The notes under the pieces: generated by a model
Databases searched by the model: none
What the model was told of the DNA's origin: nothing
Seen by the model: only the letters and a program-made list of their open reading frames with translations
In this document: positions 1 to 64,000 of the stretch, one piece after another
Position numbering within the stretch: position 1 is the first letter of the stretch
Layout of the letters: every line of letters begins with the position of its first letter
Translations under genes and position numbers: made by a program
Assembly (NCBI RefSeq): GCF_004010195.1
Contig: NC_057749.1
Span: 9,512,646-9,576,645 of the forward strand
DNA: 64,000 bases
Source of the DNA: Chiloscyllium plagiosum
Lineage: Eukaryota
Direction of reading: 5' to 3'

Positions 1-487
1 CAGCACCAGCTGTTCTAAGAATCCATCTCGGAGACACTCCACAAAGTCTTTCTTGAGGTCCAATACCATCCTGATTTTCCCAGTCTACCTGCATGTTGAA
101 ATCCCCCATAACAACTGTAGTAACATCTTTGCGACAGGCCAATTTCTGCTCCTTATTCAACTTACACCTTACATCCAGACTACTGTTTGGGGGCCTGTTG
201 ATAACTCCCAAGAGGGTCTTTCTACCCTTAGAATTTCTCAGCTCTATCCATAATGACTCTACATCCCCTGATTCTAGGTCCCCCCGCGCAAGGGACTGAA
301 TATCATCCCTTACCAACAGGGCCACCCTACTCCCTCTGCCCGTCAGTCTGTCCTTACGATAGCACATATAGCCTTGAATATTAATTTCCCAGGCCTGTTC
401 ACTTGAAGCCGCATCTCAGTTATCCCCACAATATCGTAGCTGCCAATTTCCAAAAGAGCCTCAAGCTCATCAATCTTATTTCTAATA
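1..487 (-). mobile_element. CR1-clade LINE, AP-endonuclease fragment
   Basis: Minus-strand peptides IRNKIDELEALLEIGSYDIVGITE and GDFNMQVDWENQ...FVECLRDGFLEQLV. Confidence 0.8.
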
Positions 488-2143
488 CTTCAGTCAGAGG
501 TTGACTGGGATCTTTCAAGCAGTAGAGGCTGCGTAGGACAATACAGCCACCTGGAAGTGGCCTCTTGGTTTCAGGGGTATCAGCTGCTTTCTGGCCCTCC
601 CTACCAACTCAGGGTTGAAGCATCTCTAGGCTGTTCTTTAAGGGAGTTCCTCCACCTCGCTCCATCCTCCCTGTTGCCTGCTTTTAGTGGTGACCCGGGT
701 GCAAAGACCTTTCATAACTTCCAATTTGATAAAGTTGGAGAGAAGCCCCATTATGGGGTTTCACTTTCTTCATTTAACTGTCCAGCACCTTTTCTAAGAC
801 AAAAACTGGCTGGTTCAGTATTTACTGTCCATCCCCAACTGCCCCTTGAGAAGGTGGTGGCAGTCCGTGTGGCCTAGATCCATCTATAGTGCAGTTTGGA
901 GGGGAATTCCAGGATTTTGACCCAGCAACTTTGAAGGAACACCATTCAAGTCAGGATGGTGAGTCATTTGGAGGGGAACCTATAGATAGTAACATTCTCG
1001 TGTACCAGCTGCCCTTGTCCTAGATGGTCATGTATGCAGGTTTGGAATGCACTGTCGAAGGAGCCAGGATGAATTGTTGTAAAGCATTTCAGTGACACTG
1101 ACTCTGAATTGGTGCTGAAGGGAGTCAATATGAAGGAGTTGGTTGTGGTGTCCATCAAGCAAGCTTGTCCTGGAAGATTTCAAGCTTCTTCAGATATTGC
1201 TGGATCTTCATCCATCCAGTGGAGACTATTCCATCACACTCCTGACTTGTACCTGGAAGATGTTGGACAGGCACTGGAGAGTCAGGAAGTGAGTTATTCA
1301 CCACACAGTTCCATGTATCTGGCCTCCTCTCCTGGCCATTATATTTATACGGCTCACTTTCTAATCAATGGTACCACCCCCATGGTGTTGATGATGGGGA
1401 ATTCAGTGATGGTGATACCATTGAATGTCAAGGGCAGATGGTCAGATTCTGTCTCATTGGACATCGTCATTTCCTGGCACTTGTGTAGTGCAAATATTAC
1501 TTGCCACTTATCAGCCCAAGCCCCACTTTGGGAAGCCCTGATGTAGACCTTCTGAGAGAACAAGAATACCCACATGTGTCCCACATAAGCAATAAACATC
1601 CACAATGCCTCCACTGTTATTAGACTGCTGAATGGACCTCTCTAACTTCAAATAATGTTGATCTTGCTTTGTATACCTTCGTGCAACCTTGTATGCCTTG
1701 CCCTGGTCAAAGCACCCTATGATTTATATGTCCTTATTTGCTATGATCTTGCCTATACTGCTCACAAAGCAAAGCTTTTCACTGTATTTAGGTACATGTG
1801 ATTACCATAAATCAAATCAAACCATTAAACACTGCACATACAATGCAGAAAGCTGAATGAACTGTCTAATATTTAAATGTAGAGGAGCAGATGCATTAGA
1901 CAAGAATTAATCTCCACGTGGTGGAGAATTCTCCTCGAATGCATCTGCCGTTTTGAGCCTTTAGTATCTTGCATCAATGTCCTCTTTATTCCACTTCCTT
2001 CTTGCCTTTATGCCTTCCAATACCTCCACTTCTGCCCCCAACACCCTTGTTGTTCTTTTCCATGTTGAAAACCTGCTCATTCTTTATTTATATCCCTCCA
2101 GTTTTTCTAAACTACATTTGTAGTTATTGTGTCTATTCTCTGT

Positions 2144-2300
2144 AATGGGGAAGTGAGGACTGCAAATGCTGGAGATCAGAGTCGAGAGTGTGGTGCTGTA
2201 AAAGCACAGCAGGTCAGGCAGCACCCAAAGTGCAGGAGATTCTCCTGTTCTTCAGATGCCACCTGACCTGCTGTGCTTTTCCAACACTACACTATCGACA
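2144..2300. mobile_element. Palindromic PLE-tail element without a hammerhead core
   Basis: Arms aaaagcacagcaggtcagg and cctgacctgctgtgctttt. 11-bp TSD ctattctctgt at 2133-2143 and 2301-2311. Confidence 0.75.
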
Positions 2301-3571
2301 CTATTCTCTGTTGTGCCTTTTCTGCATTGTTTGTTCCTTATTTCACATTTACAGTGTTTGCAGGGTTTTTTTTAGCAATTAAATTAAAAGAAACAAAAAG
2401 AATGGGAGGAGATTCTGGAAGTGCAAGCATCAGTTGAGCAATTATGATCAACATTCTCCGGAATTAAACGTACAATCAAACTTGCTCAAGTGCATTTAGG
2501 ATGAATTAAGTCTTCAGCCTCATTTTGCTTCTGGTCCTCCTGACATAGTGTGTTCTGTATGTTTCCGTCCAGCTCAGTCGAATGATCCTGTTGCTCTGTT
2601 CTATCTTTAGTCTTGTGACCTCATCTTCACTCTCACACGGCAAAATGAGAATGTTCCTCACAACCCTGAAACTAAGTAAAATCTGAGTCATTCTGATAAT
2701 TATGCTGTGTACTGTTGAAAGTGGACAAAAAAAAGAGCGTTCATTGCATTTCTCCTTCTTGTCAATGGCGTCAATGTTAATAAGACAGCAACAATCATCT
2801 GTCATAAATGTACTTAAACTGAAGTTTGGGACTCATTCAGTTCAGTTTTTGAACAGGTTCCCAAAAGATTTCCTTCAAACGTCCGTGTGTTCAAAGTTCG
2901 TTCATTTCTCAACGTGCTGTTCATTGGTAACCTAGGGATGAATGATGGTCTATTTCTTGAAGGGCACACCATGCTGAAAATGTCTAAATCAATCCTCAAG
3001 ATCAGGTACAAGTTGCTTGCTGCTCGAGAAGTTATCAGATTGTCAAATCTGTGAAACGTTTTGGCTCCAGGTTAATCTGCAATTTCTTTCACCTGTAGCA
3101 ATTAACCTGCGATTGACCTCCACATGAAATGAATGCCTTCCTCTGTTTGCACTTTTAACATGCAGACATTCTATGGTATATAATTAATGCTTTCTGATCT
3201 TCTATGTAGATAGATATAAAAACATAACGTCAGAACTGGGAACAGGAGTAGGCCATTCAGCCCCTCGAGCCTGCTTTGCCATTCAATATGATCATGGCAT
3301 GATCTCATCTCTGTCTCAACTCCACTTTCCTGCCCACTCTTTATAACTCTTTAACCTGTTACTAATTAAAAATCTATCTCCTCCTTATGTTTACTTAATG
3401 AGCTGGGATCCACCACACTCTGGAGCAGTGAATTCCACAGAGAGAAGTAATTTCCACTCATCTGCTTTAATTCTGCCATTGCTTAACCTAAAACAATGAC
3501 TTCTCATTCTAGAGGTCTATAATAGGTTCAAAAACTAATATTTCCCCGCGCACTCAAGCTATCTTTCTTAC

Positions 3572-3607
3572 TGGTAGTCCGCGTGGTCCGGGATGACCTC
3601 TTTCACC
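3572..3607 (-). CDS. CCBE1: CCBE1-family exon 10 equivalent (36 nt): GERGHPGPRGLP
   Basis: tgatcttttccag|GGT GAA AGA GGT CAT CCC GGA CCA CGC GGA CTA CCA|gtaaga. Comparable to human GERGAPGPRGSP. Phase 0-0. Confidence 0.93.
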
Positions 3608-3868
3608 CTGGAAAAGATCAGTAAAGATTCACAAATTAGTTGTTGGTTTTTGGACCAGAAGCATGACAAAGACAATACCTCCCTCTATTCCACTCACCAG
3701 GATTGGCAACATGTCCTCTGTGCAAGGTTAGGATTGAATCTGTTTGGATGAACATCCTCTTGAAGACAATGCATATGGTCAAATAACAAAGTAAACACAT
3801 TTGTAGAGAGCTGGCAAATATGTTTTATGCAAAGGAGTCATGATTGATAGTTGTAGTTGTCAAATTAT

Positions 3869-4165
3869 AGAATCCCTACTGTGTGGAGGCAGGCCATTTG
3901 GCCCATTGAGTCCATACCAACCCTTTCAAGAGCATCTTCTCCAGATCAACTCCCCTACTCTTTCGCTATAAGCATGTATTTCCCATGACCAATCCACCTA
4001 GCCATCTTTGGACTGTGGGAGGAAACCGGAGCACCCAGAGGAAACCCACACAAACACAGGGAGAATATGTAAACTCCACACAACTACACAGTTGCCCAAG
4101 GAGGTAGAATCGAATCCAGGTCCCGAGCACTGTGAGGCAGCAGCGCTAACCACTGAGCCACTATG
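3869..4165 (-). mobile_element. HE1-type tRNA-derived V-SINE
   Basis: Reverse complement of tggctcagtggttagc..ctgctgcctcacag, central tgtggagttt..attctccc, CR1-like tail. Confidence 0.85.
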
Positions 4166-4211
4166 TTGAGAACTTATTTAGAAAATAAAGGAGTGAAAGG
4201 AGTAAAGGGGG

Positions 4212-4530
4212 GGGTGGCATGGTGGCTCAGTGGTTAGCACTGCTGCCTCACAGCACCAGGGTCCCAGGTTCAATTCCAGCCTCGGAAGACTGTTTGTATA
4301 GAGTTTGCACATTCTCCCCGTGACTGTATGAGTTTCGTCCCGGTGCTCCAGTTTCCTCCCACAGTCCAAAGATGTGCAGGTCAGGTGAATTGGACACGCT
4401 AAATTGCCCATTGTGCTAGGTGCATTAGTCAGAGGGAGATGGATCTGGGTGGGTTACTCTTCGGAGGATCAGTGTGGACTGGTTGGGTCGAAGGGCCTGT
4501 TTCCACACTGTAGGGAATCTAATCTAATCA
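4212..4530 (+). mobile_element. HE1-type V-SINE, full length
   Basis: A box tggctcagtgg, B box ggttcaattcc, V-domain ggtgctccagtttcctcccacagtccaaagatgtgcagg, tail gggcctgtttccacactgtag(aatct)n. Confidence 0.9.
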
Positions 4531-4861
4531 TTCCTATTGGAATATAGCAGTGATGTTCAGTAAACATCTTAATTAGATATTGATAGATCTACTCCACAAC
4601 TAAAATCAATCCAATAAATAAATGAACCGTTCAGTAGGATGGCTGTTTTTATAATGGACAAGTTGCATTTTACAGCTTTGTGTGTACTAAGTCATAGTGA
4701 ACTGCTGTCTGTTTTTGTCCATTACAAATAAACTGAAAAGGTGTTTTCCCTGCCCTTGCATCACATATATTTGACCAGGCAGCAGAAATAGTCTGGGCAC
4801 AGTTGCAATGGTCAGTTGCTGAACTTCGATATTTTGCAGGGGACATCTCAAGCATCATCAG

Positions 4862-5251
4862 TACACAGCATCAATGTGGACTTCAACAGTTTCCTCATTT
4901 CCCCTTCCCCCACCTCACCCCAGTTCCAAACTTCCAGCTCAGCACTGTCCCCATGACTTGTCCTACCTGCCTATCTTCTTTTCCACCTATCCCACTCTAC
5001 CCTCCTCCCCGACCTATCACCTTCATCCCCTCCCCCACTCACCTATTGTACTCCATGCTACTTTCTCCCCATCCCTACCCTCATCTCACTTATCTCTCCA
5101 CCCTTCAGGCTCTCTGCCTGTATTCCTGATGAAGGGCTTTTGCCCGAAACGTCGATTTTACTGCTCCTCGGATGCTGCCTGAACTGCTGTGCTCTTCCAG
5201 CACCACTAATCCAGAATCTGGTTTCCAGCATCTGCAGTCATTGTTTTTACC
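4862..5251 (+). mobile_element. PLE 3' fragment: ORF end HSINVDFNSF, pyrimidine-rich UTR, hammerhead core at 5122-5157, tail
   Basis: attc CTGATGA a gggc tttt gccc GAAAC GTC gatt. 7-bp TSD tcatcag at 4855-4861 and 5252-5258. Confidence 0.8.
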
Positions 5252-6169
5252 TCATCAGGACACAGGACAGGGAAGACTACACACCAACCTAATTCACATG
5301 GTAGCATCCTGGCCTCTGATTCAATGGGTTCAGCTGAGTCAACCTCTACTGTCAGACTTGGAGCACACAATCCTGACCATGTCTTGTAATTGGGCAACAC
5401 AGTGGCAAATGGAATTTACATCCAGATGAGTGCAGATTGTTGCATATTAGAAGGTAAGACCTGCATCTTGTCGGGGAATGGCATAGATGTAGGGCATTGG
5501 GAGGGGCAACCGACACCAAGCAGCAAACAATCAAGATGACTTGAAGCTGAATTACGTCACTAAAACAGAAATCAGAAGAGGCCACACACAAACTGTCTCA
5601 GTGAGCAAATTCTAGCCTCGACTCCATAATGAGACAGAAACCCATGAGTTCAAAATCCACTCCTGAATTTGAAGGCTGACTCCTCAGAGGGTATGACACT
5701 GCCCTCATCCCTTTGGGTAAAACTTAGTACATCACAGGCAAATATAAAAGCGACTCCTTGAAACAGGGCAGTGAGTTTATCCTGGTTTGGTCGCCACCAT
5801 TTCTTCCTTGGCCATGAATGCCCTTGACCTCATTTGGGAGCGGTTGCATTTCACTGTGTACTAATTGAATGCTGCGTGGGTTAATTATATGGAGGGCCAG
5901 TTGTCTCTTCTGCGTTTACTGGTTCATGCCCAACTCAAACTATGCCTTACTGCTAACATTCTTATTTTGGCTTCACTTACTTTCCTCATCCCTTTGGCTT
6001 GCTAGCCTGCAGCACTGTACTTTTGGTGGCACACGGTGTTCCCATCACTACCCAACTTTCCCCAGTAACTCATCAATGTGTGAGCTAAGCAGGATCTGCT
6101 AAATGGCTATCAAACTGAGAAATGTCACAATAGGCTTGATTTCATCCACAAATGGAAAATTTTCAAAGA

Positions 6170-7590
6170 CAGTAAGAACAGTGCAGCACAGGAACAGGCT
6201 CTTTAGCCCATCAAGACTACACTGACATATGATGCCTTTCTAAACTAAAAACCTTTTCTGTCTAAACCTATGTTCCCTTGTAGTTGACATTTCTACCCTG
6301 GGAGAAAGGACTCCAAAGATCCATTCTAACTGTGCCACTCATAATTTTGTAAACTCCTATCAGGTCTACCACCTCATCCTTAGATGTTCAAGTGAAAACA
6401 AACCAAGTTTGCCCAAACTCTCATAGCTAATACCCTCCAAACCAGGCAACATCCTGGTAAACTGTTTCTGTGCACAACATTCTAAATGTTCCCTAACTTA
6501 AAGTTCTACCCAGCTGCAACATAACATGCCAATTTTTATACTCTATGATTCAACCAATGAAGGCAAGCAATGTTATATGCCTTCTTGACCACCTTATCCA
6601 CTTGTGTTGCCACTTTCAGGGAGCTGTGGACTTGTGGAAATGTATGTTGATGCTACTAAGTGGTTCTGCCATTTACCGTATGCTTCCCCACTTCATTAGA
6701 TCTTCCAAAATGCATCACCTCGCACTTGTCCGGATTAAACTCCATCTGCAATCCTCTTCACTATGAACAGCTCTCCCATTCTTTGTGTCATTTGCAAATT
6801 TACTAATCAGGTTACCTACATTCTCCTCCAGATCATTGATATATATTCCAAACAACAGGGACCCCCGCACTGGTCCCTGCAGAACATGACTGGTCATACA
6901 TCTCCAGTCAGAAAAACACTCTTCTACCTTTACCCTCGGTCTTCAGTGACTAATCCAGTTCTGTTTCCATCTTACAGCTGAGCAAAGATCCCATGTGACT
7001 GTACCTTTCATATCAGCCTGCCATGAGGGATCTTGTCAAAGGCAAGGCTAAGGTCCATATAGACAGCATCCACTGTCCTGCCCTCATCACTCATCTTTGT
7101 TACTTCCTCAAAAAAACTCAAGTTTATGAGATACGACCTTCCCCACACAAAGTTGTGCTAGCAATTACTAATAAGTCCATATTTTGCTAAATGTGTATAA
7201 ATCCTATCCCTAAGAATCTTCTCCAATAATTTCTCTACCATTGATGTAAGGCTCACCAGCCTGTAATTTCTCACTTATCTCTTGTTGCCCTTCTTAAACA
7301 AAGGAACATCGTTGACTATTCTCCAGTTCTCTGGGACCCCTCCTGTGACAAAGGACGATATAGGGATTTCATACAAGGGACCAGCAATTTCCTCACCTGC
7401 TGCCCTCAGCATTCTGGGATCGATCCCATCAGGTCCTGGGGACTTGTCTACCTAACTACTTTTCAAAACAGCCAACATTTCCTCCTTTTTTATATTGACA
7501 TACCCTTGAATATCAAAATACCCTTCTCAAGACTCATCATCCATCATGTCCTTCTCCTTTGTGAATTCCAATGTAAAATATTCATTAAGG
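6170..7590 (-). mobile_element. Decayed CR1 (HER1-like) LINE RT and 3' end
   Basis: ORF-track peptide LLFGIYINDLEENVGNLISKFANDTK plus CR1 3' features. Confidence 0.8.
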
Positions 7591-7999
7591 ACTTCCGTGA
7601 TGAGGAGGGAAAGCCCTGGCTGAGTGCAGCTACTGTAACACTAGTGGAAGTCAGCAAAAAATCAGCACTAGGCCTTGAGGTTTCCCTATTCCGTACATCT
7701 CAGTATTTAACTGGTTTGTTTTTAAATACCAAATAATGCTGATTGGTGAAATGAAGAGAGAAGTGACTCATGTAGAACATGAACACCAGTATAGAACAGT
7801 TGGGTCAAATGGCCCGTATCTGTGCTGGAAATTCTGTGTAATTCAACTTTTAAACCAATGAGGATCACATTCATTTTCTCAGGAACATTCTAGTCATACA
7901 ACCTTTGGTGTATGGACTGAAGCATGTCACAAATGAGGAAACTGGCTTCATAACAATAATATGTATTGTTTTGCAAAAATGATCCAGACAAAACGGTAC

Positions 8000-8035
8000 C
8001 TTCAATCCATTCTTTCCTGGTGTTCCAGGTGCGCC
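8000..8035 (-). CDS. CCBE1: CCBE1-family exon 9 equivalent (36 nt): GAPGTPGKNGLK
   Basis: ttatatttctag|GGC GCA CCT GGA ACA CCA GGA AAG AAT GGA TTG AAG|gtacc. Four Gly-X-Y triplets, comparable to human GPPGAPGRDGSK. Phase 0-0. Confidence 0.92.
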
Positions 8036-9313
8036 CTAGAAATATAACAGATAGTTTTAGTCTGCAAAATATTCAGTATTGCTGAAACGAGAGACGTTGT
8101 CAAAGTACTTATCAGGACAAATGCAAGAATGCCAGATTTAAAACTGTCACAATTAAAAGTGAAAGGGTACTGGGCACTGATAGTTTGGCAAGTCGACTCT
8201 CACTGTCATGGAGAAAGCAATGGGAATTTCTCGTCTCTCCAAACTCTTGGTTAATTTGAAGGTGGCGAAAGACTTGTACATTATCCTTTTTAGAGGTCAG
8301 GGTGCATGAGTGCCGTCTGAGAGCTGATAATAGAATGGTGAGTATCTGTTGGTCATGGAGACATGGGGCCTTTTGTCAACTCAACTGCCCCACACAAGTC
8401 CAGTGAAATCAACCAGTGACCAGTGACTTTTCATGGAACATGCCCTGAAAAGAGACACATTTTAAATCTACATTAGTGTAGCTTCCTTGCCCAAATTGTT
8501 TCTCTGTTGTTCCCAGAACATGTAAGGCTGATACTCAACAAGCAGCCCTTCACTCTCAGTTGCCCTGCCCTACACCCCTACCCCCCACCCCCTATGAACT
8601 CTGATCCCCACCCCACTTTCAACATCAGAACAAATTATGGTCAAGCCCAGAACAACAGGAAGACATTCTCATAAGGTGACTTTTCACTGGGTTGTAGCTG
8701 TTTTACACTCTTGTCTCTCTGAGTTGTGGGTTTGTGGCTTTGAGTAGCTCCCCCCTCATTGTACTCCAGACTTGATGCTGTGTGTGAGCACTACCTGCTT
8801 GGAAGGTATGGTTTATTTTGTGAGATAGAAATAAAAGTCTCATTTACCCTTCTAAGTGGTTTGAAAGATCCACAGAAATATTTCAAAGGAGAACAGGAGA
8901 GATTTCCCCTAATATTTATCACTCAAGCAACACCTTAAAACATTCTCACATTGGTGCTGAGAATGTGTTGTGGACACATCGACTGACCTCATGCTCAGAT
9001 TACAAAATATAAAATACTTAATTAGATGTGAAGTGCTTCGGATATCTAGACATCACAAAAGGTGCAACATACCTTGTTATAATGGCAGTCAGAAGTCCAA
9101 AGTACTTCTGACATTTTTAATTCATAATTCCAAACTGTACTTTTTGAAAAAGGATTGCTACAGCTAAAACTGGCTGTGGATGTAAATCAAGAGAGAGGGA
9201 GGGGGGAGAGAGACACTCACGGGATGTAACACTTAAACATGTCAAAGAAACTTTAAACAGTCTGCAACTGTTGTGAATTGGGGAAATTCATAGAATAGAA
9301 GATGTGTTTCCAA

Positions 9314-9630
9314 AGAATCCCTACAGTATGGAAGCAAGCCATTTGACCCATCAAGTCCACAATGACCGTCCAAAGAGCATCCCACTCTCCTTACTCATAA
9401 ATCTGCATTTGTAATGGCTAATCCAACTAGCCTGCACATCCCTGGACATTATGGATAATTTAGCATGGCTAATCCATATAACCTGCACATCTTTGGACTG
9501 TACGAGGGAACCAGAGCACCCGGGGGGACCCACAGGGAGAATGTACAAACTCCATACAGATTGTCACCCGAGGGTGGAATCAAACTCAAGTCCCTAGTGC
9601 TGTCAGGCAGCAGCACTAACCACTGAGCCA
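9314..9630 (-). mobile_element. HE1-type V-SINE
   Basis: Same motifs on the minus strand. Confidence 0.85.
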
Positions 9631-10589
9631 CTAGATCCTGGGGTCTAGTCCTAACCAAATGCAAGTCCTTCTGTGCTTCTATGCAACATCTGTCTGATCA
9701 CCAGCAACACCAAGTTATTTCATCTCATTATGTCTTTAAGAAGTGTTACAAAAGTTAGCTTTCATGCAAGACTGATACATGACTTGACATGTCTGATAGA
9801 AAACTACATTAATAAACAGATGCAGATATATGTCCAATAATTACATTGCATAATGTAATGCATGAACACTTGCCTAAAAGTACATTGTATCAAATCGTCT
9901 GGCACCGAAACAGGCCATTCAGCCCAAATGTTTGATGTAATGTTCTTGCTCCACACACACCTTCTGTCCTACTTTGTCAAACCCTATCAAACATTTCAGT
10001 CTCCATCATGTCCTTATCTTGTTTCTTCTAATGCATCTTTGCTATTCACCTCAATCACTCTCATGCTTTCTGCATTCCAACAGTGTTCTGGGTAAGGAAG
10101 TGTCTCCTAAATTCCCTAATCAATTACTGGCTATTAAATGTTTGTAAGCTTTAGCTTTAGTCTCTTCAACAGTGAAAACACTTGCTGCCCATTCACCTGG
10201 CTCAAACCCCTTCATCATTAGGTCATCCTTTAACCTTTTCTTTTTTTAAATCCATTCCCGGGATGTGGGCATCGCTGGTTGGCCAAGCATTTATGATGCA
10301 TCCCAAATTGCACTTGAGAAGGTGGTGGTGAGCGGCCATCTTTAATCATTGCAGTGCCTAGAATGTAGGTACACCCAGAGTGTGGTTAGGAAGGGAGTTC
10401 CAGGATTTTGATCCACCAAGGATAGTAACCTCGGTAAAATGCCTCTAACAGTCAGTCAGAATAAGAGGGTCTCTGGTCAGCCAGAACCATGTGGTACCTG
10501 CAGCAGTACAGCCTCTCTGTGTTAAAAGGCTGCATGTACAGGTTCTTGCCATGAGCAAGGAACATCCTCATTCTGAGGGACTACCACCT

Positions 10590-10590
10590 C

Positions 10591-10625
<35 letters not shown>

Positions 10626-10860
10626 CAGTCTCACACACAGACACACACAGACATACATACACTCAAACAGACAGATACACATACATACACTCACAGAGAC
10701 ATAGACACGCACACTCAGAGACACACAGACAGACATATATGCACTCACATAAACACACACACAGACAGTCACACACACAGAAACACACACAAAGACACAT
10801 ACACAGACACACGCACATGCACACACACAGAAACACACAGATACACACACACAAGACACA
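10590..10860. repeat. Compound microsatellite, (TCTG)n plus degenerate (CA)n, abutting the exon 8 donor
   Basis: Directly visible. Confidence 0.95.
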
Positions 10861-10867
10861 TATTTAC

Positions 10868-11016
10868 CACTGGACCTCGCCTTCCCCTCTTGAAGTGGGA
10901 TAGATCAGGGATGGGACCCATGGGGCCCATGTCACCTCTGGGTCCACGTGCACCAGATGGTCCTGGAGGTCCCATCAGTCCAATGCTGCCTTTTGGGCCT
11001 GGATTTCCTGGTGGAC
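10868..11016 (-). CDS. CCBE1: CCBE1-family exon 8 equivalent (149 nt), collagen repeat: [50 protein letters not shown]
   Basis: Acceptor ttttctcattcaag, donor gtaaat. MGPMGP.PDLSH.K.GRRGPV matches CCBE1. Phase 1-0. Confidence 0.96.
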
Positions 11017-11468
11017 CTTGAATGAGAAAAAGTGGTGCAATGTTTACTGAACAAATAGTAAAAGTTTATTAATCACACTTGTTTATAGATAGTACCTTGA
11101 ATGCAATAAATCATCTGAGGCATTTCACAGTTTTGGTTGTGCTTAGCGCCTGAATGGCCAATTGTGAAATGATTAAAATCTGAGACACGCAAGAGGCTGG
11201 AATTGATCTTGGAGGATTGTTGGGCTGGAGATATTTACAGAGATGGGGGTGAGCTGACACCATGGAGATGTTTGAAAATAAGAATGAGATTTTTTAAATT
11301 AGTATGGTGATGGATTCGATTCCAGTGGAGGTCAGGGAATACAGGGTAATGAGGGAACAGGACTTCCTGTGTAGCAGAGATTTGGATGAGTCCACGTTGA
11401 TGGAGATTGGAATTTGGGGAAGCCACAGCAACAGCATTGATATAGTTAAGAGTGAAAAGAGCAAAGGT

Positions 11469-11549
11469 GCAGAAGGGGAGGGGTCTGTAGGAGCAGATGG
11501 GGAGGGGTCTGTAGGAGCAGAAGGGGAGGGGTCTGTAGGAGCAGATGGG
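11469..11549 (+). repeat. Minisatellite, about 3.4 x 24 bp, G-rich
   Basis: Unit gcaga(a/t)ggggaggggtctgtagga. Confidence 0.92.
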
Positions 11550-12089
11550 CTGAGCTAAGGGCAGAAATGACACTGTTACAGAAATGGAAGCAGGCAGTTT
11601 TGGTGACAGAGTGAATATGGAGTAGGAAACTTAACTCGGGTTCAAGGTTGTAGATGATCTGGTTCAGCCTTGGTCAGTGGAACCAGTGGCTAGGAAGTGG
11701 AGATAATCAGTCAAGTTAATGGTAGTCTCAATCTTTATTAATCTCAAAAGTTCCTTCATGCATACCGTGTTACGTCTAGGCCTAACCTTTCCAGTGTACT
11801 TCTTTCTGATCTGTTACATTCTCTGTCCATAATCTTGAGATCTTCCAGACCCTGTTTGCCTTTGCTTTAATCCAAGTCTTATTCCCACATAACCCGCAGT
11901 TCTCAATGACTGCTAAAATTCTCAAGATTGCTTTGATTTTGCTCCATAGCCTCACCCTTCCATATCCCTGGATTCATCACCACCTCCGTAAACCTCCAAG
12001 AAATCTACACTTCACTGGTTCTGACATTTACTGCATCCCTAACTTTCACTGTTCCACCTTTGGTGTCTGTCCATCCTCTCATTTACGAA

Positions 12090-12635
12090 ATCAGAGAGCT
12101 GTACAGCACGAAAGCAGGTCCTTCCGTTCAACTTGTCCATGCCAAGCAGATATCCTAAATTAATCTAGTCCTGTTTGCCAACATTTGGCTCATATCCCTC
12201 TATTGTAAACCCTTTTCATGTACTCATCCAAATGCCCTTCAAATACTGTAATTGTACCAGCCTCCACCACCACCTCTGGCAGTTCATTCCATACACGCAT
12301 CACCCTCTGTTTGAAAAAGTTACCCCTTATGTCCCTTTTAAATCTTTCCCCTCTCACCTCAAACCTATGCCCTCTAGTTCTGGACTCCCCTAACCTGGGG
12401 AAAAGACCTTGGCTATTCACCCCATTCATGCCCCTCATGATTTTATAAACCTCGATAAGGTCACCCCTCAGCCTCCGACGCTTCAGGGAAAACAGCCCCA
12501 GCCTATTCAGTCTCTCCCTATAGCTCAAACTCTCCAACCCTAGCAACATTCTTTGAAATCTTTTCTGAACACTTTCAAGTTTCACAAAATCTTTCTTATA
12601 GCAGGGAGACCAGAATTGAACACAGTATTCCAAAC
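12090..12635 (-). mobile_element. CR1 (HER1-like) LINE 3' end
   Basis: ORF 12190..12633 EYCVQFWSP...LFSLKRRRLRGDLIEVYKIM...FFKQRVMRVWNELP. Confidence 0.92.
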
Positions 12636-13889
12636 GTTCCCTGGACCCTAAGTTCTGGAACTCTGTCCAGCCACCTCACATTCTTCCTTTATGACATTCG
12701 ATCAAATCCTAACACTTTGAGGAGACACTTGGTCATCTGGCCTACCATCGTATTGTTGTGGCTTGGTGTCATGTCATGTATTTTTTAAAAGCCCCTGCGA
12801 AACACCTTGAGGTGATTTTATAACATTATAAAGGTGCTACATGAGTATAAGTGGTTGTTGTTCTTCGTGCTGCCAAATGAGCTGAGCTGATACCTGTAAT
12901 GAACAACAAAACCAGAGAGTGAACGAACAAGTACAAGTTCTTGTCATTCTCCTCATTTCTGTATTTGAATCTTAAACAGAGAAATTGTTGGTTACACCTC
13001 CTCCTTAATGATATTTTGCCATTCTTTTGCAACTGTGTATTTTTTTGTTGGGGGTGGGGGTGGGGTTTGCACTTGGCTGATTCCATCACTCTCAGAGAAG
13101 CTGTCAATTGTTTGATGGATAGCAGCAGGAATGTGGCACAATTGACAAAAAAAAAACTCCTGTCTACTCAAGTTCACTTTGGATTTCAGCCACAGCAATC
13201 ATAAACAGTTTACTTAGTCACGAAAACATTCTTTAATGCCACATTGAAGACACAGTTCTCAACAGAATACTTTTGGCAGTATCTCATGTCAAGTGTAAAC
13301 AGTCAATATTGGTTCCAATTTTTCCACACTAATAATATAAACACTTCCTCCCTCACAGTCATGCTCTCACCGCTTTCACTTTGCAAAATGCCCTTTATAA
13401 GTAACTGAATGAAAACCTAATCGGAAGTGAGGACTTGAGTTTACTATACTTAAGGCACGTTCCTAAGATTTAAGGAACATTGGCAGAGGTTCAAACAATC
13501 CTGTCTGTACTTGACTTGTACTCTCAACCTCAGACTCTCAAATGTTTTCCTTGTTAAAGTTCCAATTATCCTGCTTTTACAGTGCACCTAATTAAGACTA
13601 TCTATTCATTCACTTCCCTACCCAAAAATTAATTAAAACTTGTGATGTGGGAAATTCTACAGGAGAGAAGAAAGACTTTGCATTTTTTAAAATGTCTTTT
13701 GGAGCACAGTCATCTTCCTATATTTTAGAGCCAATAAAGTACATGTTTGAAGTGTAGTCACTCTTAATGCACCATTAAATGTGCAAGATTTCAAAAATTG
13801 CCATGTGCCAAATCACCAGATATTCTGTTTCTTTAAAGGTGTTGGTTGAATGATAAATATTGGTCATTGTGTCTGCAGTGATTATAACG

Positions 13890-14105
13890 AGGTCAGCAGA
13901 CCCACACCTATCCCTGAAACCTCACATTTCCCATGGCTAATCCACCTAACCTACACACCTTTGGACAGTGGGAGGAAATCAGAGGAAACCCACACAGACA
14001 TGGGGAGAACATGCAAACTCCACAAAGATAGTCACCTGAGGGCAGAATTGCCCTGGGTCCCTGACACTGTGAGGCAGTAGTGCTAACCACTGAGCCACCG
14101 TGTCA
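13890..14105 (-). mobile_element. HE1-type V-SINE (partial)
   Basis: ctgtgaggcagtagtgctaaccactgagccaccgtg head and V-domain. Confidence 0.8.
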
Positions 14106-16039
14106 CCTAAAGTGTCAGAGATACTGTTACACAGGTGCCTGATTCTGTATGAGGCATTATTGCGTCAAGAACTGTTCATGTGTAAATAAAGGGTGACTTG
14201 GTGATGGGATGCTGGCCTCTGTAGAGTTATTTCAGCCCCTGACTGTGTTCCCTTGGTCTTCTGTATGAGAAGCTATGGCATTTCTGAAATCTAAAAGATG
14301 GGACCTCAATGGACAAATTTAGGAGTTTTGGATAGACTTAGGTTTGCAGAGTGTGGAAATGGTTTGCAAGCCAATAAGCCAAGAGAGCATGGGAATTGTG
14401 GTCAAGAAATAACGAAGACACAGCTGACAGTCTCAAACAACAAAAAAACGTGATGAGCTGTGCCCCACCCATCACTGTTAGGTGTCAAATCTGGGCCCTC
14501 CCTAACTTGTACAACTCAATAACTCACCCTGCAATCTAATCAAACACAGTGCTGTCAGCGACTCCATTTCCTAAACACCCTGTCCATTCCTAAACACAAT
14601 GCACTCAAAGCAACTAAAAAATAATAATGATTCACAAAAAATCCAGCTGTGCAGGTAACTTTGCCATGAAGCAGTCAAACTGTGTCCTTGTGGTTTATGA
14701 TATCAAGTGTTACACCCCTATGATACATTCCAACATAGTATTGTATGCACTGCCTGTTGAAAGCCAGACTTATAACAACACAGAAATTGTAGCTACTATA
14801 CTGCCAGAGAAATCTTTAAAGATGAAGAATATATTTACAGTTTCAGTAACTGAACAAGGAAATCGCCTCTTCATTTTGTTGAATTTCCAGTTAAGGGTTT
14901 AACAGGATTGATACTGGAAGGATGTTTTCCCTGCCTGGGGATTCTAGAACTAGAAGAGATCACTGTTGCAAATCGGAGTGTTTGGCCTTTTCGCAATGAG
15001 ATAAGCATAAATTTCGTCACTCAGGGAGTTGTGAATCTTTAAAATGCTCTGTCCCAGAGAGCTGTGGTTACTCAAGCATGTTTCAGAATGCAAATCCCTG
15101 AAGTCAAGCAATAGATGCCTCATTGAGTTTAAGATGACTAGTCCACCACCGAGTCTGCAGATTTGCAGCATTGCTTGCTTCTTTCCACAAATACATAAGG
15201 GGCTAGTGCTGAGGCCCCAGCAGTAAAGGTCTCATACACAGGTATCCTGGTCTCTTCAAACCTGTTTACCAAAGACCACTCTTGCCAATGGGATGCCAAT
15301 CAAGCAGTCTGCTTTGTCCTGAACGGTCAGAGATTTACAGTACAGATAAAGATCCTTTGGCCCATCACGTCCATGCCAATCAAGTGTCTTGTTCCATAAG
15401 TATTATTGGAGCTGCGCCCACCCAGGCAAGTGGGGACTATTCCATCACATTCCTCACTTGTGCCTTTTATATGATGGACTGGCTTTGGAAAGGCAGAGAC
15501 TGAGCTATTTGTTTTACACACCAAGATCCATATATTGAATTGGGCAGCAAAAAATGTTCAGAGATTTGCAAGGGTTTTATTGGAAACCTCAGTTTAGCAC
15601 AAACATCCGGTTCCACCCTTCTCTTCTGAAGCCTCTTCCTGTCCAGAAGCCAACTCCTCACTTGAGAAGAACCAAGCTTTTAAATATAAAGTCCAATGAA
15701 CATTACATGCCATCAGTCAACTCTGTGGCTGTTCTGTTTGACCCTTAAAGGGACCTGTACTTCTACCACTGACATGACTCTCTGCCGAATTTCTAGCCTT
15801 TGACCTATCCTTTGAGCCACTATGTGGCTTTATTTGTTTGGTTCAGTACAATTTCTGGTCAACAATAACTCTCAGGAGGATAATGTTGATGAACGAGCAT
15901 GTATTTTGCCACGTACTTTATATGCTTAAACAGATTATTTCGCACTCTTTTAATTTGCAGAGGAATCAGTTTGCTCAATCTCTCCTAGTAGGATAACCTT
16001 CTTATTTCAGGAATCAGTCTAGTGAGCCATTACTAATAT

Positions 16040-16345
16040 AGAATAGAATCCCTAAAGTATGGGAGCAGGCCATTCATTCCAATGAGTCCACACCATCCCT
16101 CTGAAGAATATCCCATCCAGACTCACTTTATCCCCGTAACCCCATGGCGAACCCATTGAGCCTGCACATCCCTGAACACTATGGGCAACTTAGCATGGCC
16201 AATCCACTTAACCTGCATGTTTTGAGTATGGTAGGAAACCCATAGAGACACAGGGAGATTGTGCAAACTCCAACACAGTTGCCTGAGGATGGAATCGAAC
16301 CCAAGATGCTGGCGCTGTGAGGCCGCAGTGCTAATCACCGAGCCA
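16040..16345 (-). mobile_element. HE1-type V-SINE
   Basis: Head, V-domain and tail motifs. Confidence 0.8.
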
Positions 16346-16555
16346 CTTATTCTGACCGACCTGAATCTAATATATATTTGCTTAGGTCTGGAGGTCTGAA
16401 CTGTATCAGGTGTGGTCTAATGTATTTCAGTTTATTTCAGGAGGGTGCACTTGTAGAACATTTTCTATTGTTAGAGGAACTATGTTAACCCTTGAGAGTT
16501 TCCCAAGAGTGTCAGTAGTTTATTAAGGGAGACAGGAACGTGTAAATGATTTTAC

Positions 16556-16664
16556 CAGGTGGTCCAGGAAGGCCAGGCAGGTGTGGAGGGCATTGCAATG
16601 TTTCTGAGCATTTCCTCCCCAGCTGTGTCTTTTCACTGGAGTTATCCAGATTTGTGAACAGGAG
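16556..16664 (-). CDS. CCBE1: CCBE1-family exon 7 equivalent (109 nt), linker into collagen: LLFTNLDNSSEKTQLGRKCSETLQCPPHLPGLPGPP
   Basis: Strong acceptor tcttttcttttcccag, donor gtaaaa. Open frame in phase 0-1, exactly what is needed between exons 6 and 8. Ends in Gly-X-Y triplets. Similarity to human exon 7 is weak. Confidence 0.85.
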
Positions 16665-16964
16665 CTGGGAAAAGAAAAGATTTCATTGTTAGGTTGTTTT
16701 ACACACAAAGAAAAGTCTGTTACTGATAAACCTCTGGATTCCAAACAAAGTTGGAGGATTCAAACTGTAGCCATTCAACTGCAGAAATCACTGTCTTGAC
16801 TGCCAGGTCTCATTTCATTGTTTGAGCAAAGGTGGGTGTAATAATAACAGAGAGGGGCTGAGACTTGACACGGAAATGGATATGGGACAAATGACAACAT
16901 AATTGTTACTTGTTACACATGGCTAACATATTGTTTCATTGCACTGACAGCAACTATTTTTAAA

Positions 16965-18030
16965 ATTCATTTGTGGGATATGGGCGCCGCTGGCTGGGCC
17001 AGCATTTATTGCCCACCCTAATTGCTTTGAGAAGGTGATGGTGAGCTGCCTTCTGAAACCACTGCAATTCACGTGCATGCAGATAGACCCACAATGCCAT
17101 TAGAAATGGACTTCCAGGTTTTTGACTCCGTGAAACTGAAGGGACAGCGATACATTTCCAAGTCAAGATGGTGAGTAGCTCGGAGGGGAACTTGCAGGTG
17201 TTCCCATGTATTTGTTGCCCTTGTCCTTCTAGACAGAAGTGGTCGTGGGTTTGGAAGGAACTGTCTGAGTATCTTGGATAAATTTCTGCAGTGCATCATG
17301 TGCACAGTACACACTGCTGCTACTGAGCATCGGAAGGAGTGAGTGTTTGTGGACATGGTGCCAATCAAGCGGGATGATGTCAAGCTTCTTGAGTGTTGTC
17401 AGAGCTGCACCCATTAATGATATTACATGTAAAGGACAATGGTTAGATGCTGTCTTCTTGGAGCTGGTCATTGCCTTACACTTATGTGGCGCAAATGTCA
17501 TTTGCCACTTGTCAATCCAAGCCTAGACATTGGGCATGGTTTTGCTGCTTTTGGGCATGGATTGCTTTAATATCTGAGGAGTTGCGAATGGTGCTGAATA
17601 TTGTGCAATCATCAGTGAAAAAGCCCACTTCTGATATTGTGATGAAGACAAGGGCTTCTCAAAGCAATGCTCAATCAAATGGTGCCTTGACGTCAAGAGC
17701 ATTCACTCTTATCTCAGCTCTGTATATTCAGCTCTTTTGTCCATTTTGAACTCAGGTTGCAATGAGTTTAGGAGTTGGCTATAGCAGAACTCAAAATTGG
17801 GCATCACTGAGCAGGTTATTACTAAGCAAGTGCTGCTTGATAACACCGTTCATGACAACTTCATTACTTAACTGAAGATCAAAAATAGACTAATGGGGCA
17901 TTAATTGGCCAGTTTGGATTTGTCCTGCTTTTTGTGTACAGGACATACCTGGGCAATTTTCCACATTGTTGTAGCTGGACTGGAACAGCTTGGCTCGGAG
18001 CGCAGCAATTTCCTGAGCACAAGTCTTCAG
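16965..18030 (-). mobile_element. 3' end of a second LINE family (CR1/L2 group); related pieces at about 810-1545, 10250-10420, 33690-33980, 44335-44670, 55280-55680
   Basis: VAAVCTVHMMHC...RRTRA...WKSISNGIVG and FQKAAHHHLLK. Shared 3' UTR gggcaataaatgctggcc. Confidence 0.7.
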
Positions 18031-18149
18031 TAATGAGTTGAGTATGGGGTAATTGACACTATATTGCTAATTTTGCATCTCAGACAAGGACCAATTTCAT
18101 GCTCAGAATGTTGGAAATGCACATCCGGTCAGTCAAGGTCTAAGGAGAA

Positions 18150-18550
18150 AAGAAAGGCTTGTATTTATATTGCAACTTCCAAGTGTTTTTCAGCCAATTA
18201 GATGTTACTATTGTCACATGGGAAATACACCAGCCATTTTCACATAGCAAAATCTAACAATCAGTAATATGATCATAACCAGATCATCTGCTTTTTGATA
18301 TTTATTGAAAGATAAATATTAGTTAGGACACCTAGTACAATTCCTTGACTCTTCTTGGAAATAACTGTGTAGGATCTTGTATGCCCACTTGAGGAAGCAA
18401 ACAGAGCTTGATTTAACATTGCGTACAAAAAGCAGCACCTCTGACAGTGTAGCACTTCCCCAGTATTACACTGGAAGCATTAGCTCTGGTCTTTGTGTTC
18501 AAGTCTCTCTAGCGGGACTTGAACTCACAACATTCTGGTTCAGATAGCTG
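18150..18550 (-). mobile_element. Old Deu-domain-type SINE; further decayed copies at about 8690-9080, 33120-33480, 40085-40460
   Basis: Resembles the recalled Deu-SINE core: minus strand gtgctacactgtcagaggtgctg...gttaaatcaag...aagatcc...aatatttatc...gatctggttat. Confidence 0.5.
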
Positions 18551-19010
18551 AGCTCACAGACACAAAATGCCAAGTTTTATACTATCAGTGAAGTCTTCTA
18601 AAAACCTGCTCCTACACTAAGAAACAACTTTCATATTTTGTTTTATCATTATTTATTTTTGCAGGCAGTGCTGACCAGTCCAGGGACACTAGGGATAATT
18701 AATTGTATCGCTGGTCAATTTTAAGTACATTAAATATCGGTTTGGGATTTGGTTCCCCCATGGACATGAATAAGGCACGTTTTTATAATAATCAAGCAGC
18801 TTTGATAGTCAATCTTTCTCCTGTTAGGGAGCATTTATGTACTGAATTCAGTTTTCCAATATTTTTCATGGTGGGATTTGAGCTCACACTTATTAGTAAT
18901 GTTCATTAGAGAAGGGAAGTCCTACCAGGGAATTCTGACCTAAACAAGAATAAACTCTTATTATTTTTACACCAGTCTAGCAATACTATAATTACCATAC
19001 CGCCTTAATA

Positions 19011-19217
19011 AAAACCGAAAGAACTGTGGATGTTGGAAATCAGAAACAAAAACAGAACTTGTTGGAAAAGCTCAGCAGGTCTGGCAGCATCTGTGAAGAG
19101 AAATCAGTGTTACCGTTCTGAGGAAGGGTCATCAAACCCAAATCACGAACTCTGATTTCTCTTCACGGATGTTGCCAGACCCGCTGAGCTATTTCTACAA
19201 TTTATGTTTTTGCTTTC
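19011..19217. mobile_element. Palindromic PLE-derived element with decayed hammerhead (ctgaggaagggtc...)
   Basis: Arms gctcagcaggtctggcagcatctgtgaagagaaatcag and ctgatttctcttcacggatgttgccagacccgctgagc. Confidence 0.7.
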
Positions 19218-19269
19218 ACCATACTGTTTTGCCTGTCTATCTGGATGCATCATGACTTGGTACTGCAAC

Positions 19270-19900
19270 TCTCCATCCAGAGCCAGAAGAAACTACAGAG
19301 AGTTGTGAACACAGCCCAGACCATCCCATGAGTCAATCTTCCATCCATTGATTTCATCTTCACATCTTGCTGCCTTAGAAAGGCAGCCAATATCATTAAA
19401 GACCCCTCCCACCCTGGTAGTGCTCTCAATATCATCAAAGACCCCTCCCACCCTGGTAGTGCTCTCAATATCATCAAAGACCCCTTCCACCCTGGTACTG
19501 CTCTCAATATCATCAAAGACCCCTCCCACCCTGGTACTGCTCTCAATATCATCAAAGACCCCTCCCACCCTGGTAGTGCTCTCAATATCATCAAAGACCC
19601 CTTCCAACCCGGTACTGCTCTCTTCCAACCTCTTCTGTCAGGCAGAAGATAAAAAAGCTTAAACTTATGTACTAACAGGTTCAAGAACAGCTTCTTCCCC
19701 GCTGTTATTAGAGTTCTGGATGGACCTTTCAAATTTCAAATTTAATGTTGATCTTACTTTTTGTGCACTTTCTTTGCAGCCAAACCTTTGTATTCAATCA
19801 CCCTACAATCTTTGTTTGTTATGATCTGCCTGTACTGCATGCAAAACAAAACTTCTCACTGTACCTAGGTACATGTGACTACAATCAAATCAAATCAAAT
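19270..19900 (+). mobile_element. Rex1/Babar-type LINE 3' end with (aatca)n tail; relatives at about 1612-1822(+), 40485-40722(+), 40960-41160(-), 41400-41870(-), 54770-55165(-)
   Basis: Decayed KKLQRVVNTAQ...CLRKAANIIKDPSHPG...SGRR...TNRFKNSFFPAVIR C-terminus. Confidence 0.72.
19389..19622 (+). repeat. Minisatellite, 6 x 39 bp
   Basis: Unit aatatcatcaaagacccctcccaccctggtagtgctctc, near-identical copies. Confidence 0.95.
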
Positions 19901-19990
19901 CCTTCAAAATATAGAATTGTGTGGACAGCCCATTTGAACGGTGAGTGAGAACTATAGCAGGCTTCTGGCTGCTAAATTACACACATATGT

Positions 19991-20248
19991 TAGATTAGAT
20001 TAGAATCCTTACAGTGTGGAAACAGGCCATTTGGCCCAACAAGTCCACACCGACCCTCCAAAGAGTAACCCACCCTGACCCATTCCCCTACCCTATATTT
20101 ACCCCTAACTAATGCACCTAACACAATGGACAATTTAGCATCGCCAATTCACCTGACCAACACATCTTTGGATTGTGGGAGGAAACCAAAGCACCCAAAG
20201 GAAACCTACGCAGACACGGGGAGAATGTGCAAACTCCACACAGACAGT
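19991..20248 (-). mobile_element. HE1-type V-SINE, head missing
   Basis: (tagat)n tail and V-domain; ends at the PLE palindrome. Confidence 0.82.
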
Positions 20249-20249
20249 G

Positions 20250-20470
20250 TGGAGTGGTGCTGGATTAGAGTGGTCCTGGAAAAGCACAGCAGGTCAGGCA
20301 GCATTCAAGGAGCAGGAAAATCAAGCTTTCGGGCCAGAGCCCTTCATCAGGTTTTGGCCAGAAATGTCGATTCTCCTGTTCCTCGGATACTTCCTGACCT
20401 GCTGTGCTTTTCCAGCACTACTCTAATCTTGACTCTGATCTCCAGCATCTGCAGTCCTCACTTTTGCCTG
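20250..20470. mobile_element. Palindromic PLE-derived element with a minus-strand hammerhead core (20321-20351)
   Basis: Arms tggaaaagcacagcaggtcagg and cctgacctgctgtgcttttcca. Minus strand core: CTGATGA a gggc tctg gccc GAAA gc TT. Abuts a truncated HE1 SINE. Confidence 0.8.
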
Positions 20471-21304
20471 GTGTTATTCTGAACCATGCGCTAGCCAAAT
20501 GAATTAATCAGCCCCAAGTAGCACAATGCAGAGCGCAAGATTCTGAATACAGCCTCCGGGTCTGAAAGGAGGAGTTAGTTACACAACCTGATGCACTTCC
20601 CCAGTGATCAACATCATTTGATATTCATTATTCCAGCAAAGATTAAATGTCACTTCATAACTATTTTATCTATTTCTTAATAATTGCCAACTAGAGGTGC
20701 TCCTCCACAAACCATAGTTTTAACAACATTGTAATTTAATAAATAAAAATAGAATGTAGTAACAAGCAGCGATTCATAAGTAAGGTGCGTGCCTTTAACA
20801 CAACCACCCACTAAGCTTATTCAGTAGCTAATAATAGGTTTCTGACAAATCTAACCATAAAGGCATCTTTATGTATCATAACAAAAGCCATATTGAGCTA
20901 TTTTTATAAACAAGCTGTGAGTTAGCCTCAGAATCCGAACCCACAGGAGTTTCACCAATGTTTTGTTTGATTCAAAAGTGTGGATCTGTGAATTCCCAAA
21001 CAGGGTGGGAGTTCGAGACCATTGCAGTTGAACATATCACCTTTCAGTATGTCGCATGCCATGTGATGTAGCTGAGTGAACACAGATCAGACTTGGGTGT
21101 GAACCTCCAATAGTTGAATGCTTTGAAGCCACTCACTGTTTAAATAAAATCATTGCACGTAGGCATTGTGGCAGGGCCAGCATCTGTTGTCCACCCTAAA
21201 ATATCCTTGAACGGAGTGGCTTGCTAGGTCACTTCAGAGTGTGTTAAGAGTCAACCTCATTGCTGTGGATGTGGATCATGAAGGCTAGACCTGGTAATAG
21301 GGGA

Positions 21305-22080
21305 AACATAGAAAATAGGAGCAAGAGTAGGCCATTCAGCCCTTCAAGCCTGCCACTGCCATTTGTTTTGACTATGACCAATCGTCCAACTCAATAGATT
21401 GTTAATCTTTTTCCCCATATCTTTTGCTGCCTTTAGCCACAGATTATAGATCTTCTTGAAGTCATGCAACGTTTTGGCCTCAACCAGTTTCTGTGGTAGC
21501 GAATTCCACAGGCTCACCATTCTCTGGGTTGAGAAATTTCTCCTCACCTCAGTCTTAAGTGGTTTATTGCACATCCTTAGACTGTGATCCATAATTCTGG
21601 ATTTTCCAGTCATCAGGTGCATCCTTCCTGCATCTACGCTGTCTAGACCTTTTAGAATTTTATATGTTTCTACGAAAACCACCCCCCTCACTCATCTGAG
21701 CAAGTATGATTCAAACTGTTTCAACGTCCTGCCTTCTCAGAAATGTCTGATAAAGCTTTGTTGTACACCTTCCAAAGCGAGAATGTCCTTCCTCAGATGT
21801 GGAAATGAAAACTCCCCATGATATTCCAGGTGTGTGGACTCACCAGTGCCCTATATACTAATTGTAACAAGACATCCCTGCACCTTTACTCCAATCTCCT
21901 TGCGATGAAGGCCAACATAACATTTGACTTCTTCACTGCCTGGTAGACCTGCATGCTTACCTTCAGTGACACCCAGGTCTTGTTGCACATTAACATCTCC
22001 CAATTTGTCACCATTCAGTTAACAATCTGCCTTCCTGTTTTTGCTCCCACATTGGATACCCTCGCATTCTATCCTCATTA
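21305..22080 (-). mobile_element. Decayed CR1 LINE 3' end
   Basis: ETYKILKGLDSVDAGRM...RRNFSTQRMVSLWNSLP. Confidence 0.82.
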
Positions 22081-22082
22081 TG

Positions 22083-22385
22083 AGATTAGATTAGATTCTC
22101 TACAGTGCAGAAACAGGCCCTTCGACCCAAGTCCACACTAACCCTCCGAAAAGTAACCCACCCCCCTCTGACTAATGCACCTAACACTATGGACAATTTA
22201 GCATGGCCAATTCACCTGACCTGCACACCTTTGGAATGTGGGAGGAAACCAGAGCACTGAGAGGAAACCCACGCAGACATGGGGAAAATGTGCAAACTCC
22301 ACACAGACAGTCACCCAAGGCTGGAATTGAACCTGGGACCCTGGTGTTGTGAGGCAGTAGTGCTAACCACTGAGCCACTGTGCTG
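22083..22385 (-). mobile_element. HE1-type V-SINE
   Basis: Full motif set. Confidence 0.88.
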
Positions 22386-23142
22386 ATACTGCATCTGCCA
22401 AGCGTTTGCCCACTCACTCAGCTTATCCAAGTGGTCAACCCTGAAATCTCTCTGTTCTTCCCTTGTTTCACTTCGAGATCAGCAGGGGTTGAGAGGCTAG
22501 TACTCTCACCCCGAATTAGAGTCCAAACCTCACTCCAGAGCTTACAGCACAAGTCTAAGTTCATGCTAAGTTGCAGTACAGGGTGAGTGTAATCTTTGAT
22601 ATGAGATACCAAAGACAAATTCCAAGGGACTATTCTAAAGTCATCTTAGAATCAATCTGGCACCCTGAGACACATGAGGCAGATGAAATGCATCTTGCTG
22701 CAGTTTATCTTTCCTGGAGGAGGTCACCAGCTTGTCACCAACATCTGTAGTTTCAAGGGCTCTATTCTGCATCAAGCATGGTTGACCAACAGATTCTCCT
22801 ACTCTCCCTGCCTGCCATAGGATGTACAGGTTCATAAACAACCTGATGGCTTATGAACTCACCTTTCTTTGCCGAAGAGTAGAACATCGAATATAGAACA
22901 TTACAACCTTCCGCCCTCGATGTTGTGCTGCCCTGTGGAACCAATCGAATGCCCATCTAACCTACACTGTTCCATTCTTGTCCATATACCTCTCAAATGA
23001 CAATTTAAATGCCCTTAAAGTTGAAGAGTCTACTACTGTAGCAGGCAGTGAGTTCCATGTCCCTACTGCTGTCTGAGTAAAGAAACCACCTGTAACATCT
23101 GTCCTATATCTATCACCCCTCAATTTAAAGCTATGTTCCCTT

Positions 23143-23268
23143 TGTGGTGCTGGAAAAGCACAGCCAGTCATGCAGCATCCTCGGATGCTGCCTGACCGGC
23201 TGTGCTTTTCCAACATCACACTGTTTGACTCTGATCTCCAGCATCTGCAGTCCTCACCTTCTCCTAGT
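23143..23268. mobile_element. Palindromic PLE-tail element without a hammerhead core
   Basis: Arms ggaaaagcacagccagtca and tgaccggctgtgcttttcc, plus the shared tail ctccagcatctgcagtcctcac. Confidence 0.68.
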
Positions 23269-23315
23269 TGATTATCACCTTTTTTTGCATCAAGTCCTGA
23301 GATTGAACTTCAACA

Positions 23316-23638
23316 TAGAATTCCAACAGTGTGGAAGCAGGCCATTCGACAAGCACGTCCACTCTGACCCTCCGAAGAACATCCCACCCACACTCTCCAC
23401 TACCCCCGCATTCCAATGGCTAACCTACCTAGCTTGCATGTACCTGGAAACAATGGGGCAATTTAACATGGCTAATCTATCCAATCTGCACATCTTGTGA
23501 GAGGAAACTGGCGGAAACCCATGCAGACACGGGGAGAATGTGCACATTCCACATGGACACTCGCCCGAGACTGGAGTCAAACCCGGGGTCCTGGCCCTGT
23601 GAGGCAGTAGTGCTAACCACTGAGCCACTGTACCACCC
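23316..23638 (-). mobile_element. HE1-type V-SINE
   Basis: Head and V-domain motifs. Confidence 0.8.
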
Positions 23639-24015
23639 AAGCTTGAACCCAGAGCTTCTGGCTCAGAGACAGACACCAGCCACTGGATCATGAGAGGTCC
23701 AGATATTCCAAAGAAGAGTTGGGAGTTGTTTTTAGTGCCCTGACCAATACTTATCCCTCAGCGAATGAAGTAACACTTCAAGGTGTAAGTCACTGTTGTA
23801 ACGTAGGAAGTATGGCTGCCAGCAATCTCCCACAGACAGAGATGTACTCATGACCAGATAATCTGTTTTTAATGATGAGGGACAAATGTTGGTCTGACAC
23901 ATTAATCTCACCAGTTGAGTTTCTGATGGAATTTGCTGCAATCAGTAAGCCTTTCACTGCCAGCATAACTGGCAGCATTTATATTGAGCACAGATCGGCA
24001 ATTATATCACATTAC

Positions 24016-24122
24016 CTTCTGCTTGAACTGTGCCAAAGTCTGCTTCATCTGCAGAAACTCTTCACAAGTGACCGAACAAGTGCCAGCACTCATCAGGTGA
24101 TCGGATTTAATCGCACTGCTGT
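24016..24122 (-). CDS. CCBE1: CCBE1-family exon 6 equivalent (107 nt): (D)SSAIKSDHLMSAGTCSVTCEEFLQMKQTLAQFKQK
   Basis: Not in the ORF track; found by manual translation. Acceptor tctttcag, donor gtaat. Aligns to recalled human [24 protein letters not shown]. Phase 1-0. Confidence 0.94.
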
Positions 24123-24415
24123 CTGAAAGAGGGAGGAACCGTGAATATCTTCTTTAGTTAATCACTTCATGACTCCAGTATTGAAGCTCTGAGATCTTTT
24201 AATCTGGAAAAGCAGCTGGAAATCTAGCTTAGCAATGTACTAACAAACAACACGGAAGAGAGGAATAGGAGTGTACAGGTTCCTTGGTCTTTATCCCATA
24301 ATTTCTCTTCTGTATGCCACCCCTCACCATAATGACCCTCATCACCAGCCACGCTATCTGGGAGAAATGTCACAGTAACAAGGAAGTAAAGTGTGAGTTA
24401 ACCTTAAATTGAACT

Positions 24416-24760
24416 GGGTGGCACGGTGACTCGGTGATTAGTACTACTGCCTCACAGCGCCAGGGACCTGGGTTTGATTCCACCCTTAGGGCGCTGCATG
24501 TGTGGAGTTTGTACATTCTCCCTGTGTCTGTGTGGGTTTCCTCCAGGTGCTCTGGTTTCCTCCCACAGTTCAAAGATGTACAGTTTAGGTGGAGTGGCCA
24601 TGCGAAAGTGCCCATAATGTCCAGGAATGTGCAAGTTAGATGGATTAGCCATGAGAAATGCAGGGTTGTAGGGGGTGGGTCTGGGTGGGCTGTTCTTTGG
24701 AGGGTCAGTGGGGACTGGAAATAGCTGAATGGCCTGCTTTCACACTGTAGGAATTCTATG
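24416..24760 (+). mobile_element. HE1-type V-SINE
   Basis: gggtggcacggtgactcggtgattag head, V-domain, tail. Confidence 0.85.
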
Positions 24761-26139
24761 TAAGATGCTCTGTCCTTCCAAGATCATCGAGTTCAATGGT
24801 TGCATCACCTATGGTCATTAAGAGATGAATTATGAGTTAATGAGGGTGCTGTTTGATACAGTAGTTAGAAAATGCTTTAAAAATCCTGAGCTCCATATCA
24901 TAAGGCCGGGAAGAGGCAATTCAGCCCCTCAAACCTGTTCGATCCTGACTGATTGTGACATAACTCAATCTACCCCACCTTGGTTCTACAACTATTAAGG
25001 TCCTTGCTGAACAAAACGACATCATTCTCAATATTGACATGGCTGTGACAATGGGCAAACGGAGGAGTAGGAGGCAGGAAACAGGGCTGTTGACAAACTT
25101 TTACTGAAGTCATGGGGATGAAGCTGCTGAAACCAAAAGAGAACTTGTTGCATCGATTTTTCACATTTTTGATTGCTCGGTTGAGTATGTGGCCAAGTCA
25201 CATTGGATGGGGTCAATGATCCCTTGGAACTCAGGCTAGAATATCACAGTAACTGGCACACTGTGCCAATTCAGCATCTAAATGAATTGCCCAGGTAAAT
25301 TTTGTTTTTAAGTTTTTACTCAATTAAAATTGATTTTTGTGAGAAAGTAAAAATGTCGAGTAACAACCACTACCAGTTTCTGATATTAAGATTTGAGAGA
25401 CTTGACCTGTAAAAGGAGATAGAGCACCGCCTCTGGAGAAAGTAGAAATAGCAGGTGTTATCAAGGGAGGCAAAGAGAGTAGAATAGAAATGAGATCATG
25501 TTAAACTATGATGCATGACCGGTTAGATCTCACCTGGAGTATTATATCCAGTTTTGGGTGCTACTGTTTGGAAGGTTGTCCTGACGAGGGTGCAGAAGAG
25601 ATTTAACTGAATAGAGAAGCTGGGATTATTCTCCTTGGAGAAGCTTAAGTGTGAATTATTGTGGGTGTTCAAAATAATGAGGGCTTTTGATAAGCTAACT
25701 AGGTTATGGCCCAGTGATAGTGACATTGCCTGTGAGCCAGAAAGCCTGGGTTCAAATCCCATTTGCTTCAGAGGTGCATCATAATGTGTATGAACAGGTT
25801 GATTAAAAATACGTGTATCTACACAGTCCATTTTAAAAAGTACAGGTCTCTTGTGGTAGTGTCAATATCTCTAGGTCAGGAGGCTTGAGTTCAGTTCCTG
25901 TACCAGCAGTGTGTCATAACTTATCTAACAAAACAAGATAGATTTAAAAATATCTACACGATAAATGGGGTGAAATTGTTTCCCCTGGCAAGAGAATTGG
26001 TTGGCAGAGAACATAGATTTAAAGTAATTGGAAAAAGAAGGGAAGATAAGAATTTTTTTTAAACATGACAACTTTACTTTTATGTTCTAGAATAAGTGAT
26101 TAATGGTAACCTAGAAAAGGGAATTGGATACATACGTGG

Positions 26140-26530
26140 AGTGTGGGAGGTTGAGTGGTGACCTTATAGAGGTTTATAAAATAATAACAGGTAGAAATAG
26201 AGTGATTGGTCGATGTCTTTCCCCTGGGGTGGATGATTTCAAGACTAAGGGGCACATTTTTAAAGTGAGAGGAGAGAGGTTCAAAAAAGACATGAGGGGC
26301 AATGTTTTACACAGAGGGTGGCTCGTGTGTGGAATGAACTCCGAGGAAGTGGTGGATGTGGGTGCAATAACAACATTTAAAAGACATTTGGATAAGTACA
26401 TGAACAGGAAAGGTTTGGAGGGATATCGGCCAGGAGCAGGCAGTTGGGACGAGTTCAGTTTGGGATTATTTTTGGCATGGACTGGTTGGACCGAGTGGTC
26501 TGTTTCCATGCTGTATGATACCATGACTCT
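26140..26530 (+). mobile_element. CR1 LINE 3' end
   Basis: RLSGDLIEVYKII...TFKRHLDKYMNRKG, tail ctgtttccatgctgtatga. Confidence 0.88.
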
Positions 26531-26864
26531 ACGAACAGGATAAAATTATCACTGGAAAAGATCAGGCGACTGGTATGTATTAGATAACTCCTTCAAAGAG
26601 CTGGCATATGCACCATGGACTGTGCTCTGCTTTCATTTATTGCAGCAATACCCATTGATTCAGTAACCTTAGTGCAGTACATTAGTATCTGCAAGCATGA
26701 TCCTTTATTAGAGCTGAGAAAATTTGGAAAATCAACTTTCTCGTTGAACTTCTGAAATTGGTTGAACTTTATTTCTTAAAACTAAACAGACAAGCTTTAA
26801 GAATTAGAGAGGAAAATGATTTAGTTGCCAGTGTTAATGATTGGAAATTGAGCAGAATTCTTTC

Positions 26865-27172
26865 AGCATCCTCACAGTGCCAGAGACCTTTCGATTCCAC
26901 ACTCAGCCTGTGTGAAATTTGCACTTGTTCCCGTGTCCGTGTGGGTTTCGATCGGGTGCTCCGGTTTCTTCCCACAGTCCAAAGATGTGCAGGTTAGGTG
27001 GTTATGCTAAATTGTCCATTGTGTCTAGGGATATGCAGGCTAGGTGGATTAGCCATGGGAGGTGCAGACTACAGGAATAGGGTAGGGAGTGGATCTGAGT
27101 GGGATGGTTTTCAGAGGGTCGGTGTGGACTCAATGGGCTGCCAGGCCTGCTTTCACACTGTAGAGGTTCTAT
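26865..27172 (+). mobile_element. HE1-type V-SINE about 80 bp from the exon 5 donor
   Basis: V-domain and tail ggcctgctttcacactgtag. Confidence 0.8.
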
Positions 27173-27251
27173 GATACTGTTCAATGATTCTTTGATTGAT
27201 TGGATCTACATACAATATCCATCAATTAGAATAAAGAACCTTCTCTCTTAC

Positions 27252-27389
27252 CATTAAAAGATCTGAGACAGGACTTGCCATCGGAACTCAAGTAAAATCC
27301 TTCTTGACACTCACAAATGAAGCTTCCGAGCGTGTTAATGCATTTGTGATCGCATAATGTGTCGTTATTGACTAAACATTCATCTATGT
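27252..27389 (-). CDS. CCBE1: CCBE1-family exon 5 equivalent (138 nt), calcium-binding EGF domain: DIDECLVNNDTLCDHKCINTLGSFICECQEGFYLSSDGKSCLRSFN
   Basis: Lies within ORF 27226..27414(-). Acceptor ttctctacag, donor gtaaga. Has the cbEGF consensus D-I-D-E-C and C-x-N-x4-F-x-C and an NDT sequon. Phase 1-1. Confidence 0.96.
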
Positions 27390-27842
27390 CTGTAGAGAAC
27401 AGGAACAAGTCCATGTCACTGGTTTAAAATCAGAAGGCATTCACCAGCACTACAACAATGAATGATTAAGTGTGACATTATGTTCAAATGAATGCCTCAA
27501 GTTTTCATAGATTTGCACCAAAACCAGGAAGTGTAATAGCAAATGTAACGCTGAATGCATGCTACAAAAAGATTGAGGAACTTGAGACTGGAGAGACAGG
27601 TGCCAGTTCTTATATGGAAGTTAATTGGACCAGTGTCTGGCTACTAATTTTCGAGGTTTCACCGAACCATCTTTTCTTTCAAAAAACAAATTCCATGAGG
27701 AAGTCCAAACCTATTCATAAAATGTACCCTTTCTATAATCTGTTACCTGCATCCTACCTCACACCAAGTCCTGTTGACCCATTGCTCCTGTACTCACTGG
27801 TCTACATGGGCTGCTGCTTTGGCAATGCCTTGATTTTAAAAA

Positions 27843-27935
27843 GGCCTGAAGAAGGGCTTATGCCCGAAACGTCGATTCTCCTGTTCCCTGGATGCTGCCT
27901 GACCGGCTGCGCTTCTCCAGCAACACATTTTCAGC
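27843..27935 (+). mobile_element. PLE-derived mini-insertion with hammerhead core (27846-27873)
   Basis: CTGAAGA a gggc ttat gccc GAAAC GTC. Probable TSD tttaaaaa at 27835-27842 and 27936-27943. Confidence 0.78.
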
Positions 27936-29150
27936 TTTAAAAATTCTAATCTTTGTTTTCAACTTTCTCCATGGCATCACTTCTCACCATCTCTATAATC
28001 CTTCCCAACTCTACAAGCATTTGAGATTTCTGCACATATCATATCCTGACCTCTTGCACATCCTTAATTTTCATTAAAGTGATGACTTAAGTGATGGCTG
28101 CTATATTATCATCTGTAGAATGATGTCTCATTAAGAGCTCGACATGTGAATCAGCCATGTAGCTGGATGGTATCATGTGACCAAATGCCACAAACTCTCT
28201 GCACCGTAGCAATCTAGGCACAGGATATGCCTGGAAATTTTTCTGTACTGTACATATTAATTTAGCTGTAACAAAACCCACCAGAAATCTTTAAATAAAC
28301 AAAATGCATGTATCTCTTCTGTTACATTCAAATAACGTGAGATTTTTACTGTAGTGACCATGTCCTCAGCTGCCTGTGCCAAATGCTCTGATATCCCTTC
28401 CTAAATCCCTCCACTTTTTTCATCTCTCCTCCTTTAAGATACCCCTACAAGCTGTCCCTTTAACCAATTTTTTTGTCTTTTGTCTTGACATCTGCCTGTA
28501 TGGTTCAATGACAATCGCATTCCTTTGATGTGCATGAACACTAATGGCAAAACATAAATGTTTATTATCATTGGTCTTTGAGACGGCTGCTTAACTAAGG
28601 ATTAACAATAACTACTCTTGCTGAATTTGGTGTGCAAGGCACTATATATTTTTACTCATCAAAATAATAGCTATTTCAGGGACCAAGCAAGAACCCAAGC
28701 AAGCAAAAATCCATGACCAGTGACACGGAATTCCCTAGGTGAGTGATTTTTAAAAAATTAATGAATGGTTTTTTAAAAAATCACTCATGAGCTACGGGCA
28801 TCACTGGCTAGGCCAGCATTTATTACCCATTCCTAATTGCCCAGAAGGCAGTAAAGTGTCCACCACATTGCTGTCGGTCTGAAGTCACACTAGGCCAGAC
28901 CAGGTAAAGTCAACAGATTCCTTCCCTGAAGGATATTAGTGAACCAAATGAGTTTTTCCCAACAATTGGAAATAGTTTCATAGTTATGATTAAACTCTTA
29001 ATTCCAGATTCTTCATTGAATTGAAATTCTATCATCTGTGGCGAGATTTGAATATGGACCCCGAGAACATTTAGATGAGTTTCTGAATTAACAGTCTATC
29101 GATAATACCACTAGACCATTGCCTCTCCAGCGAATGAATAGATATTTAAC

Positions 29151-29462
29151 TTAGATTAGATTAGATTCCCTCCAGTGTGGAAACAAGCCCTTCGGCCCAA
29201 CAAGCCTACACCGACCCTCCGAAAAGTAACCCACCCAGTCCCATTTCCCTCTGACTAATGTACCTAACACACTGGGCAATTTAGCATGACCAATTCACCT
29301 GACCTGCACATCTTTGGACTATGGGAGGAAACCAGAGCACCCGGAGGAAACCCACACAGACACGGGGAGAATGTGCAAACTCCACACAGACAGTCGCCCG
29401 AGGCTGGAATTGAACCCGGGACTCTGGTGCTGTGAGGCAGCAGTGCTAACCACTGAGCCACG
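29151..29462 (-). mobile_element. HE1-type V-SINE, young-looking copy
   Basis: Retains many CpGs and the (ttaga)n tail. Confidence 0.9.
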
Positions 29463-30922
29463 TCCTTGACTCAAGCAACAAATGCAAGCACGAAAACAAA
29501 AATAAGGAAAGGTTGAGGCTGGCAGATAGTAGAGAATGGAGTCAATCAAATTATCTGGGTCATTGATATAAATTGTAAAAGATTGAAGTCACAGCACAGA
29601 TCCTGTGTGGGACTTCACTTGCTGCATCCTGCCAATTAGGTAAGAACCGATTTATGCAACTCTGTTTTTGCCAGGTTGACAATTTTCGATCTATACTAAC
29701 ACATTACCCACTACATCATGCACTTTTACAATGACCTTCAATTTGGCATCTTTCAAAAATCGAAGTACATCTCCTCTTTATCTACACCACATGTTACCCC
29801 CTTCAAAGAAGTTTAATAAATTGGTTGAACATGATACCATGCTGACTCTTCCTGATTATATTGAGTTCTAAATGTGCAGCTATAATCGCTTTAATCATTG
29901 ATTTGAACACCTTTCTCTTGAAAGGCTTCAAGCTGATTGGCCTATCGTCTCCTGTTATCTGTCTTCTTTGCTTCTTAATTAGCAGAATTAGTTTTGCTAA
30001 TTTTCAGTCAGGCAATCTGGCAAATTAACACTAATTCATCTACTACCTCATTAGCAACCTCCTTTATGACCCGAGGACAAAGTCCATTAGAACCCAGAGA
30101 CTTAAAAACCTGCAGCTCCATCAGTTTGCTTTGTGCCATTTCCCTAGTGACTGTAATTTCACTAAGTTGCTCTCTCTCTTCCACCTCCTGATTTACAGCT
30201 GTAACTGGAATGTATATTGTATCCTCTATAGTGAAGACAGAAGCAAAATATTTGTTCATTTTGTCATCAATTACCTTATTATCTACTATTAACTCTCCAT
30301 TCTCATTCTGTAGAAGACCAACGTTCACATTATTTACCCTTTTTCTTTTCTAATACCTGTAAAATTCTTCTGTTTTTACATGCAAAGCTGGACTCCTCTC
30401 TGAGAAGCCATCTAAACTCGGAATATTAGCTTGCTTTCTCTGCATGGACGCTGCCTGACTCACTGTGATCTCCAACATTTTTTGTTTTCAGTGCATTCTT
30501 CTCATGCTTGAATTTCTTCTTCCTAATTAATCTTGTCATTCTCTGCTGTTCTTCATACTTGAGCCAATAATCTGACCTCCCACTCATCGATGCTCAGTTG
30601 TACATTTTTTTCTTTGAGTTTTGATGTTTACCTGAACTTCTCTAGTTAGTGGGTCCTCTCTTTAGAATTTTTCTTTATAGCAGGAAGATATTTATTCTGA
30701 AAGTATCCCCTCAAATGTCTGCCACTGCGTCTCTGTTGATCTATCCCCCAGTCTAGCACACTATCTTAGGTCATCTAGCTCAGCTTCATGCCAACAGAGT
30801 TACCTTTAAGGTTAAAATACTGATCTTAGACTTGATTTGGAGATGCCGGTGTTGGACTGGGATGCACAAAGTTAAAAATCACACAACACCAGGTTATAGT
30901 CCAACAGGTTTAATTGGAAGCA

Positions 30923-30957
30923 CACTAGCTTTCGGAGCGACGCTCCTTCATCAGGTG
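30923..30957 (-). ncRNA. Minimal type I hammerhead ribozyme motif, intact core
   Basis: Minus strand: cac CTGATGA a ggagc gtc gctcc GAAA gc TA gtg. Stem I cac/gtg, perfect 5-bp stem II, palindromic AGCT stem III. Confidence 0.8.
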
Positions 30958-30967
30958 ATCAGACAAT

Positions 30968-31002
30968 CACCTGATGAAAGAGCATCGCTCCGAAAGCTAG
31001 TG
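30968..31002 (+). ncRNA. Minimal type I hammerhead ribozyme motif
   Basis: Plus strand: cac CTGATGA a agagc atc gctcc GAAA gc TA gtg. One mismatch at the base of stem II. Confidence 0.72.
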
Positions 31003-31612
31003 TGCTTCCAATTAAACCTGTTGGACTATAACCTGGTGTTGTGTGATTTTTGATCTTAGACTAGTCTTCTCCCTTTTTAAATTGGATGAAAACTTCAATG
31101 ATATTATGGTTGCTGTGACCTAGGGGCATTTTGGCCTGGAGGTCATCAATTAATTCTGTCACATTACCAAGTCTAACACCATGTGCCCCGTAATTGGTTC
31201 AAGAATGTGCTGCTGTAAGGAACTATCTTGAAAGCAGTCTCCTCATCCAGGCGATTACTGTCAGTCTGATCTTTCCAGTATATACGTAGATTAAGAACAT
31301 CCATGTTTATTACCACCACTACTCAATATTTCTTATTATGTACTGTCTCCCACATTGTGGCTACTGTTAAGGGGACTGCATGCTATTGCCATTAATGACT
31401 TCTTTCCCCTGTCTTTCCTAATCTCCATCCAAACTGATTCTATGCCTTGATTGACTAAACGGAGGGCCAAATGCACAGAGTCCTGTGCTTTACTCGAGCA
31501 GTTTTATGATAATATGTTGCATCTAAAGTAAGAAGAGTACAAATGGGTCACAGTATCCCAATGAAAAGACTGTAGATGAGCAATACGTTATTAATAAAAT
31601 CCGCAATCTCAC

Positions 31613-31747
31613 CTAAACAGTAGGGTGTCTGATGATTTCTGTGTCGCTCTCGGTCAAAGTGATATCCGGGGTAACATGTACACACAACTCGTCCAAAATT
31701 ATCAGTGCATTGCTGTTCACAAGGTGAGCCAGCACAGACATCAGTAT
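31613..31747 (-). CDS. CCBE1: CCBE1-family exon 4 equivalent (135 nt), EGF-like domain: [45 protein letters not shown]
   Basis: Lies within ORF 31548..31769(-). Acceptor cctttatctccag, donor gtgag. [26 protein letters not shown] is the CCBE1 signature. Phase 1-1. Confidence 0.97.
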
Positions 31748-34700
31748 CTGGAGATAAAGGAGATGCCAAGTCAACAATGCAAGGTCTTTGTTACTTCATC
31801 AATGTTTTGTCAATAAAGTCAAATTATGCCAACATGTTGCATTTTGCATCAAGGCATCTCAGTGTATATAAAGCACAATCTGAGATAGCAGCAGAGCAGA
31901 GTGGATAAATCTAATGGTCATGGTGGAATCAAGTTTGGGTTTTGAATGTGTATGGACTAGAGAATGAAAGATGAAGGGAGATTCTTGAAGTTCCGAGAGC
32001 ATGTTGGAATATAAGATGACCACTACCATTGCCATTTTAAAGAGGGAGGCAATATGGAACTTGGGAGCTTGGGAGAATCAAGCAAATGTGGAATTTGCTA
32101 CCAGATGGTGTATTCTGGTGATTAGCATAGATGTGCTTGAAGAAAACTTCGATAAAAAAATAGGGTATGCTGATGGGTATAGGTTAGATGAAGAAATGCG
32201 GGTTGAAGCTCACACAGACCTGTTTGGTGTAATGACCTGTTTCTGTCCTGCAAACACTGAAAGAGGAGTAATTTTGTTCTTTACACTTTCATGAGCTATG
32301 GCTAACACCAGCATATATTGCCCTGAACTGAATGTGTAGTTAACAGTCAACCATGTGACTGTGGTTCTTGAGTCACATGTTGGCAGACTTTCTTCCTGAA
32401 AGAACAGTTGGAAAACAGATGGATTTTTAACAATCAACAGTATTTGCCTTAGTCAAATTATTCACTTCAATTTCACCAACTACCACGATGTGAACTCATG
32501 ACCCCAAAGCTTTAGCCTGGAGCTCTGGCTTGCTTATGCAGTAACATTACCATTATCACCATAAAGACAAGAAAAGCTTAATTTGCCAGAGAACAAGTTG
32601 GATTCCAGCAATTGACAAACGAAGCAGAAGCTGTTCTGATAGCACCTCCCAGGGGAATCGGTGTCATGAACATTGTTGCCCCTGTGAGGAACTCCCAAAA
32701 ACTGTGATCAGGTTGTGATAATTGTCCTATTTTTGAAGCAGCCATGAAACTATATTCATTGGTCAAACCATTCATCAGAACTGAAATACAAGTTAGAAAG
32801 CCAGTCAATCAGACAAGTCTGAACAGAACACTCATTTAAAAAAAAAGAATAGAACATCTTATGAGTTCACTACTAAGTTGCTGCATCTTTTTTTGAGTGA
32901 TCTCCATTGTGTTCTTAAATGTCCTTCGTCCATCTCCAGGCTGTTAGAGAACAGCCTGACAGAACTGCAACACGCTAAGTGAGCTTGCTCTTACATTAAC
33001 CCTTACATTTATATGATCTTATCCATTTCTCGACTGAGTACCCCTAACAAAAATCTCCTATTAGTCAATTACTTTGACAAAGGAATTTTTTTCTGGTCAA
33101 CTGTTCTTCACAGAAAGGTAGAAAGGACTTGAATTTGATTTAACGATGTCAGGACTTTTCAAAATCTTCTGCAATTAACAAGCACTTTCAAAATGTGTCC
33201 GCTGTTGCAATGAAGAGAATGTGGCAGACAAATTGCTCACAGCAAGATCCTCTATAGACGAACGTGATAAATAACCAGGTGATCTCACTTGATAATGTTA
33301 GTGAAGAGAGAAATAATGGCAGAAACTCAGTTGCTCTTCTTCAAATCAGCCTCCACCAGTGGGTCTTGATTTAACATGACATGTGCAGAGCAGCAGTTAT
33401 TCAGCTCTGCCTTGGAGTATCAAGCTGGATCCCATTGATCTCCCACTGACGTTTCAAACCCACAACCTTCATGATACCTTCACCCAAGCCACTGCCAGCA
33501 AAGGGAACAGAGCCAAAGGTTCACTTCATCAAGGAACATCAATTGAAATATTAATAGGGATTTGGATTTTGCTCCCAAGTCGCAATCAAGTCCTGTGGCA
33601 TTGCAACTGTGGTGCAGATGAGCCAATATTTTTAAAATTTCTTTGCTGTGTATGGTGCTACACATGTACAAAACCTGTCCAATCATTCATTGGGATGTGA
33701 GCCAGCATTTATTACCTGTCTTTAGTTGCCCTTTAGGAGCTGGTAGTGAGGTGCCATCTTGAACTGCTGCAGTCATGTGCTGTAGGTTGACCCACAATGC
33801 CATTAGGGAGAGAGTTTCAGGATTTTGACACAGTGACACTGAAGGAACGGTGATATATTTCCAAGTCAGAACGGTGAGTGACTTGGAGGGGACTTTGGAG
33901 GAGGTGGTGCTCCCATGTATCTGCTGCCTTTGTCCTTCTAGGTGGTGCTGGTCATGGGTTTGGAAGCAGTTATCCTCAGGACAAAGCTGTCTCTTGTGCC
34001 TATATTGATTGGTAATCTGGTTCAGATTGGGTAAGTGTAAATGGCGAGATGGATTGGACGTGAACAAGGCCCTTCTATCACCACAGTATCCACCTACTTA
34101 GCAGCTCAGTTGGGAATTAATGGAATTCACCACACACAAGTGGTTTCGACCACTCCCGTGGCTCAAGCATGCAAGTGTTGAGGTGTTAAGTGAGTCCTCA
34201 CACACAGCCCGGCTGCCGGATTGTTTGGATTTACTAAAATAAAGTTTACAGCTGGCAGTAAGACGACAGAATGGGTTTACATTTCATGCAATCTAGAAGA
34301 AACAAGAGGGGAGGAGAGGAGGCGAAAGATAATTAGGTCTACAATATGTCAACACTGACGAATCCTTGCCTTTACCTATTAACAATGTAAACTGCTGTAT
34401 TATGCAATCATTTAATTGCATGACAGGCCCAGGAAGCCAGCTTGAAGTTTCACACGCTAATGTGCCTTCTGGCCGAATACAAGTTGATGGAACGCTTCCA
34501 GTATACTGCTGGAAACAAGGATATCCAGTTTATCAAACAGCATTTTCCATTCATGAACTGTCATAAATTATCTGCTGTTTTGTACAGCTCTCATTTCAAC
34601 TTCTGCCTCATCGTCGTGACCTCTTTCCATTCTGGTTTTACTCTCGTCATGATAGCTTCCCTCTGCTTTTATCCGCAATCTTCTTTCCCCCTTGTTTGTG

Positions 34701-34841
34701 AGCAGACTTTTTCTCAAGGGGTGAGGGAGGGGAGCTTGATGACTGGGCTTGGTGGATGAGAACTTTGCGGGAAAGCTGCTTTGGTTCTTAGAAGGATACA
34801 ACAAGCTAAAACTTCCTCAGGCCCTGAGCAAAAGGCCTTGG

Positions 34842-35170
34842 GGGTGGCAAAGTGGCTCAGTGGTTAACACTGCTGCCTCACAGCGCCAGGGACCCGGGTT
34901 CGATTCCAACCTTGGGCGACTCTCTGTGTGGAGTTTGCACATTCTCCCCATGTCTGCATGGGTTTCCTCAGGGTGCACCTGTTTCCTCCCACAATCCAAA
35001 GATGTACAGGTTAAGTGAACTGGCCATGCTAAATTGCCCATAGTGTTCAGGGATGTGTAGGTTAGGTGCATTAGTCAGGGATAAATGTAGGGGAATGGGT
35101 TTGGGTGGGATACTCTTTGGAGGGTTGGTGTGGACTTGTTGGGCTGAAGGGCCTGTTTCCACACTGTAGT
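34842..35170 (+). mobile_element. HE1-type V-SINE
   Basis: Intact A and B boxes (tggctcagtgg, ggttcgattcc), V-domain, tail. Confidence 0.9.
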
Positions 35171-35799
35171 GATTCAATTCTATGATTCAAAATGGGCAAT
35201 TGCGAGTCACTCAGGAAAATGTAACGAGAATGGAAAATGAAATTGTCATTGTCAAGAAGAAAAGTCCGATTTTCCATCCCACGGATTTAACAGCTGGATA
35301 AGAGTCTTGCTCATGAGCAGTAGGGAGGCCTATTAACATCTCATTGACACCTAACCTCATCTCATCAATATTCAGTCTGCTGTTTTACAAGGTACCAGTG
35401 AGAAACTAGACAGCGCCAGTTTCCAATATGAAAGTTAAAGTTGGGTGCGTGGTAGCTCAGCTCACCCTCTGTCTTCTCCATCCCTCCACCTCAGCCAGAA
35501 TTCTCCAGCACCTCATGGCACACTTGGTGGGCACTGACTGTCTGCACTCTCCATCACCAGGACTTGGTGTTGGCAAAGCATTACCTCATTGTGGCACATT
35601 TCCGCCCAACTATGAGATAGAGTCATAGAGATGTACAGCATGGAAACAGACCCTTCGGTCCAACTTGTCCATGCCGACCAGATATCCCAACCAGACTTTC
35701 AATTCATTCAGAAATGTGTTCTTTGTTCCGAATATTGGTGATATTAAACTCCAACATTAACTCTATTTCGCTCCCAACAGATGCTGTCAGCAATGAGTC

Positions 35800-37545
35800 G
35801 TCAAGTCATACAGCATGGAAACAGACCCTTCGATCTAACTCGTCAACACTGACCATGTTCCCAAACTAAACTCGTCCCACCTGCCTGCATTTGGCTGATA
35901 TCCCTCCAAACCTTTCCTATTCATGTACTTATCCAAATGTCTTTTAAATATTGTAACTGTATCCACCACTTCCTGAGGAAGTTCATTCTACACACTAACT
36001 ACTCACTGTATAAAATGTAGCCCCTCATGACCTTTTTAAATCTCTCACCTTAAAAATGCCCTAGTTTTGAACTCCCCCTCTTTAGGGTAAAAATGTTTGC
36101 CATTCACCTTATCAATGCCACTAATGATTTTATAAATCTCTATAAGGTCACCCCTCAACCTCCTACACTCCAGTGAATACAGTCCCAGCCTAGCCAGCCA
36201 ATTTTTATAACTCAAGCCCTCTATTCTTGGCAACATCCTGATCTTTTCTGAACTCTCTCCAATTTAATAATTTTCTTCCTATAACAAAGTGACCAGAACG
36301 GCACACAGTACTCCACAAAAGGCCTCACAAATATCCTGTACAAGCTCATCATGATCTCCCACCTCCTATGCTCAAAGGTCTGAGAAATGAAGGCAAACAT
36401 GCTAAGTGCCTTCTTAGTTGAAACTTTATTGCTGGAACAGCACAGCAGGTCAGGCAGCATCTAGGGAACAGGAGATTCGACGTTTCGGGCACAGGCCCTT
36501 CTTCAGGAATGGAGTGCCTTCTTAACCATCCTGTCACACAAATTTCTAAGGATGGTGTACCTACCTAAACCTCGAGATCTCTCCCTTCTACAACACCACC
36601 CAGGGCCCTACCATTAATGGTTTTAGTCTTGCCCTTGCTTGTTTTACCAAAATGCAATACCTTGCATTTGTCCAAATTAAACTCCATCCGCCACTCCCAT
36701 TGACCCAATTGATTAAGACCTCTTTGTAATCTTAGATAACCTTCCCTGTCCGCTATCCCACCAATCTTGGTGTCATCCACAAAATAACCAACCATGCCTC
36801 TTATATTTTCATGAAAATTGTTTATATAAATGATAAACAAAAGTGGACTCAGTACTGATCCCTGTGGAACACTGTGGAACACCTCCAGTCCAAAAACAAA
36901 ACCCTGCACTACCACCCTCTGTCTCCTACCGTTAAATGAATGTTGAATCCAGCTGACAAGGTCTTCCTGAATTCCATGTGCCCTAACTTTACTAATTAGT
37001 CTACCATGCGGAATCTTATCCAAGGGCTTTACTAAAGTCCAAGTAAACAATATCAACCACTCAGCCCTCATCAATCGTTTTGGTTACTTCTGCAGAAAAC
37101 TCAATCAACTTAGTAAAACATGATTTCCCTCGCACAAAAGCCATGCTGACTATCCCTAATCATTCCTTGCCTCCCAAAATGCATGTAAGTTCTACCTTTC
37201 AGAATCACCTCGAACAACTTACCCACTATTGATGTGAGACTCACAGATCTATAGTTCCCAGGCACCTCCTTACATTCCTCCTTAAACAAAGGTACAACAT
37301 TAGCCACCCTCCAGTCTTCTGGCTCCTCTTGGTCATAGATGATATGAATATCTCTGCTAGGGGTCATGTAATTTCCTCCTTAACTTTCCACAATGTCCTG
37401 GGAAATACTTGACCAGTCCTGGATATTTATCCATCTTTTTAAGACCTCCAGCACTTCCTCTTCTGTAATGTGAACTGTTCTCAAAGCAACAATATTTATC
37501 TCTCTGAGTTCTCTAGCCTCCTTTCCTTTCTCCACAGTAAAAACC
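35800..37545 (-). mobile_element. CR1 (HER1-like) LINE RT and 3' end, frameshifted
   Basis: EDWRVANVVPLFK...NYRSVSLTS; VPQGSVLSPLLFIIYIN...FVDDTKIGG; RRLRGDLIEIYKI. Confidence 0.92.
36417..36512 (-). mobile_element. 96-bp PLE-derived mini-insertion containing a hammerhead motif (36475-36510), nested in a CR1 RT
   Basis: Minus strand: attc CTGAAGA a gggc ctgt gccc GAAAC GTC gaat, with perfect stems I and II. 12-bp TSD agtgccttctta at 36405-36416 and 36513-36524. Confidence 0.85.
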
Positions 37546-37896
37546 TACAGTAAAAAAGATGTGCTGAGTTTCTCCAGCATTTTCTATTTTTATTTAATAT
37601 ACCAGCAATGCATTATTTTGATTTTAATGTAATGCCATAATGTAATCCCACCCTAATACCATAATCCTACATTTCCCATGGCTAATCCATATAGCCTACA
37701 CATCCCTGGACATTATGGGTAATTAAGCATGGCTAATCCACCTTTTACTTTGCAATGTAATTGAATTATTTTCCAGTTCAACAGTTCAATCTGGCTGCAG
37801 AGGCCAAGTCATTGAGTGAGTTTAAGACAGAGATACACAGTTTCTTGATAAGTAAGGGGTCAAGGGTTCCAGGGAGAAGGCAGGAGAATGGTGGGA

Positions 37897-38080
37897 GACA
37901 AAAAAACTGCAGATGCTGGAATCCAAAGTAGGCAGGCAGGAGGCTGGAATGGCACAGCAAGCCAGGCAGCATCAGGAGGTGTCAAGTTAATGTTCCTGAA
38001 GAAGGGTTATGCCCAAAACGTTGACTTCTCTACCTCCTGATGCTGCCTGGCTTGCTGTGTTCCTCCAGCTTCCTGCCTAT
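37897..38080. mobile_element. Palindromic PLE-derived element with decayed hammerhead (37996-38025), nested in a CR1 3' end
   Basis: Arms cacagcaagccaggcagcatcaggagg and cctcctgatgctgcctggcttgctgtg. Centre CTGAAGA agggttatgccc aAAACGTT. Confidence 0.72.
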
Positions 38081-41000
38081 GACTGAATGATGGAGCAGAT
38101 TGGATGGGCTGAATGGTCTAATTCTACTCTGATATCTTATGTTCTTATGGTCTAAGCATGTTTAATAGCCTTCTCAACTTGTCTTCCAAGACTTGAGTAC
38201 CAATTCCCAAACCTTTGGTTCTTTGAACCATTAAAGCCAATGGTTCTCAATATTCCTCATCCATGGAACACTTAGGTGGAGCAAAAAGATGTTGCAGACT
38301 ACAACCAGTTTTACTTCAGGCTTTTTTGTTCACCAGCACAAAAATACTCCGAAGAGTGAACACGGAGAATGGTGCTCCTTTTGATGAGACAACGGTGAGT
38401 TCATGTCTGGCTCCAAGTGGGAGAGAGAAACAGAGCTAACGTTTTGAGTCTTCGTCAGACTTGAGTTTCAGTCTCATGTTGGCCCCACAGGTGTTGAAAA
38501 TACCATCACGGCGTTGAACGTGGAAACAGTAACAGAAATATGGAACTTGAAACATTGTCGTTCTTGCTTTCACCTCCAGCCAGTTGGACCATGAGCTCAG
38601 AAGCTGGTCCGCTTGTGTGACATAAAGCCAGCTGTGGAGATGAGATTCTGTCCTGGCAAGGTGTTTGTGCATCAGTGACATACATTTCGGTCCAGACCAC
38701 AGACCGAAAGAAAAACTCTTGGGGACCACCAATGGACCACACTTTTGAGAACCACAATGTAGAAAGACTGAAGTCACACATAGATCAGACCAAGTAAGGG
38801 TGGCAGATTTCCTACTCTAATGGGCATTGGTGAATCAGATTTTTTTTACAACAATCAATGATGGTCATAATGACTGAGACTAGCTTTCATTTTCAGATTT
38901 ATTGGGTGAGTTTGAATTCTACCTGCTGTTCATAGGAGTAGCCCAGGCACTTGGATTACTCATCCAGTGGTGTGATTACTGCACTACCATCTCTCCTGCT
39001 TCCTGCATTAACGCTTCCTACATTACAATGCTGATTACACTTTGAAAGGCCTTTATTATTGTGTATTGCTTTAAGGCATCAAGAAAGGCAAGAATGTCTT
39101 TATTCCTTCAACCTAACACACCATTCTTGCTCACAACTCTTATCGGTCATAAAAAGACAGTCAGACCATTTTGGGATTGTTAAGCTCTCCCTTCCCTAGA
39201 GGTTCCAAGAATGAATGATGTCTCCTGTTAGAGCCATCGAATTCCTCGAAGGCAAATAGATGCCATTCAGCCCATCAAGACTGTACTGACCATTCAAAGA
39301 GTATCCCATTCCCCCACCCTAGTGCCCTAATTGTGCATTTCCCATGGCTAATCCATATAGCCTGCATGTCCTTGGATATTATGGGCAATTAAAAATGGCA
39401 AATCCACCTAACCTGCACATCTTTGAACTGGAGAGCAGTCCTCAAGCAGATTCATGGTAGGTTGGGAGAAGGGGTTCTTTGTATGTTTATTTAAAACTTC
39501 CTTGGATACTTTCATTTCTTAGTTGTGAACCTACTGGGGTGGGAGAAAAAGACCAAATGGATGTTTCATTGATTGGAGCCATGACCAGGTAAGGATTACA
39601 TGCAAGCAGACTAGGCTACACAAAACTGTGCTAAGGGGGTTGCTGTTCCACACTACAATTCAAGTACAAATGTGCTGTTTTTGGAACACTTCAGCTTCAT
39701 TCAGAAGCACAGCAATTAAGAAAAAAAGGTGGTTTCCAGTTATTGCAAGTCCACAATAACAACATCCACTTGCAATTAGATACCAGCTTTAATAGTCTAA
39801 CAGTCATACTATAAATGTATGCAATAAATGTGGAAGGAAATGGTTCTAGCAGGGAGTAATATCTCATAAGTATCCAGTTTCTGCTCTCAAATCTCATTGT
39901 TACTGCCTCGTTTTGTATTTCATTCATTGGTGTTGTGTTCCCATAGCATTAGGCTGTCTGCAAAGTGGTACAGTACCACCCTGCCAATTCCCCATGGGAA
40001 GAGAACTGTCATCTCTGTTAGCTCAGCTTGTGGCTCGTCACTCTACCGTCTGGAATAGAGTAAATTGCATTTGCTAGAATAAAAGACTGGCTTTAAATAG
40101 CACCCTTTCTAACCATCGGACATCTCAAAGTGCTTTACTGTACTTTAGTTAAGTCCTTTCAAAATGTAATCATTCTTGCAATGAAAGAAATGCAGCACTC
40201 AGTTTACACACAGCAAACTTCCACACACAGCAATGTGATAACCTGTTATTTGTGATATTTTGTAAAGAATAATTCTTTGATCAGAACGCTGTGGACTATT
40301 CCTGCTGTAGTTCTATCCAATGCTACAGGATCTCTTACATTGACTTGTGTAGTTGAGATCTCGGTTTAATGTTTCTTGCAAAAGGTACCTCCTTTCAACA
40401 CTCCCTCAGTACTGAACCTCCAACAGTGCGGCTCTCCCTCGATACTGCACTGAGTGTCAGTTGGGCAGAAGATGCAAAAAACACAGACCAACAGATTCAA
40501 GAACAGCTTTTTCCCCACTGTTATTAGACTGCTGAATGGACCTTTTAAATTTAAAATTTAAATGTTGACCTCACTCTGTGCACTTTCTCTGCATCTGTCA
40601 CGTTGTATTCCTCGCTCTGTTCTATTACCCGAATGCACTTGTATGGGATGATCTACCATACTGCACGTAAAACAGAACTTTTCAATGTACTTCGTTACAT
40701 GTGACAATAATAAATCAAATCAAAAAGTTTGTCTGGCATTGGACTTGAATGCGAACTGAGCCACAGCTGATACTACAAGTGAGGAATGGACTTGTCTTGA
40801 GTCCCAGCTGTTTGAGAGCTAACTAAGTACTTTTGGAGTACAAACACCACTACAGTATACTGAACAATTCGTAAGGCTTCAGGAACAGCATTGAGAGAAC
40901 TAACCATGCGATCTGACAATCTTGAATGAATGTGGGTCAAGAGATACCAGTAACTCTGCCCAATTAAAGAGGTTAAAAGCGGGGTGGGAGGAGTCTTTGA

Positions 41001-41200
41001 TGATGATGTTGGCCACCTTTCCGAGGCAACAAGAAATATAGGCGGAGTCAATGGGTGGGAGGTTCTTGGCTGATGGACTGGGCTGTGTTCACAACTCTGT
41101 AGCTTCTTCTGGTCCTGGGCAGAACAGTTGTGGAAACTGGGGTATGGAAATACAGCAATAATCAAATCAAATCAAATCAAATCAAAATCAATTCATTAAA

Positions 41201-41395
41201 TTGTGACAGTGGCTCCAAGTAACATAACAAAGTGTTCCATCTTGGATCTCTCGCATTGCTGAGTTAGAACACTGTAAGTCTTCAATCCAGAAGGACTGCG
41301 GTGCTCTGCATTGAAGACTTGCAGTATTCTGACTCACAAATGCGAGAACTCCAAGATGTAACGCTTTCTCACATAACTTGAAGCTACTGTCACAA
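41201..41395. repeat. Imperfect palindrome with about 90-bp arms
   Basis: Left ttgtgacagtggctccaagt..catcttggatctctcgcattg..tgagttagaacactgtaagtcttcaat. Right attgaagacttgcagtattctgactca..aatgcgagaactccaagatg..acttgaagctactgtcacaa. Confidence 0.85.
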
Positions 41396-43019
41396 CTTCA
41401 TGATTTGATTTGATTTATTATTGTCACATGTACCTAGGCATAGTGAAAAGTTTTGTTTTGTGTGCAGTATAGGCAGATCATACCATACAAAGCTCATTCG
41501 ATGATAGGACAGGGTGACGAATACAATGCTATGGCTGCAGAGATGGTGTGCAAAAGGCAAGATCAACATCAGATTTGAAATTTGAGAGGTCCATTTAGAA
41601 GTCTAATGACAGAAGGGAAGAAGCTGTTTTTGAACCTGTTGGTATGTGTGTTTAAGCTTTTATATCTTCTGCCCAATGAAAGAGGTTATAAGCGAGGTGG
41701 GACTGTTCTCATATGATGCTGGCTGCTTTCTAAGGCAATGAGAAGTGTAGATGAAGTCAATGGGTGGGAGGTTGGCTTGGCTTATGGACTGGGCCGTGTT
41801 CACAACTCTGTAGCTTCTTACAGTCCTGGGCAGAAAAGTTGTGGCAACTGTGCATGGAAATGTAGCAATACCAGCTTTTTTTTTAAAAGTACTACTTTCA
41901 AATAAAGTAAAACTTACCAAGGTGCATCACAAGAACATAATCCAACAAAACTTGAGACAAAGTCATATGTGGAGACATTAAATCAGATGACCTGAAACTT
42001 AGTCAAAGAGTTAGGCTTCAAAGAGTATTTCAAAGAAAAGATTGGGAGAGAGGTGAAGAGGTTTACAAAACTTATATTTATTTAGTGCCTTTGGCATTAT
42101 GAAACATCCCAAAGCTCTTCCCAGGAACACTATGAAACATAGCATGATACTTAGCTACATGCAGTGATATTAGGTCAGGTGAGCAAACGCTTGGTGGTCA
42201 AAGAAGTCAGTTTGAAAGAGTGTCTTCAAGGAAGAAGGTGAGTTGGAGAGATGGAGAGTTGTAAGGAAGGAATTGCAAAGACTCCTGAAGGCATGGCCAC
42301 CAATGTTGGAGTGATAAAGATGGGAGATGTTCAGGAGGCATGAGTTGGAGGAGTGCAGGGAGCACGGAGGGGTGTCGAGCTGTAGGAGGTTATAGTGACA
42401 GGTGGGGCAAGACCACCATAAAGGATGAGAACTTTAAAATCATGACGATGCAGAGAACATTCCCAGTTGCAGCCATCAGTCATTTTAAACCTTTTGGACA
42501 AGGTAAAGGTCAAGTGCAAGTAACTTCACAATAATGAGTCGGCATTATTCTTTTGTCAATGTAATTATTGTGCAACCTAATCAAAAAATCTAAATAAACC
42601 CAAATCACTTCCTTAAGGACTGAAGTGTTAACGTCATATAAAGGTGCTGGCAGAAAATCCAGGCAGTTTTGAAAATGCAGACAAATGATGATGTAGGTGT
42701 TAGATCTATCACCGACATCATAATTTATTGTAACTTTGCTAACAGGTATTCCTTTGTGCAATAAACAGTCTTCTGTAATCTCGCCCCCGTTTGAGAGTGA
42801 TTTATTTCCTCCTTGACCTTTTAAGATTTTCATTGTCACATCTATTTAAAAAAGTCCAACACCTGCCTCAAACAATAGCTTTCCAGTTTACTGCTTTGTG
42901 GGGGCAGATTGATAAGCAAAACACAAATACATCTGGTTCAGACACCTTCTCATTCACTGAGTTTCATTACTTCCAACAACAATTACGTCAGTAATGATAA
43001 AGATGATAAGGGAAAGATG

Positions 43020-43810
43020 GTGTACGTGCATGTGAATGTGTGTGTGAGACTGTGTTACAGGCTGGGTTTGTGTACACCCCACCATGTGCAAATGACTGGG
43101 CGTACATGTGTATGTATGTGCATGTGACTGACAGAGATTGGTATGAGTGTGCATGTATGTGTGACTGCATGTGTATATAAGTGAATGTGTGAGAGATAGA
43201 TTGTGTGCATGTGACCGTGTGAGAGAGAGTGTGTGCGTCTGTATTGTGTGTTTGTGTACGAATGTGACTATGAGAGAGAGACTGTGTAATGCATGTGTGA
43301 GTATGATGTGAGAGAGACTGTATGTGTGCATGCATGAGTGTGACTGTGTGCATGTGTAAGTGTGTCTGTGTGAGAGATAGTGTGCAGGTGTGAGTATGAC
43401 TGTGTGAGATAGAGAGAGAGAGACAATGTGCATGCATGAGTATGACTGTGTGCAGGTGTGAGTATGACTGTGTGTGTGAGAGAGATCGTGAGCATCAGTA
43501 TGACTGTGTGAGATAGAGACCATGTGCATCTGTGAGTGTGACTGTGTATATGAGACTGTATTCTTGTTTGTATGTGATTCTGAGATAGAGATATAGAGAG
43601 AGAGAGACGATGTGTGTGTCTGTATTGTGTGTGAGTGTAACAGTGTGTGTGAGAGAGAGATTGTGCATGTATCAGTGTGACTGTACGAGACAAGAAGAGT
43701 GTGTGTGTGCATGTGTAAGTGTGCCTGTGAGAGAGGAAGAGACTCTGTGATTGTATATGACTGTGACAGAGAGGAAGAGGGAGAGACTGGGTGTGTATGT
43801 GTGTGTGACT
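43020..43810. repeat. Long degenerate (GT/GA)n low-complexity tract
   Basis: Directly visible; source of spurious His/Thr-rich ORFs. Confidence 0.95.
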
Positions 43811-44684
43811 ATTTACCTCAATAAAAATAAATCCTACATATTACTCCAGTTAGCCAAACTGACATTGAAATGAATGAAGAAGCAAAAGCAAAATGATTCA
43901 CTCATATTCCCATTTCACTGTATTCAAACTCAAAATTTAACAAGGTGCCAAAGTGTGCAAATTACATTGTTACACAACTCCATTGCAGCATCTAGACAGA
44001 GTCCTTCAGAGTCCACAGGTCTGAGTTCAATATAGCCCAACCGAGGGGATGAATGAATTGGGCATGGGTTCACACTCCAGCTGCTTTCCTACTCATTTCA
44101 ACCAGGAACATCTCGGGTCCTAGGAATTGGGCTGGAACCTCCTCCATAGGTTGAAATTATGGTCTGACAATGTCATGGCATGTCAATGAAATTTTTATTT
44201 GAAATCATGCAGCTAGGCTACATTCAGTCAAATGTTCCTTCCATGGTCCCCACTCCCCAACCACTCCTACCTCCTTCATTCCAAGCGGTCTGTAGATTTT
44301 GTGATGTAGCAACTTTTAAAAAATAAACACTTCCATCGAATGTGGGCATCACTGGGTTGTGCTAACATTTATTGCCCATCATTGAGAACGTGTTGCCTTC
44401 TTAAACATTTGTGTGTGTTTATTGTGATATCTGCAATGCTGCTGAGAAGGCAGTTCCAGGATTTTGGCCCAGTGGCAGTGAAGGAACAGCAGTGTATTTC
44501 CATTTCAGGATGGTGTGTGACTTAGAGGGAAACTTGCACACGACGGTGCTCCCATGTATCTGCGCTTTCTATGGGTAAGAGGTCACAGGTTTGGAAGGTG
44601 CACTTTGCAGAATGTTACACACTGCTGCCACTGTGCATTTCTAATTAAGTGAAAGTTTAAGTTGTTGGATGGGTTGCTGATTAA

Positions 44685-44998
44685 GAGGCTCATTGGTTAG
44701 CACTGCTGCTTCACAGCGCCAGGGACCCGGGTTCGATTCCAACCTCACATGACTGTCTGTGTGGAGTTTGCACATTCTCCCTCTGCCTGGGTGGGTTTCT
44801 TCTGGGTGCTCCAGTTTCCTCCCACAGTCCAAAGATCTGCAGATCAGGTGGATTGGCCACGCTATATTGGCCATTGTGTGCAGGCTAGGTGGATTAACCA
44901 TGGAAATGCAGGGATAAGGTCTGGGTGGGATGCTCCTTGGAGGGTCATATGGACTCGATGGGCTAAATGGCCTGCTTCCACACTGTAGGGATTCTATG
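44685..44998 (+). mobile_element. HE1-type V-SINE directly adjacent to the PLE
   Basis: Full motif set. Confidence 0.87.
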
Positions 44999-45048
44999 AA
45001 GCAGCTGCTCAGGGTGTAGGTTTGCTCGCTGAGCTGTAGGTTTGATAT

Positions 45049-45088
45049 CCAGACATTTCACTACCTGGCTCGGTAACATCATCAGTGG
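45049..45088 (-). ncRNA. Hammerhead ribozyme motif (type I, minimal, partly decayed) at the PLE 3' end
   Basis: Minus strand: cca CTGATGA t gttacc gagcca ggtagt GAAA tg TC tgg. Stem I cca/tgg; stem II gttacc/ggtagt with G-U pairs. Confidence 0.7.
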
Positions 45089-45314
45089 TGACCTCCAAGT
45101 GAAGCGAAGCTGTTGTCTCCTGCTTTCTATTTATATGTTTGTCCTGGATGGGGTTCCTGGGGTTTGTGGTGATGTCATTTCCTGTTCGTTTTCTGAGGGG
45201 TTGATAGATGGTATCTCGATCTATGTGTTTGTTTATGGCATTGTGGTTGGAGTGCCAGGCCTCTAGGAATTCTCTGGCATGTCTTTGCTTAGCCTGTCCC
45301 AGGATAGATGCGTT

Positions 45315-45481
45315 NNNNNNNNNNNNNNNNNNNNNNNNNNNNNNNNNNNNNNNNNNNNNNNNNNNNNNNNNNNNNNNNNNNNNNNNNNNNNNNNNNNNNN
45401 NNNNNNNNNNNNNNNNNNNNNNNNNNNNNNNNNNNNNNNNNNNNNNNNNNNNNNNNNNNNNNNNNNNNNNNNNNNNNNNNN
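45315..45481. other. Assembly gap (167 N) inside the Penelope-like element
   Basis: Run of N. Confidence 1.
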
Positions 45482-45949
45482 CGGACTGTATTTTTTGAGT
45501 ATCCGTTCTTCTTGAATACGTTGTATATGTGGCTCTGCTCTGTTTTCCGAAGTTCGTCTGTGCTGCAGTGTGATGTGGCTCGTTGGAATAGTGTTCTGAT
45601 ACAGCTTTGTTTGTGTGTGTTGGGATGGTTGCTGGTGTAGTTAAGTATTTGGTCAGTGTTTGTCGGTTTTCTGTATACGCAGGTTTGTAGTTCTCCGTTG
45701 TCCTTTCTTTCGACTGTGACGTCCAGCTGCTTGCTCTTGCATGATGGTGAAAGTGGGTACTGCAGATGCTGAAGATCAGAGTCAAGATTAGAGAGGTGCT
45801 GGAAAAGCATAGCAGGTCAGGCAGCATCCGAGGAGCAGGAAAATCGTCACTTTACCATTTCAGCAAGAAGGGAGTTTTCCCCAGAGTCCCACCCAATATT
45901 TACCCCCTCAACCAACATTATTAAAACATCGCTGGAATGTTGCAGGGAT

Positions 45950-46320
45950 GACCTTATAGAGGTTTATAAAATCATGAGGGGGCATGGGTAAGGTGAATAG
46001 GCAAGGCCTTTCCCCCAGGGTTGGGGAGTCCAAAACTAGAGGGCATAGGTTTCAGGTGAGAGGGGAAAGATTTAGAAAGGACCTAAGGGATGACTTTTTG
46101 GGCAGAGGGTGGTGCGTGTATCGAATGAGCTGACAGAGGAAGTGGTGGAGGCTGGTACAATTACAACATTTAAAAGGTATCTGGATGGATATATGAATAG
46201 GAAAGGTTTGGAGGGATATGGGTCAAGTGCTGGAAAATGTGACTAGATCAATGATATTTGGTCAGCATGGATGAGTTGGTCCGAAGGGTGTGTTTCCATG
46301 CTGTATAACTCTATGACTGT
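45950..46320 (+). mobile_element. CR1 LINE 3' end inserted in a Deu-type SINE
   Basis: gaccttatagaggtttataaaatcatgagggg ... tgtttccatgctgtataactctatgact. Confidence 0.85.
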
Positions 46321-47719
46321 AGTCTTTATTATGTATGAGAGCGAGCTGTACACATTTCAAAAATACTTTGTGGGTTGCAAAGCTCTTTGGGTCATCCAGA
46401 GTTCATGAAGGTGTTGTGGAAATGCGAGTTCTTTCTGTCATCTCCCTGCTACTGTAGGTTCTGGATTCTGTGCTTGGCGTCCTATTCTGTGGCAGTTGCT
46501 CAGCGATATTGGGTGACAATACGCTGTCAGGTCAGTCCACCTTGGGTGTGTGTGTGTGTCCATGCGTGCGAGTATGAAATGTACATATGTATATATATTT
46601 ATATGTCTGGTTGCTGGACTCTGAGAGAGAGCAAGACAACACTAAAGAGTGATGTGTTTTCAGTATTCATTGCACACCCGATTCTGCATTGGCATGAAAA
46701 GCAGTAGCAGGCCATTCGGCCCCTTGTGCCTGTACACCATTCTAGAAGGCTGCTCTGACTACACATTGCGACCTATTTTTGACTCACTGGATCATCAAGA
46801 ATGTAGCTACTTTGGCCATAAAAACATCCGATGACATGCCTCCACTTCTCTGTCACCAGGTGTTCCATAGAACTGCAAGCTGGTGAGAGGAAATATTTCA
46901 CCTCATCTTTGTCTTAACCGAACGATCTTTGTTTCTTCAGATGGTGCCACCTAGTTTTCCCACACAAGGGGATGTCCAGATGCAGTTTCGGGGTAGTGAT
47001 CATTTCATTTCCAGTTGCACATCTTTTCATTTTGCCCTGGTACCCACATAAGTTGCCCTGACACAGAACTTGTGTCCAGTATCAACCTATGATATTGAAA
47101 GTGATTATTTGTCTGTTCCAGTGGTTTATCCCTGCAGTAACAACATGACAAGTCGGGGAATACCGTGTTCATCTCAATGTCAGTGACTACAGGGAACAGC
47201 CCCACCTAGTGATTCAAAACTAGATGGCACTATGGCTGTTCAACTTGCCAGAAAGTGAAACCTGAATTCATGTAGTGCCTTTGGCTACCTCAGGGATGCA
47301 CCAAAGCCATATCCTTTTGAAATGTGCTCATAGAATCCCTACAGTGTGGAAGCAGGCCATTCGGCCTATTGAGTCCACAACAACCCTCCGAAGTGCATCC
47401 CACTCAGACCCAGCCCACCCTATCACTGCATTTCTCATAGCCAGTGCACCTAACCTGCACATCTTTGGACTGGTAAAAGGTTTGGACCAAATGGGAAAAA
47501 AAATGCTGTACTGTCCACTCACATCACAGTCCCTCAACCCTCACAAACAAACTGCGACCTTACCCTCTGGCTTGCTGGGTGCGGCTGGTCAGCTAGTACA
47601 ATATAAAACCCAGTGTAGTGCTTTGATTGTCAAAAGTCAATAGTTCCTTGCTTTGCACGAAGCAAGTTCCCACAAATGACTAGGCGTAGTGAGATAGTGA
47701 ATAGGATCTTAATACGGTA

Positions 47720-49690
47720 GTGTAGGAGCAGAAGTAGGCCACTCAGCCCATCAAATCTGCTCTGCCAGTCAATGAGATCATGTTGATCTGATCATCCTCA
47801 ATCCACTCTCCTACCTTTTTCTTATAGCCCTTGATTTCCTTACAGATTAAATATCTACCTCAGCCATAATATGCTTAACGTCCCAGCCTCTACAGCCCTC
47901 TGCTGTAAAGAATTCCATAGGTTCACTACTCGTTGAAAGAAGAGATTCCTTCCCATCTATGTCCTAAATTGGTGACCCCTTATTCTGAGATTATGTTCCC
48001 TGGTCCAGGTGTTTTCCACAAGAGAAAACAATCTCTCAGCATCTATAATGTCAAGCACCTTAAGAATCCTGTATGTTACCTTGTCTATATTGCTCTGTGT
48101 AATCCTCACCACTTAAGCTCCCACCTATTTTTGTGTCATTCGCAACTTGCTGACCATACATTCATTTCTCTCATACAAGTCATTAATATATATTGTAAAC
48201 AATTATGACCCAAGCACTAATCCCTATGACACTCCACTAGTTTCAGTTTGCCATCACGAAAATGTACCCCTCATCCCAACTCTGTCATATATTAGTTAGC
48301 CAATCCTCCGTCCCTTTTTATACACAGCCGCCAGCACCATGGCCTTTTGTCTCATTAAATAGCAGACTTTTATCGAATGTCTTTTGGAATTCCAAATCTG
48401 TTACGTACCCTGCCTCTTATCTCGTTGAAGAATTGTAGGTTTTACAGACTTGATATCCCCTTCATGCTGACTCTGTTTGATCATATTAGTATTTTGAATG
48501 TTCTCCCATCACCATCCTGTATAAATACTCTAACATGTTTCTAATGACTGATGTTGAGCTAACTGGCCTATAGTTACCTGTTTTTACGTTTCTCCTTTTT
48601 TGAATAAGGGCGTTACATGGGCGTTTTTTTAATTCTCTAGAACATTTCCAGAATCTCCAAATTAGAATCCTCACAGTATGGAAACAGGCCCTTAGGCCCC
48701 ACAAGTCCACACCGACCCTCCAAAGAGTTACCCACCCAGACCCATTTCCCCTACCCAATATTTACCCCTGACTAATGCATCTAACGCTATGGACAATTTA
48801 GCATGGCCAATTCACCTGGCTTTGGATTGCAGGATCCAAATCTAAGGACACTTGGAAGATTACTACCACTGCATCCACTTTCACTGTAGCTATTTCCTTT
48901 AATATTCTGGGGTGCATAACATTAGGTCCAGGGATCTATCAGTCATTGGCGGACAAGCAGGAGGCTGGAAGAACACAGCAAGCCAGGAAGCATCAGGAGG
49001 TGGAGAAGTCAATGTTTCGGGTGTAACCCTTCTTCAGGACTAGGATTGGGTGTAAGGAGGGGCTGCAGATAAAGGTGAGGGTGGGGGAGGATTTTTGGTG
49101 TGGAGGGGGCAGAGTGGGGAGGTAGGGATAGGTTAGCACAAGTAGAGGGTACGACCTGATTGATCACTGGGAGGAAAGCATCTGATTGGAAGCTGAAAGG
49201 AAGGGTCAGTTGGAGGAATGGAAGGGGTGGAAAGGGAATTGAGGGATGGGAGGAGAGATTATTTGAAGTTGGAGAACTCAACATTGAGTCCTCCAGGCTG
49301 TAGGCTGCCCAGGTGGAAGATGAAGTGTTGCTCCGCCAACTTGTGGTCTGATTCGTATTAGTCTTTAGCCATATCAGGTCTGAGGAAGGGTCACTGGAAC
49401 TGAAACGTTAACTCTGATTTCTCTCCATAGATGCTGCCAGAACTGCTGAGTTATTCCAGCAATTTCTGCTTTAGTTTCCCAAATACTTTTTCTCCAGTGA
49501 TACGCATTTCCTCTGCCGCTTTTTGGTTGCTTTCTGTGTCTGAAACATTACTCGTGTCCTTTTTTTGAAGACTGATGCAAAGTGTTTCTTCAACACCTCT
49601 GCCATTTCGTTGTTTCCCAATATTATTTCTCCGCCTCAATCTCTGAAGGGGCCAATGTTCACTTCAACCCCTCTCTATCTTTTGTGTAAA
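47720..49690 (-). mobile_element. Decayed CR1 LINE interrupted by HE1 and PLE insertions
   Basis: KTGNYRPVSSTSVIRNMLE peptide and CR1 3' features. Boundaries are approximate. Confidence 0.65.
48950..49356 (-). mobile_element. PLE 3' fragment with GIY-YIG-region C-terminus and decayed hammerhead (49007-49041)
   Basis: 49354-49259 translates ESDHKLAEQHFIFHLGSLQPGGLNVEFSNFK*. Downstream: agtc CTGAAGA a gggt tac accc GAAAC ATT gact. Confidence 0.82.
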
Positions 49691-51399
49691 GAATCTCTTT
49701 GTATCTTTTGTATAATTGCACAAGAACACGAGGTGTTCCATGCTCTCACGCCTATTATTCAGTTTAATTGGATCATAGCCGTTCATTATCTTAATTCCAC
49801 TGACCCACTTTGTTGCACAATATCCAATGCCCTGGTATCATATAAAAAAATAACCCATCCAGTGAGTGTAAAATTTTTCCTGATGACACCCCTCAAAACT
49901 CTCACTCTCATGTTAAGTTTATGCACCCTCCAGATAAAATAGATCAAAACAAATTTGCACTAATATAGCACCATTCACATCCTCAGGACATCCCAAAGTG
50001 AGTCAATGTACCTTTTGAAACGTAGTCACACTCTCCTTTAAAAAGTGCAGATGGAACTGTGATGTACTGTGTTATCCAAAAGGTAATGCATCCAACAAAA
50101 CATCACTCCACTGGAGGGTCCATTATGATATTTGTGCTGAGGTTTCTGGAGTGGGACATTAACCCACAGCCTAATGCCTCAGTCGGCAGTGCTGTGGACA
50201 ATGCCATTTTATCTCCAACTACGCAGTCTTCTCCTTTAGGCGTATTAAACACAGCAGTATACAATTCTTTGAAATGTCTGCAATTTTCACAGATAAATTT
50301 TGCCTATTGTGTCAATCCCTTGGTGCATTTTAGAAAAGTATTATCACCTAATTTTTTGAATATCATTCACGCCAAGTTTTGCATGATTTCTGATCTTTGA
50401 TACAATCGACATCAATTTGCAAAGAACTGCCCAAAGTCAGCTGTACCCTGTTCAAAGAAGGAGCAGCATCAAATTCCATTCCCTAATCTCTTATGATTTT
50501 ATTAAGTACCACTTGACTGACAACAACTCATGGAAGGTTCCTCCCTTTCAGTTTACATGTCAATGTCCTTGGCCAATGATTTGGTTAGTTGCATTGGAGA
50601 CCAGCATGGGAGCTGCAGAACAAACCAATGTGTTAACAAGCCAATGGGGTACAAGGCTGTTGCACCATCCAATACAATCCTGGTTGTTCTGTATCTCAAC
50701 CCTGTTTCTTCACCTTGATCCCTTAACATTTCATACAAATCACTTTGATAGTTTCAGTTGACCTCCAGCCTTGTGTGTTGTTTAGGAAAATGGTGTTCCA
50801 TACTTACACTCCCGTCAAGTGCTGACCTGCTGCCTGACAGTCGCCATTGTATGCACCTCCTGCCTGACAGAAAAATAAAACTGCATGGCCTTTCAGAATG
50901 AGCATTGGGGACTGTTCTATCTGAGAGTAGGGACCAATGGAATTTGGATTGGATCAATCTGATTTTCCAATGTCATGAAAGGCATCTGACAAGGATCATT
51001 CCAACGCATGAGAAAATTGTTTTCCAACTTTCAAAATAACTTTGAAGCCAGTGATGCAGAGTGAAAATATTGTCTGGAAGTCATCAGATGTGAAAACAAG
51101 TGTCTCATTAAAAAGCTGAAGAAGTTTTGAATCAAGTCTACGATAGAAAACTTGATCCTTTTAGTGAACTATAAATATCACAACAAATAGCCCAGTGTTT
51201 TAAACATCTGGCACAGCAACATTTAATCTTCCAATTTTAACTGGAATTCACTGCAAGAAGAAAAGAATTGAACAGTTTCTTCATAAAAGATATCCATGTG
51301 TTGTCAATTATTAGAAAGTTTTGACAAATACACTTTTTGAATAAAAAAAAATAACCTGGCTGAAGAGAGAGAAACATTGTCAAAACTTTTCACCTGGCT

Positions 51400-52230
51400 C
51401 TCAATAAAGTCAGGTGAATGGCTAAAATTTGACCGTTGAATTCTAATTTGGATAAGTGTGAGGTAACCCATTTGATCAAAGGAATAAAAAGGCAACTTGT
51501 AATTGAAATGAAGGGAAACCTCTGAGTGCTTTGGTGCAGAGGGATCTGGGTATCCTTGTTAATGAATCATAGAAAACTAGTATGCAAGCACAGCAGTAAT
51601 AACGGAGGCAAGTGGAATTGTGGCATTTATTGCTAAAGGAATAGAGTATTAAAATAAGAAAATGTTGCTGCAACTGTACTAGGCTTTAGTGAGACAGCAG
51701 CTGAAGTATTATGTACAATTCTGCTCCACTTAAGGACAATGTAGTTGTCCTAAAGGCAGTTTGGGGGAGGGTCACTAGATCGATTCCAAAGATGAGAGGT
51801 TTGAGATTGAGCAATTTAGACCAATATTTTCTGGAGTTTAGAGGAATAATAAGAAATATGACTGAAATGTATAAGATACTGATGGGGATTGATAAAGGAG
51901 ATGCAGAAGGAGCGTTTTCTCATGTCGAGCAATCTGGAATAAGAGGTTATAGTTTTAGGATACAGGGTAGAACAAATATGATGAGAAATTACTTCTCCCA
52001 AAGGGTAGTGAACCTGTGGAATTCACTCCCACAGGGTTGAGTGGGTACTGGGTACATTGAGTAAATAGAAGGAGGTGATAGGCAGGTTTTTCATGAGTAA
52101 TGGGGTGAAGGGCTGTGGGAAGTGGGCAGGGGAGTGGAGTTGAGTCCGAGATGAGATCAGCCATAATCGTATTGAATGATGGAGCAGGCTAGAGGGGCTG
52201 AATGGCTGACTCCTTCTCCTTGATATTATG
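51400..52230 (+). mobile_element. Decayed CR1 LINE 3' end
   Basis: EMYKILMGIDK...RNYFSQRVVNLWNSLPQ. Confidence 0.8.
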
Positions 52231-52803
52231 TTTTGATTCTTATCAGGACAGTCACCAAGAATACCAAATTTCAAACAATCACCACAGTCTGTGCTGTAAG
52301 AGAAAATAAATTTGTTGACAACTCAACCCTGATTGGGTGAGACATTGCCATGGAGAAAGCAAAGGAGAACTACAGGTTGCCCCAAGCTCCCAGGTAATTC
52401 CAAAAAGGCTGGAACAGATTCCTTTTGTTTGTAGAGTAACAGATTAATGAGATGATGTTCTCCAGTTCCATTTGAACAGTGTAGCAGCAAGAGAATGAAG
52501 AGGCCAGGCTTGGAAGGAAGGTAAAAGTAGCAAGTGAGTGAAAGTTCAGGATTATTCAAATATTTAATACTTAATACTGCATCACAAGGAGAAATTACTT
52601 TTATTATTGACTTCAGTAACTAGTCAGGAGTGTGATGCAGGTTGAAAAGTTTCCACCAATTGTTAAAATCCTCCACATAATTATTACCTTTATAGCCAGT
52701 GTTTGCTGCTGCATCACTAGTACTTGAACCTTGAACATGTACATGGTTTAAAAGTCACAATAATGATTTACATTGACTGGTTGCCAGTGTGGGCTTAATC
52801 TAA

Positions 52804-52949
52804 ATGTGGAGGCACCGATGTTGGACTAGGGTGGACAAAATCAGAAGTCACATGACACCTGATTATAGTCCAACAGGTTTATCTGAAGTCATAAACAGAT
52901 TTCAAATAAACCTGTTGGTCTTTAACCTGGTGTTATATGACTTTTGAGG
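52804..52949. mobile_element. Palindromic element of the 30833 family lacking the central hammerhead
   Basis: Arms ttatagtccaacaggtttat and ataaacctgttggtctttaa. Flanked by a ttaatctaa duplication. Confidence 0.7.
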
Positions 52950-53169
52950 TTAATCTAAGAGGAAGCCAAATAAATATGAAGGAGAGAGAGGAATAGAAGA
53001 ACAAGGTGATAGGGTGAGAGGAAGGGGCATGTGAGGAGGTCCGAGGGTACATAGACATTAGTACAGGTCAGTTGGGCCAAATGATCTGTTCCTCAGCTCT
53101 GTAATGCAGATAATGTTCTGTGCAATTTCTTGGATTTCCGCATCCTTTAAGATCTTGCCTAATTTCAAC

Positions 53170-54650
53170 TGGCTGTTTTGAAGACAGATAGAGCCCTCGA
53201 TGAATACAAAGGTAGCAGGAAAGAACTCAAACAAGGAATTAGGAGGGCTAAGAGGGGTCTTAAAATGTCTTTGACAAACAGAATGAAGGAAAATCCCAAG
53301 GTGTTTTACACGCACATAAGGAGCAAGAGGGTAGTGAGGGAAAGGGTTGGTCCACTCAAGGACAAAAGGAGGGAATTTATGCGTGGAGCTGGAGGAAATG
53401 GGTGAGCTCTTTAACAAATACTTTGCATCTGTATTCACCAAAGAGAAAGACATGGTGGATGGCGAGTCTTGGGAGGGGTATGTTGATATTCTGGGTGATG
53501 TCAATATAAATAAGGAAGTAGCGTTGAGTATTTAAAAAGCATTAAGGTAGACTAGTCCCCTAGACCTGATGGGATCTATCCCACAATGCTGAGGGAGGCA
53601 GGAAAGGAGATTGCTGGGACCTTGTTCGAAATCTTTGTATCCGAAAGTCACAGGAGAGGTCCCAGAAAACCGCAAAATAGCCAACATTGTTCCTTTGTTT
53701 AATTAGGGCAACAGGGAAAATCTGGGAAATGAATCCAGTGAGCCCCTTCATCAGTGGTAGGGAAATTATTGGAGAAGATTCTTAGGAATAGGATATATTC
53801 ATAGTTGGAAAAATATGGACTTATTAGGGATAAGTGGCATGGCTTTGTGTGGGGAAGGTCGTGTCTCACAAATTTGATTAAGTTTTTTTGAGGAAATGAC
53901 AATGGGGAGTGATGGGAGCAGTAGATGCTGTCTACATGGACTTTAGCCATGCCTTTGACAAGATCCCTCATGGCAGGCTGATATGAAAGGTAAAGTCATT
54001 TGGGATCTTTGGTGAGCTGGTAAGATGGGAATAGAACTGGATTAGTCACAGAAGACAGAGCGTAGCAGTGGAAGGGTGTTTTATTGACTGGAGATCTATG
54101 ACCAGTGGTTTTCCACAGGGATCAGTGCTGGGACCCCTGTTGTTTGTAATATATACAAATGGAGGAGAATGTGGATCACCACCCTAGTAAATTTGTGGAT
54201 GAGCCAAAGATTGGAGGAGTTGCAGGTAGTGAGGAGGATTACCAGTGGATACAGTAGTAAGTGGCAATACAAGTGGATAAGGTGGTCAAGAAGGCATATT
54301 TTACATACTTGCATGTTAATGAAACAAAACCTGCAACCCATTCTGAAAGATGAAAGACTTAACAGCAATCTAGGTTTGTTCAATATATTGTTTCAGTTGC
54401 ATGACACTGTAATCTTTTGCTATAAATTCTATGTCTTACAATCCTGCTCCACAGCCACCTGTTGAAGGAGCAGCGCTCCAAAAACTAGTGCTTCCAAATA
54501 AACCTGTTTGACGATAACCTGGTGTTGTCTGATTTTTAAGTTTGTCCACCCCAGTCCAACACCGGCACCTCCACAAGAAGGCATATGTCACGCTTGCCTT
54601 CATCAGTCAGGACATACAGTATAAAAATTGACAAGTCATGTTGCAGCTGA
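53170..54650 (+). mobile_element. CR1 LINE ORF2 fragment ending about 40 bp from the exon 3 donor
   Basis: KENPKVFYTHIRSKRVVRERVGPLKD; LFNKYFASVFTKE; PQGSVLGPLLF-like segment. Confidence 0.88.
54300..54573 (+). mobile_element. PLE-derived insertion of the same family as 30833, hammerhead mutated
   Basis: cac CTGtTGA aggagcagcgctcc aAAA actagtg followed by the shared tail. 13-bp TSD caagaaggcatat at 54287-54299 and 54574-54586. Nested in a CR1. Confidence 0.8.
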
Positions 54651-54690
54651 GGGAGTTTCAGTGTAGCTCAGTGAATAGTGCAGAGCGTAC

Positions 54691-54743
54691 CTTCAGGAAT
54701 GCATCGACCAAGGACAAATCTGTAACCCTTGCAACATTTCTTC
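54691..54743 (-). CDS. CCBE1: CCBE1-family coding exon, equivalent to human exon 3 (53 nt): (R)KKCCKGYRFVLGRCIPE
   Basis: Minus strand reads tctctactttcag|G AAG AAA TGT TGC AAG GGT TAC AGA TTT GTC CTT GGT CGA TGC ATT CCT GAA G|gtacgc. Closely matches the recalled human CCBE1 segment RKKCCKGYKFVLGQCIPE. Ends in phase 1, compatible with the next exon. Confidence 0.95.
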
Positions 54744-55984
54744 CTGAAAGTAGAGAAACAAAGATTAATATGCTGCATGTTGATTCCATCATTTGCAGTG
54801 AAAAGTATTGTTTTGCATGCTATCCAGGCAAATCATACCTTGCTGAAGTACATCAGGGTAATAGAATGGAATAGAGAATATAATTTACAGCTAAAGAGAA
54901 GTTGCGGAGAAAGATCAACTCTAATATATGAGAGATCCATTCTGATAACAGCAGGGAGGAAGCTCTTCTTGAATCTGTTAATACATGTTATCAAACTTTT
55001 GTATTTTCTGCCTGATGGAAGAGAGTATAACCTGGGTTGGGAGGGGTCTTTGATTATATTGTTTGCTTTCATGAGGCAGCGGGATGTATAGATGGAGTCA
55101 ATGGAAGGAGGGCTGGGTTTCTGTGATGAACTGGGCTGTGTTCACAACACTCTATAATTTCTTTTTCATGAACAGATCCCTGAATCAAAGTGTCTAGAGA
55201 ACAGATGATATGGTTGTTAACAATATCTGTGGAACCTTTCTGTGCATATAGTGTTTTCAATCATGTTTGTCAATACATTCTTTCATGAGTGGTGAGCACT
55301 CTGGCTGGGCCAGCAGCTATTGTCCGTCCCTACCTGCCCTTGGGAATGTGGTGAGCTGCCTTCTTGAACCACTGCAGTCCACATGCTGTAGGTAGACACC
55401 TAGTACAGTTAAGGAGGGAGTTCCAGGACTTTGACACAGTGACACTGATCAGTGATATATTTCAAAGACAGGATGGTGAGGATCTTAGAAAGAAATGTCA
55501 AGGTAATGTTTTCTCCTGTATCTGCTGCCCTTGTCCTTCTGTGCTGTAGAAGCTACAGGTTTGGAGGGTGCTGTGGGAGGACCCTTGGTGAATTACTGCA
55601 ATGCATCTTGTAGATGGTACATACTGTTGCCACCGTGCATGGGTGAGTAGAGAGAGTGAATGTTAATGCAGGTGGATGCCACATTTCCTATGTTACAATG
55701 ATGATTACATGTCAAAAAATGACTTTCTTGCTTGTAAAGATGTTGGGACATTGTGTGGCTGTGAGAGGTACTGGATGAAATGCAAGTTTTATTTTTCTTG
55801 CTCAAACAGAATAGTGCGGAATTTAATCTTGATCTCACTGTTGTGCAAAATTGATGTCAAAACTGTCCAAACAAAAAGGTATGGTTGCTTTCCATAGCAG
55901 CAACACCAGATACTGTGGGTGCAGAATTCAGGAAAGTTTCACAAGTGCTTTGTTTTAAAGAAACTGCTCCATCTATCAGAGACA

Positions 55985-56550
55985 GAGTCACCTTTAGCAT
56001 GGCAACAGGCCCTTAGGCTCAACTTGCCCATGCCGTCCAGTTCTCACAATTAAATTAGTTCTATTTTGCCTGTGTTTGGTCTATATCACATCCATGTACC
56101 TGTCTAAATCCTTCTTAAACGTCAAAATTGTACTCGCCTCCACCACTACCTCTGACAGCCTGTTCCAGGCACTCACCACCCTCTGTGTGAAAACATTGAC
56201 CCTTTTGTATCTCTCCCATCTCACCTTAAGCCTATGCCCTTTAGTTTTAAACTTCCCCACCATGAGGAAAAGCTGTTGGCTATCAACTTTATCCACATCC
56301 CTCTTGATTTTATAGACCTCTATAAGGTCACCCCTCAGCCTCCTACGCTCCAGAGCAAAATGTCCAGCCTATCCAGCCTTATTACTCAAACCGTCTAGTC
56401 CAGGCACCATCCGAGTAAATCTTTTCTACACTCTTTCTAGTTTAGTAATATCCTTTCTATAGTAGGGCGACAGGAACTGCATGCAGTACTCCAAATGTGG
56501 CCTCACCAATGTCTTGTACAGCTGCAACAAGACATCCCAGCTTCTGTACT
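55985..56550 (-). mobile_element. CR1 LINE 3' end
   Basis: KTKGHRLKVR...FTQRVVSAWNRL...TFKKDLDRYMD. Confidence 0.85.
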
Positions 56551-58067
56551 CTGATTACACATCCCTGGACACTCTGGGCAATTTAGCATGGCCAATCTAC
56601 CCAACCTGCTCATCTTTGGACTTTGGGAGAAAACCCATGCAGACACAGGGAGATTGGTGACTGTCTGTGTGGAGTTTGTACAAACTCTGGAATCGCTCAC
56701 GGGTCCCTGGCGTTGTGATAGGCTGATTTATGAGGATGACTGATAAATGGGTCTCCTGTGAAACTGTACTGCAAAATGAAGATAGACAGTGCATGGCTAA
56801 GATGAATAAAAATATTTCTTCACTGGAGCAGAGTCAAACATGTTTTTTGAAAATTCATTCATAGGATTTGTGTTGCTGGCTGGACCAGTATTGAATGCAC
56901 ATCCCTTAGAATCAACCACATTGAGTTGGTCTCGAGTTACATGTAGGCCAGACCAGGTAGGGATGACGGTTTCCTTCCTAAAGGGTATTAGCAAACCAGA
57001 TCAACAATGGCTTCATGATCGTCATGAGACTTTTCACTCTGGACTTTTGTTTTTTCTGGAGATGGTTGGATTTAAATGGAGGTTCCCCAGAATCTCTGGG
57101 ATTAAGAGCCGAGTGATAACACTACAAAGCCGTTGCCTCCCCACAGTTTGTGGTTATTAAAGTGTTTCAGGAAGACCCAAGTCACCATTCAGCAAGTACT
57201 GAGTGCCAGTGACACCATCTTATCACTGCTGTTTGAAGTTGATCTCTCTCTCCCCACATCCTGAGGAAACAGGGAGAAAGCAAGATTGTAGCAACATCGT
57301 AAGCAGCTATTTCCTGTGAAGGCTGTCTGGAGGACTATACCCCAGACCAAGTGGAAAAAACCTTCTCCCCACCAACTGCCACGTTGAATTTGCTGCACTT
57401 GGGTTGAAGCTGCAGAATTCTTAGGCTCTCAACACTAAGGTTAGAGAGGAGGGTGGCAGGGTGATGGACACATCCACATTCCTTGTGGATAATTCAAACT
57501 GTATGAGTTTGATCATAAACCCTCTACTCTTTTATGGAGCTTGTGTGTCACTAGCAAGGCCCGCACTTTATTGTTCATTCCTAACTGAACTAAATGGCAT
57601 GTTTGGTCATTTCACAGGGCAGTTGAGAGTTAACATGGTGCAGTGGTAGCATCCTAACCCAGACCAAGAGGTCCAGGTTCAAGTCCCACCTGCTCCAGAG
57701 GTGTGTCACAACATCTGTGAGTGAGTTGGTTAGAAAATTAGGTTAATGAGAAAGTTTTTCTTCACAAAAAGAGTTAACTATATTGCTGTGGTTCTGGAGT
57801 CAATGTCGTCCAGAACAAGTAAGGATAGTAGGTTTCCTTGACAAAGCTCATTAGTGAACCAGATGGATTGTACATTGAATAGTTTTCTTGGTCACCATTA
57901 CATTTCACATTTTCATTTATTGAACTTAAATGCCTCCAGCCACCATGGTGTGTTCTGAACCTACGTCCCAGAGCTTTAGCCTGGGTCTTTGGATCATTAG
58001 TCCAGTGATACTACCATTATGTCACTGTCTACTGAGGAGATGCCTGTTGATACCCATTACCTAAGGA

Positions 58068-58402
58068 GAGGTGATAACCTCATGGTATCATTGCTGGGCT
58101 CTGAACCCAGAGACTCAGGCCATCTTCCAGGGACCCATGTTCAAATCCCATTGCAGCAGATGGTGGAATTTGAATTTAATAAAAATCTGAAATTAAGAGA
58201 GTAATGATTGTCAACTGTTTGGGGAAAAAAAACCATCTGGTTCGCTAATGTCTTTTAGGGAAGGAAATCTGCCATCCTTACCTGGTCTGGTCTACATGTG
58301 ACTCAGACCCAATGTGGTTGACTCTTAACTACCCTCTGGACAGTTAGGGATGGGCAATAAATGCTGCCTAGCTATTGACACCCTCATGCCATGAATGAAT
58401 TT
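58068..58402 (+). mobile_element. tRNA-derived SINE sharing its 3' end with the 16965 LINE family; other copies at about 28780-29125(-), 56850-57140(-), 57540-58020(-), 63740-64000(-)
   Basis: B-box-like gttcaaatccc, body ccatctggttcgctaatgtcttttagggaaggaaatctgcc, tail ttagggatgggcaataaatgctg. Confidence 0.65.
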
Positions 58403-59433
58403 TAAAAAGCCCTGGACTGAGTTACTGGATGCCTCTTTGCACATGTCTTACCGAGTTGATAGAAGCAGATTGGGAAACAAATTGAATCTAAAGATGAGTT
58501 GGACAAGTTACCTATACCTAATGTGATTCACCAATGTCTCAGCTGGTTGAACCTGTTGGTAACATCTGCAGGACTCAAGGAAACCCCATTCTTCACATTT
58601 TGGCTTTTTCCCTTTGGCCCAACATTGGTGTCCATGCCTTCAGCTACCTTAGGCCCAAGTTCTAGAAATCCCTCGACCCTTTTGCCTCTCTCTCTCTCTC
58701 TCTCTTTCTCTCCCCTCCATTAAAACACTACTTTAATAAACACTGCCTAACCAAGCCTTTGCTAACTTGACCACAGTGGCTCAGTGTCAAATTTTTATCC
58801 CTCTGAAGTGGCTTGAGACATTTTATTTTGTTAAAGGTTCTATACCAATGCAAATGGTTGTTGTTGATGAGGACTCTGAAAGGCACCAGTTAGAGTTCCC
58901 TTGTGTTATGTAGCTCACTGATAACGCTAGGAATCATCTTGTGGACAATGTTACAATGTTAAAAGCTCGATATATGACCTTGAACCCACTCCACAGAACC
59001 AAGTTAGCAACAACCAATGTAAAATGAACTTTAAAAGCATCTAAAAACTATAGGCTCACGAGATAAGAACTGCTCTAAAACAGGCAATTTCATTGAGGAA
59101 GCAGGTGACAATAGCTTTAGTTAGACAGCGGTGCACTGGGCTGGGCTGGAAGGTTTGCTAGCGAGGTTGAAGTGAAACTGTGTCACTGACATTTTGTTCC
59201 CTATATTAAAGTTCCTCCAGCAATCAGTGATGTCCACTGAAAGCCATACCTTGCCCCTGCTACTAATCTCTCCCCCATCCCCTCCCATCTGACCCCTTCC
59301 CCTCATCCCACCTCCATTCAGCCCTTGGCCTGAGATGTACAACTCGCCATCAGGCTCTCTGGTGCAGTACCATCAACAGCCACTATACCTCCTTGGCGCT
59401 GATGGGCACAGAGAGAGGCATTGACCCTCAAAT

Positions 59434-59525
59434 CTGAAAATGTGTTGCTGGAAAAGCGCAGCAGGTCAGGCAGCATCCAGGGAACAGGAGAATCGACGTT
59501 TCGGGCATAAGCCCTTCTTCAGGAA
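59434..59525 (-). mobile_element. PLE-derived mini-insertion with hammerhead core (59492-59525)
   Basis: Near reverse complement of the 27843 copy. 8-bp TSD cctcaaat at 59426-59433 and 59526-59533. Confidence 0.82.
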
Positions 59526-60051
59526 CCTCAAATGGCAAAGAGACAAGAGTGGGCAGCCCTCCAACTGCAGAGCCTCAAAGTTCGGGGTGGGTCACTTCCA
59601 TCCAGTGGGGAGTCACCACACCTTAGGCAAGGGGTACGTTTGAGAAGGAGAATCCTTCATGGTAACCTCCATCGGTGTGGGAATGGAACCCATGCTCTTG
59701 GTTTCTCTCTGAATTGCAAACCAGCCATCGTTAGAAGAGGCAACAATGGGCTTTCACTGCATCTTCAGCCAATGTGTGAAGCCCTGCAGTCGAGTGAGGT
59801 AATGGTTCCGAAATACTTAACGTTTTGCCTGGTCTGATTATCCATCTTTGAGTGGAATATCAGTTAGATTCTGGCACAGTCTCCTGATGGAGACAGATTG
59901 TCTTCTCTCATTAATAATAGTTACTATGCTGAAGGTAGTTAATATGCCTAACCTGTTACTGTTATGTGTTAAACTACACCTTGTAATGGAATACAAGATT
60001 CCATTCTGTTGAGACTCATGCATGCTGCAGCCTCCCCCATGGATTCCTAAA

Positions 60052-60520
60052 TAGGTAAAGTTGCCATTGTCCCCGAGGGCTGCTCTTTCATTACGGCGAG
60101 ATGTTTGGTAGTGGTTTAACCTGAAGGTTACCACGCCTCAGACGAGGGGAAAGGTTGAGCGAGAGTCCTTCATGGTAACCTCAGTCAGTGCAGGAATTGA
60201 ACCCTGGTGTCACTCTGCATTGCAAACCAGCCACCCAGCGAACTGAGCTAACCAACTGTCCCCCCCCCAGAACATTGGAAGGAGGTGTGGTGGCAGGACT
60301 GTACTCAGACATGGCTGGGTGGCAATGCAGAGTGACACCAACAGCGTGGGTTCAATTCCCGCACCAGCTGAGGTGACAATGAAGGATCTCCTTCTCAAAC
60401 TCTCCCCTCACCTGAGGCATGGTGGTCCTCAGGTTAAACTCAGGTTAAACTCACCACCAGTCATCTCCATCTGATGAGAGATCAGCCCTGTGATGTAGTA
60501 GGATGATGGTGACTTCACTT
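60052..60520. mobile_element. Two copies of a tRNA-derived SINE in head-to-head inverted orientation; a third fragment at about 59590-59730
   Basis: Left (minus) ccttcatggtaacctcag..gcaggaattgaaccc..tggtgtcactctgcattgc. Right (plus) gcaatgcagagtgacacca..gggttcaattcccgc..ctgaggtgacaatgaagga. Confidence 0.72.
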
Positions 60521-60699
60521 TTTACTTTTAGTGGTTTTTACCCAGGCATAGCAACCTGTTATAACTCCCATCACCTCTGTTAAATATCACTCATCTCTTT
60601 TTTTCAACCAGTTATATTGCCATTCCCTTCGGCCTTTTACATCATGTGGTGTCTCTGCCCTATACCATATCACAGAGCTTCTCCTTTATTCTTCTTCCA

Positions 60700-61190
60700 G
60701 AACCTTCCCCCTTTTGCTTGCTCAAAACCACCTCTGACCTCTCAGTTCTGGTCAAAGGTTATGGACCTGGAACATCAGTTCTGTTTTTCTCTCCCTCTCT
60801 GCCATTTCTGCCTGACCTGCTGCATTTGTATGTTTTTATTTCAGATCTCCAACAACTGCAGTGTTGTGAAAACCAAAAGAACTGCGGATGCTGGAAATCA
60901 GAAACAAAAACAGAAGTTGCTGGAAAAGCTGAGCAGGTCTGACAGCATTGTTGGAGAGAAATCAATAGTTACATCCTCAGAACTGATGGGAGTGAGGAAA
61001 ATGTCGCTTAATATTCAGAAGATAGGGTGGGGGGAGGATGTAAGGAGTAAATGATAGGTGGTGATAGAGCCCAAAGAGAGAAAGGACAGTTGAACAGACA
61101 AAGGAGTGGATAACGATCTGGCTAGGAGGGTGAGTATCTATTAATGCGAACTATTAGTGGCTAACAATGGGTTTTGTGTAATAGCAGTAT
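60700..61190. mobile_element. Adjacent decayed PLE-derived 3' ends in opposite orientation
   Basis: Contains aaagaactgcggatgctggaaatcagaaacaaaaacagaagttgctggaaaagc, as in the 19011 element, and a purine-rich UTR. Boundaries are approximate. Confidence 0.55.
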
Positions 61191-61475
61191 TGAGCTGGGA
61201 TGTAAGTGTGCTGTTCAACCTCAATCATCTTCGTTCATCACTGGTATAATATCAGTCTCTGTTTTGGATGGGGACAAGGAGGTAGTGAGCCATAAGTGAT
61301 TAGTGAGTATCTATTAATGCGGACTATTAGTGGCTAACAATGGGTTTTGTGGAATAGCAGTATTGTGCTGGGATGTAAGTGTGCTGTTCAACCTCAATCA
61401 TCTTCGTTCATCACTGGTATAATATCAGTCTCTGTTTTGGATGGGGACAAGGAGGTAGTGAGCCATAAGTGATTA
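61130..61475 (+). repeat. Direct tandem duplication, 2 x 173 bp
   Basis: 61130-61302 and 61303-61475; I counted 3 substitutions. Confidence 0.93.
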
Positions 61476-61940
61476 AGGTGAATGCGGTGCTGCAAGAAAG
61501 TCACATGCAAACTGGTGATGCCAATTCTTGCCAAGTCAATCTCAAAGTAGTCTCCACAAATCCCTGAATAGAGGGTGCAGCAAAACATACCAGCTGACCC
61601 AAGGTGCTTTTACCATAATATAAATCATTAACGTGCAAGCGCACTATTACCTTAGCTTGCAGACAATAACAGATGGTGCTAAAGCACTCAGTCAACAAAG
61701 ACTCTGGGAAAGTGGCTGCAGAACTAGGGATTGTCCAGAAGGTGGAGCAGTGGCTCTGCATTCATTAGAAAAATCCAGCATTGGGCTCCCTACCAGAGAA
61801 AGTTTGCAGCAACTTTATTCAATTTCATAGTAAATATTAAGTGTTAATGTTACACACAGTGACTGAATGGATAGAGCAAATGTTGAAAACTGTTTACTGT
61901 TGGCAGGAGAGTCAATAACCAGAGGACAATGTGGTTAAGG

Positions 61941-62067
61941 CAAAAATGAGGACTGCAGATGCTGGAGATCAGAGACTGGATTAGAGTGGTGCTGGAAAAG
62001 CACAGCAGGTCAGGCAGTATCCGAGGACCAGGAAAATCGATGTTTCAGGCAAAAGCCCTTCATCAAC
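61941..62067 (-). mobile_element. PLE-derived mini-insertion with decayed hammerhead
   Basis: Same tail family. Minus strand tTGATGA agggcttttgcct GAAAC atc. 10-bp TSD gtggttaagg at 61931-61940 and 62068-62077. Confidence 0.78.
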
Positions 62068-63004
62068 GTGGTTAAGGTTACTGGCAAAGAAACTAGTGGT
62101 GATGTGAGGCAAAGACCTATCTACGCAGCCCAGCTGTACTAGCCTGGAATTCGCTGCCTGGGATGGCAGTGCAAGCAGATTCAATACTACGTTTTCAAAA
62201 GGGAACTAAATATTTAACACTGACTCGTTTGTAGGGCTACAGAGAAAGAGCAGGGGAATGGGACTAATTAGATAGCTCTTGCAAAGTTGTGGCTCAATGG
62301 GCTGAATGGCCACAGTCTGTGATATAAAGTTCTATGATTCTGCACTGAGTTTAGGATGTGTGTCAATCTCTGAGATTTGCTTAGCTAGCCAATGTGACTG
62401 CTCTTCTTCTTGTTGCAAGCTCAGTGTTTTGCATTGCTCCCAGTTTGGAAAGATTGAGAAACAAGGTGAGACAGGACAAGAAGTATCGGGGTTAGACACC
62501 TGGAAACATTGAAAAGGCATTCACCCCTTTGATTCTGCTCCCCAATTCAATATGATCATCCAACTCAGTCCCCTGGTCCCACTTTCCCTCTTTGATCCCT
62601 TTGGCCCTAAGAACTACATCAAACTCTTTCCTGAAAACTTTCAATGTTTTGTCTTCAGTCACTTTGTGTGACAGAAAGTTCCACAGGCTCATCGCTCTTG
62701 GGTGACAAAATTTCTCCTCATCTCAGTCCTAGGTGCCTTAACCCTGTGACCCCTGGTCCGGCCATGTTACTGTGGGTGTGGAGTTACAGATACGTCTGGT
62801 GATGGATTCCAGATTTCCTTCCCGAAAGGACTTTGGATGTGGGTATTGTCAGCAACTGGTGATAGTCCCAGTGTCACCGTCACTGGGATGAGCTTTATAT
62901 ATTCATTTAAATTTAAACCAGCCTGGGAAAGGTTTGCCCTCATCTGCCTGTATTAATTGACTCACTGAGCCATGGCTGTTTTAGAGCAGAGTGAAGGGAG
63001 AACG

Positions 63005-63222
63005 ATGCTAGATGTATGGAATCAGCTACCAGAGGAAGTGGTGGAAACTGGTACAATTGCAACATTTAAGTGGCATCTGGATGGGTATATGATTAGGAAG
63101 GGTTTGGAGGGATATGGGCCGGTTGCTGGCAGGTGGGACTAGATTGAGTTGGGATATCTGGACGGCATGAACGGGTTGGACCAAAGGGTCAGTTTCCATG
63201 CTGTACATCTCTATGACTCTAT
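63005..63222 (+). mobile_element. CR1 LINE 3' end
   Basis: Tail gaccaaagggtcagtttccatgctgtacatctctatgactct. Confidence 0.85.
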
Positions 63223-64000
63223 TCCAGCTCCAGGACCTGATTCACATGTCAACTCTTCACACACATGATGTGGGAGCTTGCTGTGTGTAAATTAACTGCT
63301 GCATTTCCTTCAGACAACCGTGACTACACTTCAAAGTAATTTCACAAGTAAACGGCCTCTGTTGATCATCTTGGATCTCTGCCTGCACAGTTAAATGCTG
63401 GGTTATGTTTCTGTCAGACTTATAGTCACTTCTGACTTTTCACAACCTTAAAATGAAAGGGACCTCCGTCAGTGCTTCCAAAATCTAAGGTTGAAGCACA
63501 TTGTTCAGTAGCAGCCTTATACCGTGGCCTTCTGTTCACAGCACTGTTACACAGAAGTACTCTTACCAACATGATGGCTGCCGTGGTATCACATTGCAGT
63601 ATTTTGCTGCATCAATTGGCTGCGTTCGCGAGAATCAGGCTCAGCAGCTAAGATGTTCTTCACAACAGAGCAGTCTGAGTAGGGGGAGCTTGGCGATTTG
63701 TGTTTGTCTTTTCTCCTTCGTGGGATAAGTGTGTTGTTGTGGAGGCCAGCGTTTGGTGCCCATCCCTAATTGTCCTTGAACTGAGTGGCTTGAACTGAAC
63801 TGCTGCATCATTCCAGGGGCTTACCCTTGAGAGTTAGACACATTGCTGTGGGTCTGGAGTCACATGTAGGTCTGGACATGGATCTGAGATTTCCTTCCCT
63901 AAAGGACATCGGTGAGTCAGAGGGGGTGTTTACACAATCAGTGATAGTTTCATGGTCATCACTACTGAGGTTAGCTTTATAAAGTCCCATGGCATCATGG

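What the first reader, a model, noticed from the sequence alone, without database searches (positions are those of the whole stretch)
4862..62067. Dense family of hammerhead-ribozyme-bearing Penelope-derived mini-retroelements in CCBE1 introns
Seen: more than ten CTGANGA-stem II-GAAA cores or their decayed forms. Recognisable cores are at 5122(+), 20321(-), 27846(+), 30923(-), 30968(+), 36475(-), 45049(-), 49007(-) and 59492(-); decayed ones are near 19118, 37996, 49380, 54458 and 62040. Stem II covaries between families (gggc/gccc, ggagc/gctcc, gggt/accc, gttacc/ggtagt) while the core is kept. Stem III is reduced to a palindrome (ACGT or AGCT), and there is one extra nucleotide after CTGANGA. 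Three cores sit downstream of PLE ORF ends, tying the motif to Penelope-like elements. Established: PLE termini carry minimal type I hammerheads thought to act as dimers. Inference: this genome has several independent non-coding, ribozyme-containing retroelement families of only 90-280 bp, resembling retrozymes and mobilised by PLEs. I am not aware of a detailed description in sharks.
Basis: partly seen in the sequence, partly recalled or inferred. Interest (0 to 1): 0.8.

Follow-up and report, generated by a model that had tools for sequence, protein, structure and literature searches.

The report
Penelope retroelement tails with minimal hammerheads
The hammerhead-ribozyme motifs are real, but they sit in ordinary broken end-pieces of Penelope-like jumping genes, a known kind of element, not in a new class of tiny ribozyme-carrying retroelements.

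Summary
Eight cores keep CTGANGA, one bulged base, a helix II of 4 or more bp, and GAAA; the reversed-sequence control gave 0 and shuffles a mean of 0.16.

They belong to at least five Penelope-like element (PLE) families.
- Longer copies run upstream into the C-terminal end of a GIY-YIG endonuclease ORF.
- Short and long copies of the young family A do not differ at any of 90 positions.
- The insertions show the published PLE hallmarks: strong 5' truncation, an adjacent inverted 5'-truncated copy, a 37-40-nt tail on one arm only, and 8-16-bp target duplications.
- Head-to-tail tandems are rare: 24 junctions against 33,294 exact cores. They are therefore not retrozymes or SINE-like families.

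This is a new member of a known kind (min-HHRs of PLE pseudo-LTRs, 2014). Earlier follow-ups of this scan reached the same verdict on other windows of this genome.

One addition, inferred only: roughly two thirds of family A copies stop within about 11 nt upstream of the core, about 30 nt downstream of a TATA-like box. The short units may therefore be cDNAs running from the internal reverse-transcription start back to the element's transcription start.

The parts
2144..2300 (.). Inverted pair of family A-like tail fragments with no hammerhead core left. The left arm carries the tail. An 11-bp target duplication CTATTCTCTGT lies at 2133 and 2301.
   Evidence: Rfam miRNA-like hairpin hit 2188-2292
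4837..5251 (+). Long 5'-truncated PLE copy (older A-type subfamily). It holds an endonuclease C-terminal remnant at 4837-4944, a C/T-rich 3'UTR, the core at 5126-5149 (GGGC/GCCC, ACGT) and a unit plus tail ending about 5251.
   Evidence: model 129-458; E 0.017
19020..19215 (.). Inverted pair of family E (helix I GTT/AAC). The decayed core starts about 19100 (+) and the left arm carries the tail.
20236..20462 (.). Inverted pair, A-type. The full arm is on the - strand with the core at 20327-20350 (AGCT variant). The inverted arm is truncated in the helix II loop and carries the tail.
23122..23265 (.). Inverted pair of A-type tails, both arms truncated about 40 nt past the core position, so no core remains. 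The right arm carries the tail.
   Evidence: Rfam hairpin hit 23143-23220
27843..27935 (+). Solo short family A unit with the core at 27846-27869. An 8-bp target duplication TTTAAAAA lies at 27835 and 27936, and two extra G precede CCTG.
   Evidence: (L001)
30840..31052 (.). Family C inverted pair with cores at 30930-30954 (-) and 30971-30995 (+) (GGAGC/GCTCC, AGCT, cleavage triplet CTA). The left arm carries the roughly 40-nt tail, and the right arm ends at GATTTTT.
   Evidence: Rfam miRNA-like hit 30910-31015, E 4e-07
36417..36512 (-). Solo short family A unit with the core at 36483-36506, inserted in a CR1-like LINE. A 12-bp target duplication lies at 36405 and 36513.
37902..38094 (.). Family B inverted pair. 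The decayed core starts about 37995 (+) (GAAA changed to AAAA) and the left arm carries the tail.
45005..45740 (-). Family D long copy of a different PLE lineage. It holds an RT-endonuclease linker remnant at 45481-45726, a withheld N run at 45315-45481, the ORF end, TATAAAT 50 nt before the core, the core at 45056-45085 (GTTACC/GGTAGT) and an AC-rich tail. The 3' limit is approximate.
   Evidence: E 0.036
45746..45850 (-). A-type tail fragment that starts near the predicted cleavage site and carries the tail.
48929..49351 (-). Family B long copy. It holds the endonuclease C-terminal end at 49265-49351, a roughly 225-nt 3'UTR, the core at 49015-49037 (GGGT/ACCC, helix I AGTC/GACT) and the unit.
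   Evidence: E 5.5e-04
49370..49498 (+). Family E short copy with a decayed core at 49380-49405.
54418..54575 (+). Family C long, decayed copy. It holds TATAAAT at about 54422, a decayed core starting about 54459 (CTGTTGA ... CAAAAA) and the tail.
59434..59525 (-). Solo short family A unit with the core at 59499-59522. An 8-bp target duplication lies at 59426 and 59526.
60894..60972 (-). Family E-type tail fragment without a core.
61940..62067 (-). Solo short A-type unit with the tail. The decayed core (TTGATGA ... GCCT) lies at about 62036-62059, and a 9-bp target duplication lies at 61931 and 62068.

Best explanation
The cores are minimal type I hammerhead motifs (min-HHRs) carried in the 3'-terminal (pseudo-LTR) region of at least five PLE families that are hugely abundant in this shark-type genome. 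The window's copies are dead-on-arrival products of PLE retrotransposition.

Shown here:
- Reverse transcription starts inside the element RNA at one of two fixed sites 37-40 nt apart, giving a short end and a 'tail' end.
- The copies end upstream at variable points, most often just 5' of the hammerhead.
- In many events a second, 5'-truncated cDNA is joined head to head. This gives a hairpin in which exactly one arm has the tail.
- Each event is flanked by an 8-16-bp target duplication, usually starting CTTTAA.

Inferred:
- The hammerhead itself (CUGANGA, bulged base, helix II of 4-6 bp, GAAA, a four-base palindrome in place of helix III, helix I of 2-4 bp) can only cut when two copies pair through the palindrome, as proposed for PLE min-HHRs.
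- Solo copies and hairpins in introns should therefore be inert.
- The sharp 5' end just upstream of the core is most likely the element's transcription start. The roughly 95-135-nt units would then be cDNAs from the internal start site back to the capped 5' end of the PLE RNA.
For: Identity with PLEs:
- The family A unit recurs at 93-100% identity in the window's genome (60 matches scored of 1363 first-look candidates).
- Of the 30 loci examined, 10 continue upstream into a common 3'UTR, 13 have an abutting inverted copy and 7 are solo.
- A second set of 30 loci was fetched with the ORF-end piece of one copy. Their in-frame stretches of up to 235 aa carry a GIY-YIG-type region.
- Pfam GIY-YIG matches only weakly (E 0.019, 15.7 bits, below the 22.6 cut-off).
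- Of 14 homologues, two of 902 and 924 aa carry RVT_1, and the first also GIY-YIG.
- The endonuclease piece has 149,728 first-look candidates in the genome.
- Window matches to the ORF end or linker lie upstream of cores 49015, 5126 and 45056.

PLE hallmarks:
- There are two discrete 3' ends. 29 copies continue with the tail (CTCTGA...) and 23 end short before CTTTAA, among the copies in the loci and window.
- In 13 of 13 pairs exactly one arm has the tail.
- Target duplications of 8-16 bp were found in 17 of 20 events; mismatched flanks reach 8 bp or more in 5.5% of 380 pairings.
- Family C shows the same layout.

Structure:
- Helix II differs between families but stays paired.
- Read, helix I is UC/GA (A), AGUC/GACU (B), CAC/GUG (C), CCA/UGG (D) and GUU/AAC (E).

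No separate lineage: short (n=20) and long (n=10) copies have the same majority letter at 90 of 90 positions.

Published match:
- min-HHRs in PLE pseudo-LTRs, mostly as single motifs 'probably related to truncated PLEs', some in opposite strands (PMC4209133, parts read).
- Inverted 5'-truncated copy and 30-40-bp tail (PMC8557442, passages).
- Internal initiation at two adjacent sites and extension of both strands in Anolis PAc (PMC11167929, main text read).
Against: - No full-length element could be inspected. The bodies of two long-frame copies read N (3100 and 2200 N), so the 5' pseudo-LTR and the RT domain of these families were not seen.
- Pfam support for GIY-YIG is below threshold, and the window's ORF remnants match only at E 5e-4 to 0.04.
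- Helix I of the most abundant family is only 2 bp, then a U-U mismatch, then 1 bp.
- Predicted folds of unit plus tail are no more stable than shuffles (z 0.04, -0.63, -0.56).
- No cleavage evidence exists. Copy 5' ends do not cluster at the predicted cut site.
- The one RNA run that gave reads shows no pile-up of read starts or ends. Both strands are covered, depth follows DNA copy number, and 93% of reads run on into unrelated sequence.
Confidence: 0.9

Rival explanations
1. One reading: the 90-280-bp units are independent non-autonomous, retrozyme-like or SINE-like families that carry their own hammerhead and are mobilised in trans by PLEs.
For: The units have discrete sizes and target duplications and are very numerous: 33,294 exact family A cores. 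Roughly two thirds of them lack the upstream 3'UTR. A 2026 preprint argues that vertebrate non-LTR retrozymes derive from PLE pseudo-LTRs and sampled one chondrichthyan (10.64898/2026.07.22.740005, results section, first of two parts, and passages read).
Against: There are no diagnostic differences between short and long copies (0 of 90 positions). TRF lists no array over any hammerhead unit in the window. Genome-wide there are only 24 tail-to-head junctions. No tRNA, 5S or 7SL head and no canonical hammerhead was found by Rfam. Short copies lack the upstream TATA-like box, so they carry no evident promoter.
Confidence: 0.06
2. The hairpin forms are MITE or fold-back DNA transposons with terminal inverted repeats, unrelated to retrotransposition.
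For: Long, near-perfect inverted repeats score as miRNA-like hairpins in Rfam (for example 30910-31015, E 4e-07), and they have flanking duplications.
Against: The arms are unequal: one arm is always variably truncated at the axis and only one carries the tail. Duplications vary from 8 to 16 bp. The arm sequence is the PLE 3' end.
Confidence: 0.02
3. Rival for the sub-claim only: the sharp 5' end just upstream of the core is not a transcription start. It is a place where the reverse transcriptase stops or switches template, for instance at the edge of a protein-bound hammerhead fold, or an RNA end made by other processing.
For: The boundary coincides with the 5' edge of helix I in families A and C. 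In Anolis the element's protein binds near this region and assists the ribozyme (PMC11167929). The RNA run gave no start pile-up, though its single-cell polyA library is poorly suited to show starts.
Against: A canonical TATAAAT lies 30-31 nt upstream of the short-copy 5' end in family C. TTTTATC lies about 32 nt upstream of the A of TCATTCC, an initiator-like word, in family A. By my eye count of the 100 rows listed, 21 are solo copies that start with ATTCC, and the base just before ATTCC is G in 13 of them. That fits a cap-derived extra base.
Confidence: 0.3

Closest known systems
Minimal hammerheads (min-HHRs) in the pseudo-LTRs of metazoan Penelope-like elements (Cervera and de la Pena 2014, PMC4209133)
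   Same: Same core, an unpaired base before helix II, a short helix I, and helix III reduced to a palindrome that implies dimer action. They are mostly found as single motifs in truncated copies, some as pairs on opposite strands.
   Different: Sharks are not mentioned in that paper's main text (0 occurrences of shark, Callorhinchus or Chondrichthy); its supplements were not read. Helix II here is 4-6 bp, against 7-8 bp in the Schistosoma families.
Poseidon PAc of Anolis carolinensis (Frangieh et al. 2024, PMC11167929)
   Same: The hammerhead lies tens of nucleotides upstream of an internal reverse-transcription start. Two adjacent start sites define the 'tail'. Both target strands are extended. 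The target is AT-rich. No use of ribozyme-cleaved RNA is seen.
   Different: In PAc the ORF starts in helix II. In shark family A the ATG in the helix II loop opens only 26 codons (read). The target word here is CTTTAA rather than ATT. The evidence here comes from genomic copies, not biochemistry.
Animal non-LTR retrozymes (Cervera and de la Pena 2020, PMC7229834, listing and abstract only; Li et al. 2026 preprint)
   Same: Type I hammerhead, a link to PLEs, and small non-coding units.
   Different: Retrozymes are tandem arrays giving circular RNAs and have canonical hammerheads. Here arrays are nearly absent and Rfam's hammerhead models do not match.
Penelope of Drosophila virilis, promoter and start site in the pseudo-LTR (Schostak et al. 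2008, PMC2377424, passages)
   Same: Transcription starts inside the terminal repeat. In D. virilis an intron lies 46 bp downstream of the start, and the 2014 paper's figure legend draws the hammerhead across the 3' end of a Penelope intron.
   Different: The fly promoter is described as TATA-less with initiator and downstream element. Shark families C and D have a canonical TATA box.

Membership tests
PLE min-HHR | Conserved core CUGANGA ... GAAA with helix II closed by a loop | tested here: met
   8 intact cores in the window against 0 in the reversed control; 33,294 exact family A cores in the genome, control 0.
PLE min-HHR | Helix I formed by the bases just 5' of C3 and just 3' of the cut site | tested here: met
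   Five families with five different complementary words of 2-4 bp, read. Family A is weak (2 bp, a mismatch, then 1 bp).
PLE min-HHR | Helix III missing or reduced to a palindrome, so that two copies are needed | tested here: met
   ACGT or AGCT directly after GAA in families A, B, C and E; ATGT in D, not palindromic and possibly a decayed ACGT.
PLE min-HHR | Located in both pseudo-LTRs of an element with an RT and GIY-YIG ORF | tested here: inconclusive
   The 3' side is met. The 5' side and the RT were not seen because full-length bodies read N.
PLE min-HHR | Self-cleavage | not testable with these tools
   No read starts or ends at the predicted site in the one RNA run with reads; the library is not suited to the question.
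PLE insertion unit | 5' truncation, adjacent inverted 5'-truncated copy, 30-40-bp tail at one end, target duplication | tested here: met
   for family A; for family C; for the window.
Non-LTR retrozyme | Head-to-tail tandem arrays of the hammerhead unit | tested here: not met
   No array over any unit in the window; 24 tail-to-head junctions against 33,294 cores genome-wide.
Non-LTR retrozyme | Canonical type I hammerhead | tested here: not met
   No Rfam hammerhead family match at E up to 10.
SINE | tRNA-, 5S- or 7SL-derived head with an internal promoter | tested here: not met
   No Rfam match at gathering score anywhere in the window; the unit begins with the hammerhead core.

The most novel reading that the evidence does not exclude
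The roughly 95-135-nt hammerhead units are not random truncations. They are complete 'start-to-start' cDNAs. The PLE terminal repeat holds a TATA-type promoter whose start site lies 4-8 nt before the hammerhead. The reverse transcriptase begins at an internal site 90-130 nt downstream, so any transcript from any copy that keeps the promoter yields a short run-off copy ending at the capped 5' end. On this reading, most of the tens of thousands of solo hammerheads in this genome are by-products of internal initiation. Their two 3' ends, one-sided tails and head-to-head pairs would be an in vivo record of the two-site, two-strand priming so far shown only in vitro for one lizard element. It would also place the ribozyme at the very 5' end of the element's RNA, where cutting would remove the cap-bearing leader.
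Probability: 0.45. Interest if true: 0.45.

Novelty: new member of a known kind. Interest (0 to 1): 0.25.

Why it matters
For annotation: these fragments make up roughly 6% of the window, my sum over the parts listed. They produce hammerhead-like motifs and long hairpins that score as miRNA precursors in Rfam, and they should be masked as PLE termini. For PLE biology: the young, very abundant shark families give tens of thousands of clean insertion junctions. These could test, genome-wide, the internal-initiation and two-strand priming model derived from one Anolis element, and could locate the promoter relative to the ribozyme. It does not reveal a new class of ribozyme-bearing element.

Tried and rejected
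- Rfam at gathering score and at E up to 10 found no hammerhead family. Its 34 weak hits are mostly miRNA-type matches, several of them on the inverted pairs.
- MAFFT alignment of 12 cores misplaced family D, so no count of structure pairs or covariance model was made. Helix covariation was read by hand.
- Full-length elements: two copies with long apparent frames turned out to be N-filled. This was not pursued further.
- The idea that the PLE ORF starts at the ATG in the helix II loop, as in Anolis PAc, was dropped for family A. That frame stops after 26 codons at the start of the tail.
- The idea that ribozyme-cleaved RNA is the template was dropped. Arm and copy 5' ends do not cluster at the cut site (model position 404/405).
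- RNA evidence: no listed holder of the window stretch is on record as RNA. Of two raw-read single-cell polyA runs, one gave 0 reads. The other gave 1013 reads with no start or end pile-ups, so nothing can be said on a start site or on cleavage.
- Body-tail stems that would enclose the first start site are predicted for families A and C, but the folds are not better than shuffles. An apparent compensatory change at 19118 lies on two different arms and was discarded.
- The exact 38-mer count (6,901 of 33,294) understates the long copies, because several upstream variants exist. The 'two thirds short' figure is therefore an estimate.
- The CCBE1 assignment was not tested.


Full report
OBSERVATION

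The window is a piece of a 3.56-Gb genome. The loose pattern CTGANGA-N4-30-GAAA occurs 20 times on both strands. The 100 dinucleotide shuffles gave 7.07 +/- 3.06, and none reached 20.

A stricter descriptor of my own allows one optional bulged base and asks for a helix II of at least 4 bp and a loop of at least 3 nt. It finds 8 cores. The reversed sequence gave 0, and 50 mononucleotide shuffles gave a mean of 0.16.

Rfam reports no hammerhead family at gathering score or at E up to 10. Several of its weak hits are miRNA-type matches on long hairpins.

WHAT THE CORES BELONG TO

A profile built from six copies finds 21 related stretches in the window, several of them as head-to-head inverted pairs.

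The youngest family (A) recurs in the same genome at 93-100% identity. I examined the 30 loci of that call (29 fetched, plus the window's own copy):
- 10 continue upstream into a shared C/T-rich sequence.
- 13 have an abutting inverted copy.
- 7 are solo units with unrelated flanks.

I fetched a second set of 30 loci with the ORF-end piece of one copy. They show that this shared sequence is the 3'UTR behind an ORF end. In-frame stretches of up to 235 aa carry a GIY-YIG-type region.

Evidence that this ORF is a PLE endonuclease:
- Pfam's GIY-YIG model matches only weakly (E 0.019, below the cut-off).
- The 14 database relatives include proteins of 902 and 924 aa with RVT_1, and the first also has GIY-YIG. 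That is the PLE architecture.
- This endonuclease piece has 149,728 first-look candidates in the genome.

In the window, weak but correctly placed matches to PLE ORF ends or the RT-endonuclease linker lie upstream of cores 49015 (E 5.5e-4), 5126 (E 0.017) and 45056 (E 0.036). Core 36483 is different. It is a solo unit inserted, with a 12-bp duplication, into a CR1-like LINE.

Two copies that seemed to have long frames read N over 3100 and 2200 bases. I could therefore not see a full-length element or its 5' repeat.

ANATOMY OF THE INSERTIONS

Family A copies have two discrete 3' ends. One lies right after ...TTTTCAG. The other lies 37-38 nt further on, after a tail. Among the copies in the loci and window, 29 continue with the tail and 23 end short before CTTTAA.
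- In 13 of 13 inverted pairs exactly one arm has the tail. In 12 of them it is the truncated arm.
- Whole events are flanked by duplications of 8-16 bp in 17 of 20 cases. My parser failed on the other three.
- Flanks paired between different loci reach 8 bp in only 5.5% of 380 pairings.
- Most duplications begin with CTTTAA.

Family C shows the same plan with unrelated sequence. It has a short end at GATTTTT, an optional tail of about 40 nt, inverted partners and duplications.

These are the published PLE features: strong 5' truncation, an adjacent inverted 5'-truncated copy and a 30-40-bp tail at one end (PMC8557442, passages). They also match the in vitro behaviour of the Anolis element PAc: internal initiation at two adjacent sites and extension of both target strands (PMC11167929, main text).

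NOT SEPARATE MINI-ELEMENTS
- Short (n=20) and long (n=10) family A copies have the same majority letter at all 90 positions. This sample is the best-scoring set, so it is biased towards identity.
- TRF lists no array over any hammerhead unit in the window.
- Genome-wide, the tail-to-head junction occurs 24 times against 33,294 exact cores; reversed-pattern controls gave 0.
- The units have no tRNA, 5S or 7SL head.

This rules against retrozyme or SINE membership. It does not rule out that PLE machinery copies them, which is exactly what a truncated PLE copy is.

THE RIBOZYME

The core letters are kept across families while helix II changes in a paired way: GGGC/GCCC, GGGU/ACCC, GGAGC/GCUCC and GUUACC/GGUAGU.

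The bases just 5' of C3 pair with those just 3' of the predicted cut. The word differs in each family: UC/GA, AGUC/GACU, CAC/GUG, CCA/UGG and GUU/AAC (read).

Helix III is only ACGU or AGCU. So, as published for PLE min-HHRs, two same-sense copies would have to pair. Solo copies cannot do that within one molecule, and in hairpins the core is sequestered by its complement.

I have no evidence of cleavage:
- Copy 5' ends do not cluster at the cut site.
- One polyA single-cell RNA run gave 1013 reads on both strands, and 93% of them ran on into unrelated sequence.
- Depth in that run followed the DNA copy profile, with no start or end pile-ups.

The reads therefore look like passive transcription of embedded copies.

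AN ADDED READING (INFERRED)

Exact genome counts for family A:

| Pattern | Count |
|---|---|
| 27-nt core | 33,294 |
| Core preceded by ATT | 21,160 |
| Core preceded by the commonest 11-nt upstream word | 6,901 |

Upstream variants exist. I tallied by eye the 100 rows listed, whose filter favours long copies, and 57 were long. After correction, about one third of the cores belong to long copies. About two thirds end within roughly 11 nt of the core.

That boundary lies 30-31 nt downstream of a canonical TATAAAT in family C. In family A it lies about 32 nt downstream of TTTTATC, at an initiator-like TCATTCC. Family D has TATAAAT 50 nt before its core.

Among the 21 solo copies in the sample that start with ATTCC, the preceding base is G in 13. 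That could be a cap-derived extra base, or it could reflect a target preference.

In Drosophila virilis the Penelope start site lies inside the repeat, with an intron 46 bp downstream (PMC2377424, passages). The 2014 paper's figure legend draws the hammerhead across the 3' end of a Penelope intron.

Together this suggests that the short units are run-off cDNAs from the internal initiation site to the transcript's 5' end. I rate this at about 0.45. The main rival is a stop or template switch at the edge of a protein-bound hammerhead.

COMPARISON AND NOVELTY

The arrangement is that of min-HHRs in PLE pseudo-LTRs (PMC4209133). That paper already notes many single motifs in truncated PLEs and pairs on opposite strands.

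Its main text does not mention sharks. A search for hammerhead ribozyme, shark and Penelope together found one review, in which 'shark' refers to the motif's shape.

A 2026 preprint on vertebrate retrozymes sampled one chondrichthyan. I read the first of two parts of its results section, and passages. Either may list shark motifs.

Earlier follow-ups of this scan reached the same 'known kind' verdict on five other windows of this genome and on one window of another genome. My tests were made independently, and they agree.

VERDICT

This is a new member of a known kind, of low to moderate interest.

Noticed in passing
L036:1783-1813 (family A core region): 29 RNA reads have unmatched ends whose consensus is the core region with many A read as G (ATTCCTGGGGAGGGGCTTGTGCCCGGGGCG, agreement 0.74). 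This looks like A-to-I hyper-editing of double-stranded RNA formed by the inverted pairs.
   Followed up: no
window 30910-31015, 37953-38058, 2188-2292, 23143-23220: The PLE inverted pairs score as plant or animal miRNA precursor families in Rfam below gathering score (best E 4e-07). This is a likely source of false miRNA calls.
   Followed up: partly
window 36568-37083 (-) and 5-415 (-): LINE remnants: a CR1-like reverse transcriptase (RVT_1, E 5.5e-13) and an Exo_endo_phos endonuclease piece (E 2.1e-05).
   Followed up: no
L036:1820-1912; L082:105-245: In families A and C, a word in the unit body is complementary to a word in the tail (GGAUGCUG/CAGCAUC; GUUGGACU/AGUCCAAC). The first reverse-transcription start site would then sit in the loop. 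The sequences differ between the families, but the predicted folds are not better than shuffles.
   Followed up: partly
loci L002-L030 (flanks): Family A insertions strongly prefer targets beginning CTTTAA. These share 2-3 bases with the element sequence that follows the short 3' end (CTCT).
   Followed up: partly
window 45315-45481: A run of 167 N lies inside the family D PLE copy, where the GIY-YIG core would be. It is apparently a withheld stretch.
   Followed up: no
window 19388-19622 and 61130-61475: Two tandem repeats unrelated to the hammerhead units: a 39-bp unit with 6 copies (95% matches) and a 173-bp unit with 2 copies (98%).
   Followed up: no

Follow-up and report, generated by a model that had tools for sequence, protein, structure and literature searches.

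How a near-perfect palindrome with a hammerhead motif on each strand came to lie in the genome of Chiloscyllium plagiosum, and whether it can move as a unit, are the questions raised by a 218-bp insertion in the 64-kb stretch of DNA analysed here (the window). The preliminary description had offered two answers: an inverted terminus of a Penelope-like element (PLE), made by template switching during insertion, or a self-propagating bidirectional unit. Coordinates without a copy name refer to the window.

The palindrome and its hammerhead motifs

A repeat search of the window found inverted arms at 30874-30959 and 30966-31051, each of 86 nt, 98% complementary and 6 nt apart, in agreement with the arms and spacer first described. 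The 6-nt spacer is a symmetry-based reading only; alignment to L081, a parent copy described below, sets the arm limits at 30833-30959 and 30963-31050/51 and reduces the spacer to a 3-nt CAG. The features are as follows.

30821..30832, no strand: left target-site duplication, TGATCTTAGACT, 12 bp, an exact direct repeat with 31051-31062
30833..30959, minus strand: arm A, antisense PLE leader, aligned without gaps to L081 656-530
30833..30863, minus strand: PLE 'tail', 31 nt, confined to arm A, AC-rich when read in sense, equal to L081 626-656
30923..30957, minus strand: hammerhead motif, consensus-like, CAC-CUGAUGA-A-GGAGC-GUC-GCUCC-GAAA-GCUA/GUG (stroke at the predicted cut), read from the sequence
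30960..30962, no strand: junction filler CAG, 3 nt, from alignment to the parent copy
30963..31050, plus strand: arm B, sense PLE leader without tail, aligned without gaps to L081 527-615
30968..31002, plus strand: hammerhead motif, decayed, cac-CTGATGA-a-[stem II]-GAAA-GCTA-gtg, read from the sequence
31011..31016, plus strand: ATTAAA poly(A) signal of the leader, with its mirror image at 30909-30914 on the minus strand
31051..31062, no strand: right copy of the target-site duplication, 12 bp, from the repeat search

The exact TGATCTTAGACT repeat at both flanks and the 41 extra nt on the left side (30833-30873), which have no partner on the right, were also as first reported. Arm A runs from reverse-transcription start site A, which is at the ORF ATG in the parents, inward to about +4 of the transcript, and all 31 aligned copies share its outer end. 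Arm B begins at transcript +1, the A of ACAATCACC, and extends as far as start site B (…GATTTTT), and T31051 can be assigned to either this arm or the duplication. On L081 the tail lies between sites B and A. Directly 5' of ACAATCACC is G30962, where the parents have C, and this G is possibly a copy of the RNA cap. A non-parental G was present 5' of ACAATC or ACTATC in 13/31 aligned copies, with C at this position in every parent copy read.

As RNA, the 218-nt unit is predicted to form a single long hairpin of -163.6 kcal/mol, compared with -51.3 +/- 4.6 for shuffles (z = -24), none of 200 being as stable. This agrees with the earlier suggestion that the hairpin would compete with ribozyme folding. 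The palindrome is far beyond chance because it belongs to a family.

The CUGAUGA…GAAA core is found on both strands, with CTGATGA at 30971-30977 (plus) and 30948-30954 (minus), each followed by GAAA-GCUA, and the cleavage point (triplet U-H) predicted from the sequence falls after UA in both. Stem II is GGAGC/GCUCC in the minus strand copy and AGAGC/GCUCC in the plus strand copy; as A replaces G10.1 in the latter, its G10.1-C11.1 pair is lost. The right-arm stem II reads GGAG in 22 of the 31 aligned copies, AGAG in 7 and carries other changes in 2. Compensatory-looking stem changes were few, such as GAAGC…CUUC in L039, and are anecdotal, the dispersed copies decaying neutrally. The RNA apparently starts 8-9 nt 5' of the hammerhead core.

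These putative ribozymes fit the traits published for the min-HHR of metazoan PLEs, as given in the consulted part of Cervera & de la Pena 2014 (PMC4209133). They have the CUGAUGA…GAAA core and the extra A on both strands, G10.1-C11.1 in the minus strand copy only, and a palindromic AGCU (A15.1-G-C-U16.1) that replaces helix III, a self-complementary design implying action as a dimer. The plus strand copy departs from the min-HHR description in having no G10.1. Helix I, CAC/GUG next to the core, has 3 Watson-Crick pairs, short of the 4-5 of the min-HHR, and helix II has 5 pairs compared with 7-8 in the Schistosoma families. Pairs of min-HHR motifs on opposite strands, about 100-700 bp apart, were already noted in that work.

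No Rfam model matched at its gathering score across the 64-kb window. At E<=10, the region 30700-31200 gave 16 matches, all below gathering and with hammerhead models absent; these (10 miRNA-precursor, 4 snoRNA and 2 bacterial sRNA models) were rejected as consequences of the long hairpin rather than genes. The Rfam hammerhead models presuppose a closed helix III. In the RNA reads, no pile-up of read ends was found at the predicted cut. The proposal of two opposite-strand hammerheads holds for the motifs; against it as a statement about ribozymes stand the Rfam result, the copy without G10.1, the 3-bp helix I and the lack of cut ends.

A family of leader copies and its parents

A 29-mer from the arm has 25,643 exact occurrences (12,863 + 12,780) in the 3.56-Gb genome, with 0 for the control, and the equivalent counts are 2,510 for the promoter region and 31 for the ORF start. 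Related organisms, under four organism codes, have the family as well. A first look gave 1593 candidates; of these, 40 places were scored, and every one aligns with almost the whole 218 bp at 94-100% identity. When 40 sites were taken unselected in contig order, inverted pairs were present at 25 (27 pairs). Among the first 100 matches listed, paired arms are 59-132 bp apart and the close pairs are '-,+' in 16/16 cases and '+,-' in none. Exact repeats of 11-15 bp flank 25 of the 31 aligned copies, compared with <=7 bp in a shifted-boundary control, and target duplications range from 6 to 15 bp across copies. The consensus left and right arms of the 31 copies are identical, with no fixed differences between sides. 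Other arrangements were also found: single arms among the 40 sites, ending at site A in 10 and at site B in 3; direct tandems of the leader unit (29 pattern matches), in which one unit end is the start site, the 3' end varies and the cut site is not a boundary; and long-armed and triple forms (L102, L034). The palindrome in the window is one among many thousands of dead back-to-back copies of a PLE leader.

The source of the leader could be read from longer copies, as at many loci it runs on past the tail into ATG ACT ACT ATC.... In L081 the order is TATAAAT (497-503), CACAATCACC (526-535), the hammerhead motif, sites B and A, and pieces of the ORF; the hammerhead is about 92 nt 5' of the ATG, which site A abuts. 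The TATA box lies about 30 bp 5' of the presumed transcription start in the parents and is missing from the unit in the window. The module of promoter, hammerhead and leader occurs twice in L081, before the ORF (~400-656) and after it (~3780-4094), the second pLTR copy ending exactly at site A.

L081:1360-2940 matched RVT_1 (PF00078) with an E value of 5.8e-8 and 33.1 bits (cut-off 29.6), and L083 matched it at 1.8e-7; a third parent copy was below the cut-off. The RT is followed in L081, as read by eye, by a CX4CX2C linker and then 'VYLILC…WYIGET…R…H'. In the presumed endonuclease region (L081:2826-3317), Pfam GIY-YIG gave no match at E<=1, and in the Atlas 16 of the 30 clusters nearest to the same region carry PF01541 on about one third of their members (score 0.96), which is a lead only. 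Nothing real in Pfam matched the N-terminal pieces of the ORF. Judged by their sequence, the full-length parents are Penelope-like elements, in which an RT ORF is accompanied by a pLTR, TATA box, hammerhead motif and leader.

In one RNA run, reads on a parent copy switch to poly(A) 12-15 nt 3' of ATTAAA (339 + 400 reads), and the genome has no templated A-run at that position. This signal is 5' of both start sites, and the poly(A) site is about 30 nt past the ribozyme cut. Mapping of the RNA reads showed no position where many molecules start or stop; transcription is presumed to start at the A of ACAATCACC. Neither the folding of the leader RNA (z = -0.96) nor the stem predicted around the start sites (z = +0.42) was better than shuffles.

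With the parents in hand, movement of the palindrome by a transposase, as a DNA-level fold-back element or miniature inverted-repeat transposon, is extremely improbable. Long inverted arms and a flanking duplication would be explained in this way; however, the duplications vary in length from 6 to 15 bp, the outer ends vary by some nucleotides and are unequal, one having an extra stretch of 31-41 nt, single arms and direct tandems of the leader unit exist, and the sequence of the arms is that of a leader belonging to an element that encodes an RT. The variable duplications, the unequal ends and this RT-element origin contradict a transposon of either kind.

Start sites and the joining of the arms

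Among the pairs at the 40 sites in contig order, 23/27 consist of one arm ending at site A and one at site B, with no A+A and no B+B pairs; the 31-nt tail is on exactly one arm in 23/27 and on both or neither in 0. The range of site B is narrow (L081 611-626), and the inner arm ends are mostly at L081 522-541. In 15 of the 23 A+B pairs the tail-less arm extends further 5' than the tailed arm, and the tailed arm carries outer letters absent from its partner, so neither arm was copied from the other. As the hammerhead cut site is inside both arms, the template RNAs were uncut; 2 arms (L086, L112) among the 40 sites end exactly at the predicted cut. In the first 31 copies the A arm had seemed to stop at 530 and the B arm at 526/527, a regularity which was absent from the unbiased 40 sites and was probably an effect of picking the matches most like the query.

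We consider it likely that the 218-bp unit is a dead-on-arrival PLE insertion, in which two leader-only reverse transcripts were joined head to head. The family size, parent structure, variable junctions, A+B rule and target duplications are observed; the steps that follow are a proposal built on them. The template would be a short capped RNA from the pLTR that starts about 30 nt past the TATA box, at the A of ACAATCACC, includes the minimal hammerhead motif and reaches into the 5' leader; its source could be the full-length elements or the promoter-bearing fragments, which outnumber them. The PLE enzyme would cut both target strands about 12 bp apart, as the anatomy and published in vitro work suggest, and each strand would prime reverse transcription at one internal site, A at the ORF ATG or B 31-41 nt upstream. 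Both cDNAs would reach the 5' end of the RNA after about 90-130 nt and be joined head to head, probably via an end-to-end template jump leaving a copy-specific junction. The product would be a palindrome with a 31-nt tail on one arm and a target duplication at its flanks. The hammerhead would be a passenger in this insertion, and the inserted copy would have no promoter of its own. The suggestion of an inverted PLE terminus made at insertion is supported by the PLE-type parents, the copy-specific junctions and the spread of arm spacing among the first 100 matches listed. Template switching is likely in the joining step, although not as simple copying of one arm from the other.

The second arm could instead have been made by snap-back, where one transcript started at site A reaches the 5' end of the RNA, folds back and copies its own cDNA. 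This could explain the perfect palindromic junctions without filler in L028 and the second unit of L094, and the fillers that often repeat neighbouring letters, as slippage would yield. The two arms of a copy also share more rare variants than expected (30, compared with 12.0 +/- 3.5 and a maximum of 22 in 500 shuffles), which fits one arm being copied from the other; this excess was not used to decide because subfamily or time structure could equally cause it. However, the tail-less arms in 15/23 A+B pairs have 5'-terminal letters missing from the tailed arm, and in the window copy the ACA and extra G on the tail-less arm could not have been copied from the tailed one. A folded-back cDNA would also have no cause to stop in the narrow range of site B, where single arms flanked by target duplications have a 3' end too (L091). 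Snap-back is unlikely for the window copy and, as a general route, is contradicted by the 5' reach of the tail-less arms.

A double change (…AAACTTATTGG…), found in 30 exact 29-mers, was considered as a marker for one or two RNA templates. Among sites with inverted pairs, 7 carry it on a single arm and 1 carries it on both, and it occurs on several subfamily backgrounds at about the frequency of two independent transitions. It is probably a recurrent mutation and was set aside as uninformative.

Following the check proposed in the preliminary description, we compared junctions among the sampled copies. They vary in length and letters between copies as a rule, with one exception: L004 and L027, 390 kb apart on one contig, have the same junction, GGTGATCAG joined to GACAATCACC, and two left-arm-only changes in common, with different target duplications. 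This pair hints at rare re-copying of a whole palindrome. Together with the junction of GGTGAT with CACAATCACC common to 5/31 copies, it is what could be expected of a unit transcribed from either strand, copied whole and descended from palindromic masters. Such self-propagation is nevertheless very unlikely. The junction is private to most copies and the spacing of paired arms ranges over 59-132 bp (first 100 matches listed), the consensus arms have no fixed left/right difference, the long-armed and triple forms (L102, L034) show assembly at insertion, and simple common junctions are expected from repeated run-off at one RNA end. As the parental TATA box is missing, the unit is dead on arrival and not self-propagating. 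The bidirectional unit first proposed is mostly unsupported in view of the missing promoter and the rarely inherited junctions, and L004/L027 is the one pair in its favour.

Several observations count against the joining of two transcripts. The start of transcription is presumed and the RNA reads have no discrete ends, Pfam GIY-YIG gave a null result in the presumed endonuclease region, and the stem predicted at the start sites was no better than shuffles. The filler-free junctions of L028 and L094 are as snap-back would give, the sharing of variants between arms fits copying as well, and L004/L027 has to be put down to coincidence or to a palindrome being re-copied whole on rare occasions.

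Relation to known elements and implications

Insertions of endonuclease-bearing PLEs often have an inverted 5'-truncated copy and a tail of 30-40 bp at one end only, according to the consulted parts of Craig et al. 2021 (PMC8557442), with a similar tail, often single-ended, in those of PMC11167929. The window unit is of a known kind, a PLE insertion, with an unusually clear mechanistic footprint. The present family resembles the Penelope/Poseidon and Neptune units (PMC8557442) in having two pLTRs that flank the RT ORF with the hammerhead in the pLTR, an inverted copy 5', a 31-nt tail on one arm and a variable target duplication, and the CX4CX2C linker resembles by eye the Neptune/Nematis linker of the same paper. 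It differs from those units in that both partners are leader-only, of about 90-130 nt, and end at one discrete transcription-start-like point, and in that the minimal leader-only form dominates (29-mers 25,643 / 2,510 / 31). Neither a leader-only class nor the rule of always one A and one B was found in the parts of Craig et al. 2021 (PMC8557442) consulted.

The Poseidon protein of Anolis carolinensis (PAc) cleaves and extends both strands in vitro; it uses uncut RNA and starts at two neighbouring internal sites, the 'tail' being the stretch between them (Frangieh et al. 2024, PMC11167929, in part). The family described here is similar in its two internal start sites 3' of the hammerhead with the tail as their interval, its AT-rich targets and its ribozyme cut site without read ends, and the cutting and extension of both strands on an uncut RNA template would also be common to both. 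The PAc hammerhead overlaps the start codon, with the start sites 111-118 nt into the ORF, whereas site A is at the ATG here. Furthermore, the strands showed no difference in their use of the two sites in vitro (PMC11167929), whereas the arms differ here in 23/23 classifiable pairs.

Short non-coding hammerhead repeats related to the PLE pLTR are also known as animal non-LTR retrozymes (Cervera & de la Pena 2020; Li et al. 2026, 10.64898/2026.07.22.740005), to which the window unit is similar. In the consulted portion of the 2026 preprint, retrozymes are thought to be moved by PLEs, and dispersed 'monomers' are common; 'palindrom' and 'head-to-head' are absent from that text. Retrozymes are head-to-tail tandems, thought to yield circular RNAs after self-cleavage (10.64898/2026.07.22.740005), whereas the window unit is head to head. 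Unlike retrozyme units, it also ends away from the ribozyme cut site, and it has no feature that suggests circles.

Human L1 also forms an inverted segment within one target duplication, by twin priming, in which reverse transcription is primed from the two ends of a staggered break in the target. In L1, the second primer anneals within the same RNA, the segments are different parts of the element, and no palindrome results. Here, in contrast, both segments cover the same stretch.

PLE integration is still poorly understood. Its in vitro biochemistry has two-site internal initiation with extension of both target strands (PMC11167929, in part), and this family, as a large sample of completed insertions in a genome, agrees with that picture. 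It adds the testable points that the start site always differs between the arms of an insertion, that their common template ends at a discrete and probably capped 5' end, and that the ribozyme has no visible part in defining the ends.

More tentatively, and with doubt outweighing belief, the leader-only palindromes could be a natural in vivo record of PLE integration, with dimeric A/B priming and leader-only copying as the default. A dimeric PLE particle would occupy the leader region of either one RNA or two, with one subunit starting at A and the other at B and each extending a different target strand; a dimer of this composition would account for the A+B pairs and for the absence of A+A and B+B pairs. 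Because the poly(A) signal is 5' of both start sites, polyadenylated PLE mRNAs would keep usable sites only in the 5' leader. Abortive leader-only copying could then be usual, and full-length transposition rare and in need of read-through.

The genome also carries tens of thousands of near-perfect hairpins, and each of them has a poly(A) signal on both strands along with two ribozyme-like motifs. These hairpins complicate assembly, give rise to spurious 'microRNA' or 'ribozyme' calls and may also end host gene transcripts prematurely. If the palindromes are indeed a record of dimeric, leader-only integration, each one would also supply host genes with poly(A) signals in the two orientations.

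Anatomy of the window unit and its hammerhead motifs

The palindromic unit of about 218 bp was resolved into the parts listed below, where L081 is the full-length parent copy used as mapping reference, and sites A and B are two inferred reverse-transcription start sites of a Penelope-like element (PLE).

Parts of the palindromic unit in the window
30821-30832 and 31051-31062: exact 12-nt direct repeat TGATCTTAGACT (repeat search)
30833-30873: extra 41 bases on the left side of the unit (read from the sequence)
30874-30959 and 30966-31051: inverted arms of 86 nt, 98% complementary, spacing 6 nt (repeat search)
30968-31002, plus strand: hammerhead motif cac-CTGATGA-a-stem-GAAA-GCTA-gtg
30923-30957, minus strand: hammerhead motif of the same layout
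30959 to 30833: arm A, antisense, tail included, equal to L081 530-656 (gapless mapping)
30963-31051: arm B, sense, ending in site B, equal to L081 527-615 (gapless mapping)
Between arms A and B: junction filler CAG

The preliminary description of the sequence, that is the arms, their 6-nt spacing, the 12-nt repeat, the 41 extra bases and a motif on each arm, was confirmed. By the mapping, both arms copy the leader alone, each starting close to the presumed first transcribed base and stopping at either of two 3' end points, and the TATA box of the parent is absent from the unit. A kind of PLE insertion unit that combines an inverted copy with a tail and bears minimal hammerheads (min-HHRs) is already known; the window unit belongs to this kind, and is of moderate interest for its clean mechanistic footprint.

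At the Rfam gathering score there was no match in the whole window, and at E<=10 only sub-threshold models fitting the long stem were returned (miRNA hairpin, snoRNA, sRNA), with no hammerhead family among them. Stem II differs between the two motifs, being GGAGC/GCUCC on the minus strand and AGAGC/GCUCC on the plus strand, and helix I has 3 pairs, unlike the 4-5 of PLE min-HHRs. According to Cervera & de la Pena (2014, PMC4209133), PLE min-HHRs have low in vitro activity and act as dimers, and pairs of motifs on opposite strands occur 100-700 bp apart. The predicted cut site is internal to every arm, with only 2 arms in 40 sites ending there (loci L086 and L112), and read ends in the RNA run X21 showed no pile-up at the predicted cut. 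Whatever activity the ribozyme may have, it had no part in shaping the PLE leader copies. Folded as RNA, the unit gives one hairpin of -163.6 kcal/mol (z = -24 vs shuffles), and in this model the hairpin of a palindromic transcript would bury the ribozyme.

The parent element and the 5' end of its leader

A search for the tail together with the start of another unit within 80 nt gave 29 matches (control 0), in many of which the tail continues into ATG ACT ACT ATC GAC…, and the extension after the tail, used as query, led to copies continuing into a long frame.

Features of the parent copy L081
497-503: TATAAAT
526-535: CACAATCACC
535-541: CTGATGA
Between 563 and 564: predicted ribozyme cut
575-580: ATTAAA
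609-625: …GATTTTTAACTTTGTAC (site B)
626-656: AC-rich tail
656-658: ATG

The downstream frames of L081 match RVT_1 over the Pfam cut-off (E 5.8e-8); of two other copies, one reached 1.8e-7 and the other stayed under the cut-off. After the RT, a CX4CX2C stretch and 'VYLILC…WYIGET' were located. The Pfam GIY-YIG model did not match this post-RT region, and about 1/3 of members in its nearest Atlas clusters carry GIY-YIG (score 0.96), which is a lead only. A second promoter-hammerhead-leader module follows the CA-rich 3' region and ends in …CCGAATC, which is site A. Judged by this layout of pLTR-ORF-pLTR (pLTR, pseudo-LTR), L081 is a Penelope-like element, its RT clade and endonuclease being putative.

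Exact 29-mers were counted 25,643 times for the leader, 2,510 times for a stretch lying 36-64 nt before the presumed transcription start and 31 times for the ORF start, the last ratio being rough as the ORF 29-mer contains CpGs and some ORF stretches read N. The same steps were found in read and contig depth along L081. Right before ACAATCACC (ACTATCACC in locus L019), 13/31 aligned copies have a G, while every parent copy read has C, and the same non-parental G was found again at direct-tandem joins. An extra 5' G is a known trace of the reverse transcription of an RNA cap. The 5' boundary of the leader looks like a transcription start, because of this extra G and because a TATA box lies some 30 nt upstream. 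Among read ends in the RNA data, no RNA 5' ends piled up on L081:300-1500.

Pairing of two end points and proposed formation of the palindrome

In the 3.56-Gb assembly (101,977 contigs), 1593 places passed a first look with the 218-bp query, and all of the 40 that were scored matched near end-to-end at 94-100% identity. The family is very large: genome-wide, the arm 29-mer has 12,863 forward and 12,780 reverse occurrences (reversed control 0). Among its first 100 matches, on contig 1, 32 make 16 '-,+' pairs with a spacing of 59-132 bp, a further 6 such pairs lie at 286-2499 bp, and there were no close '+,-' pairs; therefore the arms always face each other via their hammerhead ends, at variable spacing.

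For an unselected sample, the first 40 29-mer sites in contig order, leaving out C1:2452746-2454005, were mapped on L081:361-760. At 25 of these loci, 27 adjacent inverted pairs were found; 13 sites have a single arm and one carries two antisense arms as a direct repeat. In 23/27 pairs the outer ends combine site A (L081 641-667) with site B (601-626), with neither A+A nor B+B among the 27. Of the remaining four, one is interrupted by N, another contains an intervening fragment (outermost arms A and B, judged by eye), and the last two come from a complex, duplicated locus in which one arm is truncated at 577. If the ends were chosen independently and evenly, 23/23 mixed pairs would have p = 0.5^23, about 1e-7 by our own arithmetic; for the by-eye count of 25/26 the computed value is 4e-7. 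Single arms end at A in 10 cases and at B in 3, and since the single arm of L091 carries a 13-bp duplication, A and B are both genuine 3' ends. At L107, a 10-nt inverted piece of tail abuts a sense arm (by eye). Inner ends cluster at L081 522-541, with extremes at 566-569, where truncation is deep, and at 365-411, where arms extend up into the pLTR, and junction letters vary between copies. Of the first 31 copies, 25 have exact target duplications of 11-15 bp, against a shifted-boundary control of <=7 bp.

Among A+B pairs, the tail-less arm extends further 5' in 15/23, the tailed arm in 7 and both equally in 1, and every tailed arm has 31-41 outer letters missing from its partner. As each arm has letters that the other lacks, neither was copied from the other in most copies, and two separate reverse transcripts are therefore needed. 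We infer that the two primers would begin at different sites, one at A and one at B, that both cDNAs would extend toward the 5' end of the RNA, and that an end-to-end template jump would join them, while fillers, slips and premature jumps could produce the junction variety. The need for two transcripts fits the PLE insertions described by Craig et al. and the biochemistry of the Anolis Poseidon protein (Frangieh et al. 2024, PMC11167929). This protein cuts both strands of the target and extends them, with uncut RNA as template; it initiates at two neighbouring internal sites, the interval between them being the 'tail', and is predicted to form a dimer.

Some observations may speak against joining of two transcripts, however. 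Rare variants are common to both arms of a copy more often than in shuffled pairs (30 vs 12.0 +/- 3.5), a few joins are perfect palindromes, and the copies L004 (G000:C18:13433295-13433513) and L027 (G000:C18:13820723-13820941), 390 kb apart, have a common junction and two left-arm-only changes despite unlike flanks and different target duplications (TTCACTCAATCT vs GTTGCCAGGGTT). This last pair is the only hint seen of a finished palindrome being copied again. The self-propagating bidirectional unit proposed in the preliminary description is largely wrong, and its other proposal, an inverted PLE terminus formed at insertion, is correct in substance. In the main-text passages on PLEs and hammerheads that were covered, there was no mention of a minimal, leader-only head-to-head form being dominant, of its discrete 5' end or of strict A+B pairing, and 'palindrom' and 'head-to-head' are absent from the text of a 2026 preprint on vertebrate retrozymes.

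RNA reads over the leader and further copies of the family

None of the runs listed as sharing words with the parent is on record as RNA. Raw reads of two RNA runs (X21 and X22, with the same organism label), as well as two contig sets, were mapped to L081:300-1500; no reads from X22 aligned. Depth in X21 was about 180-1230 over L081 300-668 (both mate orientations summed) and <=7 from 669. A total of 739 reads switch to poly(A) after L081 592 and 595 (339 + 400), 12-15 nt past ATTAAA, and the genomic copies have no templated A-run at this site. In the leader, ATTAAA is followed by a GU-rich stretch (L081:575-595); the window equivalents lie at 31011-31016 (plus strand) and 30909-30914 (minus strand), each palindrome carrying ATTAAA in both orientations. 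The leader thus seems to function as a poly(A) signal placed before both reverse-transcription start sites, a position that might help to account for the dominance of leader-only copies. Opposite-strand joint reads were also present, for example 17 joining L081 539 and 575. On the promoter side, one mate orientation was 5-10 times commoner than the other; over 587-668 the two were almost balanced, and depth fell >100-fold at the tail end.

The family inserts into its own copies, as at L094 (G000:C1:2450880-2451600), where a palindrome flanked by a short duplication of its own, ACCTGGT, lies inside the tail-less arm of an older one. At L034 (G000:C2:46830337-46833426), three units lie within one target duplication, ATGTTTATTATG, in the order inverted tailed arm, sense arm reaching about 70 nt into the ORF and second sense arm, which looks like serial template jumps during one insertion event. 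The window holds a second, older inverted pair of the family at 52808-52945 (about 83% to the parent, flanked by TTAATCTAA repeats), with one tailed and one tail-less arm, both truncated too deeply for any hammerhead motif, and a single, old sense copy (about 82%) at 54340-54572, with promoter region including TATAAAT, hammerhead motif and tail. A run of 167 N, either a gap or withheld sequence, occupies 45315-45481, and N also occur inside or beside PLE copies at L054, L082, L085 and L100. In runs X1-X20, under four organism codes, 1/5 to 1/2 of sampled words of the parent 5' region were present, and the family is therefore common to related species.
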